Source: an uncultured Spirochaetota bacterium
GTDB taxonomy: Bacteria; Spirochaetota; Spirochaetia; SZUA-6; Fen-1364
Direction: 5' to 3'
NCBI GenBank assembly: GCA_963734545.1
Contig: CAVTHO010000006.1
Location: forward strand, 192,001 to 256,000
DNA: 64,000 bases
The notes below the pieces were generated by a model. That model saw nothing but the letters and a program-made list of their open reading frames with translations. It had not been told where the DNA came from and made no database searches. Within the stretch, counting starts at the first letter, position 1, and every line of letters starts with the position of its first letter. Both the position numbers and the translations under genes were made by a program. Positions 1-64,000 of this stretch are shown in pieces.

Positions 1-770
1 CCGTCCACGTAGTAGCTGGAGCCCACGCAATAGCTGGAACGGGGCGAGCAGAGGAACACGTAGAACCAGGCCAGCTCCTCCGGTGTCGCGAATCTGCCGA
101 TGGGCGCATTGTCTTTCGCGATCTTCTCCAGGTACTGGTCCACCGTGGTTCCCGTGCCCTGTGTCAGGATTCCCGCGGTTTTTTTCCAGTCCGGCGTGAG
201 AATGAGCCCGGGGTTGACCACGTTGACGCGGATATTGTCCTTGATCAGCTCGTTCGCGAGGCATTTCGACATCATCACGAGCGCAGCCTTTGTCGTGTTG
301 TAGATGGGCTCGTACCCGAGAGGCTGCTTCGCGCAGATCGAGGCCGTGTTGAGGATGACGCCGCCGCCCCTCTTCCGCATGCCCGGGACCATGGCGCGGG
401 AGAGGCGGATCGCCGCCATGACGTGGAGATCCCAGAAATGGTTCCACTTTTCATCCGGGGCTTCCATGATCGTTTCAGACGTCCCCGTGCCGGCGTTGTT
501 GATGAGGATATCGACGCCATCGAAGAATTCCCCGATCCTGGCTGCCGCGGCATCGACGTCTTCTTTTCGTGAGACATCGGCGGAGATGCCGAGGCTCCTC
601 GCGCCGAATGCTCTTGCGATCTCCGACGCCTCGCGTTCCACTCGGGCCCTGTCACGCGCAATGAGGACGGTGTCCACTCCTTCCGATGCGAGTGACCTGG
701 CAACCGCAAGACCGATACCCACGCTGCCGCCCGTAATGACGGCTCGCTTTCCCTTCAGCTCGAGGTTCAT
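1..770 (-). CDS. Short-chain dehydrogenase/reductase (SDR), 3' end runs off window
   Basis: Own translation from ATG at 770: MNLELKGKRAVITGGSVGIG (TGxxxGIG), NNAG, YNTTK (YxxxK); GAGGA RBS upstream. Absent from the ORF track because it is truncated. Confidence 0.9.
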   Translation of the reverse strand, partial: MNLELKGKRAVITGGSVGIGLAVARSLASEGVDTVLIARDRARVEREASEIARAFGARSLGISADVSRKEDVDAAAARIGEFFDGVDILINNAGTGTSETIMEAPDEKWNHFWDLHVMAAIRLSRAMVPGMRKRGGGVILNTASICAKQPLGYEPIYNTTKAALVMMSKCLANELIKDNIRVNVVNPGLILTPDWKKTAGILTQGTGTTVDQYLEKIAKDNAPIGRFATPEELAWFYVFLCSPRSSYCVGSSYYVD

Positions 771-854
771 TGTTTTCCTCCTGGACAACGGTATTTCGCG
801 TACACTCGTATGTCAATTAGCTAATGCTGTTTTAAAATATCGTTATAAAAGATA

Positions 855-887
855 TTGACAATTCACCTTCTCAGATTATAATCTGAG
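855..887 (+). promoter_or_regulatory. Sigma70-type promoter TTGACA-N16-TATAAT overlapped by a perfect 18-bp palindrome CTCAGATTATAATCTGAG (870-887), candidate operator
   Basis: Consensus hexamers at 855-860 and 877-882 in an AT-rich divergent intergenic region; palindrome read directly. Confidence 0.7.
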
Positions 888-1020
888 CCAGGATAAGGCG
901 TGAATATAGCATGTGTTCTTGATAAAAAACAACGGAACGGGTATGAATGAAACAGCTACGCGTGAGGCCTGTAAAAGGGTGATCCTGGTCGGTCACTGAC
1001 ACCGGGCTGCGGCCGAGCCG

Positions 1021-2272
1021 ATGGGTGTGGCGGAGGTTGCCATCAAAGCGCACAAGCAGAACAATATACGAGGCGTGCTGGCCCTGATACGGAGCCACGA
1101 TACCTTTTCGGTGGCCGAAATATCTCATCAGATAAAGTTGAGCAAGACCACGGTGAAAAAGACAATCGACCTGCTCACCGCGATGAAGCTCGTCGTGTCG
1201 GCGGGCAAGGGCGAATCCACGGAAGAGGGCGGGAAGAAACCCGAGCTGTACCGCTTCAACCGCAATTTCGGATACGTGATCAGCCTCCATGTCACGCCGG
1301 ACGCCATCATCGCAATGACGGCCGATCTCTGCGCGAACATCACCCATTACCAGAAGACCGAGGTCACACGCGAGCGGGAGCTGGGCTCTGTCCTGGACCT
1401 GCTCGTCGAAATCATCAGGGGCTTCACGGCCATGAAGGCGGGCGGCAGCGAAAAGCTCATCGGCATAGTGATTGCGCTCCCTGGGCTGGCCGACTCCACG
1501 AAGGGCATATCGATCTACTCGCCCCATTACCCTTCGTGGGGAAGGGACGTGCCCTTCACGAGTCTTCTTCGCGAGAAGCTGGGAGCCGGGCTACGACGTT
1601 CCCGTCTTCATCGACTGCGTCAACCGCTACCAGGCCATCGCGGAGCGTGAAAAGGGCGTGGCGGCCGGGCGGACAAATTTCATCATTATCGACGCGCTGA
1701 ACGAGGGTCTGGGCTCGGGCATCGTCACCCACGGCGAGCTCATGCCCGGTTCACAGAGCCTGTCCGGGGAAATCGGGCACATGACGGTCAATCCGATAGA
1801 CGGTCCCCTCTGCATCTGCGGCAACCGGGGCTGTTTCGAGGCGATGGTATCCGCCAAGAGGCTCCGGGCCCTGATAGGGGAGGCGCGCGCCCGCGGCGTG
1901 ACATCCCTGCTCTTCTCGAACGGCATGTCCGACGATGTCCCGATCGATGCGGTCTGCGAGCTGGCGGACCGCGGTGACGCTTTCTGCACGGAGCTCATCG
2001 ACGATGTGGCGCGGTGGTTCATCATCGGTCTGGGGAACATCATCATGGTGAACGATCCGGAGCTCATCGTCATTCAGGGGCTGTATGTGAAAGCGGGCAT
2101 GAGCTTCCTGGGCAGGCTTCGGGAAGGCATCAAGCATATCGGTCTGCCGGACGTCGAAAAGAGGGTCAGCATCGAGTATTCGACTCTGGGCGAGGAACGC
2201 GGCGTGGTGGGCGGGGCGGCTTTTGCAATCGGAAATTTCTTTTCCAAGCGCCTTGTATTCAAGAATATCTAG
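1021..2272 (+). CDS. ROK-family transcriptional regulator (frameshift near 1590)
   Basis: N-terminal HTH with GGKKP in ORF 1021-1650; GEIGH...CICGNRGCFEA ROK motif in ORF 1472-2272; the two frames join at about 1590. Confidence 0.88.
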
Positions 2273-2374
2273 CTCCTGGAAAAGCAGAGCGTCCTCGGCG
2301 CTCTGCTCATCGCCTGCGTCTTCCTGATTCGACCGGAGCAGGTCTCGATGATCAAGTAAAGGGGGTTCACGGAC

Positions 2375-3394
2375 ATGAGCACGGAAATGCTTTACCGCGA
2401 GCTGGGGAGCTCGGGGATCAAGGCGTCGGTTGTCGGTCTGGGAACGTTCGCCATCGGCGGATGGTTCTGGGGCGGCACGGATGAGAAGAAATCGATCCAG
2501 GCGATCCATGCAAGCCTGGATCAGGGCGTGAATCTCATCGACACAGCGCCCATCTACGGGTTTGGCACGGCGGAGGAGATCGTCGGCAAGGCCTTGAAGG
2601 GAAAGCGCGGCAAGGCCGTCATCGCCACGAAATGCGGGCTGCGGTGGGACACCGATAAAGGCGATTTCGACGGATATGCCGACGAGAAGTCCCCAAGCAA
2701 AACGCCTGCAAAGTACAAGATCCAAAGATACCTGGGAGCGGAGTCGATCAGGTACGAGGTCGAGCAGAGCCTGAGGCGGCTGGGGACCGACCATATCGAT
2801 CTCTATCAGACGCACTGGCAGGAATCCACCACGCCGATCGAAGTCACGATGGAAGCCCTGGTGAAGCTCCGGCAGGAAGGCAAGATCCGCGCCATCGGCG
2901 TTTCGAACGTCACCGTGGATCAGCTGAAACGCTACGGCGCCGTGGCCTCTGCGCAGGAGAAGTTCAGCCTGCTGGACAGGGGCATCGTGAAGAAAGGGCT
3001 CGTGGATTACTGCGTGCGCGCAGGAATCGCCATCCTGAGCTATTTCACCATGGAGCAGGGGCTCCTCACCGGCGCGATGTCTCCCGAGCGGAGCTTCCTT
3101 GACGGCGATACGCGGAAGACCAACCCGCTGTTCAGCCCCGAGAGCATCCGCCGCGTGAATGCGATCGTTGCCGAGCTGCGGCCGTTTGCCGACACGTATA
3201 AGGCTACCGTTGCCCAGGTGCTGATTGCCCTCACGGCTCAGCAGACCGGCATCACGCACGTGCTGGTGGGCGCGCGGGATGCGGCCCAGGCAAAGGAGAA
3301 TGCGGGCGGCGGTCATCTGCGGCTTGCGCCTGAAGACGTGCGCACGATGAACAGCATCGGGGACAGGCTGGCGGCGATACGGGATCAGAAATAG
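2375..3394 (+). CDS. Aldo/keto reductase
   Basis: GLGTFAIGG, IDTAPIYG, SLRRLGTDHIDLYQTHW, GKIRAIGVSN motifs. Confidence 0.93.
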   Translation: MSTEMLYRELGSSGIKASVVGLGTFAIGGWFWGGTDEKKSIQAIHASLDQGVNLIDTAPIYGFGTAEEIVGKALKGKRGKAVIATKCGLRWDTDKGDFDGYADEKSPSKTPAKYKIQRYLGAESIRYEVEQSLRRLGTDHIDLYQTHWQESTTPIEVTMEALVKLRQEGKIRAIGVSNVTVDQLKRYGAVASAQEKFSLLDRGIVKKGLVDYCVRAGIAILSYFTMEQGLLTGAMSPERSFLDGDTRKTNPLFSPESIRRVNAIVAELRPFADTYKATVAQVLIALTAQQTGITHVLVGARDAAQAKENAGGGHLRLAPEDVRTMNSIGDRLAAIRDQK

Positions 3395-3409
3395 CGCGGA
3401 GGAGAAAAC

Positions 3410-4447
3410 ATGGATATCACGCAGGGCGCGTGGGGCAGGACCCGGGAGGGAGACGAGATCACCCGTTACACCATGACGAGCAGGAGCCGGGTCACGGTCC
3501 AGCTCATCAGCTACGGCGCCACTCTCTCCTCCGTGCAGTTTCCCGACAGGCAGGGGCGCGTCGGGGAGGTGACACTCGGGTTCGATGCGCTGGAGGGCTA
3601 CCTCAACCCTCATCCCTATTTCGGCAGCACGATCGGCAGGGTGGCGAATCGAATCGGCAGGGGCAGGTTCAGCCTCGACGGCCGCGAATATCCGCTCTTC
3701 TGCAATGACGGGAGGAACCATCTCCACGGTGGAAAGAAGGGATTTGACAGGGCCGTCTGGTCATCCGCGTCGTTCCTTCGCGACGACAGGGCGGGGGTGA
3801 GCTTCTCCTACGCGAGCCCTGACGGGGAAGAGGGATATCCGGGCAACCTCGATGCCCGGGTCACCTATACGCTGGATGAGAGTGGAGTGCTGGAAGTCGT
3901 TTTCGAAGGCCGGACCGACAAGGCCACACCCGCCAATCTCTGCAACCATGCCTACTGGAACCTGAGAGGCGATGGAACGGGGGACATCAAGGACCACCGC
4001 CTGACTCTCTTCGCGGAGTCATACCTGCCCGTGGATGCAGAGCTCATCCCCACGGGGGAAATCCGCCCGGTAAAAGGCACCCCCCACGATTTCCGGCGGG
4101 AAAAGCCCATCGGCCAGGATCTGGAGAAAGCCGGCGGCGGCTATGACGAGTGCTTCGTGCTGGGCGGCCCGGTGAACGGACTGCGGCCCGTGGCCCGGGT
4201 GGTGGAGCCCACGACCGGAAGGGCAATGGAAATGTTCACCACGCAGCCCGGCGTGCAGCTCTACTCGGGGCACATGCTTGCGCCCATGACCGGCCGGGCC
4301 GGCAGGCGCTACGAGCCGTACGGCGCCTTTGCCCTGGAGACGGAAGGGTTCCCGGACGCGATCAACCAGGCGGGATTTCCCAGCGTGGTCCTCCGGCCGG
4401 GACAGAAATCGCTCGAGAAAATGCGGATTCGGTTTTTCACACAATGA
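3410..4447 (+). CDS. galM: Aldose 1-epimerase (mutarotase)
   Basis: GRVANRI, NHLHGG, GYPGNL, NHAYWNL and ALETE motifs; GGAGGAG RBS. Confidence 0.93.
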   Translation: MDITQGAWGRTREGDEITRYTMTSRSRVTVQLISYGATLSSVQFPDRQGRVGEVTLGFDALEGYLNPHPYFGSTIGRVANRIGRGRFSLDGREYPLFCNDGRNHLHGGKKGFDRAVWSSASFLRDDRAGVSFSYASPDGEEGYPGNLDARVTYTLDESGVLEVVFEGRTDKATPANLCNHAYWNLRGDGTGDIKDHRLTLFAESYLPVDAELIPTGEIRPVKGTPHDFRREKPIGQDLEKAGGGYDECFVLGGPVNGLRPVARVVEPTTGRAMEMFTTQPGVQLYSGHMLAPMTGRAGRRYEPYGAFALETEGFPDAINQAGFPSVVLRPGQKSLEKMRIRFFTQ

Positions 4448-4472
4448 CCCATGCCCACAGGAGGAACGCGCG

Positions 4473-4895
4473 ATGTACCAGACGATGAATCTTTCCCATG
4501 CGGAAGCGCAGGAGATGATTGCCGCAGTGCAGAAGAAGGTCGAAGCGGAGCACAAGGCCGCGGCCATTGCCGTGACGGATTCCCACGGTGAGCTGATTGC
4601 GTTTCTGCGCATGGACGGCTGCCACCTTCCGCCGCTCACCATTGCGATCAACAAGGCGTTCACGGCTGCGCGTGAGCGCAGGGAGTCCGGCGAAGTCGGC
4701 CAGGCTTCCCGCACCTACCCGTTTCCGATGACCAACTACGGTGACCTTCGCTATACCGGCTGGGCCGGTGGATTCCCAGTCCTGCACGAGGGAAAAGTGG
4801 TGGGTGCCATCGGCATCAGCGGGCTGGACGAGGAGCAGGAGGCCCGGTACGGCCGCATGGCGGTCGAGCTGGTGACGGGAAGATCGGGGCGGTGA
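4473..4895 (+). CDS. GlcG/HbpS (DUF336) heme-binding family protein
   Basis: IAVTD...RMDG...AINKAFTA...GGFPV...VGAIGISG; AGGAGG RBS before ATG 4473. Confidence 0.85.
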   Translation: MYQTMNLSHAEAQEMIAAVQKKVEAEHKAAAIAVTDSHGELIAFLRMDGCHLPPLTIAINKAFTAARERRESGEVGQASRTYPFPMTNYGDLRYTGWAGGFPVLHEGKVVGAIGISGLDEEQEARYGRMAVELVTGRSGR

Positions 4896-4906
4896 GGAGA
4901 ACGACC

Positions 4907-5932
4907 ATGAAACAGGCAGTCATGACTTCGCCGGGGCAGATCGAGTTCAGGGACATCCCTGTTCCCGTGCCGGGCCCGACAGAGGTCCTTATCCGCATGA
5001 AAAGGATCGGAGTCTGCGGCTCCGACATCCACGTCTATCATGGAAAGCACGCGCTCACTCCCTACCCTGTCGTGCAGGGGCACGAGGTCTCCGGCATCGT
5101 GGAGAAAGCGGGCGGGAAGGTGCGCGGCATCGCGCCGGGAGACCTCGTCACGATCCAGCCCCAGGTGACATGCGGACAATGCTATCCCTGCACGCACGGG
5201 GCGTACCATATCTGCGACAACCTGAAGGTCATGGGCTTCCAGACGACCGGCGCGGGGTCCGAGCTCTTCGCGGTGGAGGCGAGCAAGGTGCTGAAGCTGC
5301 CTGCCCGCATGAACGCGGAGCACGGGGCAATGATCGAGCCGGTCGCCGTGGCGGTCCACGCGCTGGGCCGCGCGGGAGAGGTGAAAGGGAAGAATGTGCT
5401 CGTGCTCGGGGCAGGGCCCATCGGGAACCTCGTGGCCCAGGCGGCCAGGGGCATGGGCGCGGCAAAGGTCATGGTCACCGATGTGAGCGCGTTCCGGCTG
5501 GAAAAGGCGAGGGAATGCGGCGTGGACTTCTGCGTGGACACTTCAAGAGTCGACCTCGCCTCGGCCATACGGGAGCACTTCGGAGAATCGAAGGCCGACG
5601 TGATACTCGAATGCGTGGGCAGCCCGCAGACCATCCAGCAGGCAGTGGCGGTCGCGCGCAAGGGCACCGACATCATCGTCGTGGGTGTGTTCGGGGACAA
5701 GCCGACACTCGACATGGGGACCGTGCAGGACAGGGAGCTGCGCCTGATCGGCACCCTGATGTACCAGGAGCCGGATTGGAAGAAGGCGATCGAGCTCGTG
5801 GAAAAGGGCAGGATCAAGCTTCAGCCGCTCATCACCGACCATTTCGACTTTGCCGACTACAAGAAGGCGTACGAATACATAGACGCGCACCGCGAGCGCG
5901 CCATGAAGGTCATGATCGTTCTGGATAAATGA
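4907..5932 (+). CDS. Zinc-dependent polyol/sugar dehydrogenase (MDR family)
   Basis: GVCGSDIH, GHE, CxxCxxC structural Zn site, GAGPIG. Confidence 0.92.
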   Translation: MKQAVMTSPGQIEFRDIPVPVPGPTEVLIRMKRIGVCGSDIHVYHGKHALTPYPVVQGHEVSGIVEKAGGKVRGIAPGDLVTIQPQVTCGQCYPCTHGAYHICDNLKVMGFQTTGAGSELFAVEASKVLKLPARMNAEHGAMIEPVAVAVHALGRAGEVKGKNVLVLGAGPIGNLVAQAARGMGAAKVMVTDVSAFRLEKARECGVDFCVDTSRVDLASAIREHFGESKADVILECVGSPQTIQQAVAVARKGTDIIVVGVFGDKPTLDMGTVQDRELRLIGTLMYQEPDWKKAIELVEKGRIKLQPLITDHFDFADYKKAYEYIDAHRERAMKVMIVLDK

Positions 5933-5964
5933 AGAACGCGATGCCGTGAGGCATCGCGTTTCTT
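5932..5964. terminator. Bidirectional hairpin terminator between convergent genes
   Basis: AACGCGATGCC-GTGA-GGCATCGCGTT perfect 11-bp stem followed by TTCTT. Confidence 0.7.
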
Positions 5965-5984
5965 GACGCTCTTCCGCGGGGCCC

Positions 5985-6608
5985 TCAGTTTCCCAGGACC
6001 TCGTCCACGATGATGAGCTTCAGCCGTCCCGGCTGCGATTCCCTGTTCAGCAGGAGGATCTTGTTCGCGGAGGTTTTCCAGCTTTCAGGCAGCCCGTACG
6101 CCTTGCGCGCCCGCTCGCTTTCCTTGGTGATGAGGTACTCGTCGATCCTCTTCATTCCCTGTTCCACGTCGGGAACGATTTTCTGGGCCCCCACGACCAG
6201 GATCACGGTCCCCCCGCCATAGGTGTAGGCGGGAAGCTGGCTTCCCGTGTTCGAGGCGACGATCACCGTGCCCGTCTCGGTCACCGCGTGCGCGCTGCCG
6301 ACTGTGAAGTCCGGGCCCGCGCCGAGCTTCCGCATTTCCTTGCCGTTGGTCTGGGGATTCATTTTCGCGAAAGTGCCGCGGAGCGAGTTGAACCTGCCCG
6401 ATTCGTTCAGCTCTTTTGCCAATCCGATGGTATCGAGGGTAATGGAGGTCATCGTGAGCACCTCGGAGCCCTCCGGTATCATCGAGAGGACCATTTTCTT
6501 CGCCTCTTCCGCGTTTGCCGCGTACAGGGTCTCGATGCTGTTCTCGTTCAGCGCTTTGAGCGTCTTGTCGATCGCGCTCCTGCTCGCCGCCGCATTCCAT
6601 GCTTTCAT
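5985..6608 (-). CDS. LUD-domain (LutC/DUF1121-like) protein
   Basis: SAHAVTETG.VIVASNTGSQLPAY, VVGAQKIV; GGAGA RBS before ATG 6608. The upstream part of the 419-aa ORF is spurious. Confidence 0.82.
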   Translation of the reverse strand: MKAWNAAASRSAIDKTLKALNENSIETLYAANAEEAKKMVLSMIPEGSEVLTMTSITLDTIGLAKELNESGRFNSLRGTFAKMNPQTNGKEMRKLGAGPDFTVGSAHAVTETGTVIVASNTGSQLPAYTYGGGTVILVVGAQKIVPDVEQGMKRIDEYLITKESERARKAYGLPESWKTSANKILLLNRESQPGRLKLIIVDEVLGN

Positions 6609-6637
6609 CTGGGATCTCCTTGAAAAATCTATTTTAC

Positions 6638-6664
6638 GTAACCAGGTTACTATAAGTAAGTTAC
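6638..6664. promoter_or_regulatory. Candidate HxlR-family operator (GTAAC-CAG-GTTAC and TTACT-ATA-AGTAA inverted repeats)
   Basis: Overlapping inverted repeats in the AT-rich region between the divergent LUD gene and the HxlR-type regulator. Confidence 0.5.
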
Positions 6665-6707
6665 TGAGAAAATTGCATATCGTCAAGTAAAAAGATATAT
6701 TCACCAC

Positions 6708-7070
6708 ATGGAAAAGACGGGACGCGCGCTCCCCGCTCTCTGCCCTGTCGTGGAAAGGGCATTCGAAGTCCTGGGCAGGAAATGGGCAGGACTGATCGTG
6801 CGCGAGCTCTCGGCCGGGTCCCGGCACTTTTGCGAGCTGGAGAAGGGTATTCCCTCGGTGAGCGCGCGCATGCTGACGGAGCGCATCAAGGAGCTGGAAG
6901 CGGAAGGCATTGTCAGCCGAACCGTGCACACGGCCGCGCCGGTGCGCGTCACCTATGCTCTCACGGAGAAGGGCCGGGCCCTGATTCCCGTCATGCAGGG
7001 AATCGAGTCGTGGGCGCAGCGGTGGTCGAAGGTCCGAGGCGCTCAGGAGCCGGGCGGACCCGATTCCTGA
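6708..7070 (+). CDS. HxlR-family winged-helix regulator
   Basis: CPVVERAFEVLGRKW, RMLTERIKELE, V.YALTEKG. Confidence 0.9.
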   Translation: MEKTGRALPALCPVVERAFEVLGRKWAGLIVRELSAGSRHFCELEKGIPSVSARMLTERIKELEAEGIVSRTVHTAAPVRVTYALTEKGRALIPVMQGIESWAQRWSKVRGAQEPGGPDS

Positions 7071-7759
7071 TTCCATCTCGCCCGTGCGGCGTTCCAGAGC
7101 ACGTCCGCCGGTGGATCTGCAACAATCGTCAGCGGCTTTTTCTGCACCGGGTGGATGAATGAAACCTGCCGGGCATGCAGGTGGATGCCGCCCCCGGGAT
7201 TGGATCGGGGCGCCCCGTATTTCAGGTCTCCCTTGACGTGACACCCTATGGCATGCAGCTGCGCTCTTATCTGATGGTGCCGCCCGGTATGCAGCTCGAT
7301 GGCGAGCAGGTGATACCGCTCCAGGCTGAAAAGCAGCCGATAGGAAAGACTCGCCTCCCGCGCGTCGGCCCGGGGACCGGCAACCACGAACGATTTGTTT
7401 TTCACCGGGTCGCGCCTCAGCCAGTGCACGAGGGTGTCAGCGTCCCGGGGAGGCTTTTCCGCGACAATGGCCCAGTAGGTCTTCGCCACACCCCCCAGGC
7501 GGAATAGCTCGCTCAAACGCTGCAGCGCCTTCTCCGTGCGCGCGAACAGGACCACTCCGCTGGTCGGCCTGTCCAGCCTGTGGGGGATGCCGATGTACAC
7601 GTTTCCGGTCTTGCCGTATTTCAGTCGAATGTAGTCGCGCACCTGATCGGCGAGGGTGACGTCCCCTGTCTTGTCCCCCTGGACGATGTCGGAAGGCTTC
7701 TTGTTCACGGCGATGATATGGTTGTCCTCGTAGAGAACCTGGAGCAGGGGCGGGTCCAT
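7043..7759 (-). CDS. RluA-family pseudouridine synthase
   Basis: HRLDRPTSG catalytic motif, TGRHHQIR, GDLKYG, LHA. Confidence 0.93.
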   Translation of the reverse strand: MDPPLLQVLYEDNHIIAVNKKPSDIVQGDKTGDVTLADQVRDYIRLKYGKTGNVYIGIPHRLDRPTSGVVLFARTEKALQRLSELFRLGGVAKTYWAIVAEKPPRDADTLVHWLRRDPVKNKSFVVAGPRADAREASLSYRLLFSLERYHLLAIELHTGRHHQIRAQLHAIGCHVKGDLKYGAPRSNPGGGIHLHARQVSFIHPVQKKPLTIVADPPADVLWNAARARWNQESGPPGS

Positions 7760-7828
7760 CGGGATTTCCTGGTGTCGGTATAGCCCGTTTTCGAGAAAAA
7801 GGTCAGTATCGCGGTCACGGGGGTCCAG

Positions 7829-8656
7829 ATGCTGACGTTGAAGAACGAGTCTCTGCGCGTGTCCGTGCTCGATCCTGTCGCCGACGGCGACCGTCTCGGC
7901 ACCCGGTACTGCACGGGCGGGTCCATATTTCAGATCGAGGATACTGCCCGGGGCATCCTGCTGTCGGGCCCCACGTTCCCTGATTCGTACAATCTATTCG
8001 ACGGACAGGGAGCACCGGACGCGTTCCAGCCCCACCTGGTGGTGGAGCAGGACCCTTCGGGAGTGCCCGCGCTGGTGCTCGGGATCGGCATCGGCCTCAT
8101 CGATCCGAAAGCCAACGAGACGCGGGATCGCTGCACGTGGGATATCGGCGGGGGAGCGGGCATGCTGATCTTCCGCGCCACGCAGAAGGCAGGGCCCTGG
8201 AGCTTCAAGCTGGAGCGCAGGCTCATCCTGAGCGGGCGCACGCTGCGAAGCGAGACCGCGCTCCTCAACACGGGCTCCCGGCACGTTCCCTTCCAGTGGT
8301 ATCCGCACCCGTTCTTTCCCCTGTTTCCGACGGGCGAGTGCTGCCGGGTGGGCATTCCCATCACCCTGCCGGATAATCCCGGCTACGAGCTTGCGGAGAA
8401 CGGATTTCTCAGGATGAAGAACCTGCCCTGGACGGGGAACGAGAACCATTTCCAGCTCCTGGGCCATCGGGGAGACAGGCCGGTCTCATTCCTGCAGAAG
8501 CATCCGGTCACCAGCCTGGTGAGCGTGAGCTGCGACTACGTTCCGACGCGTCTTCCCGTCTGGGGCAACCCGCGCACGTTTTCCTTCGAGCCCTACTACG
8601 AGAGGAACCTGATCGTGGAGGACGAGGCGCGCTGGTCGATCACGTTCGATTTCTGA
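7829..8656 (+). CDS. Hypothetical protein, probable aldose-1-epimerase-like fold
   Basis: Gene-like ORF filling the gap; HPFF and FSFEPY resemble galactose mutarotase-like motifs. Confidence 0.55.
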   Translation: MLTLKNESLRVSVLDPVADGDRLGTRYCTGGSIFQIEDTARGILLSGPTFPDSYNLFDGQGAPDAFQPHLVVEQDPSGVPALVLGIGIGLIDPKANETRDRCTWDIGGGAGMLIFRATQKAGPWSFKLERRLILSGRTLRSETALLNTGSRHVPFQWYPHPFFPLFPTGECCRVGIPITLPDNPGYELAENGFLRMKNLPWTGNENHFQLLGHRGDRPVSFLQKHPVTSLVSVSCDYVPTRLPVWGNPRTFSFEPYYERNLIVEDEARWSITFDF

Positions 8657-8665
8657 CAGCGGCCG

Positions 8666-9034
8666 TCAGTCACTCTTGACGAACTTCAACGACAGCGAGT
8701 TCACGCAGTGGCGCGTGTCCTTTTTCGTGAATCCTTCCCCGAGAAACACGTGGCCCAGGTGGGCGCCGCAGCTCACACAGGTGATCTCCGTGCGGGAGCC
8801 GTCCGCATCCGGCGTGCGCCGGACCGCGCCGGGGATCTCGTCATCGAAGCTGGGCCAGCCGCAGTGGGAATCGAACTTGTCCTCGGACTTGTACAGCGGC
8901 GCCTCGCAGCGCCGGCATATGTAGGTCCCATTGCCCTTCGAAGTGACGTACTCTCCGCTGTACGGCATCTCGGTTCCCTTGTGCACGATGATTCTTTCCT
9001 CTTCAGGGGTCAGGGGGTTGAGCTTTGCATTCAT
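8666..9034 (-). CDS. msrB: Peptide-methionine (R)-sulfoxide reductase
   Basis: [29 protein letters not shown]. Confidence 0.96.
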
Positions 9035-9176
9035 GGCGAAAGAGAATTTCGATACCCCTGAAGGGCAAGTCAAGCGCCGCGGCAGCCGCATTCTGCTTCG
9101 GCGGGCGGTGGGAAGTCCGGCTGCGGACCGCAACTTCCGGGTGGCGCGCGCGCGCGCCCTCGTGTATCCTTTCTCC

Positions 9177-10133
9177 ATGAGAACGAACAAATCCGCCGCG
9201 TACGGCGGCGCCATGACGGAGTGGTCACGGGATTATCGGCGCATCGAGCGGGCGATCAACTTCATTGAAGAGAACATCGACACCCGGCCCGACCTTGCCG
9301 CGGTGGCCCGCGTGGCCGGCTTGAGCGATTTCCATTTTCAGCGTCTTTTCAGCAGGATGGTGGGGATCAGCCCGAAGAGGTACGAGCAGTTCCTCACAAA
9401 AGAGGCGGCGAAGAAGCTGCTTGCCGGATCCGAGAGCCTGCTGGACGCCGCGTACGACGTCGGGCTCTCCGGTCCGGGAAGGCTGCACGATCTCTTTGTT
9501 TCCTGCGAGGCCGTGACTCCCGGGGAGTTCAAGAGCCGGGGGGAGGGTCTCACGATCGGATACGGCTTCCATCCCACGCCGTTCGGAGAGGCGATGCTTG
9601 CTTCCACCGACAAGGGCATCTGCGCGCTCTCTTTCACGGCAGAGGACAGCCGGGAGGAGGTCCTTGCCCGGCTTCGGGAAGAATGGGGAAACGCCCGGGT
9701 TGCGCCCGATCAGGACGGCACGGCGCGGATCATCGGGCGGATCTTCGCCGGCGCGGCCAGGGCCGGGGCCCCGCTCACCCTGTACCTGCGCGGGACGAAC
9801 TTCCAGGTCAAGGTGTGGGAAGCCCTTCTTTCGATTCCTCCGGGCCGGCTCGCTACCTACGAGGATGTGGCGCGAAGGATCGGCGACCCGTCTGCCACGA
9901 GGGCGGTGGGGAGCGCCGTGGGGCGCAATCCCATTGCGTACATCATTCCCTGCCACCGCGTGATACGGAAGACAGGGGAGCTCGGGGGCTATCACTGGGG
10001 CATCGCCAGGAAGCGGCTGATCCTTGCATGGGAAGCTTCAAAGTTCGGCAGGGAGCCGGTGGAAGAGGCCGAAGAGAACGCGCCGTCAGAGACGGCGCGC
10101 GTGCGCGCAGGAGTCGGCGGGGGACGGACATGA
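9177..10133 (+). CDS. AraC-HTH plus methylated-DNA-protein-cysteine methyltransferase (Ada-like; start 9177 or 9213)
   Basis: [26 protein letters not shown] active site. Confidence 0.9.
9189..9212 (+). repeat. RAAT-hairpin repeat family, single empty unit
   Basis: AAAT CCGCCG CGTA CGGCGG CGCC. Confidence 0.65.
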
Positions 10134-11047
10134 AAGAGGTGCGATGGGAGCGGATGTTTCCCGACACGCTGGAGGCCGCGTTCGCCGAATGCCCCGTCGT
10201 GTACTTCCCCTACGGGATGATCGAGCCCCACGGACCGCAGAATGCCCTCGGCCTGGACGGGCTGAAAGCGCACGCGATTGCCTGCCGGGCCGCGCAGGAG
10301 CACGGCGGCATCGTCGCGCCGCCCGACTACTGGCACATCCACGAAATCGGCGGCTATGGTCTGTGGGCATCGCGGATGATCGGCGAGGTGGAGAGAAAAT
10401 GGCTGAGCTCGGTTCCGCCCGCCGTACATTTCCGGAACCTCTGCTACCACGTCCGCGCGGCTGACGCTCTCGGTTTCCATGCGGCAATCCTCCTCACCGG
10501 CCACTACGGGCCGAACTGGCGCGACTTGAAGACCGTGATCGAGCTGCTCCAGCCGCACGTGGGCACCCGGCTCTTCGGGCTGCCAGATTTCGAGGCGAAT
10601 GATCCGGGCTTCGACCGCGACGGGATGAGCAAGGCTGACCACGCCGGCAAGGTCGAGACCTCCCTGCTCATGGCGCTGGAGCCCTCGTGCAGCGACCTCA
10701 GCCGGCTGCCGCCCGCGACATCCTTCGACGACGGCGCAAAACCCGCCGGTACCCCCTGGGCAATGGGTCCTGATGCGGCCCTGTCGGACCGGCGCACCGG
10801 CGACCGCATGGTCGCGGACGAGGTTTCCTATCTCGGCACTTTGGCGCGCAAGCTGCTTGCCGATTACAAACGCCTGTCCCCGCGACATACTTTTCGCACC
10901 TTCGAGGATGTCGAGCGGGTCTGGAAAGCGGAGATTGCGCCGCGGATCGAAGACTTCGAGTGCGTAAAGCAGGATTTCGACGGCTCCGGTGACCGGGTCC
11001 CGGCGTCATCCGTCTGGAGCGAGAATCTTCGCAACCCGTCAGAATAG
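10130..11047 (+). CDS. Creatininase-family amidohydrolase
   Basis: GMIEPHG...LGLD, LTGHYG, DHAGKVETS; ATGA overlap with the ada-like stop. Confidence 0.85.
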   Translation: MKEVRWERMFPDTLEAAFAECPVVYFPYGMIEPHGPQNALGLDGLKAHAIACRAAQEHGGIVAPPDYWHIHEIGGYGLWASRMIGEVERKWLSSVPPAVHFRNLCYHVRAADALGFHAAILLTGHYGPNWRDLKTVIELLQPHVGTRLFGLPDFEANDPGFDRDGMSKADHAGKVETSLLMALEPSCSDLSRLPPATSFDDGAKPAGTPWAMGPDAALSDRRTGDRMVADEVSYLGTLARKLLADYKRLSPRHTFRTFEDVERVWKAEIAPRIEDFECVKQDFDGSGDRVPASSVWSENLRNPSE

Positions 11048-11061
11048 GCCAAATATTTGTC

Positions 11062-11118
11062 TTGACATCTTGTTTTGAGGGTGTTACAATATTAGAGTAT
11101 TAGTCAATTAGTACACTA
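11062..11118 (+). promoter_or_regulatory. Promoter TTGACA-N17-TACAAT plus YtrA-type operator TAGAGTATTAGTCAATTAGTACACTA (11093-11118)
   Basis: Hexamers at 11062-11067 and 11085-11090; imperfect palindrome resembling GntR/YtrA boxes, upstream of a YtrA-type operon. Confidence 0.75.
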
Positions 11119-11133
11119 AATAGGAGGATTACT

Positions 11134-12000
11134 GTGATCCAAGTTAGAGACATGAGCTTCAGCTATTCGAGAGAGAAGCTTTTCTCCCACCTCGATCTGA
11201 CTCTGGAACCCGGCAACATCTACGGTCTCCTTGGGAAAAACGGTGCCGGAAAAACAACGCTCCTGAAGCTGATCTCCGGGCTTCGTTACGCGCAGAGCGG
11301 AACCATCCGGGTTCTCGGGTACGATCCAGGAACCCGTCCCGTGCACCTGCTGGATGAAATATTCTCCGTTCCCGAGGAGCTCTTCATCCCGCCCCTGCTG
11401 CCCTCGACATACGTGAGCCTCTATGCGCCGTTCTATCCCCGGTTCGATCATGCGGAGCTCGCGCACCTGATGAAAGAGTTCGAGCTGGAGCAGGGTAAGA
11501 AGCTGTCCTCCCTCTCCTACGGCCAGAAGAAGAAGTTCGTGCTTGCATTCGGGCTCGCGTCGGGCTGCAAGGTGCTCCTCCTGGACGAGCCGACCAATGG
11601 GCTGGACATACCTTCCAAGGGCCAGTTCCGCAAGCTGCTCACCCGGGCAACCCGGGAGGATCGGATCATACTGATCTCCACGCACCAGGTGCGGGACATG
11701 GAAAACCTGATCGACCCGCTCATCGTGCTCGACCAGGGCAGGATCATCTTCCAGCAGCCGATGAGCGAGGTCACACGGAGACTCACCGCGCACCTGCAAG
11801 CCGCCGAGCCTGCCGGCGACGGCATTCTCTACTCGGACCGCACCATAGGCGGCTGGGTCGTGGTCACCGTCAATACCGGAGGCGAAGAGACGCGCCTGGA
11901 CCTGGAGACCCTGTTCAACACGGTGATCGGAAATCCCGATCGGGTGGACGCGATTTTCCGCGCGCAGGCCGCGGGGGTGACGGAGGTGCCCCGTGCATAA
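11134..12000 (+). CDS. ABC transporter ATP-binding protein (YtrB-like)
   Basis: GKNGAGKTT, LSYGQ, LLLDEP; AGGAGG RBS. Confidence 0.92.
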   Translation: MIQVRDMSFSYSREKLFSHLDLTLEPGNIYGLLGKNGAGKTTLLKLISGLRYAQSGTIRVLGYDPGTRPVHLLDEIFSVPEELFIPPLLPSTYVSLYAPFYPRFDHAELAHLMKEFELEQGKKLSSLSYGQKKKFVLAFGLASGCKVLLLDEPTNGLDIPSKGQFRKLLTRATREDRIILISTHQVRDMENLIDPLIVLDQGRIIFQQPMSEVTRRLTAHLQAAEPAGDGILYSDRTIGGWVVVTVNTGGEETRLDLETLFNTVIGNPDRVDAIFRAQAAGVTEVPRA

Positions 12001-12811
12001 AACCATCAGACTCGAAGGAACCTTCAACCCGCGGAGACTCTACCTGCTCCTGCGCCGGGACCTTGCCCATGGGTACCGGGCCGTTCTGATCGCCATGGCC
12101 GCGGTCGGGGGGGTCCTCATCGTTTTCTCTTTCCTGTCGATGCTGGGCAGGCCCGGGCAGGACTTCTACACGCCGTTCTACGTCGGTCTCCTGTTCCTCG
12201 GTGGGTTCCTGTTCTCGAGCAGCGTGTTCAAGGAAATGCATCAGCAGGGGTCAGGTCCCTTCTACCTGACCCTGCCCGGTACGTCCCTGGAGAAGCTGGT
12301 GAGCAAGCTCTTCGTCACTTCCGTGGGCTATGCCGCGGCAATCCTCGTCTTCATGACAGGGGCTTCGGCGGTGAGCGAGCTGATCAACAGGGCGGTCTTC
12401 GGCGCCGGCCACGCATGGTTCAACCCTCTCAGCCTGCCGAACCTCAAGAGCGCAGCGGTCTATCTGGTCTGCCAGAGCGTCTTCCTGCTCGGATCGGTGT
12501 GGTTCCGCAAGGTGGTCTTTCTGAAGATCCTGCTTGCCGAGAGTATCGTGTTCGTGGGCCTGGCGATCATCGCCGCCGTCACCTTCCGCATTGCGTTCTG
12601 GGGTCTCTTCACGGGCGGCCACCTGAGGCCGGAGGTGATCCAGATATTCTCCCAGGGATTCGGGAGCTTCACGGTGAACGGCAAGGCGGCCGAAGCTCTC
12701 AACCGCGGCTCGCAGGTATTCCTCACGATCGTGCGCGTGCTCTTCTGGGCGGCGCTCGCGCCGGTCTGCTGGGTGGCAGCGTACTTCCGGCTTCAGGAAA
12801 CCGAGGTCTAG
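11993..12811 (+). CDS. ABC-2-type permease / membrane protein
   Basis: About 6 hydrophobic segments, LTLP...EK.VSK motif, sits between the ATPase and GntR genes. Confidence 0.8.
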   Translation: MHKTIRLEGTFNPRRLYLLLRRDLAHGYRAVLIAMAAVGGVLIVFSFLSMLGRPGQDFYTPFYVGLLFLGGFLFSSSVFKEMHQQGSGPFYLTLPGTSLEKLVSKLFVTSVGYAAAILVFMTGASAVSELINRAVFGAGHAWFNPLSLPNLKSAAVYLVCQSVFLLGSVWFRKVVFLKILLAESIVFVGLAIIAAVTFRIAFWGLFTGGHLRPEVIQIFSQGFGSFTVNGKAAEALNRGSQVFLTIVRVLFWAALAPVCWVAAYFRLQETEV

Positions 12812-12812
12812 G

Positions 12813-13172
12813 ATGGAGTTCCGCGAGAGCCAGGCCATCTATCTGCAGATCGCGGATATGGTGTGCGAAAACGTGTTGAGCGGCTCCTGGAAGCCGGGTG
12901 ACCGTGTGCCTGCCATTCGGGAGCTCGCGGAGAGCATCGAGGTCAACCCCAACACTGTCGTGCGCGCGTATTCTTTTCTGCAAGAGCACGGCATCATCCA
13001 CAACCAGCGCGGAATCGGATACTTTGTCGCAGAGAATGCCCGCGAGATCACACGGGACCTGGAAAGGAAGCGGTTTCTCGGCAGCGAGCTTCCGCGGGTC
13101 TTCAGGACCATGAAGCTGCTGGACATCGATATCGACGAACTGCGGAGGCTGTACGAAATGGAGGCAAAGTGA
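12813..13172 (+). CDS. GntR/YtrA-subfamily regulator
   Basis: IYLQIAD, PAIRELA, VNPNTV.RAY, RGIGYFV; short C-terminal domain. Confidence 0.93.
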   Translation: MEFRESQAIYLQIADMVCENVLSGSWKPGDRVPAIRELAESIEVNPNTVVRAYSFLQEHGIIHNQRGIGYFVAENAREITRDLERKRFLGSELPRVFRTMKLLDIDIDELRRLYEMEAK

Positions 13173-13291
13173 TGAAAAAAAGCATGACCGTTCTGCTCGT
13201 TGCCATCGGGATCGTCGTTGCGCTGATCGTCGCGTACGCCGTTTTCGCGCGCGTGAACATCGGCGGGCTGCTCACCGGAGCGAGCGTGTGA
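13172..13291 (+). CDS. 39-aa single-TM small protein
   Basis: MKKSMTVLLVAIGIVVALIVAYAVFARVNIGGLLTGASV; TGATG coupling to the gntR stop, GGAGG upstream, terminator immediately after. Confidence 0.65.
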   Translation: MKKSMTVLLVAIGIVVALIVAYAVFARVNIGGLLTGASV

Positions 13292-13295
13292 CCTG

Positions 13296-13324
13296 ATGGG
13301 GGGAGGCTTCGGCCTCCCCGTCTT
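13296..13324 (+). terminator. Hairpin terminator with TTCG loop
   Basis: GGGGAGGC-TTCG-GCCTCCCC followed by GTCTT. Confidence 0.65.
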
Positions 13325-13387
13325 CGAGGCGCAGCGCGCCTCCATTCTTGCCAGAGCCCGCACCTTCCTTGTATTCTCCTCCTGCCT

Positions 13388-14784
13388 ATGAAACCGAGAA
13401 ACCACGCGAAATTGCTCGCCGCGCTGGCGGAGGAGTACAGCCGCCGCTCGCCACGCTCGTCAGCTCTCAATCAGGAGGCGCTGAAGCACCTCGTGGACGG
13501 CGGGAGCCACTCCATACGTCTCGTGAAGCCTTTTCCGCCGCGCATCGTCTCGGCAAAGGGCGCCTACGTGACGGACGAGGACGGGCACCGGATCCTGGAT
13601 TTCTGGCAGGGCCACCACGCGAACATCCTCGGCCACAATCCGCCCGTGATCACGGAGGAGCTCGCGCGCGCGTTCGCTTCGGGCTGCGGCCTGCAGACCG
13701 GCTTCACGGACGCCGCTGCAGGTGCAGACCGCGGAGATACTCTGTGCCAGAACGGGCGCTGAGAAGGTCCGCTTCACCTCCAGCGGTTCACTGGCCACCA
13801 TGTACGCGATCCTCCTTTCCCGCGCGTTCACCGGAAGAGAAAGGGTGATGAAGGTCGGCGGCGGCTGGCACGGCGCCCAGCCGTGGGGGCTCGTCGGCGT
13901 GGACTACCACGCGGAGAACCGCCACAGCTTCGAGCAGACGGAGAGCAGGGGACTTCCCAGCGCGGTGGCGGACCAGGTGATCGTGACCGGATTCAACGAC
14001 ACGGCCATGCTGGAGGAGCAGTTCAAGAAGCACGGCGGACGGGTGGCCTGCTTCATATTCGAGCCGTTCATGGGCTCGGGCGGCTGTCTGCCGGCCGAGC
14101 CGGGAGTTTCTCGCCGCCGCGCGCGCGCTGACCCGGAAGCACGGCGCGCTTCTCATCTTCGACGAGGTGATATCGGGCTTCCGGTTCTGCGCGGGCAGCT
14201 CCTCGCGGCTTTTCGGCGTGCAGCCCGACCTCGCCACTTTCGCGAAGATCATGGGCGGCGGGATGCCCGTTGCCGCGGTCGCGGGCAGGGCGGATGTCAT
14301 GCAGCTTGCCGGACGGGGAGGAGGAGTGAAGTTCTCGGGCGGCACCTACTCCTGCCACCCCGCCTCCCTGCTCGCTTCGCGCGTAATGATGGAGCACCTC
14401 GTGGCAGAGGAGCGGCAGGTGTACCCGCTGATCGCCCGGCAGGGGGAGAAGGCCCGGCGCACGGTCGAGGAGGCGTTCCGCGCGGAAGGGATTCACGCGA
14501 CCTGCACGGGAGACGGGAACGACGCCCTGCCGGACAGCTCCCTGGCCGCCGTGCATTTCCCTTATGACGCGAAGACAGCGTGCAACGCTCCCGAGCAGAC
14601 ACGCAATCCCGAAGTCTGCGACGTGGAGCTCTCCGACACCGTGCTGCAGCTCGCGCTGCTGCTGGAGGACGTGTTCGTCATGCATGGGCTCGGTTCCGTC
14701 TCCGCCGCGCACACCGAGGAGGACATCGCCCTGCTGGGCGATGCGTGCCGGAGGGCGGGGCGGCGGATCGCGTCATTCCTTTGA
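13388..14784 (+). CDS. Class-III aminotransferase, glutamate-1-semialdehyde aminomutase-like (frameshifts near 13712 and 14100)
   Basis: SAKGAYVTDEDG, KVRFTSSG, LIFDEVISGFR, TFAKIMGGG, SGGTYS spread over three frames. Confidence 0.85.
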
Positions 14785-16167
14785 TCACCTGCAGCCGTGA
14801 ACAGGGCGAGCGGCTCGGCCGCGCGGTGCGCTTTCGTACCGTGACCCTCGCTTCGGGGGACCCCCTTTCCCAGCCCGGCTACGGCGAGTTTCGCGGCTTC
14901 GAGGAGTTTCTCCGCCGGGAGTTTCCCCGCGCGTCCCAGGCGCTGCGATGGGAAGCCCCCAGTCCCCTTGCATTGCTCCTCACCTGGGAGCCGGCTGATT
15001 CGGAGAAGACGCAGCCCGCCGTCCTCCTGTACGCGCATTATGACGTGGTTCCCGCCGGCATCGACGCCGGCTGGTCGCACCCTCCGTTTTCCGGTGACCT
15101 GGCCGACGGTTTCGTCTGGGGCCGGGGAACCCTGGATGACAAGGGCACCCTGCTCGGGATCCTGGAGGCGACCGAAGGGCTGCTCGCGGAGGGCTTTCGT
15201 CCGCGCCGGACAATCCTTCTTGCATTCGGCGGTGACGAGGAGACGAGCGGCCGGCTCGGGGCGGCGGCAATCGCCGGTGCCCTTGCCGCGCGCGGGGTGC
15301 GTCTCTCCTGCGTCCTGGACGAAGGCTCGGTCATCAGCGAGCGCGTCATGCCTTTCATTCGGCCGGCCCGTGGCCATGGTCGGAGTGGCGGAAAAGGGAT
15401 TCGCGAACGTCGAGATCGTCGTGGAAGGCAGGGCCGGCCACGCCTCCATGCCGGGCAGGGGGACCTCGGCCGGGGCGCTCGCGGCCGTTGTGGCGGCGAT
15501 CGAGCGCCGGCGTTTTCCCGCGCGGCTCACGCCCACTGTCCTGCGGTTCTTCCGCGCCCTCGCGCCCCACGCGGGCGGTCTTCCGGGTCTTGGCCTGAGG
15601 TTCCTGCGCCCCCTCTGGCCGCTCCTCCGCCGCAGGCTCTCCGCCGAACGGTCGATGGATGCGCTGGTCCGTACCACGCAGGCGGTGACGATCCTGCGTG
15701 CCGGTGAAAAGGAGAATGTCATCCCGCACGAGTCCCGGGCCGTGATCAATCTGCGGCTGCTTCCGGGTGACTCCTCGCAGTCCGCGCTGGCGCGCATAGA
15801 AAAGATCGCCCGCCGCAGCCTTCCACGGGGTTTCACCCTGCGGGCGGCATTCCTCGAAGGCACGACGAGGAGCGAGCCGGTTCCCGAGACCCGGCCGGAC
15901 CCGTCCCTCTGGAAAGTCATCGACGAATCCATACACGAAGTCTGCCCGCCCGCAATAGTGGCGCCGTTCCTCGTGGTCGTGTACACTGACTCGCGAAAGT
16001 TTGTCGACCTGACCGCGTGCATCGTGCGCCTGCTTCCGATTGTTCTCGGTTCCGAGGAGCTGGCCAGGATCCACGCATTCGACGAACGGATATCGCTGGA
16101 AAACTACGGCCGCATGATACGCTTCTACGGGACCTTCATCCGCGGAGCGGGGAGCGCCCTGACGTGA
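14781..16167 (+). CDS. M20-family peptidase/amidohydrolase (frameshift near 15358)
   Basis: AHYDVVP, WGRGTLDDKG, GGDEE, GHASMP, TDSR, IHAFDE; TTG start overlapping the upstream stop. Confidence 0.85.
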
Positions 16168-17183
16168 AAGCAGTGTACGGTTTTCTCAAGTCGGTCCGGC
16201 TGACGATCGTGCTCGTCCTCGTGATTGCGGCGCTTTCCCTGGTCGCCTCCCTCGTTCCCCAGGGCAGACCCGATGCGTGGTATGGGTCGCACTACCCCCC
16301 GGCCCTCTCCGACCTTATCCGGTTCGCGGGTCTTCCCCGGTTTTTCAGCTCAGTCGGTTTTCTCGCTCCTGCCTTTCTTCTCACGTTGAACCTGGCAGTG
16401 TGCGCCGTTGACAGGATGATCCGCCGGGTGAAGAACAAGGCGAAACCGCGCTACGGACCCGACCTCGTTCACCTCGGGCTTCTCGTCCTCATTGCGGGGG
16501 GACTGGTAACGGCACTCGGACGGCAGGAGACCACGTGGTCCCTCGCCGTGGGGGAGGATGCCGCTCTCAGCTCTACCTACGCGCTGCACCTGCTGTCCCT
16601 GCAGTTTCTGAAATACGACAACGGAGCCCCGAAGGAATGGACCTCGACCGTGCGTGTCACCCGCGACGGAAATGTTGAAATCCCCTCTTTTCCCATCCGG
16701 GTGAACCAGCCGCTGCGCCTCAAGGGTCTCAGCGTCTACCAGGCGGCGTGGGAGCTGCAGGGCACCCTGGACCTGCGGGAGGCCGGGGGAGAGGCGGTGA
16801 CCGCAACCACCGGGCAGGGCTTCCCCCTTGGCGACTCGTTCTGGTACTTCGCGGAAGCGCAGAAGACCCGGGACGCATGGAGCATCGTTGCCGTGGAATA
16901 CAAGGGCAGGGAGATGAGGCCTGTCTCCACGCGCGAGCTGCGGGCGGGAGACGTGCTCGGTCCCTACACTGTGACGGGCATAACGGCCCGGGAGATCACC
17001 GGGCTGAAGGCGGTAAGTGATCCGGGTTTTGCGCCGTTTCTGGCCGCGCTGGGGATTATTGTTCTCGGGCTCTGCCTGACATTTATCCAATCGCGGTACG
17101 GGAGTACCCGTTCGGCGAGTACGCCGTACCCCGCGGATTCTGCGCCGCGGGACCCCGCGGAGTCGGGTGAGGCCGCGACATGA
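16164..17183 (+). CDS. resB: Cytochrome c biogenesis protein ResB/CcsB
   Basis: SLVPQ, LVHLGLLV, IRVNQPL.....VYQ, DPG motifs; upstream of ccsA. Confidence 0.8.
   Translation: MKAVYGFLKSVRLTIVLVLVIAALSLVASLVPQGRPDAWYGSHYPPALSDLIRFAGLPRFFSSVGFLAPAFLLTLNLAVCAVDRMIRRVKNKAKPRYGPDLVHLGLLVLIAGGLVTALGRQETTWSLAVGEDAALSSTYALHLLSLQFLKYDNGAPKEWTSTVRVTRDGNVEIPSFPIRVNQPLRLKGLSVYQAAWELQGTLDLREAGGEAVTATTGQGFPLGDSFWYFAEAQKTRDAWSIVAVEYKGREMRPVSTRELRAGDVLGPYTVTGITAREITGLKAVSDPGFAPFLAALGIIVLGLCLTFIQSRYGSTRSASTPYPADSAPRDPAESGEAAT
17089..17164. repeat. RAAT-hairpin tandem (2 units, minus-strand polarity) carrying the 26-nt double-hairpin insert between GTAC duplicates (17096-17129)
   Basis: GTAC GGGAGTACCC GTTC GGCGAGTACGCC GTAC, identical to 38993-39026. 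Confidence 0.85.
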
Positions 17184-17971
17184 CCGCAACCCTCGGTCTC
17201 CTCTGCATTGCCCTTGCCGCGGTCCTGCAGGCGGGCTTCCTCCTGAGGCGTGAAAACCGCCGCGACCCGGTCTCTCACTGGCTGCTCCTTGCCGCCGCGC
17301 TCCTGCTCTTTGCCACCCTCGCGCAGAGGAGCTTCCGGATAAGCTTCGTCGCCGTCACGAACACCTACGAGTCGCTGGTGTTTTTCTCCGCGGCAATCTG
17401 CGTGGTGCTCTTCGGTCTGCGTCTTGCGCCTCAGAACGCAGGGGCATGTCGCCGTTCGTGATGTTCGGCGCCACATTCGTGTGTCTCGCGCTCCTGATGC
17501 TTTCCTCTTCACCCCTGGCGCCCCGGGACATCCAGCCGCCCATCCCCGCCCTCCAGTCCTTCTGGCTCGTCCTGCACGTCACGTTCTCCTTCATCGGAGA
17601 GGCTTTCTTCGTCGTGAGCTTCGTCGCTGCCATCGGCCTTCCTGGCCGCGCGGAACGAGGACCGGCGCGCCGACATGGACCGGCTGATGGCCACCTCCAT
17701 CGGCATCGGGTACCCGATCTTCACGGCGGGAGCGCTCGTCTTCGGAGCCATCTGGGCGGAGACGGCGTGGGGAAGCTGGTGGAGCTGGGATCCCAAGGAG
17801 ATCTGGGCGCTGATCACGTGGCTGATCTATACCGCCTACCTGCATACGCGCCTCGTGCGGAAGATGCGCGGCAGGGTCTCGGCCGTGCTCGTCATCGTGG
17901 GGTTCCTCGCCACGCTGTTCACTTTTTTCGGCGTGAACTTCCTGCTCTCCGGGCTGCACAGCTACGGCTGA
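17180..17971 (+). CDS. ccsA: Cytochrome c biogenesis protein CcsA/ResC (frameshifts near 17445 and 17640)
   Basis: NTYESL, LQSFWLVLHV, WGSWWSWDPKE (WWD domain), YLH, GLHSY over three frames. Confidence 0.88.
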
Positions 17972-18493
17972 GACCGCGCCGCCTGCTCGAAAAGCTTCTC
18001 CAGCGCTTCGTTCGTTGGTCACCGCACGCCGCGACCACTTCCCGCGCCCACGCGACGTATTCCCGCTTTCTCCGCGCGCTCCACCCCACGGGAGGGCTCT
18101 CGGCGATGGAGCGAAGATTGGCGATCTTGTCCGCGATCTTGATCATCCGCGCACGGCGCGATTTCTTCGGGGCGCTCTCCACCTGCTGTCTCTTGCGCGA
18201 TCTCCCGGTCCAGGCGGGTGTCGTCCGTGACCTCGACGACGAGCGACGCGACATCATCCCCGAAAGCCTCGGCCAGCTCCTCGCGGTGTCGTGTCCGTGT
18301 CTTCTATCGTGTCATGCAGGAGTCCGGCCATGACCAGGGCAGGGTCGGCGCCGTCGGTGGCCTCGGCAAGGAGCAGCGCCACCTCGGTGAGATGATTGAC
18401 GTAGGGCTCCGCCTTCAGGCCCTTGCGCCGCTGCCCCGCGTGCCGGCGCGCGGCGAAATCCAGGGCCCGGGCGATACCGACGATCCCGTTCAT
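17962..18493 (-). CDS. HD-domain hydrolase, RelA/SpoT-type small alarmone hydrolase (Mesh1-like); frameshifted
   Basis: FAARRHAGQRRK...EPYVNH...AGLLHDTIEDT, then IKIADKIANL in another frame. Confidence 0.8.
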
Positions 18494-18500
18494 GCGTCTC

Positions 18501-21183
18501 TCAGGGCCGCAGGGAGCCGCTGAACCGCCGGTTTTCCAGGAGCGTGTGGTCGATCGACCCAGTCCTTCAGGAACTCCACGATTGTCTGCAGGGCGTCCAC
18601 CGGCGCGTTCTCCAGCGTACTTGTGGAAGCCTTCCACCTTTCTCAGGAACTCCGCGTGCTCGCGCAGGGCCGCGTCGTAGCCCCGCGCCGGGTCGCCGCG
18701 CGGAGAGGGTCTCTTCATACTGCAGGTGCGTGCGCGCCAGGTCGACAAGGCTGTCCACCGTGTCCCGTCACGTCCCCCGCGGGTTCGCGGCCCTCGGCCA
18801 CCGCCGCGAGGCTGTCGATCAGCTCGAAGAGCACGCGGTGCTGCTCGTCGATGTCGGGAATGCCCACCACGTAGGAGTCGTTCCATTCGAACCTGACCTC
18901 GGCGCGGAAGCTCTTCAGCCTCCGTTCGTACGTCTCCATCAGCTTCCACTGCACGACGGGAATGTCCTCCAGGACTTCCGCGGGGATCGCGTACGTGACG
19001 GAGTCCAGCAGCGCGCGGGCCTCGAAGAGGTGATGTACCCTTCCTCCCGGCCCGGCCTCGGGGGACGGCGGAACCGCTGCTGCCAGTCCGCCGGGCAGCT
19101 CCCTGCGCGCCGCGCATCATCGTCTCTTCCCCGAAGAAGCCGCCCGGCTTCAGGTTCTCGATGGAGTGCGCGCCCAGGAAAACGGTCACGAGCCCCTCGG
19201 CCAGGAGGATGATCTCCGCCGCGGCCCCGGGGCGCGAGCACATCGTCCTCCTTGACCACGCGCTTCTCCATGGCGCGCGCGATCCGGGTCTGGACGGGGA
19301 GCGAGACCATCTCCCCGAACAGCCAGGTGCCCTGGAGGAATCTGCCTGTTGGCATGGACCTGCCGCAGGGAGTCCGTCAAGCCCCGCGCGGGCCAGGAAC
19401 TCCGCATGAGAGCGTCGTGCGGGATGCGCAGGGCGGTGACATTGCTCAGGGCCCGGCAGGTTCGGCAGGGACCTGCGATCCGGAAGACCCTTCCAGCTCT
19501 CCGATCAGGCCGCCTGCGGACATCACGGTGCGCACGTCCGGTACGGGAGTCGTCGAGCTCCACCAGACCGCTCAGGATGAGGTAGAGGTCCTCGCACGGG
19601 CGCGTCGGCCCGCATGGATGAGGTCATCGGGGAGAGAAGCTGACACGCGGGCAGTTGACCAGCATGCCCGATCTCCCGCGCGGATGCGCCCGGGGAAATA
19701 CGCGCGCAGCACACTGCTGCCCGCCCTGCAGCAGGTAGTCGCATGCCCGAGCTGTGCAAGGACGTCCTGCTGGCCGAACGCGGCGCAGGACGCCGATCTT
19801 TTTCTGCGCATCGGTCAGGGGAGCGGAGGTGTGGCTGAGGAAGATCTTCCGCGATGGCGTCGCCGATGAAATCCTCCGCCTTGCCGTGGATCAGCCCGCC
19901 GCCGATGTCGATCTTCTTCACGTTCACCGGCTGTGAGCATTTTCCGCGTGAACGCCTCGTAGAAGGCCCGCGAGATTCCGTTCTTCGCGGATCCGTCGGT
20001 GACCATCTTCTTCAGCACCTCGAAGGAGCTGATGTCCGCCAGGTGCGCGTAGGTCCGGTACCCGCTTCTCCCAGAGCGGCGCGGAAGAAGAAGACGGTCG
20101 TCTCCACGGGGTGCGGGGAGAATACGGGCATGACCTCCAGCCCCTCCAGCGCGGTCCATGCGTCCAGCGCCAGGTCATGCGGCTCGAAGTACTGGTAGAA
20201 CGTGGCCTCGTTCCTCCCGGTGAGCGCGGCGTACTTCTTCACCACGCTGGCCCGCACCGGCGCCGTGGCGATAGTAGGCAATGCGATGGTCCGTGCGCAC
20301 GAGGGAGGTGAGCCCGGCAAAATGATCGTCGTGCGCGTGGGTGTGGAAGATGCCGGCCATCTCGTTGATGCTGATGCCCAGCGCGGTGAGCGTGTACTGG
20401 ATGCCCGGACCCGCGTCGACGAGGTAGACCCGGCCCTGGAAGCAGAGGATGCTCCCCATGCAGGGACGCGTGACGTCCCACCCGTCGCCTTCGCCGACGT
20501 GCACGACGGAGAAGTACTTCCCGGCGCACGTCCTGGAACGCAAGCTGGTAGGTGGGCGAGTATTCCTCCGTGTCCCCGAGGTTGAGGTCCACCGCGACCG
20601 AGTCACCGCCATAGATGAACTCGTACTTGGTTGAAGCCCTTGCGCCGCGCACGAACACCCCGTCACGCAGCTCCACGGCCGGGGTGTCCACGACGCGGAG
20701 GTCCAGGAGGTCCTCCGTGCGGCGGATGTTGTCGAAGGCGAACCATCTCTTGATCCGCAGCATGTCCCGGGCCAGCGCCTCCGGGACACCCGACTCCATG
20801 ATCTCCGCGAGGGACGCGAGGCCGTAGGTGCCGCGGTAGATGTAGCTGCTCTGGCTCTTCACCTGGTCTTCGAGCCCGATCAGCATGGGCTTGCGCCCCG
20901 TGTTGTTCGGATGGTCGGGGAGGATCATGCCCTGCAGGTACAGCATCTGGAGCACCGGAAACTCGGCGAGGTTGGAGAAGCTGCTCTTCTGGATCGTGGT
21001 GTCCGAGAGGAGGATCGCATTGGGTCCCGTCTGGGCCATGACGCCGTTCTTCTCCCGGTCCACGATGAGCCCCGCCTTCGTCAGATGCTTGACGATGTCG
21101 GCCGGACACCCGCAGAGGACGAAGAGGTCCGCCTCCGGGATTTCCACCCAGTAGACGCCGTTCGTCACACGCTGCTTCTGCAT
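18501..21183 (-). CDS. Multidomain metallo-beta-lactamase-fold / cNMP-binding / hemerythrin protein; heavily frameshifted
   Basis: HTHAHDDH MBL motif (about 20320-20345), GGFFGEE cNMP-like motif (about 19125-19145), WNDSYVVGIPDIDEQHRVLF hemerythrin N-terminus (about 18830-18890); fragments colinear from ATG 21183. Confidence 0.75.
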
Positions 21184-21205
21184 CCGATGTCCATCCGTTT
21201 CCCCT

Positions 21206-22285
21206 TCAGAAGGGATAGAACGAGAGGGCCGTGTCGAACAGGGCGGCGACGTTCTCCGGCGGGGTACCTGCCTGGATCCAGTGCGACGGGCCGAGGATGT
21301 AGCCCCCGCCGCGCCCCAGCACGGTGATCCTCTCCTCCACTTCGCGGCGCACCTCCTCCGGGCTGCCGAAGGGAAGCGTGGTCTGCACGCTCACCCCGCC
21401 CTCGAAGCACAGCCTGTTCCCGTATTCGTCCTTCAGCCGGACCGGGTCCATGTTGTCCGCGCTGAACTGGAGGGCCTGCAGCACGTCGATCCCCATGTCG
21501 ACGAGCCCTCCCACCGCGTCCATGATGGAGCCGTCCGTGTGATAGATGATTTTCGCGCCCCGCTCATGGATCGCGTCGTTCAGCCTGCGGTGGTAGGGCT
21601 TGAGCAGGCGCTCCCACCTGTCGTACGGCATGAGAAGCCCGCGCTGGTCGCCGATGTCGTCCGCGGTGAATACGAGGTCGATCTGGCCGGGCGCCGCTTC
21701 GAGCATCCGCGTGAAGAAGGCCACGTAGAAGTCGGTCACGCGGCGCATGATCGCGTGCACGAGCTCCTCCTCCGTCATCAGGTCCATGAGCATCTGCTCG
21801 AAGCCGCGCATGTACCACGACGTCTCGAAGATGTTGCCGTTGCTCACCATGATGCAGCTGTCCGCCCGGGCCCGGGCAGCCGCGATTGCCGCCGGAAGGC
21901 CTTCGTAGTCGAACCACGCGGGGTCCGGCCACCGGTGCCGGTCGAGATTCGCCGGCGTCCACTCGCCGGCGAGCGGATAACGGGAGATCTCGTTGTAGCT
22001 TCCCGACCCGTAGCTCACGTCCCGGCGCGTCACCCCCCAGATGTCGGTGTCCGGGGGAAGCGGCGGGCCGATGTAGCGCGGGCTCACCTCCACGATGTCC
22101 ACGATCGGGGACAGGTACTGCGCTGCGCCGACGCCTCTCTCTTTCGAGAGCCAGTCATCAAGGGCGCGCCAGGCGGGCGGGTTGATGCCGGCGCAGACCA
22201 GGCCGATCGGGATCCTGTCGGTCTGCTGGTGGTCCAATGCGAGTCTCACACGTTCGCGGGGCGACAGGACCTGCCGGCGATGCAT
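21206..22285 (-). CDS. Uroporphyrinogen decarboxylase-family (URO-D/CIMS-like) protein
   Basis: SPRERV, RGFEQMLMD, ADDIG, YHTDG, GGYILGPSH. Confidence 0.87.
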   Translation of the reverse strand: MHRRQVLSPRERVRLALDHQQTDRIPIGLVCAGINPPAWRALDDWLSKERGVGAAQYLSPIVDIVEVSPRYIGPPLPPDTDIWGVTRRDVSYGSGSYNEISRYPLAGEWTPANLDRHRWPDPAWFDYEGLPAAIAAARARADSCIMVSNGNIFETSWYMRGFEQMLMDLMTEEELVHAIMRRVTDFYVAFFTRMLEAAPGQIDLVFTADDIGDQRGLLMPYDRWERLLKPYHRRLNDAIHERGAKIIYHTDGSIMDAVGGLVDMGIDVLQALQFSADNMDPVRLKDEYGNRLCFEGGVSVQTTLPFGSPEEVRREVEERITVLGRGGGYILGPSHWIQAGTPPENVAALFDTALSFYPF

Positions 22286-22395
22286 CCGCGCCAGTGTATC
22301 CCGACTCGGCTCTGGTCCACAAGAAGACAACCGCCGCCGCGGGCCGATGATCAAAAAAGCATTCCTGCCGATACTTGTAGCAAACGGGTGCGCGC

Positions 22396-23163
22396 ATGAA
22401 CTTCCGCTTCGTCCGCCTCATCAGTGACTCGCGGGAAGACCTTCTCAAGGGCCGCACGATCTCTCTCCACGAGCTGCACACCCTCAGGGAACGACGCGGC
22501 GAAATGATCGCGGCCGTCGACGCGGCGAGCTCCGCCCTGCTCGGCTGGATCGGCGTCTACCCGGACCGGGACGAAGGCGGTCACCTGTTTCACCTCGCCG
22601 ATATCGATGTGCTCCCCGTGCATCGGGAGGAGGGAATCGATGCCGCGCTCATGCAGGAGGCAGGCAGGTTCATGCGGAAGCACAGGGTGTCGCGGCTGAC
22701 ATTCGGCACCAGCCCGCTTCTCACCGGCAACGCCGCCCTGTACATCACCCGGTTCGGCACGCGCTACAAGTGGAGAGAAGGGACCCGGACGCCCGAGGGA
22801 AGGCCGTGGCCTTACGTGTCGTGCGAGTGCGACTTCGACGACCCGGTTGCGCGCCCCCTCGACCTGCGCACGGACGAGGTGGTCCCGCGGAGCGTCATTG
22901 ACTGGGAGGGGACACGGCCCCTGCCGCGAAAGAAAGTCGTCTACTCCGGCCCGCTCTCCGTGCTTCTCCCCGAGCTCACGCGCGACTCACTCGTCGAGGC
23001 AGACACGCGTGATCCCTCGTTCCTCCCCACCCTCTACCAGGTATTCCACGCGTTGTTCCTCCACGGCTACGATTTCGCGTGGTTCGACCGGCTTGCACCG
23101 TCGGCAGCTCCCTCCGATGGTCCGCGCTGCTACTACATCATGAAGAGAGTACTGGCACTCTGA
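22396..23163 (+). CDS. GNAT-like hypothetical protein
   Basis: VLPVHREEGIDAALM resembles a degenerate acetyl-CoA motif A; SPLLTGNAALYI. Confidence 0.55.
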   Translation: MNFRFVRLISDSREDLLKGRTISLHELHTLRERRGEMIAAVDAASSALLGWIGVYPDRDEGGHLFHLADIDVLPVHREEGIDAALMQEAGRFMRKHRVSRLTFGTSPLLTGNAALYITRFGTRYKWREGTRTPEGRPWPYVSCECDFDDPVARPLDLRTDEVVPRSVIDWEGTRPLPRKKVVYSGPLSVLLPELTRDSLVEADTRDPSFLPTLYQVFHALFLHGYDFAWFDRLAPSAAPSDGPRCYYIMKRVLAL

Positions 23164-23171
23164 CCCTCGCG

Positions 23172-23216
23172 AAACTGCGCGGGCGACCGTGCAGCTGCAC
23201 GGAGTACCGTGCAAGG
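23172..23216 (+). repeat. Two adjacent hairpins of the repeat family
   Basis: AAAC TGCGCGG GCGA CCGTGCA GC TGCACGG AGTA CCGTGCA AGG. Confidence 0.7.
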
Positions 23217-23254
23217 ATTGCACAGCCGGGGAGAATCAGGATAGTATCTGCCCC

Positions 23255-23550
23255 ATGGATACGCCCCAGACAGTCGAGTTGACGCGCAGCGAGCGCGAGC
23301 TCCTCCTGAACATCCTTCACATCGCACCGGAAGTCGAAAAGAAGATCATTTCCTCGCGCATCACGGGCAACAGGTTTCACATCGAGTTCACCCCCAAGGA
23401 CATGGAGGGTCTGTTGAACGGCCTGGCTTCCGAGATCAATGCCACCAGCGACCGCACGATGGCCAGGGCCTACGAGGACCTCCGACAGAAGCTGGAAAAG
23501 ATCGAGGGACACTGGCGAGGCCGGGCTGCCGCGGGGAGGGGAGCGGCTGA
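23255..23550 (+). CDS. Hypothetical protein (about 98 aa; probable 1-bp frameshift before its TGA)
   Basis: Gene-like MDTPQTVELTRSERELL...; TGA at 23548 coupled to the next ATG comes in frame if one base is added. Confidence 0.55.
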
Positions 23551-24077
23551 TGCAGGAATATTCTCAGACGATTCTGGTCCTTGCGCTGCTCACCGCGGCC
23601 GCGGTGACGGCGTTGATCCTGGTGCTGGCGGCATGGCTGATGGACCGGCGGCGCAGCCACGTGAGGATCGAGCGCCTGATTCAGGAGCAGGAGCAGGGGC
23701 TCGCCGATGCCCGCAAAGAGAGCGTGGAGAAGAGCAGGAGCTCCCTGAAGGGACAGATCGCGGAGCAGATGGCCCCGCTCCTGCCCGGATTCCGGTACCT
23801 GCCGGCGGACGCGCGCTTCCTCGGCGATCCGATAGACTACGTGGTATTCAACGGATACACCGGTGTGCGCGACGAACGCGCCCGGGTCGACTCGCTGGAA
23901 ATCGTCCTGCTGGAAGTCAAGCAGGGCGGATCAGCGCTGTCGGGATTTCAGAAAGCCATTGCGGCGGCGATCCAGGCGGGCAGGGTGCGGTTCGAAGTGT
24001 GCCGCGTCCTGCCGGATGGATCCATCGGGACCGAGACCTGGCGTCAGCGGAGAGCCGGAGGCCTGGCCCTCGAATGA
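23550..24077 (+). CDS. Membrane-anchored Holliday-junction-resolvase-like PD-(D/E)XK endonuclease
   Basis: N-terminal TM, GQIAEQMAP, RFLGDPIDYVVF, EVKQG. Confidence 0.85.
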   Translation: MQEYSQTILVLALLTAAAVTALILVLAAWLMDRRRSHVRIERLIQEQEQGLADARKESVEKSRSSLKGQIAEQMAPLLPGFRYLPADARFLGDPIDYVVFNGYTGVRDERARVDSLEIVLLEVKQGGSALSGFQKAIAAAIQAGRVRFEVCRVLPDGSIGTETWRQRRAGGLALE

Positions 24078-24856
24078 AAACCCTCATTGCCTGCGGACAA
24101 TTCGCGCCCCTGCCGGGGGACATCAGCGGGAATATCGCGCGCATGGGCGGACTGGCCCGCGATGCCGCGCGGCTGGGCGCCCGCGTGCTCGTGCTTCCCG
24201 AGCTCTGCCTCTGCGGCTACCCGGAGCCCGGTGAGGCAGCGGCGCGGGCTGTTCCGGCGGACGGTCCCGAGATCAGCCGCGTCGCGGCGCATGCCCGGGA
24301 GACGGGAGTCGCGCTGTGCTTCGGGTTCGTCGAACGATCCCCTGACGGACGGCTCTGCAACAGCATGGCCTTTGTGGGCGGCCAGGACGGTCCGCGCACC
24401 GTGTACCGCAAAGTACACCTGTGGACAACGGAAAGGGCGTGGGCTGTTCCCGGGGAAAGCTTCCCGAGCTTCGACCTCGGCCCCCTGCGCCTGGGGATGT
24501 GGATCTGCTACGACACCCGGTTTCCCGAGGGGGCGCGCCGCCTGGCCCTCTCCGGGGCCACTCTCTGCCTCGTGGGTTCCGCCTGGTTCGGGCCCGCGGA
24601 CGAGTGGGAGCTCGCGCTCCGTGCACGCGCCATGGATAACGGGATATTCGTGGCCGGCGCGGCCGTGCAGGGCTCCTCAGGCGCTCTGCCGTTTCATGGG
24701 GCGAGCCTCATCATCGACCCGCATGGACGGGTCCTTGCCCGCGCCCGCGCGGACCATGACGACCTGATCGCCGCCGAGTACGATGACGAGGCGGTGAAGA
24801 CATTCCGCGCGCGCCTGCCACTCCTCGATGATCGTCGCCCCGCCACATATGCGTAG
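24074..24856 (+). CDS. Carbon-nitrogen hydrolase (nitrilase family)
   Basis: LPELC, YRKVHL, ICYDTRFPE catalytic E-K-C triad. Confidence 0.92.
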   Translation: MKTLIACGQFAPLPGDISGNIARMGGLARDAARLGARVLVLPELCLCGYPEPGEAAARAVPADGPEISRVAAHARETGVALCFGFVERSPDGRLCNSMAFVGGQDGPRTVYRKVHLWTTERAWAVPGESFPSFDLGPLRLGMWICYDTRFPEGARRLALSGATLCLVGSAWFGPADEWELALRARAMDNGIFVAGAAVQGSSGALPFHGASLIIDPHGRVLARARADHDDLIAAEYDDEAVKTFRARLPLLDDRRPATYA

Positions 24857-25619
24857 GGTCCTCCAGGAGAGCGATCTTGCCGGTCCTCTCTATGCGCACC
24901 TGGCGGACCTCGGGTACACGGTCCGCAGCGAAGTCAAAGACTGCGACATCGCCGCCGTCAAGGGCGAGGATCTCCTCATCATCGAGCTGAAGAAGACGCT
25001 GAACCTGCCGCTCCTCGTCCAGGCGGTCCGCCGGCAGCGAATGACCGATTCTGTCTACGTGGCGATCCCGCGGCCTTCCAACAAGTGGAAGTGGTGGAAG
25101 GAGAGCCGCGGCGCCCAGCACCTCCTGCGCAGGCTGGAGCTGGGCCTCATCCTGGTTTCACTGGACGCCGGCAAGCCTCCCGTGGAAATCGTTTTTCATC
25201 CGCTGCCTTTTGCGCGGAAGAAGCGCGGCACGTCACGCCGGGCCGTCCTGGAGGAGATCGCGCACAGGACCGCGGACTACAACCGGGCGGGAAGCACGCG
25301 CACGAAGCTCGCCACCGCCTACCGGGAGAATGCCATCCATATCGCCTGCTGTCTTCTCGTGCACGGCAAATCCACCCCGGCCGAGCTCCGCGCCCGGGGG
25401 ACGGGACCCAAGACACTCTCGATACTGCACTTCAATGCATACGGCTGGTTCGAACGGGTGGCGCATGCCGTGTACGATCTCTCCGCCCACGGCAAGGCCG
25501 ACCTCGCCAGCTGGCCCGCGCTCAGGAAGAAGTACCTTGCGGCCGCGAGGCGGGGTCCCGCGCGCGTCCGGGCAGAACCTCCCTGGATTGAATACTCCCC
25601 GGTGAGGGGGTATTCTTGA
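24849..25619 (+). CDS. DUF2161 putative PD-(D/E)XK phosphodiesterase
   Basis: ESDL...SEVKDCDI...IELK, TAYRENA, NAYGWFERV. Confidence 0.82.
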   Translation: MRRVLQESDLAGPLYAHLADLGYTVRSEVKDCDIAAVKGEDLLIIELKKTLNLPLLVQAVRRQRMTDSVYVAIPRPSNKWKWWKESRGAQHLLRRLELGLILVSLDAGKPPVEIVFHPLPFARKKRGTSRRAVLEEIAHRTADYNRAGSTRTKLATAYRENAIHIACCLLVHGKSTPAELRARGTGPKTLSILHFNAYGWFERVAHAVYDLSAHGKADLASWPALRKKYLAAARRGPARVRAEPPWIEYSPVRGYS

Positions 25620-25635
25620 ACGCAAGGAGACCGAG

Positions 25636-25914
25636 GTGACGTTTCAGCGCGTGGAAGGAACCGACAAGGGGCGGATCGTGCTCTATTCCCTGAGCACCTG
25701 CATGTGGTGCCGCATGGCGAAGAATCTGCTGCACGACCTGGGCATTGGCTACGAGTACATCGACGTGGACTCCCTCCAGGCCGAGGAAAAAGACGCGGTG
25801 AAGAAGGAAATCAAGAAATGGAACCCCGACGGGTCCTATCCCACGATCGTCATCAATGACAAGGAATGCGTTTCCGGCTTCGACGAGGCCGAGATCAGGG
25901 AGAAGATCAAGTGA
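25636..25914 (+). CDS. Glutaredoxin-like (NrdH/methanoredoxin-type) protein
   Basis: LSTCMWC CxxC, SYPTIVI, GF; AAGGAG RBS. Confidence 0.88.
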
Positions 25915-26531
25915 GCGGCGCGACGGACCGACCCTCCGAAGTGACGCCGGAAGAGGTCGAGCGCGTGTTCCAGAAGCTCGACCAGGAAGCGGAGAGCGCG
26001 GGATATCACCTGAATCCCGACAAGAAGTTCACCCTCGGGCTGATCGAGGGGATGCTGGTCAACGAGCGCAGGTACGGCTACTGGGCCTGCCCGTGCCGGC
26101 TCGCCTCCGGGAAGAAATCCGAGGACCTCGATATCATCTGCCCCTGCGACTATCGAGACGCCGACCTGTCGGAGTACGGGGCCTGTTTCTGCGCGCTGTA
26201 CGTTTCCCAGGAAGTCGTGGACGGCACGCGCAAAGTGCGGCGAATCCCCGAAAGGCGGCCTGCTGAAAAGATGAGCGCCGCGGCCGAGCCGCCCGCGGAA
26301 AGCTCGGGCCCGGGGCCTGCCGGGGGAAAACAAGGCGCGCGGGACACGACGCCCGCGGAAGGTCCCGCCGGCTCGGAAAGTCCGGCGGGCACGGCGCCGT
26401 CCCGCTCCGCGGAGCTGCGGTACCCCGTGTGGAGATGCAGAGTCTGCGGCTATCTCTGTGCGCGGGACGGACCGCCCGAGGTGTGCCCGATCTGCAGGGC
26501 CAGGAAGGAACGTTTCGAAAGATTCTTATGA
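25911..26531 (+). CDS. Ferredoxin:thioredoxin reductase catalytic subunit with C-terminal rubredoxin-like domain
   Basis: CPC, CPC, CFC motifs plus CRVC...CPIC; GTGA overlap with the glutaredoxin stop. Confidence 0.9.
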
Positions 26532-27800
26532 CGGGGGTCCGCCGTGAGGGGGATCCCGCTCCAATGAAGGAGAGAGAATCTCCGCGGCCCCCTGGTCCTT
26601 TTCTATGAGCGCCGCAATGCGGCCCTCGGAGGACCCTGCGCCGGCCCCGTGCACCATGTTCACGAGCTCCGCGAACATCGCCTTGTCCGTCAACCTGCGC
26701 AGAAAAGGAAAATCCTGCCTCAGCACGCGATAGCCCCAGACGGCGTCGAGCTTCATGCTCGTCGTGCGCGAGTTGCCGCGGATGCCGCTCGAGAGGCTGC
26801 GCAGGCGCCGGTACTCCCTGTCGATGGCGCGGCTCACTTTCCGCCCCGCAATGCGCCGCACCACGTCCATGCGCACCAGCTCCATCTTGCGGTCGAGGTT
26901 CGTTCCGCTCTTGAAGGAGACGGCGACGGGGATGGGGACGAGCATCTCCCCGTCCGCCGTGTAGCCGGTCATCCCTTCCGTGTAGTAGCCCTTTTCCAGG
27001 AGCACCGGTGTCGAGCGGGGAAAGAATCGAAGCTTCCTGTAGTCCTCCACGCGCTCCTGGACCCGGCGGATCTCCTCCTGGAGCGCGCGGGCGCCGGGAC
27101 TCTGCGCCAGCCTCATTTTCAGATCGGGCAGGAGCTCGTTCTCCATGTAGAAGATCGCCTGCGAGAGCGGCAGCTTCATGTTCTGCGCCGCGTAGGTCAC
27201 CTCCTCGCCTTCCTCGATCCCGTAGGGCGGTTTTTCAGGATTCTCACGGACCATCACGGGGAAGAGAAAGAGAAGCAGCTTCCGCACGACGGGCGGATAG
27301 CGCTCCAGCTCGAGGGGCGGGTAGCGGTCGTCCTCCCCCGTGTATTTGCGGATCGCCGCCACGATGCTCCGGGAAAGAACGCGGCTCTTTCTCGCGTCCG
27401 TCTGCCGTGATTCCATGAAGCCCCCGCCGCCGGCAAGGAGAAACTGCTCGAGCAGGTTCCTGACGTTTGCGTACAGCGGGTTGGCCTGGACGATCCCCTT
27501 CTGGTCCTCGGAGATGTTTTCCGCGAGGAGGCCCTCCACGAGCCGCAGCGCGGAAAGGGATTTCTCCGTGATCATCTCTGCCAGGCTCTGCCGCGCCGCC
27601 GGGTCTGCCCTGCCCGTGATGCGCTTCAGGAGCTGCAGGCACAGGGAAAGCCGGGTCCCGGCAAGCGAGAGCACCAGGTCGATGTCGTGCAGCCCCGAGA
27701 GGCTCTCCTCCATCCCCCGCACCGCATTGGCGAGACGTGATTCCTCCTCGAGCAGGGCGCGAGTCTCGATGGACAGTAGATCTTGAAGGGAGGTGCTCAT
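26526..27800 (-). CDS. Hypothetical protein (424 aa)
   Basis: Long ORF with natural composition filling the gap; no recognisable motif. Confidence 0.7.
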
Positions 27801-27879
27801 GGCCGGGGCTTTCCCCCTGCAAATATACGGCGGCCGTGACGCTTTTCCAAGTCAGTGATCCATACTATAGTGGCCGGGC

Positions 27880-29118
27880 ATGGAGGATCACCTCGTCGAG
27901 GCAGGCCGCCCGCGCAGAACATTCGCGGCCCTGGCTTATCCCAATTACCGGCTGTGGTTTTTCGGCCAAATGACGTCGCTCGCCGGCACCTGGATGCAGT
28001 CCACCGCCCAGGGCTACCTCGTCTACCAGCTCACGCGCTCGACGGTGTACCTCGGCTACGTGGGGTTCGCATCCGGCATCGCGACCTGGGTGTTCACGCT
28101 GTACGGCGGGGTCCTCGCGGACAGGGTGCCGCGGCGCGGGCTGCTCGTCGTCACCCAGGCCTTCAGCATGCTGCTCGCATTCGTGCTCTCCGCGCTCACA
28201 TTCACGCGTCTCGTGATGCCCTGGCACATCATTGTTCTCGCTTTCAGCCTCGGGGTGGTGAACGCATTCGACGCGCCGGCGCGCCAGTCATTCGTCCTGG
28301 AAATGGTCGACCGGCCGGTGCTGACGAATGCCATCGCCCTGAACTCGACGATGTTCAATGCGGCCATGGCTTTCGGCCCTGCCATCGGCGGCATCACCTA
28401 TGCGCTTTTCGGGCCCGGTTGGTGTTTTGCCATCAACGGCCTGTCTTTCGTCGCGGTGATCGTGGCGCTCGCCTCCATGAGGCTGGCGCGCTGGGTCCCG
28501 CCCCCGGCACGGGCCTCCGCCTTCGCCGAGATGCGGGAGGGTTTTCGCGCCGTCGTGACCGACAGGAGGATACTGGCCATCATCTGCCTCCTCTGCTCGG
28601 TGAGCCTTTTCGGCATGTCCTTCGTGACCCTGATCCCCGCGTGGGCCGTGCAGGTCCTCGGCGGCGACGCCACCACGAACGGCTTTCTTCTTTCGGCGCG
28701 AGGCGTGGGGGCGCTTGCCGCCGCCCTCATGATCGCGACACTGGCGCATCGCAGATTCAAGGGCCGGCTCATGACGGCGGCGAGCATTGCATTTCCGATC
28801 GCCCTCGCGGTCTTCTCCTTCGTGCGCTCCCTCGTGCTCTCCCTCCTCATACTCGTGGTGGTCGGCGCCGTCAACATCACGATCAACATCCTCGCCAATG
28901 CCCTCGTGCAGACCATGGTCCCGGACGCGGTGCGCGGCCGGGTCATGGCAATCTACATGCTCTCGTTCCTCGGTTTCATGCCGATCGGGGCGCTGCTCGC
29001 CGGGACCGTGGCCAGCGCGGCAGGCGTCCACCTCACCGTGACCGCCAGCGCGGCGTGCACGCTCGCCTGCGCGCTCCTCGTGGCCCGCGCGGTTCCCTCG
29101 CTGCGGAAGGCCGCCTAG
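27880..29118 (+). CDS. MFS transporter
   Basis: About 12 TM segments, GVLADRVPRR motif A, RGRVM. Confidence 0.92.
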   Translation: MEDHLVEAGRPRRTFAALAYPNYRLWFFGQMTSLAGTWMQSTAQGYLVYQLTRSTVYLGYVGFASGIATWVFTLYGGVLADRVPRRGLLVVTQAFSMLLAFVLSALTFTRLVMPWHIIVLAFSLGVVNAFDAPARQSFVLEMVDRPVLTNAIALNSTMFNAAMAFGPAIGGITYALFGPGWCFAINGLSFVAVIVALASMRLARWVPPPARASAFAEMREGFRAVVTDRRILAIICLLCSVSLFGMSFVTLIPAWAVQVLGGDATTNGFLLSARGVGALAAALMIATLAHRRFKGRLMTAASIAFPIALAVFSFVRSLVLSLLILVVVGAVNITINILANALVQTMVPDAVRGRVMAIYMLSFLGFMPIGALLAGTVASAAGVHLTVTASAACTLACALLVARAVPSLRKAA

Positions 29119-29469
29119 ATGCGCTGGTTCGATTCGGTGGTCCTGGGGGCGATACGGGACCTGATGCGGGCGGCGCGCGAAAACTATGGCGTCGACCCCG
29201 TCGCGTTCCTCGTCATCTACCTCGTGTCGGCGCCGTTCTTCTATTTCTCGATTTTTCGCATGGTGCGCGCGCTCGCCAAGGGGCTCCGGAGGGAGATCAT
29301 GGTCTGGAGCACGGTCTTCCTTGCCGCCACCGCCGCGCCGTTCCTCTACGTGCTTTTCTTCGGCCGAAACCTGCCCTGGTGGGTTTACGTCGTGATTGCT
29401 CTTCTCATCGGACAGGGGGTCTATTCGCTCGTGCGAAGGCTGACGAAAAAGACGCCGGACAGTCCCTGA
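29119..29469 (+). CDS. Hypothetical membrane protein
   Basis: Three hydrophobic segments; abuts the MFS stop. Confidence 0.65.
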   Translation: MRWFDSVVLGAIRDLMRAARENYGVDPVAFLVIYLVSAPFFYFSIFRMVRALAKGLRREIMVWSTVFLAATAAPFLYVLFFGRNLPWWVYVVIALLIGQGVYSLVRRLTKKTPDSP

Positions 29470-29505
29470 CAGGCTGCCGAGGCCCTGCATCCCTTCAGCG
29501 CCCGC

Positions 29506-30312
29506 TTAGTCCTTCGCTGCCTCGATCTCCAGCCTCACCATACGGACGACAATGTCGCCCTGCGCGTCGCCGGGGTGCAGAAGGGCGTACCGGCCCGCTG
29601 CCTCGCGGATGAACTCTTCGCGCCTCTCCGCGGGGAGTCTCGAGGTATACGGCATCCACGTGGTGCGGATCCAGCCGGCGAGTCCCTCGGTCCCTCTCTG
29701 CACCATGTCTTTCGGCAGAAGCTCGGCGCGCCATAGACTGAGCCCCGCCTCGCGGCACCATGCGTCGTAGAGCTCCGGACCATAGAAGCTCCACGGGAAC
29801 TCAAAATCCCGGAAAAACTCGCGCCAGGGGGCGGACTCGATCATGGTGCGCGCAACGGCGAATATCTCTTCTCCGTTTCCTCTCCCCCCCAGCTGGAAGA
29901 GAAGACGGCCGCGCGGCTTCAAGCTGCGTGCCACGCTTTGCAGCACTGCCCGATGGTCCTTCACCCAGTGCAGGGTTGCGTTGGAGAAGGCGATATCGAA
30001 CTCGTCCTGGAACCCGAGCTCCCGCGCGTCACGGAGAAGAAAGGAAAGGTTGCCCTGCGCCGCGGGGGGAAACGCGGAGCGGGCCTTCCGTATCATGTCT
30101 TCCGAGCTGTCGATGCCGACTACCGCGCCCCGGGGGACCATGCGCGCCAGCTCCGCGCTCACCTTGCCGTCCCCGCACCCGATGTCCAGAATAGATTCGC
30201 GGCCCTCGATGTCGAGCTTTCTGAACAGTTCCCGGGCCCAGCCATGCTGCGCAGCGGAGCTCTTCGCGTACTCCTCCGCGTCCCAGCGGACCCGGTCCGC
30301 GCCTTCCCCCAT
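29506..30312 (-). CDS. Class I SAM methyltransferase (trans-aconitate methyltransferase-like)
   Basis: ILDIGCGDG, FSNATLHW. Confidence 0.88.
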   Translation of the reverse strand: MGEGADRVRWDAEEYAKSSAAQHGWARELFRKLDIEGRESILDIGCGDGKVSAELARMVPRGAVVGIDSSEDMIRKARSAFPPAAQGNLSFLLRDARELGFQDEFDIAFSNATLHWVKDHRAVLQSVARSLKPRGRLLFQLGGRGNGEEIFAVARTMIESAPWREFFRDFEFPWSFYGPELYDAWCREAGLSLWRAELLPKDMVQRGTEGLAGWIRTTWMPYTSRLPAERREEFIREAAGRYALLHPGDAQGDIVVRMVRLEIEAAKD

Positions 30313-30316
30313 GACC

Positions 30317-31579
30317 CTATGCACTCCGCATTGCAATCGCCCGGACGCCCTCAACGAGCTTTTCGATCTCGGAGTAGGTGTTGTAGTGCGCGGCGCCCAC
30401 GCGCACCATGCCGCCGATGCCCTCGAGGCCAAGGCGCGTGGTGACTTCGAGCGCATAGTAGTTCCCATCTGCCGCGTAGATCCCCGCCTTGTCCAGCTCC
30501 TCGCAGATCCGGCGCGGCTGCCAGCCGTCGAGGGTGAAGGAGTACGTCGGCGCGCGGCTGTCCATGCGCCGCGAATCGGTGATCCCGTGGATCCGCAGAC
30601 CCTTGATCGAGGAGAGCCCTTCCTTCATCGCCCTGCTGAGCCCTGCTTCGTACTCCCGGATGGCGTCCATCCCGGCCCGGAGGGCCGCCTTCCTGCCCGC
30701 GGACCCGGGCACGGTGCCGAAGCGCCTGCCCAGCCATTCCAGGTATTCCATTGCGCCGCCGACGCCGGCAATCGACTCGAAGCTCTGCGTGCCGGTCTCC
30801 CATTTGTCCGGCGGAGAGTTGCCGGCTGGTCTCACCTTGTACGCGGAAAGACGCTCCATGAGCGCGTGCCGTCCCCAGAGGACGCCGACGTGGGGGCCGA
30901 AGAATTTGTAGGCGGAGCAGGCAAGGAGATCACAGCCGATTGCCGCGGCATCGATCGGTCCGTGCGGGGCGTAATGCACCGCATCCACGAAGAACAGCGC
31001 GCCGGCATCGTGCGCGATTCGCGCTGCCGCGGCGACGGGATTGATGGTGCCAGTGGCGTTGGACGCCATTCCCACGGCAACGAGCTTCGTGCGCTTCGTG
31101 ACCTGGCGGCCGAGCTCTTCCGCGGACCACGTGCAGTCCGCGGGGTCGAAATCCACCCACCGCACCGTGCATCCCCGGTCCCGGGCCATCAGGACCCACG
31201 GCGAGACATTGGCATCGTGGTCCAGCCGGGTCACCACGATCTCGTCGCCCGGGGAGAGCTCGGAGGAGAGACAGCGCGAGATATGGAGGGTGAGGGACGT
31301 CATGTTCTGGCCGAAGGAGATCTCCTCGGGCCGCGCCGCGCCGAGGAAGTCCGCGAGGGCCGCGCGCGTCTCGTGTACCATCGCGTCGGATTCCCGGCTC
31401 GCCCGGTGCGCGCCGCCGTGATTGGCGTTTCGATGCACGAGGTAGTCCTGCATGCGGGACATCGCTTCTCCGGCGATCTGGGTCCCGGCAGGATTGTCGA
31501 AGAAGATCGGCGCGGCTCCGCCGTGATTGAGCGGGTCCAGCGCGGGAAAATGAGGACGTACGACAGCGGGATCGAGCAT
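30317..31579 (-). CDS. Cysteine desulfurase-like class-V aminotransferase
   Basis: FFDNPAGTQ, LDHDANVSPW, VDAVHYAPH, CSAYKFFGPH. Confidence 0.9.
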   Translation of the reverse strand: MLDPAVVRPHFPALDPLNHGGAAPIFFDNPAGTQIAGEAMSRMQDYLVHRNANHGGAHRASRESDAMVHETRAALADFLGAARPEEISFGQNMTSLTLHISRCLSSELSPGDEIVVTRLDHDANVSPWVLMARDRGCTVRWVDFDPADCTWSAEELGRQVTKRTKLVAVGMASNATGTINPVAAAARIAHDAGALFFVDAVHYAPHGPIDAAAIGCDLLACSAYKFFGPHVGVLWGRHALMERLSAYKVRPAGNSPPDKWETGTQSFESIAGVGGAMEYLEWLGRRFGTVPGSAGRKAALRAGMDAIREYEAGLSRAMKEGLSSIKGLRIHGITDSRRMDSRAPTYSFTLDGWQPRRICEELDKAGIYAADGNYYALEVTTRLGLEGIGGMVRVGAAHYNTYSEIEKLVEGVRAIAMRSA

Positions 31580-31651
31580 GTTGGATATCTCCCTGGCGTG
31601 CATGATAGAAGAATAGCGCACGCGCGGAAAGCGGTCTCTGCGCGGGCACGC

Positions 31652-31680
31652 CGATCCGCGGAATACGCGCGTACGCGTTC
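31652..31680 (+). repeat. Truncated repeat-family unit with half of the double-hairpin insert
   Basis: CGAT CCGCGG A ATAC GCGCGTACGC GTTC, ending just before TTGCAC. Confidence 0.5.
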
Positions 31681-31717
31681 CTTGCACTCCCGCACGCTTA
31701 CCGGCTATAGTCGCCGG

Positions 31718-33491
31718 ATGGAGAGCATGAAAAGATCCGTCACGTGCGGCGCACTGCGCGCATCCGACGAAGGCAGGACGATCACCCTCAACGGCTGGGT
31801 GCACCGGCACCGCGACCATGGCGGCATCAGGTTTTTCGACATCCGCGACCGTTACGGCCTTACCCAGGTGGTGGTGAATGCCGACGCGCCCGCCGAGCTG
31901 CGCGCGGCCAGCGAGGAGCTGAAGTTCGAGTACTGTGTCGCGGTGGAGGGCACGGTGCATGCGCGGCCTCCCGCCATGGCCAATCCGCACATGCCGACCG
32001 GCGAGATCGAGGTGCACGCGTCAAGGATCGTTATCCTCAGCCGCTGCGACGTGCTTCCCTTCATGATCGATGAAAAGGCGGACGCGCGCGAGGACACACG
32101 ATTCAAGTACCGCTACCTGGACCTCCGCACCGGTGCCATGCAGCGCAATATCGCGCTTCGCCACAGGGCGGCGCTCGCCACCCGCGAGTACCTTTCCGCC
32201 CGCGGCTTCTTCGAGATCGAGACGCCGATGTTCATCAAGTCCACACCCGAAGGCGCCCGGGACTACCTGGTTCCTTCCCGTCTGAACCCGGGAAAGTTCT
32301 ACGCTCTCCCGCAGTCTCCCCAGCTCTACAAGCAGATCCTCATGGTCTCGGGCTTCGACAGGTACTTCCAGATTGCGCGCTGCTTCCGGGACGAGGACGC
32401 GCGCGGGGACCGGCAGCCCGAGTTCACCCAGATCGACATCGAGATGAGCTTCGTGTCGCGCGAAGACGTGTTCGAGCTGGTCGAGGGGCTCTTCCTGAAC
32501 ATTTTCACGAAATCCATCGGCCGGGAAATCACCGTTCCCTTCCCGCGCATTTCGTACGACGACGCGATGAATCTCTACGGATCGGACAAGCCCGATCTTC
32601 GATTCGATCTGAAGATGCAGGATTTCGGGGCCTTTGCCAAGCAGGGCGGATTCGAGGTCTTCAAGAAGGTCATGGAAGGCGGCGGTGTCGTGAAGGCGCT
32701 CGTTGCCCCCGGCTGCGGGGAGTACTCGCGCAAGCAGATCACGGACCTGGAGGCGGTGGCCAAGGTGTACGGGGCCGCCGGTCTTGCGTGGATGAAGGTG
32801 ACGGATGCGGGGCTGGAAGGCGGCATTTCCAAGTTCTATGGGGAACAGGCCGCGGCAATCCGCACGGCGCTCGGGGCCCGGCCGGGAGACTTGGTCCTCA
32901 TGGTGGGGGCGGACTTCCGCAAGGCCTGCCTCTCCCTCGGCGCGGTGCGCGTACAGCTCGGCAAGGACCTGAAGCTCGCCGAATCCGGCGACTTCAAGTT
33001 CTGCTGGATCATCGACTTCCCCTTGTTCGAGTGGAACGAGGAGGGCAGGAAGTGGGACCCGGCGCACCACATGTTTACGATGCCCCAGGAGAGGTTCCTG
33101 GCGGACTTCGAGAAGAGGCCCGCGGAAGTAAAGGGCGACCTGTACGACCTGGTGTGCAACGGGGTGGAGCTCGCGTCGGGCTCCATCAGGATCCACGACC
33201 CCGAGCTGCAGAAGCGCATCTTCAGGTTCCTCGGCATCTCCGACGAGCAGGCGCGAGCAGCGCTTCGGCTTTCTGCTGGAGGCCTTCCGCTACGGGCCGC
33301 CCCCGCACGGGGGCATCGCGCCCGGGTTCGATCGTCTCGTTGCCATGATGGCGGGTGAGTCCACGATCCGCGAGGTCATCCCGTTCCCGAAGAACACCCT
33401 CGGCCAGTGCCCCATGGATGACTCACCCTCGGCAGTGGACCCGAAACAGCTCGAGGAGCTGCACATCCGGATCATCGAAAAGAAGGAGTAA
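31718..33491 (+). CDS. aspS: Aspartate-tRNA ligase (frameshift near 33255)
   Basis: [32 protein letters not shown], then [12 protein letters not shown] in the shifted frame. Confidence 0.96.
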
Positions 33492-33517
33492 GAGGCCGGG
33501 CCCCGGCAGACGGGACG

Positions 33518-34258
33518 TCAGCCCGGCGCGTTACTCTTTTTCAGTATCTCCACGACGACCTGCGCAATGACGTCTATGAGGGCCGGGTCCACGTCCTCCA
33601 GGACGGGCCTTGACCTGCCCCATCCCTGCTGCTCACGGACCTTGTACAGCTCGGAGACTTCGCTCGTGCTCAGGGGCTTGGGCTCCCCGAGGATGCGCGT
33701 GACGAGCCGCACCCGGGCGTACATCTCGAGCACTTCCATGCGGTAGTAGGCCTGCATCACGTCCGCGCCGACGGTGAGCGCCCCGTGATTGGACAGGAGC
33801 AGCGCCTCGCAGTCGGGAATCTCCTTGACCACGGCGTCCGGTATCTCCTGCGTGGTGGGGGTGCCGTATTCGGCGAATCCTATCTTCCCGAGCCCGAAGA
33901 CCACCTCGGGGAGTATCACGTCCTGGTCGAGCCGGATGCGGCACGCGGCAAATCCGGTGGCTGCCGGAGGGTGGGCGTGCACGATGGCCAGCACGTCCGG
34001 TCTTGCCCCGTACACGGCGAGGTGCATCCTGGTTTCCGAGCTGGGCTTGCGGTCCCCGCTGATGACACGCCCCTGCATGTCCACCTTCAGGATCTGCGCG
34101 GGGGTGACATCGCCTTTGTTCATACTTGTCGGAGTGATGAGCAGCTCGTCCCTGGAGAGCCGCACGCTTATGTTGCCGTCATTCGAGGCAACGAAGAACC
34201 TTTCGCAGAGCCGCCTGCCGGCCTCCACGATCTGACGTCTGGCTTCCTCTTCCTGCAT
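33518..34258 (-). CDS. Class II aldolase/adducin family (fuculose-1-phosphate aldolase-like)
   Basis: DGNIS, PSSE..MH, HAHPP, LLSNHG. Confidence 0.9.
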   Translation of the reverse strand: MQEEEARRQIVEAGRRLCERFFVASNDGNISVRLSRDELLITPTSMNKGDVTPAQILKVDMQGRVISGDRKPSSETRMHLAVYGARPDVLAIVHAHPPAATGFAACRIRLDQDVILPEVVFGLGKIGFAEYGTPTTQEIPDAVVKEIPDCEALLLSNHGALTVGADVMQAYYRMEVLEMYARVRLVTRILGEPKPLSTSEVSELYKVREQQGWGRSRPVLEDVDPALIDVIAQVVVEILKKSNAPG

Positions 34259-34512
34259 GCCGGGCATTGTACCAGAAAAGTGGCCCGCGATCCTCCGGCG
34301 GCGTCAGGCGGTTGCGCCTGGCAGCCCCTCCCAGTAGTGGAGTAGATCACGGGCCGAAAGATTGTTACTTAATTATCAATTAGTAGAGATAGTTGACCAT
34401 AAAATTACATTTGTCAAGTTATTATTGCAATTTTATTATCACTATTTGTATGAAAATGTTGATTTTTCTCATCTATTGAGATATTCTACCCGGGCCCAGG
34501 AAACAACGGCAA

Positions 34513-35277
34513 ATGCCTACGAGCAAAAGACGGGAGCGGCTTTCCCAGATACTCGGGATGCTCGAGCAGACGCGCGGCGCCACCATCGGGGATCTTTCCG
34601 AAAGGCTCGGCGTGTCCGAGATGACGATCAGGCGTGACCTCGAGCTGCTCACGAGCGACAACAAGGCAACATTGGTGCGCGCCGGCGCAATTCCCGCGAC
34701 GCACGCCGGCTATGCCCTGTCAGATCCACGGGCCGCCGGGGCGTCGGAGAAGATGCGAATAGGCAGGAAGGCGGCATCTCTTGTGGAAAAGAACGATGTC
34801 GTGATCATCGACTCGGGGTCCACCACGGAATGGCTTGCACGGAGCCTTCCACCGGACCTGCCCGTGACGATACTGTGTTTTGCGCTGAACATCCTGCTGG
34901 GGGCCGGCAGGGGCAGGGAGCGTGCGATTGTGCTGGCAGGGGGAGTCATGCAGCAGGACAGGCTGGTCTTTACGAGCCCGGAGGGGGTCGACCTTGTCCG
35001 CCGCTATCGGGCCCACAAGGCTTTTCTCTCCGCCGACGGCGCGAACCTCTCTCTCGGCGTGACCTGCGCGGACGGAGCCGAGGCGGAGCTGAAGAAGGCC
35101 GCCATGGCCTCCTCCCAGTCGCGCATCCTTCTGGCGGATTCCCGCAAGCTCGGCAGGGTGAGCCCCTCGTGGTTCGCGAACCTGAAGGATTTCGACGCGG
35201 TCATCACGGACACGGGCATCACCCTCGAATACGTGGAGATCTTCCGCACGCTGGGCGTCGCGCTGCACGTGGTCTGA
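34513..35277 (+). CDS. DeoR/GlpR-family regulator
   Basis: VSEMTIRRDL HTH, IDSGSTT, LADSRK. Confidence 0.92.
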   Translation: MPTSKRRERLSQILGMLEQTRGATIGDLSERLGVSEMTIRRDLELLTSDNKATLVRAGAIPATHAGYALSDPRAAGASEKMRIGRKAASLVEKNDVVIIDSGSTTEWLARSLPPDLPVTILCFALNILLGAGRGRERAIVLAGGVMQQDRLVFTSPEGVDLVRRYRAHKAFLSADGANLSLGVTCADGAEAELKKAAMASSQSRILLADSRKLGRVSPSWFANLKDFDAVITDTGITLEYVEIFRTLGVALHVV

Positions 35278-35294
35278 GCGCGCGGCACCGGGGG

Positions 35295-36290
35295 TCAGCC
35301 TTTCAGGGCGGCATGGATGACCTGCGCCTGCACGCGGAGGTCCTCTGTCTCCTTGGTCCAGAACGCCTCGCTTCCCCATTCGGGAAAGCTCTCACGGAAC
35401 CAGTAATCCGCCCGCTGGCGCGCCCGCCAGGCCAGGAAGTAGATCATGCGCATGAATCGAAGAGGCTCGATCAGCGTCAGCGTCTCCCGATCGAAGGGGG
35501 CGAACTGTTCGTAGCCCTCCAGCAGCAGCGCGAGCTCCCGCCTGCTTTCCGAGGCGTAGCCGGGCAGCACGAGCCAGATGTCCTGCACCGGCGGTCCCAT
35601 CATCATGTCGTCGAAATCGATGAGCACGAGGCCCTGTCCGGCCCGGTCGATGATGTTGCCGCGGTGGCAGTCGCCGTGAATCCTGCGCAGGGCCAGGCCG
35701 TCGAACAGGGGAGCGGCGGCCTGGAGCGTGGCATCGCAGACGGCCTTGAACTCGTCCCGGCATTCCGGATGCACCAGCTCGTCGGCAAGGAGCTCCTCCA
35801 CGAAGCCTGCCGTGAGTCCCTGCGGCGTGCAGACCGCGCGCTGCGAGGCGGGCCTGCGGGCCGCGGCGACATGGCACCTTCCCAGGAGCGCCCCGAGCCG
35901 GCGCAGGTCCTCGTCGGACTCCGGCTCGTAGGTGCGGCCGCCGGTTCTCGGAAACAGCGCGAAGAGGAACGACTGCCCGTCCGGCTGGTCCGGCTTCGTT
36001 TCCCGGAGAGTGCCGCCGTCGGCGGCAGGCAGAGGCGCGATGACAGGGACCTCTGCCTCCGCGCAGTCGAGCAGGAACCGGTGCTCGTCGAGAACGCCAT
36101 CCCGGCTCCAGCGCCCGGGACGATAGAACTTTGCCACGTAACGAGCGCCGTCCTCCCCGCGTATTCCGTACACGCGGTTGACATAGCTGGGATATGCCTC
36201 CAGGGTGCCGTCCAGTGGGAGGGCATACGCGTCTTCCACCGCGCGCACCACGGCACCGGGGGAAAGCGACTCGAACGAGCCCGCGACCAT
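35295..36290 (-). CDS. srkA: Stress-response Ser/Thr kinase, SrkA/RdoA (YihE) family
   Basis: SYVNRVY, KFYRPGRW, IHGDCHRGN, IDFDD, VQDIW; GGAGG RBS. Confidence 0.88.
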   Translation of the reverse strand: MVAGSFESLSPGAVVRAVEDAYALPLDGTLEAYPSYVNRVYGIRGEDGARYVAKFYRPGRWSRDGVLDEHRFLLDCAEAEVPVIAPLPAADGGTLRETKPDQPDGQSFLFALFPRTGGRTYEPESDEDLRRLGALLGRCHVAAARRPASQRAVCTPQGLTAGFVEELLADELVHPECRDEFKAVCDATLQAAAPLFDGLALRRIHGDCHRGNIIDRAGQGLVLIDFDDMMMGPPVQDIWLVLPGYASESRRELALLLEGYEQFAPFDRETLTLIEPLRFMRMIYFLAWRARQRADYWFRESFPEWGSEAFWTKETEDLRVQAQVIHAALKG

Positions 36291-36404
36291 CTCTGCCTCC
36301 CTGCGAGGGGGACTATATATGCTCGCGCACCATGAGGATAGGCCGGCAAATCCATCGGCTGCGGTGGCGGGGCCCTTGCATATCCGTCGATATTCTGCCA
36401 GAAC

Positions 36405-38048
36405 GTGTGGACCGTGATTACCGTCAGCAATCTCGTTCTCTCCTTCGGCAGCCGCTTCCTTTTCAAGGACGTCAATCTCAAGTTCACTCCGGGCAACTGT
36501 TACGGGATCATAGGGGCGAACGGGTCCGGCAAATCCTCGTTTCTCAAGATCCTTTCCGGCGAGCTCGAACCGGACAAGGGCGAAATCAGCGTGGGAGCGG
36601 GCAAGCGGATGTCCGTCCTGAGCCAGGACCATTTCGCCTTCGAGGAATACAAGGTACGGGACACCGTCATCATGGGGTCCCCGCGGCTCCATGCCGTCGG
36701 GCAGGAGAGGGAGGCGCTGTACGCGAAAGCGGATTTCACCGACGCGGACGGCATGCGCGCGAGCGAGCTGGAAGCGGAGTTCGGCGAGCTGGGCGGCTGG
36801 GAGGCGGAGGCCCAGGCCGCGACCCTCATGGCAGGGCTGGGCGTGCCGGAAGCTTTTCACCAAAAGCTCATGCAGGAGGTGGACGAAGGGGTCAAGGTGC
36901 GTGTGCTCCTTGCCCAGGCGCTTTTCGGGAACCCCGACATCCTACTCCTGGACGAGCCCACCAACGGTCTGGACCTCGCCTCGATCTCCTGGCTGGAAGA
37001 GTTCCTCATCGAGTTCCCCAACATCGTCATTGTCGTCTCGCATGACCGGCATTTCCTCAACGCGGTCTGCACCCACATCTGCGACATAGACTTCGGGCAG
37101 GTGCGCATGTATGCCGGCAACTACGACTTCTGGTTCCGCATCAACCAGATCCTCGCCCTGCAGCAGAAGGACGAAAGGAAGAGGCGGGAGGAAAAGGTCA
37201 AGGATCTCAAGGAGTTCATCATGCGCTTTGCGGCGAATGTCTCCAAGAGCAGGCAGGCCACCTCGCGCAAGAAGATCCTTGAAAAGCTCGAAGTGGATGA
37301 CTATGTGCCCTCCAGCCGGCGTTTTCCCTATGTGGCCTTCAAGCCCGCCCGCGATGTGGGCAACAATGTCCTGGCGGTTGCCGGTCTTTCGAAGACACTC
37401 GAGGGCAAGCCGGTGCTGGCCGCCCTGGACCTTACAGTCAACAAAGGGGACAAGATCGCCTTTGTCGGCCACGAGCACCTTGCCAAGACGGCGCTTTTCC
37501 GGATCATCGCCGGGGAGGAAAAACCCGACGCGGGCACCTTTGCCTGGGGCCAGACCATCGCCTGGTCGTATTTTCCCCGGGAAAACGCGGCACTGTTCGA
37601 CTCGGATCTCTCGCTCCTGAACTGGCTCGCGCAGTACAGCAACAGTGACGACGCGACATTCCTCCGCTCGTTCCTCGGCCGCATGCTTTTCTCCGGCGAC
37701 GAGGCGCTGAAGCCCGTGCGGGTTCTCTCCGGCGGCGAGCGGGTGCGGTGCGTGCTGGCCCGGCTCATGCTTTCCGGGGCAAACTGCCTGATTCTCGACG
37801 AGCCGACGAACCATCTCGACCTGGAAGCCATCGAGGCGCTCAACGACGGTCTGGTCGACTTCACCGGCGTGATGCTCTTCACCAGTCATGACCATCAGTT
37901 CGTCACGTCGATCGCGAACCGGATCATCGAGATCTGCCCGGGCGGCGTCATCGATCGGCGCATGAGTTTCGACGACTACCTGGAGGACAAGAAGATCTCC
38001 GCGCTTCGCGACAGCTACTACCATGGACACGTCATCGCCGAGATCTGA
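36405..38048 (+). CDS. ABC-F ATPase (YbiT/YkpA-like)
   Basis: Two ABC domains and no TM; GANGSGKS, LDEPTN twice, GNYDFW, QATSRKK linker. Confidence 0.92.
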   Translation: MWTVITVSNLVLSFGSRFLFKDVNLKFTPGNCYGIIGANGSGKSSFLKILSGELEPDKGEISVGAGKRMSVLSQDHFAFEEYKVRDTVIMGSPRLHAVGQEREALYAKADFTDADGMRASELEAEFGELGGWEAEAQAATLMAGLGVPEAFHQKLMQEVDEGVKVRVLLAQALFGNPDILLLDEPTNGLDLASISWLEEFLIEFPNIVIVVSHDRHFLNAVCTHICDIDFGQVRMYAGNYDFWFRINQILALQQKDERKRREEKVKDLKEFIMRFAANVSKSRQATSRKKILEKLEVDDYVPSSRRFPYVAFKPARDVGNNVLAVAGLSKTLEGKPVLAALDLTVNKGDKIAFVGHEHLAKTALFRIIAGEEKPDAGTFAWGQTIAWSYFPRENAALFDSDLSLLNWLAQYSNSDDATFLRSFLGRMLFSGDEALKPVRVLSGGERVRCVLARLMLSGANCLILDEPTNHLDLEAIEALNDGLVDFTGVMLFTSHDHQFVTSIANRIIEICPGGVIDRRMSFDDYLEDKKISALRDSYYHGHVIAEI

Positions 38049-38076
38049 GCCGGCCCTTCCGGCGCGTGAGGGACGC

Positions 38077-38946
38077 GTGAACCTGTCGAAACCAGTCACG
38101 GAAATCATCCCGCGGCGCTTTTCCTGCCGGACGTACCGCGAGGCTCCCCTCGAGGAGGCGCAGCGCAGGACGCTCGCTGATGCGGCGGAAGCCATGCGCG
38201 AAGGCCCGCGGGGCACGCCGGTGCGTTTTCGACTGATCGCTTCGACCGGGGAAGACGCCGAGGCGCTCCGAGGCCTGGGGACCTACGGATTCGTCAGGGG
38301 CGCGAGCGGGTTCATCGTCGGGGCAGCGGCCGCGGGTGACGCCTGGCTCGAGGACTACGGCCACGCCTTGGAAATGCTCGTCCTGCTCGCAACAGATCTC
38401 GGCCTCGGCACCTGCTGGCTCGGCGGCTCGTTCACCCGCAGCTCCTTCTCCCGCGCCATTGAAGCCAGGGACCCGGAGCGCGTGCCCGCAGTGGCGGCGC
38501 TCGGCGTGATGCCGGATCTGGATGCCGCCCGTAATGGCATTGTGCGCCGCCGGGTGGGCGGGGCCCGGCGGCTTCCGTGGGAGAGCATTTTCTTCGACGG
38601 AAAATTCGGATTACCTTTGACACCGGAGGCCGCGGGCCCATTTGCCCCGACACTGGAGATGGTGCGCCTTGCCCCGTCGGCATCCAACAAGCAGCCGTGG
38701 CGGATCGTCCGGGAGGCGAACGACTGGCATTTCTTTCTCCAGCGGACTCCGGGATATACCGGGGGTCTGGCCGGCAGACTCCTCAGGCTGGAGGACATCC
38801 AGCGCGTGGATATGGGCATTGCGATGTGTCACTTCGAGCTTGCCGCGCGGGAGCTCGGTCTTCCCGGGGCCTGGGCGGTCCGCGCGCCGCGCATCGAGCT
38901 GCCGGGTCCGCTCGTCGAATACAGCGTGACCTGGGCGATGAAATAA
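38077..38946 (+). CDS. Nitroreductase-family protein
   Basis: RRFSCRTY, GLGTCWLG, APSASNKQPW, DMGIAMCHF. Confidence 0.88.
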   Translation: MNLSKPVTEIIPRRFSCRTYREAPLEEAQRRTLADAAEAMREGPRGTPVRFRLIASTGEDAEALRGLGTYGFVRGASGFIVGAAAAGDAWLEDYGHALEMLVLLATDLGLGTCWLGGSFTRSSFSRAIEARDPERVPAVAALGVMPDLDAARNGIVRRRVGGARRLPWESIFFDGKFGLPLTPEAAGPFAPTLEMVRLAPSASNKQPWRIVREANDWHFFLQRTPGYTGGLAGRLLRLEDIQRVDMGIAMCHFELAARELGLPGAWAVRAPRIELPGPLVEYSVTWAMK

Positions 38947-38980
38947 CGGCGCTTCGAGAACGTCCCTGAGGAATAACAGA

Positions 38981-39057
38981 TAATGTCACGGAGTACGGGA
39001 GTACCCGTTCGGCGAGTACGCCGTACCGTGACCGCGAATGTCACGGAGAACCGTGAC
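38981..39057 (+). repeat. RAAT-hairpin tandem: one filled unit and one empty unit
   Basis: TAAT GTCACGG A[GTAC+26 nt]GTAC CGTGAC CGC, then GAAT GTCACGG AGAA CCGTGAC. Confidence 0.88.
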
Positions 39058-39069
39058 TGGGGAGTCTGC

Positions 39070-40797
39070 ATGCTGAAGCTTTTCAGGAATCTCAAACCCT
39101 ATACTTTTCCCGTTGCGCTCGTGGCGCTCCTTGTCGCCACCCAGACGATCACCGAGCTGTACCTGCCCACCCTGATGGCGGACATCGTGGACATGGGCAT
39201 CGTGAAAGGGGACACCCCGTATATCCTGAGAACAGGGGGCCTCATGCTGCTGGTGGCCATGGGGGGAATGGTGTGCGCGCTCGTTGCCGCGCTGTTCTCC
39301 GCGCAGGCAAGCATGGGGTTCGGCCGGGATCTTCGGAAAAAGATCTTTGCCCGGGTGGAGCAGTTCTCCCTGCACGAGTTCGACATCATCGGCACGCCTT
39401 CCCTGATCACCCGGACCACGAACGACATCACCCAGGTGCAGATGTTCACCATGATGCTGATGCGGATGATGATCATGGCCCCCCTCATGGCGGTCGGCGG
39501 CGTCATCATGGCGCTGCAAAAGGATGCGAAGCTGACATGGGTGCTCGTCGTGGTGATCCCCATCCTCGCCGCCCTGATCCTCCTCATTGCGGGCAGGGCA
39601 ATGCCGATGTTCAAGGCCATCCAGGCAAAGATCGACAGGATCAATCAGGTGCTGCGCGAAGGCCTCACCGGCGTGCGTGTCATCCGGGCCTTCAACCGCG
39701 TGGACCATGAAAAGAGGCGCTTCGACGCTGCGAATCTCGACCTTACCGACACCTCGATCAAGGTCAACAAGCTGATGGCGTTCATGATGCCGGCCATGAT
39801 GCTGCTCATGAACCTCACGGCGATTGCCATCATCTGGTTCGGCGCAAAGAGGATCGAGATCGGGGAAATGCAGATCGGCAGTCTCATGGCGTTCATCCAG
39901 TACGCCATGCAGATCCTCTTTTCCCTCCTCATGGTCTCCCTGCTCTTCATCATGCTGCCCCGCGCCTCCGCCTCGGCGGGCAGGATCAACGAGGTCCTTG
40001 CCATGACGCCGGGGATCAAGGATGTCGATACCCCCCGGAAAGCGGACAGGGAGCATGGATACATCGAGTTCAGGAACGTCACCTTCAGCTATCCGGGGGC
40101 GGAGGAACCCGCCATACGGGATGTCTCCTTCAGCGCCACACCGGGCGAAGTGACCGCGATCATCGGGGGAACCGGCGCCGGCAAGTCGACCCTCGTGAAC
40201 CTCATTCCACGGTTCTACGACGTGGCGTCGGGGAGCATCCTCGTGGACGACGTGGACATCCGCGAGATGGCGCAGGACGATCTCCGACAGAGGCTCGGTT
40301 TCGTTCCGCAGAAAGCGGTGCTGTTCAACGACACGATCGCCAGCAACATACGCTACGGCAGGGAGGATGCCACTGACGCGGAAGTGGCGCACGCCGCGGA
40401 AACCGCCCAGGCGCTGGACTTCATCCTCGCAATGCCGGACGGCTTCCAGTCTGTCATCGCGCAGGGAGGGACGAACGTGTCCGGCGGACAGAGGCAGCGG
40501 CTGGCAATCGCCCGTGCCCTGGTGAGGAGACCGGAGATTTACATCTTCGACGACACCTTCTCGGCGCTGGATTTCAAGACGGACGCGAAGCTGCGCGCCG
40601 CGCTCCGGAGGGAGACCGGGGATTCGACGGTGATCATCGTTGCGCAGCGGGTCAACACGGTCATGGACGCGGACAGGATCATCGTGGTGGACGATGGGCG
40701 CGTGGTGGGCATGGGCACGCACCGGGAGCTGATCGGCACATGCGAGGTCTACCGTGAAATCGTCTCCTCGCAGCTTTCCGAGGAGGAGCTGGCATGA
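39070..40797 (+). CDS. Heterodimeric ABC exporter subunit (TMD+NBD, degenerate site)
   Basis: 6 TM segments, GGTGAGKST, VSGGQ, IFDD. Confidence 0.93.
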   Translation: MLKLFRNLKPYTFPVALVALLVATQTITELYLPTLMADIVDMGIVKGDTPYILRTGGLMLLVAMGGMVCALVAALFSAQASMGFGRDLRKKIFARVEQFSLHEFDIIGTPSLITRTTNDITQVQMFTMMLMRMMIMAPLMAVGGVIMALQKDAKLTWVLVVVIPILAALILLIAGRAMPMFKAIQAKIDRINQVLREGLTGVRVIRAFNRVDHEKRRFDAANLDLTDTSIKVNKLMAFMMPAMMLLMNLTAIAIIWFGAKRIEIGEMQIGSLMAFIQYAMQILFSLLMVSLLFIMLPRASASAGRINEVLAMTPGIKDVDTPRKADREHGYIEFRNVTFSYPGAEEPAIRDVSFSATPGEVTAIIGGTGAGKSTLVNLIPRFYDVASGSILVDDVDIREMAQDDLRQRLGFVPQKAVLFNDTIASNIRYGREDATDAEVAHAAETAQALDFILAMPDGFQSVIAQGGTNVSGGQRQRLAIARALVRRPEIYIFDDTFSALDFKTDAKLRAALRRETGDSTVIIVAQRVNTVMDADRIIVVDDGRVVGMGTHRELIGTCEVYREIVSSQLSEEELA

Positions 40798-42731
40798 GCG
40801 ACGGCCGCGGAATCGGGCAGAGACAGCCGGCCGGTGCAGGCGCGCCCGGCACACGGCCGCCTGGGCCGGGAGGTCATGGAAGGGGAGGCCCGATGGGGGG
40901 CGGACCCATGGCGGGATTCGGGGTTCCGGTGGAGAAGCCCAGGAACTTCGGGGGCTCTCTGCGGAGGCTTGTTCGCTATCTCAAGCCCCGCACGGCGCCG
41001 CTCATCGCCGTGTTCCTGCTGGCCATCCTGAGCACCGTGTTCGCCATCTTCGCGCCGAAAGTAATGGGGAACGCCACGACCCGGATCTTCGAAGGAATGC
41101 TCGGCAGAATGACGCACGTACCCGGTGCCGGCATCGATTTCGGATTCATCGGAAGGACCGTCGTGCTCCTGATCGGCCTGTACACCGTGAGCGCGGTCTT
41201 CAGCTACATTCAGCAATTCATCATGGCGGGGATTGCGCAAAAAACAGTGTACGACATGCGGCGGGACGTGAACGAGAAGCTCAGCCGGCTGCCGCTGAAG
41301 TTCCACGACGGCCGCACGCATGGGGAGATCATGAGTCGTTTCACGAACGACATGGACAATATCGCCGCCACCCTGCAGCAGAGCCTCACGCAGCTCATCA
41401 CCTCGGCCGTGACGATCGTCGGGGTCATCGTCATGATGCTCACGATCAGCCCCCTGCTGACGCTCATCACGATCGTGGTTCTCCCCCTGAGCTTCATCAT
41501 GACACGGTTCATCGCGCCGCGATCCCAGAGGCATTTCAAGGAGCAGTGGAAGCACCTGGGACAGCTCAACGGCCACGTGGAGGAGATGTACACGGGACAC
41601 AGTATCGTGAAGGCATTCGGCCGCGAGCGAAAATCCATAGAGAAGTTCAATGACACGAACGAGAAGCTCTACCAGGCAAGCTGGCGTGCGCAGTTCGTCT
41701 CCGGTCTCCTGTTCCCCCTCATGACCTTCATCAACAACATCGGCTACGTGGCGGTGGCGGTGGCCGGCGGGATCATGGTCACCGGCAGGGCGATCGCCAT
41801 CGGGGACATACAGGCGTTCATCCAGTACTCGCGGCAGTTCAGCATGCCGATCGCGCAGGTGGCCAATATCGCCAATGTCCTTCAGAGCACGGTCGCCTCC
41901 GCCGAGCGCGTCTTCGAGCTGCTCGACGAGCAGGAGGAGGTGCCTGACGCTGCGGACGCCCGCGTCCTCTCCTCTGTCCGGGGGGATGTCCGGTTCGAGA
42001 ATGTGCGCTTCAGCTACAAGGAGGATGTGCCCCTCATCGAGGGAATGAATCTCGATGTCAGGCAGGGTGAGACGGTGGCCATCGTGGGGCCCACCGGGGC
42101 GGGAAAGACCACCCTGGTGAACCTCCTCATGCGCTTCTACGATATCCAGGGGGGCAGGATCACCATTGACGGCCGGGATATTCGCGAGATACGGCGCGGG
42201 AACCTGCGCTGCACGTTCGGCATGGTGCTGCAGGACACCTGGCTGTTCAACGGCACCATCCGGGACAACATCGCGTACGGGCGGGACGAGGTCAGCGACG
42301 AGGAGGTCAGGCAGGCGGCCGTCACGGCTCATGCGGACCACTTCATCCGCACCCTCCCGGACGGCTACCACACGCTGCTCAACGAGGAGGCATCCAACAT
42401 CTCCCAGGGCCAGAGGCAGCTCCTGACCATTGCCCGCGCCGTGCTCATCGATCCGGCCATTCTCATACTGGACGAGGCGACGAGCTCCGTGGACACGAGG
42501 ACCGAGGTGCTGATCCAGAAGGCGATGGCCACCCTGATGAAAGGGCGGACGAGCTTCGTCATCGCGCACCGGCTCTCCACGATCCGGGACGCGAAGCTGA
42601 TCCTCGTGATGAACCACGGCGCGATCATCGAGACCGGCACGCACAAGGAGCTCCTGGCCCGCGGCGGCTTCTACGCGGAGCTCTACAACAGCCAGTTCAC
42701 CGGGGCGACACTGGAAGAGGAGGCGGTCTAG
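40794..42731 (+). CDS. Heterodimeric ABC exporter subunit (TMD+NBD, consensus site)
   Basis: GPTGAGKTT, ISQGQ, ILDEATS, AHRL; ATGA overlap. Confidence 0.93.
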   Translation: MSDGRGIGQRQPAGAGAPGTRPPGPGGHGRGGPMGGGPMAGFGVPVEKPRNFGGSLRRLVRYLKPRTAPLIAVFLLAILSTVFAIFAPKVMGNATTRIFEGMLGRMTHVPGAGIDFGFIGRTVVLLIGLYTVSAVFSYIQQFIMAGIAQKTVYDMRRDVNEKLSRLPLKFHDGRTHGEIMSRFTNDMDNIAATLQQSLTQLITSAVTIVGVIVMMLTISPLLTLITIVVLPLSFIMTRFIAPRSQRHFKEQWKHLGQLNGHVEEMYTGHSIVKAFGRERKSIEKFNDTNEKLYQASWRAQFVSGLLFPLMTFINNIGYVAVAVAGGIMVTGRAIAIGDIQAFIQYSRQFSMPIAQVANIANVLQSTVASAERVFELLDEQEEVPDAADARVLSSVRGDVRFENVRFSYKEDVPLIEGMNLDVRQGETVAIVGPTGAGKTTLVNLLMRFYDIQGGRITIDGRDIREIRRGNLRCTFGMVLQDTWLFNGTIRDNIAYGRDEVSDEEVRQAAVTAHADHFIRTLPDGYHTLLNEEASNISQGQRQLLTIARAVLIDPAILILDEATSSVDTRTEVLIQKAMATLMKGRTSFVIAHRLSTIRDAKLILVMNHGAIIETGTHKELLARGGFYAELYNSQFTGATLEEEAV

Positions 42732-42739
42732 GCCTGCTG

Positions 42740-42768
42740 TTGACAGCCGGCGGGCTGCCGGGTACGTT
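42740..42768 (+). promoter_or_regulatory. Promoter TTGACA-N17-TACGTT
   Basis: Hexamers ending 10 nt upstream of ATG 42779. Confidence 0.55.
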
Positions 42769-42778
42769 CAGGCCATCA

Positions 42779-43685
42779 ATGAAAAGCACCAAGCGAGATC
42801 ATAGGCAGGGCGCGCGAGCTCGGTGTGGGCCTGCCGGCGTTCAATATCGCCCATCTGCCCATGACGGAGCCGGTCATCCGGGCGGTGCGGGACCAGGATT
42901 CCTTTGCCCTCGTGGAGGTGTCACGGATCGACTGGGTCAAGTTCGGCGCAAAGAGCCTCGCCGCTGTCATGGAGGAGTACCGCAAGTGGGACGACCCCCG
43001 GCACGTGCGCATCCACCTCGACCACGTTCCGGTGATCGACGAGGACCATGAGAAGGTGGACTACCGCGCAATCATCGAGGAGGCGCTCTCCGTCGGCTAC
43101 CAGTCCGTCATGATCGACGCCTCGCGTCTCTCCCTGGAGGAGAATATCAGCACCACGCGCGAGATCGCGGAGCTTGCCCACGCGTCCGGCATTCCCGTCG
43201 AGGCGGAGCTTGGTGCCGTGCTGGGCCACGAGGAAGGGCCGCTGCCTCCCTACGAGGAGCTTTTCAAGTCCGGCAAGGGCTTTACGCGCAAGGAAGAGGC
43301 GGCGCGATTCGTGCGCGAATCGGGTTGTGACTGGCTCTCGGTGGCCATCGGCAACATACATGGCGCGGTCGGGGAAGCGACAAAGGATCAGAAGAAGCCC
43401 GAAGCGAGGCTTTCTCTGTCCCATCTCGAGATCCTCGCCGGCGTAACGGGCATCCCGCTGGTGCTGCACGGCGGCAGCGGGATCAAGCAGGCGGACATGC
43501 TCGCGTCGATGAAGAAGGGCATTGCGAAGGTCAACGTGGGCACGGAGATCCGCCAGGCATACGAGCAGGCGCTGAAGGACCGGGGCAGCGTGACGGCAGC
43601 GCAGGACGCGGTCTATGCGCGCACCGTTTCCCTGATCAAGGACTGGTTCAGCCTGACCGGCATCCGGGCCCGGATCCTCGACTGA
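42779..43685 (+). CDS. Class II fructose/tagatose-bisphosphate aldolase (frameshift near 42795)
   Basis: PAFNI, HLDH, SVMIDAS, VEAELG, AIGNIHG, LVLHGGSG. Confidence 0.9.
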
Positions 43686-43691
43686 GCCGCG

Positions 43692-45201
43692 TCACACGGC
43701 GCGCAGATAGTCCTTCATGAGCGGCCAGAGCTCCCGGTAGCGCCCGTGCCTCTCCCGGTAGAGGCGCTGGCTGACCGGTTCCGGCTCGAATCTCTCTCCC
43801 AGGCTCACCATGGCGCGCACGCCTTCCGCTATGGATGCAAACACTCCGATTCCTGCGCCTGCCAGGATGGCGGCCCCGAGACAGCCGGCTTCAGCGACCC
43901 GGGCGCGCACCATCGGGCTTGCCGAGGATGTCGGCGCGTGATCTGCAGCCACGCATCCGACTTGCTGCCCCCGCCCACGGCGCGCAGCTCCTTCATGGCG
44001 ATTCCGGTCTCCGCGATCGAATCCACGAGCTCCTTGTGATAGAAGACGACCCCTTCCATGATTCCTTTCAGAATGTCTCCCCGGGTGGTATCCAGCTTCA
44101 GCCCGACGATCACGCCGGAAGAATCAGTGACGAACTCCGGGGGGCCCGTGACCGTGAAGTGCGGGAGCACGAATACGCTGCGAAGGGCCGGCCGGTATCT
44201 CGCTGATCAGGTCCGCGTACACGTCCCTGCCCGATTTCTCCGCGGCCTCCTTGTCGGCCCGGGCAAATGTGTCCCGGTACCACTTCAGGAGCAGCCCTCC
44301 CTGGTTGTAGATAAAGCTGACGAACCGTCCGGGCACCGCGTGGTGTTCCGTGTTCAGGCCCCACCGCATCATGATTTCCGGTGTCTTGCGCCCCGTGAAG
44401 ACCGGCACGATTGTCAGGTAGGTCCCCATGCCGCTCATGCCGAACCCGGCATCCGTGACGCCGCAGCCGAGCGCGTTGGCGCACTGGTCGTGCGAGCCCG
44501 CCACGATCGCGGTGCTCGTCGGCGAGGCCCAGCTCCTCCGCAATCGGACCGGAAACGCTGCCGATCCGTGTTCCCGCGGGGACGGGATCGGGAAGCTTCG
44601 AAAGATCGATGCCCGCCGATGCCCGCCGATCTCCCTTGACCACGCACAGGCGTCCACGTCGAAAAGGAGGGTGCGGTTGGCGAGGGAATAGTCGACGGCG
44701 GGCTCGGCGCCGAGCATGAAGGAGACAAAGCCGCTCCACAGGAGGAACTTCCACGCTCCCGCGTAGATCTCGCGGGGTATGGTCCCTGATCCACATCAGC
44801 TTCGGAAGACTGAACTGGATCCCGAGGACGTTCCCGTTGATCCGGTAGAGCTTCTCGGCTCCGATGCCGGTTTCCAGCCGGGGAAGATACTCCTCCCCCC
44901 GGCTGTCGATCATGAGGAGCGAGGGGCCGAGGATGCGCCGGTCCCGGGAGACCGGGACCATGGCCTCACCCATCGAGGAAACGGAGAGGGCCTTGACCGG
45001 GTCCCCCGCCGCGCCGCTCACCGCGCTGCGGATCGATTTTCTCACCCGGTCCCACACCTCTGTCGGATCCAGCTCCGACCAGCCCGGCCGCGGACGCCGG
45101 ATGTCGTACTCGTCGTACGCGAATGAGAGCGGGTGTCCCGTCTCGGAGAATACGGCCGCCTTGCAGCCCGTTGTCCCGACGTCTATGCCGAGGAGACTCA
45201 T
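43692..45201 (-). CDS. FGGY carbohydrate kinase (xylulokinase-like); several frameshifts
   Basis: GIDVGTTGCK, GSHDQ, GGGSKS, LGAAILAG across fragments. Confidence 0.87.
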
Positions 45202-45248
45202 TCGCCTATACCACTTCCCCGGCAGCAAGTTGTCAAGCCACAAGGCCC

Positions 45249-45350
45249 GAATCCGCGGGGTACGCGAGTACGCGTTCCGCGCGAACGCGGAACTGCGCGG
45301 TGTACCGTGCAAGGTATCGCGGCGCCAAATCCACGGAATACCGTGGCGCG
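45249..45350 (+). repeat. RAAT-hairpin tandem; first unit carries a 50-nt triple-hairpin insert, second unit empty
   Basis: GAAT CCGCGG G GTAC [GCGAGTACGC GTTC CGCGCGAACGCG GAAC TGCGCGGTGTACCGTGCA AG] GTAT CGCGG CGCC AAAT CCACGG AATA CCGTGG CGCG. Confidence 0.8.
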
Positions 45351-45405
45351 GATTACTCTGGACTTTCGCTGCCGGCGCGTGTACCATGGCGCAAAAAGGC
45401 AGACC

Positions 45406-46431
45406 ATGACGAAGAACCCGAAGCGCGCGGAGGTTGCCCGACTTGCGGGCGTCTCGGAATCGACCGTTTCACGCTCGCTGAATGATTCGCCCCACATCTC
45501 TTCCGTGAGCAAGAAGAAGGTGCGGGATGCGGCAAAGACGCTCGGCTACATCCCCTCGCGGCAGGCTGCCCTGTTCGCCTGGAACCGCACCTTTACTCTC
45601 GGGTTCGTCGTTCCCTCGTACGCCTCGTTCCCGCCCTTTTCCCGCGCGTATTTCCCGGCCCTGCTGGACGGGGCCGTGCTCGGCGCAAAGCAGCTCGGGT
45701 TCACGATCGCCATCGTGCTGGACCAGGTGGACGTAGAGACACGGGACTACAGCGCCCTTATCCGCAGCAGGACCTTCGACGGTCTTCTGTTCGCCGTGAC
45801 CAAGGCGGACTACACCCCTTTTCACAGGCTGAAGAAAAACAAGATCCCGTTCGTCCTGGTCAACAACTACTGCCCGGGGCTCGATTCCGTGGACGCGCGG
45901 CCCGAGCCGGGAATGCGCAAGGCATTTGCCCATGCCGCCTCCATGGGCCATTCACACATCGGCTATGTCACCGGCGACATGGTGTACAGGAACGCAATCG
46001 ACAGGCTGGATGTCTTCAAGCGCCTCGCGTGCGAGTTCGGAATGCGGACGGATATCGCCCAGGGAGACTTCTCCAAGACCTCCGGGTATCGCGAAACGGG
46101 CAGGCTCATGGAAGCAAAGGACCCCCCCACGCTCATCATGACGAGCTCTGACCGGGAGGCTCTCGGCGTGCTGCAGTATTGCAGCGAACGCGGGCTGCGC
46201 GTGCCCCGTGACCTGAGCGTGATCGGGTACGACAACCTGCACCCGGCCCAGGACGTCACCCCGGCGCTCTCCACGGTGGACAACCCCGTCAGCCGCACCG
46301 GTTGGGACGCGGCCCAGCTCCTCATCGGCATCATCAACGGCTACGTGACCGAGCCCGTCCAGCACTGGCTGAACACGGATTTTGTGGCCCGCGGGTCCAC
46401 CGCGGCGGCGCCATCGGGGAGCGCGCGGTGA
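45406..46431 (+). CDS. LacI-family regulator
   Basis: VARLAGVSESTVSRSLN HTH, VPRDLSVIGYD. Confidence 0.93.
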   Translation: MTKNPKRAEVARLAGVSESTVSRSLNDSPHISSVSKKKVRDAAKTLGYIPSRQAALFAWNRTFTLGFVVPSYASFPPFSRAYFPALLDGAVLGAKQLGFTIAIVLDQVDVETRDYSALIRSRTFDGLLFAVTKADYTPFHRLKKNKIPFVLVNNYCPGLDSVDARPEPGMRKAFAHAASMGHSHIGYVTGDMVYRNAIDRLDVFKRLACEFGMRTDIAQGDFSKTSGYRETGRLMEAKDPPTLIMTSSDREALGVLQYCSERGLRVPRDLSVIGYDNLHPAQDVTPALSTVDNPVSRTGWDAAQLLIGIINGYVTEPVQHWLNTDFVARGSTAAAPSGSAR

Positions 46432-47549
46432 GCACGGTACCCGCTCCGGTGAGGATCGGGATCGTCGGCTCGGGAAGCATGGCGGAGTACCACGTCAAGA
46501 AGTTCGCAGCGCTCCCCGGCGTGCTCGTTTCCGCCTGCTCGGACAGGAATGCGTCGCATGCGCGCGATTTCGCGCATCGTCTGCGCATACCGCGCTGGTA
46601 TGCGTCTGCCCGGGAGCTGGCAGGCTCGGGCGATGTCGATTGCGCCTCGATCGCCGTTGTGGACTCGGGCCATGCAGCCGCCGCGCTCGCCATTCTGCAA
46701 GGCGGCATCCCCGTGTTCGCGGAAAAACCTCTCGCGCGCACCGTGCCGGAGGCTGAACAGCTCCTGGCCGCTTCCCGCGCGGCAGGCGTCCCCGCCCTCG
46801 TCAACTTCTCCAAGCGGAACGCTCCGGCCGTTGCGCTGGCGCGGCGCCTCGTGGCAGATGGGCGGATCGGCAGGGTGACGGGCGGGTGCTTCACCTACCT
46901 GCAGAGCTGGCTTCTACAAGACTCGTGGGGCAAGTGGGACGCCACCTCCCGCTGGCGCTGGCGTCTGTCTCCGGAGACGAGCACGGACGGCGTCATCGGT
47001 GACCTGTTGAGCCATCTCATCGACATGGTGAGATTCGTGCTGGGAGAGATCGAATCCGCCACCTGCGCCGCGACCTTTCTGACACCTGACCCGGACTCCC
47101 CGGCCAGCCCGGGAGCCGCGGACTCCTGCGCGGCGCAATTCCGGCTGCAGTCGCAGGCGTTGATCTCGGCCCGCGCAAGCTGGCGCGCGGCAGGGTACCT
47201 GGACGCTCTCGCGTTCGATCTCGAGGGAGACAAGGGAAGCCTCACCGCCGACCTTGCCGCATCCCGTGACACGGTGAAGCTGCGGGAAAAGGCCGGCGGC
47301 GACTGGACCGAGATTCACGCGGAGCCATGCCCGTCCACCTACGAGCAGTTCATTGCCGCGGTCCGGGGCGGGGAACGCGCGGGCCCGTGCTTCGAGGAGG
47401 GAGTCGCCGTCCAGCGCGTCATCGACGCCTGCTCACGATCGACGCACCGCGTCGGCGCGGAACGCGTACTCGCGTACCCGGCGGATTCCGCATCGACGTA
47501 CCCGGCGGATTCCGCATCGACGTACCCGGCGGATTCCGCGCGGGGGTGA
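46428..47549 (+). CDS. Gfo/Idh/MocA oxidoreductase
   Basis: GIVGSG, EKPL, YLQSW, GDLLSH; C-terminal tail encoded by repeats. Confidence 0.88.
   Translation: MSTVPAPVRIGIVGSGSMAEYHVKKFAALPGVLVSACSDRNASHARDFAHRLRIPRWYASARELAGSGDVDCASIAVVDSGHAAAALAILQGGIPVFAEKPLARTVPEAEQLLAASRAAGVPALVNFSKRNAPAVALARRLVADGRIGRVTGGCFTYLQSWLLQDSWGKWDATSRWRWRLSPETSTDGVIGDLLSHLIDMVRFVLGEIESATCAATFLTPDPDSPASPGAADSCAAQFRLQSQALISARASWRAAGYLDALAFDLEGDKGSLTADLAASRDTVKLREKAGGDWTEIHAEPCPSTYEQFIAAVRGGERAGPCFEEGVAVQRVIDACSRSTHRVGAERVLAYPADSASTYPADSASTYPADSARG
47438..47539 (-). repeat. 3 x 24-bp tandem of the RAAT family, one unit carrying the 26-nt insert
   Basis: (ATCGAC GTAC CCGGCGGATTCCGC)x3 on +; insert 47448-47473 between GCAC and GTAC. 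Confidence 0.88.
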
Positions 47550-47552
47550 CGG

Positions 47553-48437
47553 ATGATTCACCCACGAATCGGCACCCTCGTGAAAGGAGACAAGGACCCG
47601 GCGCGCGCAATCCGCGAGCTCGCCCCCCTTGGCTTCGAAAGCTTTTCCATCACCTTCTGGCAGTCTCTCGGCGCGGTCGATCCGACCGAGCTGGCACGCG
47701 AGGTGCGCGCCGCGGCAGGGGAGACCGGCACGGTAATCAGCTCGGTCAGCATCTACGGCGACATCCTGCGCGGCGACCCTTCCGCGGAGGAGACGCTCCA
47801 CGGCTACGAGGCTCTCATCGACTCTGCCCCTGCGTTTGGGACCGACATAGTCAGCGGCTTCACGGGGAGGATCCCGGACCGCCCGATTGAAGAATCGATC
47901 GGGCCCTGGAAATCCGTATTCCAAAGGCTCCTGGCGCGCGCGGAAGACAAGGGCGTGCGTCTTGCCATGGAGAACTGCCGCATGGGCGGCACCTGGAAGA
48001 CAGGGCGTTGGAACCTGGCAATCGGGCCGGACGCCTGGGAAGCGCTTTTCAACGAGATACCGTCTGCCGCCCTCGGCCTGGAGTGGGAGCCGTGCCATCA
48101 GCTCCTGTGCCTGGCTGACCCGGTGGCCCAGCTTCAGCGCTGGGCGCCGAAAGTGTTTCACGTACACGGCAAGGATGCCCACATCGACTGGGAGGTCATT
48201 CGCGCGCACGGCGTGTTTGGAAAAGCAAAATGGGCAGTGCAAAGGACGGCGGGCTTTGGAGACTCGGATTGGACGACCATCATTGCCGCCCTGGCGAAGG
48301 CCGGCTACGAAGGCGCAATAGACATCGAAGGCTGGAATGACCCCGTGTTCAGGGATGAGCGTGAAATCGAGGGCCAGGTCCAGGGCATGCGGCACCTGAA
48401 AGCGTGCAGAGAACTGGCCCTAGGAAAATCCCCGTAG
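47553..48437 (+). CDS. Sugar phosphate isomerase/epimerase (xylose-isomerase-like TIM barrel)
   Basis: AMEN, EWEPCH, HVHGKD, DIEG metal ligands. Confidence 0.85.
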   Translation: MIHPRIGTLVKGDKDPARAIRELAPLGFESFSITFWQSLGAVDPTELAREVRAAAGETGTVISSVSIYGDILRGDPSAEETLHGYEALIDSAPAFGTDIVSGFTGRIPDRPIEESIGPWKSVFQRLLARAEDKGVRLAMENCRMGGTWKTGRWNLAIGPDAWEALFNEIPSAALGLEWEPCHQLLCLADPVAQLQRWAPKVFHVHGKDAHIDWEVIRAHGVFGKAKWAVQRTAGFGDSDWTTIIAALAKAGYEGAIDIEGWNDPVFRDEREIEGQVQGMRHLKACRELALGKSP

Positions 48438-48494
48438 TCCCCGGTTTCAAATAAGTTCTCATTTCGAAAGGAATTACGAACAAACAAAAAAACC

Positions 48495-48557
48495 TTGCAT
48501 TTTCACCAAGGCCGGTGTACGATGCCACGGTGTTTATGCACGCGCGTGCATAAACAC
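48495..48557 (+). promoter_or_regulatory. Promoter TTGCAT-N17-TACGAT and perfect 28-bp palindromic LacI-type operator (48530-48557)
   Basis: GTGTTTATGCACGCGCGTGCATAAACAC at the predicted +1, with a CG-centred core; LacI gene nearby. Confidence 0.78.
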
Positions 48558-48620
48558 GTCGTGGGACATCGGTTGAAAACCGATGTCTTCATAATTTCCG
48601 CATCCGAAGGAGGATGGACC

Positions 48621-49943
48621 ATGAAGCGTTTGAGCATCGTTCTGTCCACGCTCGTTCTGCTCTTGGCTGCGACCACGGTGTTCGCGGCGCCCGTCAAGAA
48701 CCTGACCATCTTGTGGGCACAGTGGGATCCCGCTGATTACCTTCAGCAGCTGGGCAACGAATACCAGAAGGCCACCGGCATCAGCGTGAAGATCATCCAG
48801 GAGCCCTGGGGATCATTCCAGGATCGGTTCCAGACCGCCATGGCGGCAAAGGGAACCGAATGGGATATGGTCATCGGAGACAGCCAGTGGCTCGGAACCG
48901 GCGCCACCAGCGGGCAGTACATCGATCTGACCAATTTCATGAACAGCAACAACCTGACAAAAACGGTGACCCCTGCCACGTTGAAGTTCTACGGTGAATA
49001 CCCCATGAACTCCGGCAAGTACTGGGCGTATCCGACCGAGGGTGATGCCTGCGGGTTCGCCTATCGTACGGACCTCTTCAATGCCCCCGCTGAGAAGGCA
49101 GCCTTCCAGAAGAAGTACGGCTATGCGCTTGCCGCACCGAAGACGTGGGCACAGTTCCGTGACATTGCAGAGTTCTTCACCCGGCCCGACAAGGGCATCT
49201 GGGGCGCTGCTATCTACACGCAGAAGGACTATGACGCCCTTACCATGGGAGTGGAAACCGCGCTGTTCTCCTGGGGCGTGGACTGGCAGGACAAGAACAA
49301 CAACGTCCTGGGAGTGGTGAACTCGAAGAAGGCCATCGATGCGATCCAGTTCTATCACGACCTGTACCAGAAGTTCTCGCCTCCTGGCCTTTCCAATGCC
49401 TTCTTCAATGAAACCAACGATGCGTTCATCAGCGGCAAGGCGGCCATGGCGATGAACTACTTCGCATTCCTTCCGTCCCTGTTGAACAAGGGCACGAACC
49501 CGAACTACTACAACAAGGTCGGATACTTCGTGAACCCTGCCGGCCCTTACGGTGACCGCTACGCTGCTCTGGGAGGCCAGGGCATGAGCGTCATCAGCTA
49601 CATCGACGCGGATCGCCAGAAGGCGTCCCTTGATTTCATCAAGTGGTTTGCCCAGGACAAGACGCAGCAGAGGTGGGCGGAGCTGGGCGGCTACTCCTGC
49701 AACATCAAGACCCTGAAGAGCGATGCGTTCCTGAAGGGACAGCCCTACAACCCCGCATTTGCGGAGACCATGACCTTCGTGAAGGACTTCTGGAACATCC
49801 CGGTCTACGGACCGCTCCTCCAGTCGGCCCAGAAATACCTGCACCGCTATGTCGTGGAAAACGTCGGCACTGCCAAGGAAGCCCTGGATTCCATGGCAAA
49901 GGAGCAGGACGCGGTCCTGCGGGAAAACGGCTACATCAAATAG
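48621..49943 (+). CDS. Sugar ABC transporter substrate-binding protein (CUT1)
   Basis: Signal peptide ending VFA, GDSQW, YRTDLF; GGAGG RBS. Confidence 0.9.
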   Translation: MKRLSIVLSTLVLLLAATTVFAAPVKNLTILWAQWDPADYLQQLGNEYQKATGISVKIIQEPWGSFQDRFQTAMAAKGTEWDMVIGDSQWLGTGATSGQYIDLTNFMNSNNLTKTVTPATLKFYGEYPMNSGKYWAYPTEGDACGFAYRTDLFNAPAEKAAFQKKYGYALAAPKTWAQFRDIAEFFTRPDKGIWGAAIYTQKDYDALTMGVETALFSWGVDWQDKNNNVLGVVNSKKAIDAIQFYHDLYQKFSPPGLSNAFFNETNDAFISGKAAMAMNYFAFLPSLLNKGTNPNYYNKVGYFVNPAGPYGDRYAALGGQGMSVISYIDADRQKASLDFIKWFAQDKTQQRWAELGGYSCNIKTLKSDAFLKGQPYNPAFAETMTFVKDFWNIPVYGPLLQSAQKYLHRYVVENVGTAKEALDSMAKEQDAVLRENGYIK

Positions 49944-49960
49944 AGAAGAACCTGTGAATG

Positions 49961-49984
49961 GGGGAGGTGGGCAGCCGCCTCCCC
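49961..49984 (+). terminator. Hairpin after the SBP gene (terminator or mRNA stabiliser)
   Basis: GGGGAGGTGG-GCAG-CCGCCTCCCC. Confidence 0.55.
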
Positions 49985-50005
49985 GCTCTCTGGCCTGAAC
50001 AAAAA

Positions 50006-50087
50006 GTGCGCCGACGTGCTCGGCGGATTTGGTGCGCCGACGTACGGGGTATTCCCCGAACGGGTACTCCCGTACTCGGCGGATTTG
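50006..50087 (-). repeat. 2 x 26-bp RAAT-family tandem, one unit carrying the 26-nt insert with GTAC duplication
   Basis: On minus strand: AAAT CCGCCG A GTAC [GGGAGTACCC GTTC GGGGAATACCCC] GTAC GTCGG CGCACC AAAT CCGCCG AGCA CGTCGG. Confidence 0.88.
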
Positions 50088-50149
50088 GTGACGCGGAGGC
50101 GGCCTCAGCCGTCTCTGGAAGCAGAGAACGGATCGAAAGAGGTAGGCGT

Positions 50150-51112
50150 ATGTCCTCATTGAAAGGCCAGGCATTGCAGCCCGGCACGAGCCTCGTCAAC
50201 CAGTCCCGGCGGCACCTGAGCGACCGGGCCATCCAGAATCTCTTCATCTGGCCGACGCTGCTCCTGCTGATCGCCGTGAACCTTTTTCCGCTGCTGTACA
50301 GCCTCTACCTCGGATTCACGAACTATTCGGCCATCTCCGGCAAGCCGCCTGTCTGGGTTGCGCTCGGCAACTTCCGCACCATCCTGAACGATCCTGAGAC
50401 GTGGCACTACTTCGGCACCTCGGGCCGATACGCCCTCATGTCCGTCGGCCTTCAGACTTTCCTCGGCTTTGGCATGGCCATGCTCGTGCGGCGCAAGTTT
50501 TTCGGAAGCGGGCTGATCACGACCCTCATCCTCGTGCCCATGATGATTTCCCCCGTCGTGGTGGGGCTCTTCTGGAAACTGATCTACAACCCCACCTTCG
50601 GCTTCTTCAATTTCGTGATCGGCGCGGGCAACCCGGCCGCCGGCGTGGACATGCTGGCCAGCAAGTTCTACGGACAATCCGTGCCGGGGGTTGCGCTGTC
50701 CGCCGTGGTCATCGTGGACGTGTGGATGTGGAGCCCCTTCGTGATGCTCCTGGTGCTCTCCGGGCTCAACGCGATTCCCGAGTATCTCTACGAGGCCGCG
50801 GCCATCGACCGGGCCAGTCCCTGGTTCCAGTTCTGGCGGATTACGCTGCCCCAGGTGGCTCCCCTGCTCCTGATCGCCGTGCTCTTCCGGACCATCGAGG
50901 CATTCAAGTCCTTTGACCTCGTCATGGGTATGACGGGAGGCGGGCCGGGAGACCAGACAGAGCTGATTGCCATCAACCTTTACCGGCAGGCCTTCCTGGG
51001 AACATTCAAGACCGGCTACTCCAGCGCTCTGGCCTATATCATTCTCATCATCATCATCGCGGCCAGCAACATGTACATCAAATACCTCAACCAGATCAAA
51101 GGGGAGGCCTGA
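50150..51112 (+). CDS. Carbohydrate ABC permease
   Basis: YEAAAID EAA loop; hydrophobic segments. Confidence 0.92.
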   Translation: MSSLKGQALQPGTSLVNQSRRHLSDRAIQNLFIWPTLLLLIAVNLFPLLYSLYLGFTNYSAISGKPPVWVALGNFRTILNDPETWHYFGTSGRYALMSVGLQTFLGFGMAMLVRRKFFGSGLITTLILVPMMISPVVVGLFWKLIYNPTFGFFNFVIGAGNPAAGVDMLASKFYGQSVPGVALSAVVIVDVWMWSPFVMLLVLSGLNAIPEYLYEAAAIDRASPWFQFWRITLPQVAPLLLIAVLFRTIEAFKSFDLVMGMTGGGPGDQTELIAINLYRQAFLGTFKTGYSSALAYIILIIIIAASNMYIKYLNQIKGEA

Positions 51113-51115
51113 GCC

Positions 51116-52121
51116 ATGTCGAGATTCGAGGAACGCGGACCCCGGCTGCCCGTCACGCAGCCGGTGCGGGTCGACAAGGTCAGCCCCCAGGCCCGTACTG
51201 TGCGCCGCCTCGTGGCGCTCATCGCGCTCGTCGTTGCGGTGATCATGCTGCTGCCGGTCTTCATCATGGGTATTACCGCGTTCAAGACGCGCTCGGACGT
51301 GGTGACAAGCCCGCCGAAAGTCATTTTCAAGCCCACGCTCGAGGGATTCGTCTATCTCCTGACCGACCGCGCCATTGCAAACGCGGCGCGGCTCGACGAG
51401 CTGGACAAGGATGCAAAGGCAGGGAAGCTCAGCTTCGCCGGCCGTATTGCCCTGGAGGGCGGGCAGGAGATCACGGGTCCCAGCCCGTATGTGCGCAGGC
51501 TGCTCAACTCGGTGATCATCGCGGGGAGCTCCACGGTCTTCTCGGTGATCCTCGGGCTCCTGGCCGCATATGCCTTCAGCCGTTTCAAGGTCCCCGGCAA
51601 GGACGACCTGATGTTCTTCATCCTCAGCACGCGCATGCTGCCCGCGGTGGTCGTGACTATTCCCCTCTTCCTCATGTACCGGCAGCTCGGTCTTCACGAC
51701 AGTCACCTCGGCATGATCATACTGTACACGGTCTTCAATCTCTCATTCTCCGTCTGGCTTTTGAAGGGATTCATCGACGAGATACCGAAGGAGTACGAGG
51801 AGGCGGCGCTCGTGGACGGGTATACGCGCATGCAGGCGTTCTTCAAGATCGTGCTGCCGCAGGCGGTCACCGGCATCGCCGCCACCACCGTGTTCTGCCT
51901 GATCTTCGCGTGGAACGAGTACGCATTCTGCGCTCATGCTGACCAGTCAACGGGCGCGCACGGCTCCTCCCAGCATCGCGACAATTCTCGGGCGCGGGGG
52001 CATCGAGTGGACGGCCATTGCCGCGGGTTCCCTGGGGTTCCTGATCCCTGTCGTGATCGTCACCTTTGCCCTGCGCAAGTACCTCCTGCGCGGCATCACC
52101 TTCGGCGCGATTCGCGGGTAA
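51116..52121 (+). CDS. Carbohydrate ABC permease (frameshift near 51930)
   Basis: EEAALVDG, AWNEY, continuing in ORF 51936-52121. Confidence 0.9.
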
Positions 52122-52127
52122 CCATCC

Positions 52128-53222
52128 ATGGCAACCATAGAGCTTCAGAAGGTGGAGAAGAAGTTCGGCGATATGCACGCCGTCAAGCCGCTCGACCTGA
52201 CGATCAATGACGGCGAGTTCGTGGTCCTCCTGGGCCCCTCCGGGTGCGGGAAGACCACGACGCTGCGCATGATCTCGGGCCTGGAAGCCGTGACCGGGGG
52301 GAAGATCCTTCTCAACGGGAAGGACGTGACCTGGAAGCACCCCAGCGAGCGCGACATGGCTTTCGTGTTCCAGTTCTACGCCCTGTATTCCCACCTCTCC
52401 GTCCGGCAGAACATCGCTTTCCCGCTTCAGGCCCAGGGCCAGAAGAAGGACGTCGTCGACAAGCGGCTGAAGGAGGTCGTCGACATCCTCCGCATCGGGC
52501 ACCTCCTGCGCTCCCGGCCCGGCAAGCTGAGCGGCGGCGACCAGCAGCGGGTGGCGCTCGCGCGAGCCCTTGTCCGGCACCCGTCGGCGTTCCTGATGGA
52601 CGAGCCGTTGGGCGCGCTGGACGCGGAGATGCGCGAGTCCATGCGCGCCGAGATCAAGAACCTCCACATCGCTCAGCATGCCACGACGGTGTACGTCACG
52701 CACGACCAGGTCGAGGCCATGGCAATGGGAGACCGGGTCGTCGTGATGTCCGCCGCCGAGGTGCAGCAGGTAGGGACGCCCGTGGACGTCTACTACAATC
52801 CCGCCAATCTGTTCGTGGCGAGATTCATCGGCAGCCCCGGCATGAACCTCGTCAAGGGCACCTACTCCGAACACGCCGTGCACATGGCCGGGTGCGACAC
52901 GTACCCGGTGCCGGCAGCATGGCACGGACCGCTCGCACAGGCGCTGGGCGGGCAGGAAGAGGTGATCATCGGATTCCGGCCGGAAGCGGCGCGCGTGACC
53001 CCGGAGGGAAAGCTGGCCGGCGAGGTGTACGCCACTGAAATGCACGGCGGGTACACGGTGCTGCACGTGAACATCTGCGAAGGGGAGATAGTCCACATAC
53101 GGAGCAACCGGCAGACGAGCTATCCCATCGGCACGCTGGTCAAGATCGACATCGATCCGGAGATGGTGCGCTTCTTCAATCCGCGGACGGAAGCGGCGGT
53201 GCGCCGAGAGGGGGCGAAATGA
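52128..53222 (+). CDS. MalK-type ABC ATPase
   Basis: GPSGCGKTT, LSGG, MDEP, VTHDQ. Confidence 0.93.
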   Translation: MATIELQKVEKKFGDMHAVKPLDLTINDGEFVVLLGPSGCGKTTTLRMISGLEAVTGGKILLNGKDVTWKHPSERDMAFVFQFYALYSHLSVRQNIAFPLQAQGQKKDVVDKRLKEVVDILRIGHLLRSRPGKLSGGDQQRVALARALVRHPSAFLMDEPLGALDAEMRESMRAEIKNLHIAQHATTVYVTHDQVEAMAMGDRVVVMSAAEVQQVGTPVDVYYNPANLFVARFIGSPGMNLVKGTYSEHAVHMAGCDTYPVPAAWHGPLAQALGGQEEVIIGFRPEAARVTPEGKLAGEVYATEMHGGYTVLHVNICEGEIVHIRSNRQTSYPIGTLVKIDIDPEMVRFFNPRTEAAVRREGAK

Positions 53223-54277
53223 GCCGCGTGGAATTGCAGCACATCACGAAACGGTTCCCGAGGGTGACCGCGCTCAGCGACGTCTCCTTCAGCTTCGAGC
53301 ACGGAGAGTTCTTTGTCCTGCTCGGCCCGACCGGCGCGGGAAAGACGACGACCCTGCGCGTCATCGCGGGCCTGGAACGCCAGGATGAAGGTTCCATCCT
53401 CCTCGACGGCCAGCCCATCGATACCCGCACACCGGCCGAACGCGACGTGGCGTTCGTGTTCCAGCAGTACTCCCTGTACCCCACGATGAGCGTGTTCGAC
53501 AACCTGGCTTTTCCGCTGCGCTCGCCGATGCGCAATGTTCCTGAAGCCGAGATCAAGATCAAGGTGGAGGAGACGGCGGAGAAGCTCCGCATCACGCGCC
53601 TGCTCAATCGCAAGACGGCGCAGCTCTCCGGCGGCGAGATGCAGCGCGTTGCCATCGGCCGCGCCATCGTGCGCGAACCCCGCCTCTTTCTCATGGACGA
53701 GCCGCTGTCCAACCTCGACGCGAAGCTGCGGGAAGCGCTGCGCGTGGAGCTGAAGCATCTGCAGAAGACCCAGGGAAGCACGACGCTGTTCGTCACCCAC
53801 GACCAGATCGAGGCCCTGACCATGGCGGACCGTATCGGCGTTCTCAGCGAAGGCAGGATCGTGCAACAGGGCACGCCGGACGATATCTACGACCGGCCCG
53901 CCACCACATTCGTCGCGCAGATGGTCGGGACGCCCAAGATCAACCTCATGAGCGCCGCGCGGCGCGACGGCACCGTCCATGTGCCCGACGCCGGGCTCTC
54001 CCTGCCCGCGCCGCGCCGCGCCCTGCCGGATTCCTTCCTTCTGGGGATTCGACCTGAGGATATCCGGCCGGATCCCAGGGGCAGGTTCGGCGGCGCAGTG
54101 ACCCTGACCGAGCCTCTCGGCGTCGAAACGATTCTCCACGTCCGGACAGGGGAGCTGAATCTGCTCTGTCTCGTTCCGGGCATGGCCTCCCAGCGGACCG
54201 GGGAAGAGATCAGGTTCGACATCGTGCAGGAAAAGCTGCACTACTTCGGGAATGACCGGAAAAGGATTTCCGGGTAA
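53219..54277 (+). CDS. Second MalK-type ABC ATPase
   Basis: GPTGAGKTT, LSGGE, MDEP, VTHDQ. Confidence 0.93.
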   Translation: MSRVELQHITKRFPRVTALSDVSFSFEHGEFFVLLGPTGAGKTTTLRVIAGLERQDEGSILLDGQPIDTRTPAERDVAFVFQQYSLYPTMSVFDNLAFPLRSPMRNVPEAEIKIKVEETAEKLRITRLLNRKTAQLSGGEMQRVAIGRAIVREPRLFLMDEPLSNLDAKLREALRVELKHLQKTQGSTTLFVTHDQIEALTMADRIGVLSEGRIVQQGTPDDIYDRPATTFVAQMVGTPKINLMSAARRDGTVHVPDAGLSLPAPRRALPDSFLLGIRPEDIRPDPRGRFGGAVTLTEPLGVETILHVRTGELNLLCLVPGMASQRTGEEIRFDIVQEKLHYFGNDRKRISG

Positions 54278-54294
54278 GAGGTCCAGGAGCGAAT

Positions 54295-54735
54295 ATGACG
54301 AGAATACGATCCCTTATCCCCCTGAAGATGCTGATCGCGGCCGTGGTGCTGCTGGGCCTGAGCTTCGCGGCGCGCCCCCTGATCGTCGCCCTGGCCTCGC
54401 CGGAACAGGCGAACAATAATGTCCTCCTGATCGCGATTCCCTTCCTCCTCGTCTTTGTCCCGATCATCCTTGCCTACATGTCCCTCATCGTGTTCATCGG
54501 CAAGCTCATCGGCGGGAGGGTCCCCGAGACGGTCCATCGCGTCATCGAGTATGTTTTCATTGCGGGCATCTTTCTGGGCATCATCGGCATGTTCCAGCCG
54601 TGGGTGTTCGCGCTCTTCAAGATCAGCTTCATTCTCCTCCTGTTCAGCACGCTGGGTTTCATTCTCTGGAGCCACGTGATGGCAAGGAGGACGACACGCG
54701 AAAGCGCCAATAGCGGAGAGGCCCAACTCCGATGA
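54295..54735 (+). CDS. Hypothetical 4-TM membrane protein
   Basis: Four hydrophobic segments; AGGAG RBS; inside the operon. Confidence 0.7.
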   Translation: MTRIRSLIPLKMLIAAVVLLGLSFAARPLIVALASPEQANNNVLLIAIPFLLVFVPIILAYMSLIVFIGKLIGGRVPETVHRVIEYVFIAGIFLGIIGMFQPWVFALFKISFILLLFSTLGFILWSHVMARRTTRESANSGEAQLR

Positions 54736-55942
54736 GCACCCGTTCGATTGTGGAAAAGGCGCTGGCAGACGGGGGGGGAGTGCTCCGCCTGGAGCCGGCA
54801 TGGGTTGCGCGGGACTTCCTGCCCCCGGGGCGCCGGCTCGGTCTCAAAGAGAGCGAATACAACGTGGGCGAGCGCGGGTGGATCTGCGAGCGCTGGCTGG
54901 GCTCCACGACAAAGGCGGACAACAGGATCAGTCCCCCGGACGAGGGATTGAGCTATCTCGCCCTGGAAAACGCGCGGGTGACGCTGCGGGATGCGGTGGA
55001 GGCTGCCGGTGACCTTGTCATGGGCGGCGAGTACGCGAAAACCCACAAGGGGCTGGGACGGCTGGCCAAGATCTTCGATTTTGAAGCGCGTATTCCCTAT
55101 CACCTCCATCAGCGTCAGAAGGATTTGGAGAAGCTGGGCCGCACCGCCAAGGAGGAAGCCTACTACTTTCCGGACGGCGTCGACATGGGACCCCACCCGG
55201 AGACCTTCTTCGGCGTGCATCCTTCGATCGTGGAGCGCAAACAGTTCGACGTGCTCCTGCCCTACCTGGTGGAGTGGAAAGACGACCTGATCCTCCGCTA
55301 TGCGCGGGCGTACCTGCAGTGCCCTGACGAGGGGTTCCACCTGCCCTCGGGAGGCCTTCACGCGCCGGGCACCGCGCTCACCATCGAGCTGCAGGAGGAC
55401 TCGGATGTATTCGCAATGCTCCAGGCGCTGAACGCCGGGAAGATCATCTCCAAGGACCTGCTGTTCAAGGACGTGCACCCGGATGACCGCAAGCGGATCG
55501 GGGAGCGGGCCGTGCTCAACCAGGTCGACTGGGAGCTGAGCGGCGACCCCTTCTTCTACGAGAACCACCATACCTCGCCCCAGCCTGTCCCGGGCGCGAA
55601 ACAGCCGGGCGCAGAGGAGTACTGGATCTATTACAACACGCGCAAGTTCAGCGGAAAGAAGCTCGTGGTGAAGCCGGGCGCGAAGTTCACGAGCAGGGAC
55701 AACGGCGTCTACAACATCCTGGTGTGGCGCGGGGCCGGGCGCTTCGACGGCCACGACATTGCGGCGGGAGATTTCAAGCGAGGACGAGCTGCTCGTGTCC
55801 CACGCGCGGGCTAGCCGTGCCGTGCACGGTCGAAAACACGGGCCGCGAAGACCTGGTGATCATCAAGTTCTTCGGGCCTGACGTCAATCGCGATGTGCCG
55901 ATGATTCCCCGGTATGGAAACTGGCCGGGGCCGGGCAAATAA
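54732..55942 (+). CDS. Hypothetical cupin / phosphomannose-isomerase-like protein (frameshifts near 55780-55810)
   Basis: ERW, PYHLHQ, KEEAYYF, LHAPG...ELQEDSD resemble type I PMI Zn ligands; C-terminus in ORF 55811-55942 region. Confidence 0.6.
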
Positions 55943-55964
55943 AGCTTTCCTGGAGGAGGCGATC

Positions 55965-56858
55965 ATGGGTAAGAAGAAGATTTCCGTTGGCACCTGGGCA
56001 TACATCTGGGGCGGCTACGCGGACAAGCCCATCCCGTTCCCTGCGGTGGTGAAGAAGCTCAAGGAGCTGAAGTTCGACGGCATCGAGTTCGGCGCCTTTG
56101 CACCGCACCTGGAGCCGAACACCAGGGAGAAAAGGGCCGAGATCAAGAAGATGCTGGATGACGCCGGTCTCGGTATCTCGGGCGTTGCCGCTCCCTTCCC
56201 CTCCCCGGCAACATCGGGAAAGCAGAAATATCTGGATGCGGTGAAGGGCCACATCGACATGTGCCTCGAGATGGGCATTCCCAAGCTCCGGGTCGACGCG
56301 GTGGATCCGCCGACGGCCGTGCCGGGAGGCATGGATTACGAGGCGTGCTTTTCCACGGTCGCGGGGATCTGGCGTGAATCCGCCGAGCTCTGCGCGCGGA
56401 GCAAGATAAAGCTCGTCTGGGAGTTCGAGCCGGGCTTCATCTTCAACAAGCCGAGCGAGGTGGTGCGGATGGTGTACAAGGTCGACCACCCGAACTTCAC
56501 CGTCATGTTCGACTCCTGCCATGGCCACATGTGCGCCGTGGTGGGCGCGCGGCAGATGGGCAGGAAAGAGACGCTGCCGGGCGGCGTGGTCCAGTTCATC
56601 CACATGCTCACCGGAAAGATCGGGGCCGTGCATTTCATCGACTCGGACGGCACGCTGCACGACAACGAGACCAGCACCCACGCGCCGTTCGGCAAGGGAG
56701 TCCTCGACTTCGATGCCATTACCAAGGCTTTCCTCGATGCAGGCTACAACGACGAATGGTGGCCGATCGACCTTTGCTTCTGGTCCAACGCCCTCGAGGA
56801 AACCGCTCCGACCAAGGCATTCATGGACAAGCTGGTCAAGAAGTACGGCCAGACATAG
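55965..56858 (+). CDS. Sugar phosphate isomerase/epimerase (TIM barrel)
   Basis: FDGIE, WEFEPG, FDSCH, VHFIDSD; GGAGG RBS. Confidence 0.85.
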   Translation: MGKKKISVGTWAYIWGGYADKPIPFPAVVKKLKELKFDGIEFGAFAPHLEPNTREKRAEIKKMLDDAGLGISGVAAPFPSPATSGKQKYLDAVKGHIDMCLEMGIPKLRVDAVDPPTAVPGGMDYEACFSTVAGIWRESAELCARSKIKLVWEFEPGFIFNKPSEVVRMVYKVDHPNFTVMFDSCHGHMCAVVGARQMGRKETLPGGVVQFIHMLTGKIGAVHFIDSDGTLHDNETSTHAPFGKGVLDFDAITKAFLDAGYNDEWWPIDLCFWSNALEETAPTKAFMDKLVKKYGQT

Positions 56859-56864
56859 AAACTG

Positions 56865-56934
56865 AAATGCACGGAGTACCGTGCCGCTCGAATGCACGGA
56901 GTACCGTGCCGCCCGAATGCACGGAGTACCGTGC
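56865..56934 (+). repeat. 3 x 25-bp tandem of empty RAAT hairpins
   Basis: (RAAT GCACGG AGTA CCGTGC CGCYC)x3. Confidence 0.9.
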
Positions 56935-57001
56935 CGTGCTGATCAGGGCCTGGCCGTCCGGGAAGGACGACCAGGCAAATTCATCAAAAGGAGGCGCGTC
57001 C

Positions 57002-58078
57002 ATGGCTGAAAAGATGAAAGCCCAGGTATTCTACGAAAAGGAGAAAATGGATCTGGAGGAAAGACCAGTCCCGCACGTGTCCGACATCGACGTGCTCGTG
57101 CGCGTCAAGAACTGCGGGGTGTGCGGATCAGATACTGCTTACTTTTTCGGAAACAGCCCGTTGGGCACTCCGAGTGGGAAGGGCCCCCTCGTGCTGGGCC
57201 ACGAGTTCACCGGAGAGGTCGTCGAGGTCGGGGCCGTGCCGAAGAGCATGAAGCTGTTCAAGCCAGGGGACCGCGTCGTGCTGAATCCGGTGCAGCACTG
57301 CAACGCCTGTTATGCCTGCGCATCGGGCCACACGAACCTGTGTACGAACCTCCTGGTCCTCGGCGTGGACCACGACGGTGGTCTGGCCGAGTACTGCGTC
57401 TCACGGTACACGGGCATGTTCAAGCTGCCGGACAATGTCAGCTACGCCTCCGGTGCAGTGACAGAACCCTTCGCCTGCGCCGTGTACGGCGTCAAGAAGC
57501 TCGCCGTCGAGCCCGGGCAATTCGTCGCCATCTTCGGGCCCGGCACCGTGGGGCTGATGATGCTGCAGATGTGCAAGTCCGTGGGGGCGGGCAAGGTCGC
57601 GCTCATCGGAACGCGCGACTACCTCCTGGAGACCGGCAAGAAATGGGGGGCGGACTACCTCTTCAACACCAAGGACACAAAGTCGAAGTACTACGTCAAA
57701 GACCTCAAGAAGGCCATCGCCGACGTCAACCACGGCATGCTCGCCGACAGGGCCATCACCCCGACGAGCTCCAATGATGCTTTCGAGCAGGCCATCGACA
57801 TCACGGGAAACGCCGCGATCCTCGTCCATTTCGGACTGCCGAGCGCCTCCGACGTGATCAAGGTGCCGGTGCTTTCCACGCATACGATGGACAAGGAAAT
57901 ACGGTTCTCCTGGCTGGCGCCGATGGTATGGCCTACCGCGATCCGAGCGATATCCGAAGGTCTGGTCACGCTCGACTCCTTCGTAACGAAAACCTACCCC
58001 CTGGCCAAGGCAGGCACCGCCCTGCGTGACCTCAAGGCCCGGGAAGGCGACCCGGTGAAAGTACAGGTAACTCCATGA
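57002..58078 (+). CDS. Zinc-dependent polyol dehydrogenase (MDR)
   Basis: GVCGSD, GHE, CNACYAC, GPGTVG; AGGAGG RBS. Confidence 0.9.
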   Translation: MAEKMKAQVFYEKEKMDLEERPVPHVSDIDVLVRVKNCGVCGSDTAYFFGNSPLGTPSGKGPLVLGHEFTGEVVEVGAVPKSMKLFKPGDRVVLNPVQHCNACYACASGHTNLCTNLLVLGVDHDGGLAEYCVSRYTGMFKLPDNVSYASGAVTEPFACAVYGVKKLAVEPGQFVAIFGPGTVGLMMLQMCKSVGAGKVALIGTRDYLLETGKKWGADYLFNTKDTKSKYYVKDLKKAIADVNHGMLADRAITPTSSNDAFEQAIDITGNAAILVHFGLPSASDVIKVPVLSTHTMDKEIRFSWLAPMVWPTAIRAISEGLVTLDSFVTKTYPLAKAGTALRDLKAREGDPVKVQVTP

Positions 58079-58923
58079 TCACATACGGCATCAACACGTT
58101 CCTGTGGGCATCGCCCTTCAAGACCCAGCACCTTTCCTTCCTGGACAAGGCGAAATCGCTTGGCTTCGACCTGATGGAAATCCCCATCGAGGCGGAAGGG
58201 GACATCGACTACGCCAAAGCGGCGGAAGCGTACAAGAGATCCGGCCTGAAGTGCTCCCTCTGCGCCGTCATGGGCGCAGGCCGTGACCCCTCGCACGAGG
58301 ACGAGGCAATCCAGAAAGGCGGCATTGCATACCTGAAGCACTGCATCGACGCGGCTGTCACCCTCAACGCAACTGCCCTCGTGGGGCCGCTGTACGCGGC
58401 CGTGGGCCGCACCTGGCAGGCCACCCCGGACCAGCGCAAGCGCGACCTGGACCGCTGCGCGCGGAACCTGCAGATCGTGGCGCGCTACGCTGAGGACAAG
58501 GGAGTCACCCTCGCGATCGAGCCGCTGAACAGGTTCGAGACGAGCTTCATCAATCTCACCGAGCAGGCGCTGGAGCTGATCAAGATGATCGGCAGTCCCC
58601 GGGTCAAGCTCATGATGGACACCTTCCACGCGAACATCGAGGAGAAGAGCCTCGGCAAGGCCCTCGAGGCCGCGGGCGCGCTCACCGTGCACATGCACGC
58701 CAATGAAAACGACAGGGGCACCCCCGGCACCGGGCACGTGGCGTGGAAGGAGGTGGCGGCGGCCCTGAAGAAGGTGAAGTTCGACGGCTCGCTGGTCATC
58801 GAATCCTTCTCCACCGAGGTGAAGGAGATCGCGCGCGCCGCGGCGGTCTGGCGTCCCCTGGCGCCCACCGCGGACGGGCTTGCCAGGGACGGGTTGGCAT
58901 TCCTGAAGAAGCTGATGAAATAG
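58075..58923 (+). CDS. D-psicose/D-tagatose 3-epimerase family protein
   Basis: IEPLNRFE, DTFHANIEE, H.NENDRG.PG, IESF. Confidence 0.88.
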   Translation: MITYGINTFLWASPFKTQHLSFLDKAKSLGFDLMEIPIEAEGDIDYAKAAEAYKRSGLKCSLCAVMGAGRDPSHEDEAIQKGGIAYLKHCIDAAVTLNATALVGPLYAAVGRTWQATPDQRKRDLDRCARNLQIVARYAEDKGVTLAIEPLNRFETSFINLTEQALELIKMIGSPRVKLMMDTFHANIEEKSLGKALEAAGALTVHMHANENDRGTPGTGHVAWKEVAAALKKVKFDGSLVIESFSTEVKEIARAAAVWRPLAPTADGLARDGLAFLKKLMK

Positions 58924-59020
58924 GGGCGGCCTGAAGGGCCGCCAAGACGGGGCTGGCCTTCGGCCAGCAAGAGGGGGGGCGGCCCCGCGGCCGCCAATAG
59001 GGATCGGCCCCGGGCCGCAA
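58923..59020. repeat. Four tandem degenerate GGCC hairpins
   Basis: GGCGGCC-TGAAG-GGCCGCC, GCTGGCC-TTC-GGCCAGC, GGCGGCC-CCGC-GGCCGCC, CGGCC-CCG-GGCCG, each followed by AA(G/T/A)A. Confidence 0.7.
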
Positions 59021-59034
59021 AAAAGGAGAGAATC

Positions 59035-60035
59035 ATGCCGAGACCGGTAACGCTATTCACGGGCCAGTGGGCGGATCTGCCCCTGGAGACGCTGGCAAAA
59101 AAGGCCAGCGCATGGGGATTCGACGGGCTGGAGCTCGCCTGCTGGGGCGATCATTTCGACGCCACCACGGCACTGGAAAAGGATTCGTACGTGAAGGAGA
59201 AGCGGGCGCTGCTGGAAAAGAACCACCTGAAGTGCTTTGCCATCAGCACGCACCTGATCGGGCAGTGCGTGTGCCGATCCTATCGACGACACGGCACAAG
59301 CGCATCCTGTCGGCGCGGCTCTGGGGAGACGGCAAGCCGGAGGGCGTGCGCCAGCGCTGCGCGGAGGAAGTGAAGCACACCGCAAAGGCGGCAAAGCTCC
59401 TCGGCGTCGACGTGGTGAACGGATTCACCGGCAGCCCCGTGTGGGCAAAGCTGTACTTCTTTCCCCCGACGAACCAGGAGGACATCGACGCGGGCTACAA
59501 GGATTTCGCGGCGCGCTGGATCCCGATCCTGGATGCGTTCAAGAAGGAAGGAGTGAGGTTCGCCCTCGAAGTGCACCCCACGGAAATCGCGTACGACATC
59601 GTCACGGCGCGGCGCACCCTGGACGCGCTCAAGAACCACCCCTCATTCGGCTTCAACTTCGACCCGAGCCACTTCATCCACCAGTTCATCAACCCGGTGG
59701 CTTTCATCGAAGAGTTCCCGAAGCACATCTTCCACTGCCACGTGAAGGATTCCCGTCTGCAGCTCAACGGCCGCAACAGCATCCTTGGCTCCCACCTGGA
59801 CTTCGGCGACTCGCGGCGCGGCTGGGACTTCGTGTCCCCGGGCCGCGGCGACGTGAAGTGGGACCCGATTGTGCGGGCATTCAACCGCATCGGCTACAAG
59901 GGACCGCTCTCCATCGAGTGGGAAGACAGCGGCATGGACCGGGAATGGGGCGCGCCCGAAGCGCTGGCGATGATCCGCAAGCAGGACTTCGCGGCTTCCT
60001 CCGTGGCCTTCGATGCCGCCTTCGCGGCGAAGTGA
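59035..60035 (+). CDS. Sugar phosphate isomerase/epimerase TIM barrel (frameshift near 59275)
   Basis: [32 protein letters not shown]. Confidence 0.87.
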
Positions 60036-60042
60036 GGACCGC

Positions 60043-61242
<1,200 letters not shown>

Positions 61243-61302
61243 CAGGGCGGGCTGCCGCGGCGGCGCCGGCATGGTTCCGCCGCCGCCCGCGGCCCGTCCC
61301 TG
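61243..61302 (+). terminator. Long imperfect GC hairpin
   Basis: CAGGGCGGGC...GCCCGTCCCTG enclosing GCGGCGGCG/CGCCGCCGC. Confidence 0.5.
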
Positions 61303-61320
61303 CAGCGGCTGCCTTGCACA

Positions 61321-62241
61321 ATGAGTGACCTGTCATTTCTGGGCAACTGGATCCATTCTCACGCGAGTCCCCGCACGGGGAGCGACGGCCGGCACGAGAT
61401 GGTCCGGGAGTTCGAACAGTTCTTCACCTACATCTTCAACAACTCCCCCGACGGCATCAGCATCCTGGGCCTGGATTTCACCATCCTCGGGGTGAATACC
61501 GCGATGGAGCGGTGGTACGAGCATGCCTCTCCGATCGTGGGAAGGAAATGCTACGAGGTCTATCACGGCCGCTCGGCCCCGTGTGACAACTGCCCCACCA
61601 ACGTCTCACTCAGATCCGGGAAGCCCCAGACCGGAATCGTCCCCTACGAGGGCCCCGATCGGGTTCGCGGCAGCCAGGAGCTCTCCGTCTTTCCCCTGTT
61701 CGACGATGAAGGACGGCTGTTCGGCCTCATCGAATACGTCCGCGAGATCACCGACCTCAACGAGGAGGAGCGGATCGTGGAGAACCTCAAGAGGAGGATC
61801 CAGTTCCAGGACCAGACGCTCCACGAGCAGGAGGTGGCGCTGGAGGTGGTCCTGCGCAGAGGCGACAAGGCCGCGCGGCGCGTGGCCAATGAGCTTGTGA
61901 GCAACATCAACCTCTTCATCGCCCCCCTGATCGGCCGGTTGAAGGAAAAGCTCGCGGGCACCGATTCGCTGGCGGATATCGAGCTGCTCGAAAACCGGCT
62001 CGCCCGGATCACTTCCCCCCTCATGAGCAGGCTGTCCACCGGGCATCGGCAGTTCACCGCGCGGGAGCGGGAGATCGCCGCCCTCATCATCGAGGGAAAG
62101 ACGAGCAAGGAGATTGCCGAACACCTCTGCCTGACGATAAAGGCCGTGGACTTCCATCGGATGAACCTGAGAAAGAAACTCCGTATGTCCAATTCCGGCC
62201 AGAGCCTCCAGGCACGGCTGTCCGAGCTGGAACAACCCTAG
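61321..62241 (+). CDS. PAS-domain / LuxR-HTH transcriptional regulator
   Basis: GRKCYEVYHG...PCDNCP PAS; FTAREREI...GKTSKEIA...HRMNLRKKL HTH. Confidence 0.9.
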   Translation: MSDLSFLGNWIHSHASPRTGSDGRHEMVREFEQFFTYIFNNSPDGISILGLDFTILGVNTAMERWYEHASPIVGRKCYEVYHGRSAPCDNCPTNVSLRSGKPQTGIVPYEGPDRVRGSQELSVFPLFDDEGRLFGLIEYVREITDLNEEERIVENLKRRIQFQDQTLHEQEVALEVVLRRGDKAARRVANELVSNINLFIAPLIGRLKEKLAGTDSLADIELLENRLARITSPLMSRLSTGHRQFTAREREIAALIIEGKTSKEIAEHLCLTIKAVDFHRMNLRKKLRMSNSGQSLQARLSELEQP

Positions 62242-62325
62242 CCGCGGCAGCCCTAGTCGCGGCAGCCCTAGTCGCGGCAGCCCTAGTCGCGGCAGCCCTA
62301 GTCGCGGCAGCCCTAGTCGCGGCGG
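62236..62325. repeat. 6 x 15-bp tandem repeat CCCTAGTCGCGGCAG
   Basis: Four perfect and two single-mismatch copies between convergent genes. Confidence 0.95.
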
Positions 62326-62334
62326 TCGGCCCTG

Positions 62335-63276
62335 CTATTTGATGATCGAGACTTTCTTCCTGTCGAACGTGACCGCGACCGCGATGATGATGAGGACTCC
62401 CAGGAAGACCTGCTGGGCGTAGACATCGACGCCGATGACGGTCAACCCGTTGTTGAGGACTCCCATGATGAGGGCGCCGACGAGCGTGTTCACCACGCCC
62501 CCCGCACCCCCCGTCATCGCGGTTCCCCCGACGACCACGGTGGCAATGGAGTTCAGAACGTAGACGCCACCCATGGTCGGATATCCGGAATACAGGGTGG
62601 CGGAGAGGATGATGCCCGCCATTGCGGCTCCGAAGCCTGAAAACGTGAATGCCAGGGTGCGCGCCCTGTCGATCTTGAGACCAGAGAGATAGGACATTCT
62701 CTCGTTTGCCCCGATGTACATGATGCTGCGGCCCAGCTGCGTGAAGCGCTGCATGTAATAGAAGACAAGGTAGATCACCAGCCCGCTGATCCAGACTGCC
62801 TGCACGGGCCCGATGGCGCCGACGATGAGGTCGAGCAGGCCATAGGCATTGTCCGGTGCCGCGAGCGGTTCGGCGGAAAGAAGGTACGCGATGCTCAGGA
62901 GGATGCCCTGGGTGCCGAGGGTGGCGATGAACGACGGGATCTTCAGCTTGGAGACGATCACTCCGTTGACGAAGCCGGACGCGGTCCCGATGAGAATGAC
63001 CAGCGGATACGCCCACGGGCCGATCGGTCCGAGGGTCAGCATGAAGACCACCGAGACGAGAGACATGATGCTGCCCACCGAAAGGTCGATTCCGCCCGTC
63101 AGGATGACGCAGGCCTGGCCCAGGCCGACCGCGAGCAGTATGGCGGCCGCGTTGAGGATCGTGCCCGCATTGTAGACGGAGAGAAAGCTGGGGTTCACGA
63201 TCGTGAAGAGCGCGACGATCGCGACAAAGAGGCCGAGGGATATGTATAAGGGTTTTATCGTGATGGATCGCGTCAT
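62335..63276 (-). CDS. Monosaccharide ABC permease (RbsC-like)
   Basis: GGIDLSVG, IPSFIATLG, VVGGT; start at ATG 63276. Confidence 0.92.
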   Translation of the reverse strand: MTRSITIKPLYISLGLFVAIVALFTIVNPSFLSVYNAGTILNAAAILLAVGLGQACVILTGGIDLSVGSIMSLVSVVFMLTLGPIGPWAYPLVILIGTASGFVNGVIVSKLKIPSFIATLGTQGILLSIAYLLSAEPLAAPDNAYGLLDLIVGAIGPVQAVWISGLVIYLVFYYMQRFTQLGRSIMYIGANERMSYLSGLKIDRARTLAFTFSGFGAAMAGIILSATLYSGYPTMGGVYVLNSIATVVVGGTAMTGGAGGVVNTLVGALIMGVLNNGLTVIGVDVYAQQVFLGVLIIIAVAVTFDRKKVSIIK

Positions 63277-63296
63277 GAAGTGTACCTCTGCTCTCT

Positions 63297-64000
63297 CTAG
63301 ACGATGTAGCCGATGATGTCCAGCGGCGTCGGCTTTTTTCCTTTCGGGCACGGAAGCTCCTTGACGACCTTCCCGTCTTTCATGACGAGCATCCGGTTGC
63401 AGAGCCCGATGTCCTCCTCGAGCGTGTCGCACATCATGATGAGGCTCACGCCTGAAGCGGCCAGCTCGCGGATCCTCCTGTAGATCTCGTCTTTGGCGCC
63501 GACGTCGATCCCCCGCGTAGGGTGGTCCAGGATGAGGATCCGCGCGCTGGCGGCGAGCCACTTGGCGATGACCACCTTCTGCTGGTTGCCTCCGCTCAGG
63601 TTGGCGCAGGAAGTCTGCAGAGAGGGTGTCTTGACCATGCATTCCTTCACCCAGCGCTCCGCGCTTTCCTTCTCGCGGCGAGGATTGAGGAAGACACCCG
63701 TCATCATGTCCTTCAGCACGAGAAGGTTGATGTTGCTCGCCACGTCGAGGGTCGTCGCAAGGCCCTCGTTCCGCCGATCGATGGGCACGCAGCCGATCCC
63801 GACGGCAATCGCGTCCTTGGGGGAAGAGAATCGAACCCGTCTCCCTTCCACCTCGATCGACCCTGCGTCGGGCTGCCCCGAACCGCCGAGGCATCGACAG
63901 ATCTCCTCCTTCCCCGAGCCCAGGAGGCCGACCAGGCTGACGATCTCTCCCTTGTGCAGCTCGAGGTTGAAGCTCTCGAACCGACCCTTCTGTTCCAGCC
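63297..64000 (-). CDS. Monosaccharide ABC ATPase (RbsA-like), 5' part outside window
   Basis: LSGGNQQKV, PTRGIDVGAK. Confidence 0.9.
   Translation of the reverse strand, partial: LEQKGRFESFNLELHKGEIVSLVGLLGSGKEEICRCLGGSGQPDAGSIEVEGRRVRFSSPKDAIAVGIGCVPIDRRNEGLATTLDVASNINLLVLKDMMTGVFLNPRREKESAERWVKECMVKTPSLQTSCANLSGGNQQKVVIAKWLAASARILILDHPTRGIDVGAKDEIYRRIRELAASGVSLIMMCDTLEEDIGLCNRMLVMKDGKVVKELPCPKGKKPTPLDIIGYIV

Follow-up and report, generated by a model that had tools for sequence, protein, structure and literature searches.

A 30-nt double-hairpin DNA element that probably enters the loops of larger REP-like hairpins in a genus of uncultured Spirochaetota

How does a small double hairpin come to lie in the loops of larger hairpins, five times over, in one stretch of spirochaete DNA? 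The window, i.e. the whole stretch that was analysed, comprises 64,000 nucleotides of an uncultured Spirochaetota bacterium (assembly GCA_963734545.1, contig CAVTHO010000006.1, positions 192,001 to 256,000). An earlier note, made from the letters alone, had described a 26-nt, structure-conserved element nested in hairpin loops with duplication of a GTAC target, and had suggested mobilisation in trans. A search of the window for the exact structure returned the five copies at the places named there and with the sequences as quoted (17096+, 38993+, 45260+, 47444- and 50042-), and complementary arms were found around all five, each copy thus lying within a host hairpin. The features are collected in Table 1, in which G-numbers denote genomes of the genus (G000, the source genome).

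Table 1. Element copies, their hosts and empty host-type hairpins in the window (z, fold relative to shuffled sequence)
Feature	Position	Strand	Remarks
Copy 1, AC-[ GGGAGTACCC GTTC GGCGAGTACGCC ]-GT	17098..17127	+	structural search; fold z -3.5
Host arms of copy 1	17091-17095 and 17130-17136		half-sites GT 17096-17097, AC 17128-17129
Insert-free sister hairpin CCGCGGGACCCCGCGG	17145..17160	.	loop altered to GGAC; no such unit in G014
Single further empty host unit	23197-23212		
Copy 2, core identical to copy 1	38995..39024	+	host arms 38985-38992, 39026-39032; fold z -4.5
Insert-free sister GTCACGG-AGAA-CCGTGAC	39040..39057	.	stems as copy 2 host; no GTAC in loop
Copy 3, subfamily with GCG + CGCG stems, CGAA loop	45262..45291	+	3' end GA, not GT; fold z -4.5
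Host arms of copy 3	45253-45259 and 45294-45300		
Empty hairpins beside copy 3, different stems	45295..45346	.	45295-45310 (loop TGTA, imperfect); 45331-45346 (CCACGG-AATA-CCGTGG)
Copy 4, copy 3 subfamily	47446..47475	-	first unit (47438-47491) of three-unit array, 24-nt period
Two insert-free sister units, 24 nt each	47492..47539	.	GTAC intact in both
Copy 5, second hairpin GGGG-AATA-CCCC	50044..50073	-	host unit 50032-50087
Insert-free sister unit, 26 nt	50006..50031	.	loop GTGC
Three empty host hairpins GCACGG-AGTA-CCGTGC	56869..56934	.	25-nt period

Host-type hairpins numbered 10 in the window against 0.92 expected. The description of an insert-free sister unit at all five sites held in part: sisters with an intact GTAC occur only beside copy 4, the loops are altered beside copies 1, 2 (GAAC) and 5, and the neighbours of copy 3 have other stems.

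Copy number is above that of shuffled sequence. A degenerate 26-mer (up to 3 mismatches) was found five times in the window and in none of 100 dinucleotide shuffles; genome-wide, a structural search for any 3-bp and 4-bp stems around a GTTC linker gave 41 matches against 2-8 in five whole-genome dinucleotide shuffles, and the sequence pattern gave 28 against 0 for a backwards control. The element was as unfamiliar as the note had held it to be: no Rfam family reached its gathering score in the window, at the loci of the first two window sites nothing was placed over the element up to an E-value of 1, and a search of the published literature (main texts only) gave no description; the portions of PMC3733652 and PMC12306157 that were available mention neither GTAC nor nesting.

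The claim that stems change by compensation was upheld with a set of 139 loci (69 distinct 34-mers), gathered with an anchor that imposes no stems. Of the 483 stem cells, 474 pair (98.1%); 500 shuffles averaged 83.8% and did not exceed 87%. Both-sided changes occur in four of the seven stem pairs. The stem cells include a single G·T pair, and copies are seen in both orientations relative to genes; both observations argue for a structure at the level of DNA rather than RNA. A three-way junction is the minimum-energy fold of single-stranded DNA for three of the five copies (z -3.5 to -4.5) but not for the other two, of which 50030-50086 folds better than shuffles (z -4.0) in another shape and 47433-47489 no better than shuffles (z -0.6).

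The 26-mer core is present at all five sites, but the element measures 30 nt, AC-[26]-GT. Its consensus, [ACGGG-AGTA-CCCGT]T[CGGCG-AGTA-CGCCG]T, comprises two 5-bp hairpins with 4-nt loops and a T after each; the stems take in the terminal bases, leaving no spacer, and the inverted part of the termini is AC/GT only. The junction reads AC on the left in 136 of 142 copies and GT on the right in 136 of 142. The left flank is GTAC or ATAC and the right flank GTAC or GTCC (ATAC in 1/142); the commonest pairs are GTAC/GTAC (54), ATAC/GTCC (34), GTAC/GTCC (14) and ATAC/GTAC (8), and the flanks are unequal in 86 copies. Empty sites read GTAC, ATAC, GTCC or ATCC, i.e. a single RTMC. It follows from flanks and empty sites that the element itself carries AC...GT and enters between T and A/C without duplication; as it starts with AC and ends with GT, both junctions restore RT^MC, which gives the look of a duplicated GTAC. 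The target duplication of the note is hence dropped, and even GTAC on both sides applies to three of the five window sites, copies 45260 (GTAC/GAAC) and 47444 (GTAC/GTGC) departing from it.

The landing motif is accordingly 5'-RT^MC-3' within a hairpin loop, usually the GT^AC of a G-RRTA-C loop, with RT^CC of a second hairpin family used too. Orientation is fixed at non-palindromic targets, and both orientations occur at the palindromic one: at RT^CC, none of the 142 copies is reversed (GGAC..GTAY). Lone 15-nt units do not exceed chance (42 against about 39 expected by our own estimate), doubles number 41, and no triples were found. The pieces between internal GTAC sites are near-equal in number (19, 15, 20); independent movement of these pieces was looked for and none was seen, nor were sub-fragments found alone.

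The hosts follow the consensus AAATCC-stem-RRTA-stem-GCGCC and form direct tandem arrays of 1-5 units with a period of 24-27 nt. In the host loop, position 2 has G (66%) or A (34%), matching the left flanks (GTAC 24, ATAC 13). Flanking arms of at least 4 bp surround 29 of 47 copies, against 6.6% of the 13,370 genomic GTAC sites, and the element thus strongly favours hairpin loops; genomic avoidance of GTAC was not seen (observed/expected 0.92). Relative to the AATCC..GCGCC flanks of the host, orientation is 7:7. The 64 copies in family-1 hosts have at least 54 different arm pairs, and further copies lie in the other host family, which is unrelated, and in the loop of the element itself; in both settings the shared sequence is 1-4 nt and the junctions are still exact. 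The self-similarity of the loops, pointed out in the note, has a counterpart in ten composites in which the element nests in its own loops; in addition, G014 has two unlike variants at a distance of 30 nt, and G020 has three copies with a 30-nt period.

Empty orthologous sites do exist. For 5 of the 12 sites of G000 with data, the nearest relatives have the same host hairpin minus exactly 30 bases. In a UvrD-like gene, G000 has the host unit plus exactly 30 nt, G014 one empty unit (..GGAAT^ACCGTGAC) and G002 three empty 27-nt units, and the hairpin is absent in more than seven species; with the two nearest relatives empty and the outgroups free of the hairpin, gain in G000 takes one event and loss two. 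Exact empty orthologues were also found for G000:C8:511927 and C6:410315 (both in G002) and for C6:129004 (in G014). A further one is that of site C8:513240, which is filled in G000 (ATAC..GTAC) and G002; G014 has three empty units there (loops GGTA, GATA and GATA), a distribution that fits loss better than gain. Reciprocally, G002 has a 60-nt nested composite where G000 reads ..GAC GT^CC ATG.., and some filled units are common to G000 and G014 at orthologous sites. These comparisons support the view of a discrete unit: hairpin loops that already existed at orthologous sites either contain it or lack it, with no base more or less.

Elsewhere, it is whole units or arrays that differ. Relatives compared at the first two window sites either have the filled unit too or are without a host: the resB-ccsA junction with copy 1 has the same filled unit in G014 and is without a hairpin in G002 and more than 10 other species, and at the site of copy 2 the array, about 95 nt long, is missing altogether from G014. 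The array of copy 3 is absent from the syntenic intergenic region of G013. Strains were compared by means of contigs of four wetland runs over 38500-51000, which includes four window sites. Among the strain differences listed there is no 30-nt excision; those listed are changes of a whole unit or a whole array. One 25-nt unit is missing from the 39040-39057 region in one contig of run X3, 47438-47486 is replaced by a single C in contigs of three of the four runs, and 50008-50091 is missing, with AG instead, likewise in contigs of three of the four; whole host arrays come and go between strains. The filled unit of the UvrD-like gene and that of window site 2 are 93% identical over 58 nt, which leaves room for short-homology conversion between paralogous units in some of the transfers. 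Between element variant and host orientation there is a weak association (p = 0.036), and copies of the RT^CC family need not represent independent events.

The source genome has about 50-60 element copies and about 500 host hairpins. Of 20 further genomes of the genus, 14 contain the element, and of 36 genomes in the order's other families none does; one match each in Gemmatimonadales, Krasilnikovia and Acidobacteriota, without stems or flanks, was dismissed as chance. One 26-mer predominates in species whose genes are 65-90% identical. Counts of hosts and inserts are uncoupled (103 hosts and no insert in G017; 6 hosts and 13 inserts in G020), and inserts are missing altogether from some genomes whose host hairpins number 55-103. 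In G000 the gene contexts are ++ 20, -- 11, +- 12 and -+ 3; divergent gene pairs hold 3 of 46 copies yet make up 21% of all pairs, a depletion as for REP elements. Some copies lie in coding sequence: the insert in the UvrD-like helicase encodes YGSTRSASTPY, and another forms the C-terminal tail of a ResB-like protein.

As the note had remarked, no mobilising enzyme is evident in the window, the 51 ORFs being without a transposase or recombinase Pfam domain. Its proposal of mobilisation in trans gained no candidate enzyme, and part of the spread is that of whole filled host units. A RAYT/IS200-type Y1 transposase, the type of mover for which it had advised a search, does not track the element across the genus: the one Y1_Tnp of G000 is that of a typical IS200, whose hairpins are its own and unrelated, there is no Y1 gene in G002, G006 and G012 (35, 18 and 9 copies; genomes 96-97% complete), and G017 has five Y1 genes and no copy. 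IS110 was discarded, its distribution across the genus being uncorrelated with the element, as was a link to TnpB, which is present in 0/21 genomes. Rep_OBD and Relaxase had no match in G000; Viral_Rep and Rep_1 had none either, but the controls for these two likewise matched nowhere, so that both negatives carry little weight. Y2_Tnp had one match, of 31 positions (E = 0.001). Genes with hairpins on both sides were scanned in 13 of 14 cases, 11 being housekeeping genes and two without a Pfam match; DapF and other ordinary ORFs lie between close inverted pairs in relatives, and a search for an autonomous parent with the first hairpin alone at one end and the second alone at the other returned variants only. 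In one lone-hairpin pair, the 3.2 kb between the two contain ribosomal-protein and SecY genes.

We read the element as a REP/IS200-like small non-autonomous element, and consider it reasonably probable that it is a 30-nt non-autonomous DNA element which enters, and probably also leaves, the loops of larger REP-like hairpins at RT^MC. Junctions that restore RT^MC would make exact loss possible, and the AGT^AC loops of the element could be reused as targets, giving a 60-nt composite that may then move as one unit. The reaction would take place on extruded single-stranded hairpins, by a putative nicking-joining enzyme acting in trans; its cut would fall after T, in the manner of IS200/IS605 or Rep-type HUH enzymes, but it would lie outside the families tested. 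Filled host units may additionally be copied whole. A bolder form is possible but doubtful: this would be the smallest self-contained transposable unit known, moved by an unrecognised nicking-joining family (not Y1/RAYT, IS110 or TnpB-linked) that reads loops and cuts RT^MC on single strands, and recreation of the target would yield nested, fractal hairpin trees and 10-residue protein inserts.

An unlikely alternative dispenses with a dedicated enzyme. The 30-nt block would be copied between units by template switching or short-homology conversion at stalled hairpins, slippage between the GTAC repeats on either side would remove it, and the element would be a loop variant that rides on a REP-like family. 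Slippage deletion classically acts on direct repeats that flank a strong hairpin, as the GTAC repeats do; filled units of one host type have common flanks (UvrD-like gene and site 2), the variant is weakly tied to host orientation, strains and species differ at window sites 1-4 by whole units or arrays, and no mobilising gene was found. Copying of this kind is, however, at odds with the diversity of arm pairs in family-1 hosts, with exact junctions where 1-4 nt are in common, with an orientation fixed at RT^CC, with internal GTAC sites that are unused as breakpoints, and with an insert abundance uncoupled from that of hosts.

The double hairpin might instead be a selected functional module (a protein-binding or RNA-stability motif), immobile alone and arriving with whole host units, the empty units being deletion derivatives. 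This we regard as improbable: a 26-mer highly conserved between species, compensatory stem changes, few copies between divergent genes and filled units common to G014 orthologues are in its favour, but the UvrD-like gene calls for one gain against two losses, genomes with many hosts have no insert, copies occur in both orientations relative to genes and hosts and within coding sequence, and the near-absence of G·T pairs speaks against an RNA-only constraint. Capture of a double-stranded restriction fragment, in which a blunt GT^AC cutter would free an AC...GT piece for ligation into other blunt breaks, explains the ends and the target as products of one blunt cut; it is already disfavoured, and we give it hardly any credence, as it predicts both orientations at AT^CC (0 reversed against 54 found) and cutting at the two internal GTAC sites (no lone sub-fragments), insertions cluster in the few percent of GTAC sites within hairpin loops, and GTAC is not depleted.

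The preferred reading, a 30-nt element that enters hairpin loops, can be set beside known systems. As characterised in the available portions of the sources, REP and REPIN sequences with RAYTs are short GC-rich hairpin repeats of high copy number, lineage-specific and non-autonomous (PMC3116915, PMC3337134, PMC2817692, PMC3733652). The element shares these traits, and also the location mostly between genes, the persistence beyond speciation and the compensatory stems. As far as those portions describe them, REPs differ in several respects: the element, 30 nt in all, is a direct tandem of two hairpins of 15 nt each and a REPIN an inverted doublet; the element sits in the loop of another repeat; the GTAG/CGTC end tag of REPs is missing from host (AAATCC..GCGCC) and element (ends AC, GT); and the cognate Y1 of RAYT systems is usually flanked by repeats, whereas three element-rich genomes have none. 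A BIME-type array was rejected, the host arrays being direct tandems and not alternating REPs with linkers. So was a classical (DDE) MITE with terminal inverted repeats and target duplication, since only AC/GT is inverted, flanks differ in 86/142 copies and empty sites have a single RTMC.

Single-strand transposition of IS200/IS605 elements is described in PMC3201880, PMC3597680 and PMC5934647, in the portions available. Common to these and to the 30-nt element are end hairpins, absence of target duplication, a short specific motif that fixes orientation, and possible exact excision; the differences, within the same portions, are hairpins that abut the element ends and leave no room for IS608-type guide sequences, a size about ten times smaller, and a target inside a hairpin loop. 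PATEs are gene-less IS200/IS605 derivatives. The distribution differs as well, Y1 presence being uncorrelated with the element and TnpB found in none of 21 genomes. IS200/IS605 elements show a strand bias relative to GC skew; for the 30-nt element there was none relative to local GC skew (25 against 22, draft contigs being a weak proxy).

IS1397 inserts in REP loops. Insertion sequences that target REP hairpins are the subject of PMC1525189 and of the papers on ISPpu9. There, too, a REP-type hairpin is the landing site of a mobile element; those elements, as portrayed there, are 1-2 kb long with their own transposase, in contrast to a gene-less 30-nt hairpin pair with the same loop type as its host. 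In single-stranded DNA viruses and rolling-circle plasmids, Rep-type HUH enzymes nick and reversibly join the hairpin loop at the replication origin. The likeness, a loop cut after T and before AC, rests on three bases; there is no replicon here, and no Rep-family gene was detected in G000 in searches of which two of three controls matched nowhere. Rickettsia palindromic elements (100-150 nt) occur also in frame inside protein-coding genes, as the 30-nt element does in the UvrD-like and ResB-like genes; they differ in size and lineage, and we know of no nested loop architecture among them.

If the preferred reading is true, the lower size limit of a mobile DNA unit falls to 30 nt, among the smallest seen, with recognition information of two 5-bp hairpins and a 4-base site. 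The exact rule at the junctions (RT^MC without duplication, the site dictating orientation) is a concrete substrate for finding the enzyme, and an enzyme that places a defined single-stranded segment in hairpin loops would make a useful tool. The lineage consists of uncultured wetland spirochaetes, and testing relies on heterologous work. The element also bears on the persistence and diversification of REP-like repeats without a RAYT, and on the reshaping of proteins by repeats, as in the UvrD-like helicase insert and the ResB-like tail.

The element is a real, lineage-specific, insertion-polymorphic double hairpin of 30 nt (AC-[26]-GT) with a defined target rule. Its five window copies lie where the earlier note placed them, with the sequences quoted there, and a degenerate 26-mer (up to three mismatches) matched exactly these five in the window, compared with none in 100 dinucleotide shuffles. 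The window is C6:192001-256000 of the source genome, G000 (5.14 Mb, 10 contigs, 62-63% G+C, completeness 89%). G000 yielded 41 matches to a purely structural pattern, whereas five whole-genome shuffles gave 2-8; family members make up about 39 of the 41, and tolerance of one or two stem mismatches and a second subfamily (GCTC linker) gave 12 more family-like copies and 11 additional copies, respectively. Of 20 further genus members, 14 carry the sequence pattern; it was also present in one of four genomes from other genera of the family, and in none of 36 from other families of the order; its backwards control gave 0 in every genome searched. Among the 80 loci listed from the named collection, 77 are titled uncultured Spirochaetota, Spirochaetia or Spirochaetaceae; the three matches outside the lineage lack stems or flanks and were dismissed as chance.

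The three-way junction proposed earlier is the minimum-energy single-stranded DNA fold for three of the five window copies, and not for the other two. Both small stems reach 5 bp in this fold through base pairs between the flanking AC and the GT of 'GTTC', and between the C of 'GTTC' and the first base of the terminal GT; the unit therefore consists of two 15-nt modules (5-bp stem, 4-nt loop, then T). Double modules number 41 and triple modules none; lone modules, equivalently flanked, are at chance level (42 found versus about 39 expected by our own estimate). An anchor imposing no complementarity collected 139 loci with 69 distinct sequences, in which 474 of 483 stem cells are paired (98.1%; shuffled mean 83.8%, maximum 87%), with changes on both sides in four of seven stem pairs and only one G·T pair. 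The stems thus covary, as had been claimed, with fewer independent events than stem cells because the variants fall into a few subfamilies; hairpin-templated correction could also produce the compensatory changes, with no need for selection.

Flank pairs (left/right) were counted in 142 copies with flanks unconstrained: GTAC/GTAC in 54, ATAC/GTCC in 34, GTAC/GTCC in 14, ATAC/GTAC in eight and ATAC/ATAC in one. AC closes the left flank in 136 copies and GT opens the right flank in 136; left flanks GTAC (24) and ATAC (13) parallel the second position of host loops (G 66%, A 34%), and empty sisters and orthologues carry GTAC, ATAC, ATCC or GTCC at the site. Flank pairs and empty sites fit an undoubled target instead of the GTAC duplication first proposed; the simplest account is a 30-nt AC...GT element set between T and A/C of RT^MC (R = A/G, M = A/C, ^ the insertion point) without duplication. 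At non-palindromic RT^CC sites a single orientation was found, in 54 copies that may include co-amplified ones, with no reversed copy, which rules out random blunt ligation; copies at palindromic GT^AC lie either way round with respect to host flanks (7:7). Orientation therefore points to a strand-specific reaction.

Targeting is structure-specific: GTAC is not rare in G000 (13,370 sites, observed/expected 0.92), and 29 of 47 copies are flanked by arms of 4 bp or longer, versus 6.6% of all these sites. The most frequent 12-mer of G000, GCGGAGTACCGC, is a hairpin tip, and about 500 hairpins with G-RRTA-C loops (consensus AAATCC-stem-RRTA-stem-GCGCC) are arranged as direct arrays, each of 1-5 units. 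Hosts also include a second family, with the core GGCC-RTCC-(C/A)TGGCC. The second dispersed family found throughout G000 (L023, L096 and other loci; core CTTTCGGCC-ATCC-(C/A)TGGCCT, motif CTCGCC-RTCC-(C/A)TGG) is often tandem, repeating every 45-83 nt or so, and serves as the element's other landing site. Insert and host hairpin abundances are uncoupled across genomes: the relatives G017, G001, G005 and G019 hold 103, 83, 79 and 55 hosts and no insert, and G006 and G020 hold 18 and 13 inserts with 14 and 6 hosts. The related hairpin array of G017 (Table) lies upstream of an FGGY-kinase orthologue.

The comparison between species covered twelve G000 sites whose flanks were usable in the relatives G014 and/or G002 (G013 for window site 5). 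Empty orthologous sites do exist, as anticipated: at five of the twelve, the host unit in the equivalent position of a relative is empty and differs by exactly 30 nt. At the UvrD-like gene, where the insert encodes YGSTRSASTPY, gain is more parsimonious than loss; at C8:513240 loss is more parsimonious because G002 is also filled, and two of the three empty units in G014 have a GATA loop, matching the ATAC left flank in G000. The arms at C6:129004 (L229, L267) show a compensatory pair, GCGCGGA..CGCGG in G000 versus TCACGGA..CGTG in G014, and the hairpin has therefore been preserved between species at one and the same locus. The host unit at C6:410315 (L228) is itself an exact 27-nt indel bounded by CCAC/CCCAC, present in G002 and G000 and not in G014.

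Table. Coordinates of copies, compared sites and neighbouring features (contigs of G000 unless stated)
Position	Feature	G000	Relatives
Window 17096 (+)	Site 1	filled	G014 filled
Window 38993 (+)	Site 2	filled	no hairpin
Window 50042 (-)	Site 3	filled	left out of cross-species comparison
Window 47444 (-)	Site 4	filled	left out of cross-species comparison
Window 50042 (-)	Site 5	filled	no hairpin
C3:390401	UvrD-like gene	filled	G014 one empty unit; G002 three; >7 outgroup species without hairpin
C4:711803			no hairpin (G002 masked)
C5:506984			no flank match
C5:525762			ambiguous, unit numbers differ
C6:129004		filled	G014 empty
C6:410315		filled	G002 empty
C8:511927		filled	G002 empty
C8:513240		filled	G002 filled; G014 three empty units
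C8:519485			ambiguous, unit numbers differ
C9:234735		filled	G014 filled
C9:74500-79300	Ribosomal-protein/SecY operon (L256)	copies within	
C4:158130-161489	Sole Y1 transposase gene (L001), IS200-like		
G017 C2:221467-225368	Ten-unit array, loop TAGT not AGTA (L126)		30-nt element absent
Window 13292-14781	Class-III aminotransferase gene, apparently split into adjacent ORFs		
Window 16017-17183	ResB-like ORF		
Window 17181	ccsA-like ATG, no long ORF from there		
Window 24798-25616	ORF with DUF2161 domain (putative PD-(D/E)XK phosphodiesterase)		
Window 46212-47549	GFO/IDH/MocA oxidoreductase ORF, stop at 47549		
Window 59974-61239	GFO/IDH/MocA N- and C-terminal domains, apparently in separate adjacent ORFs		

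Three results speak against independent mobility and indicate that filled units are also copied whole: among the differences listed for contigs of closer strains, all those at the four covered window sites concern whole units or whole arrays; the element variant has a weak association with host orientation (p = 0.036); and paralogous filled units have flanks in common. Ten GCTC-linker copies all lie at GT^AC of a standard copy's first hairpin, forming a 60-nt composite itself within host loops; G002 carries the composite at a site that in G000 is an unfilled GT^CC, and the composite therefore moves as a unit. In the ribosomal-protein/SecY operon, a composite missing its second hairpin separates the genes for L18 and S5, and a degenerate copy separates those for S13 and S11.

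The hunt for an enzyme that moves the element found none. Mobilisation by a RAYT/IS200-type enzyme, for which a search had been suggested, is not borne out, as Y1 genes do not track the element across the genus, and neither do IS110 and TnpB genes; searches for Rep, relaxase and Y2 gave nothing usable (the Viral_Rep and Rep_1 controls matched nowhere). The 51 window ORFs include no transposase or recombinase, in agreement with the earlier note, nor do the genes beside copies. The sole Y1 gene of G000 is flanked by its own hairpins, CCACCGCC-NNN-GGCGGTGG, in a stretch of lower G+C by eye. By analogy, IS200/IS605 would be closest in mode of working (single-strand transposition), and REP/REPIN are alike in ecology, but the element lacks the defining properties of either system. 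No published description was found in the article full texts searched; the double hairpin is classed with the small non-autonomous palindromic elements, and the variant is regarded as new.

Some window genes appear interrupted; the two apparent splits and the absent ccsA-like ORF may be assembly frameshifts. The ResB-like ORF has no stop ahead of the repeat, and the filled hairpin and its sister supply the coding sequence for the protein's final ~30 residues (SRYGSTRSASTPYPADSAPRDPAESGEAAT); in relatives without the array these proteins end about ten residues past the conserved LTFIQ. The GFO/IDH/MocA oxidoreductase ORF runs through a three-unit array in which the lengths of unit (24 nt) and insert (30 nt), and the net change in the strain variant (-48 nt), are each divisible by three.
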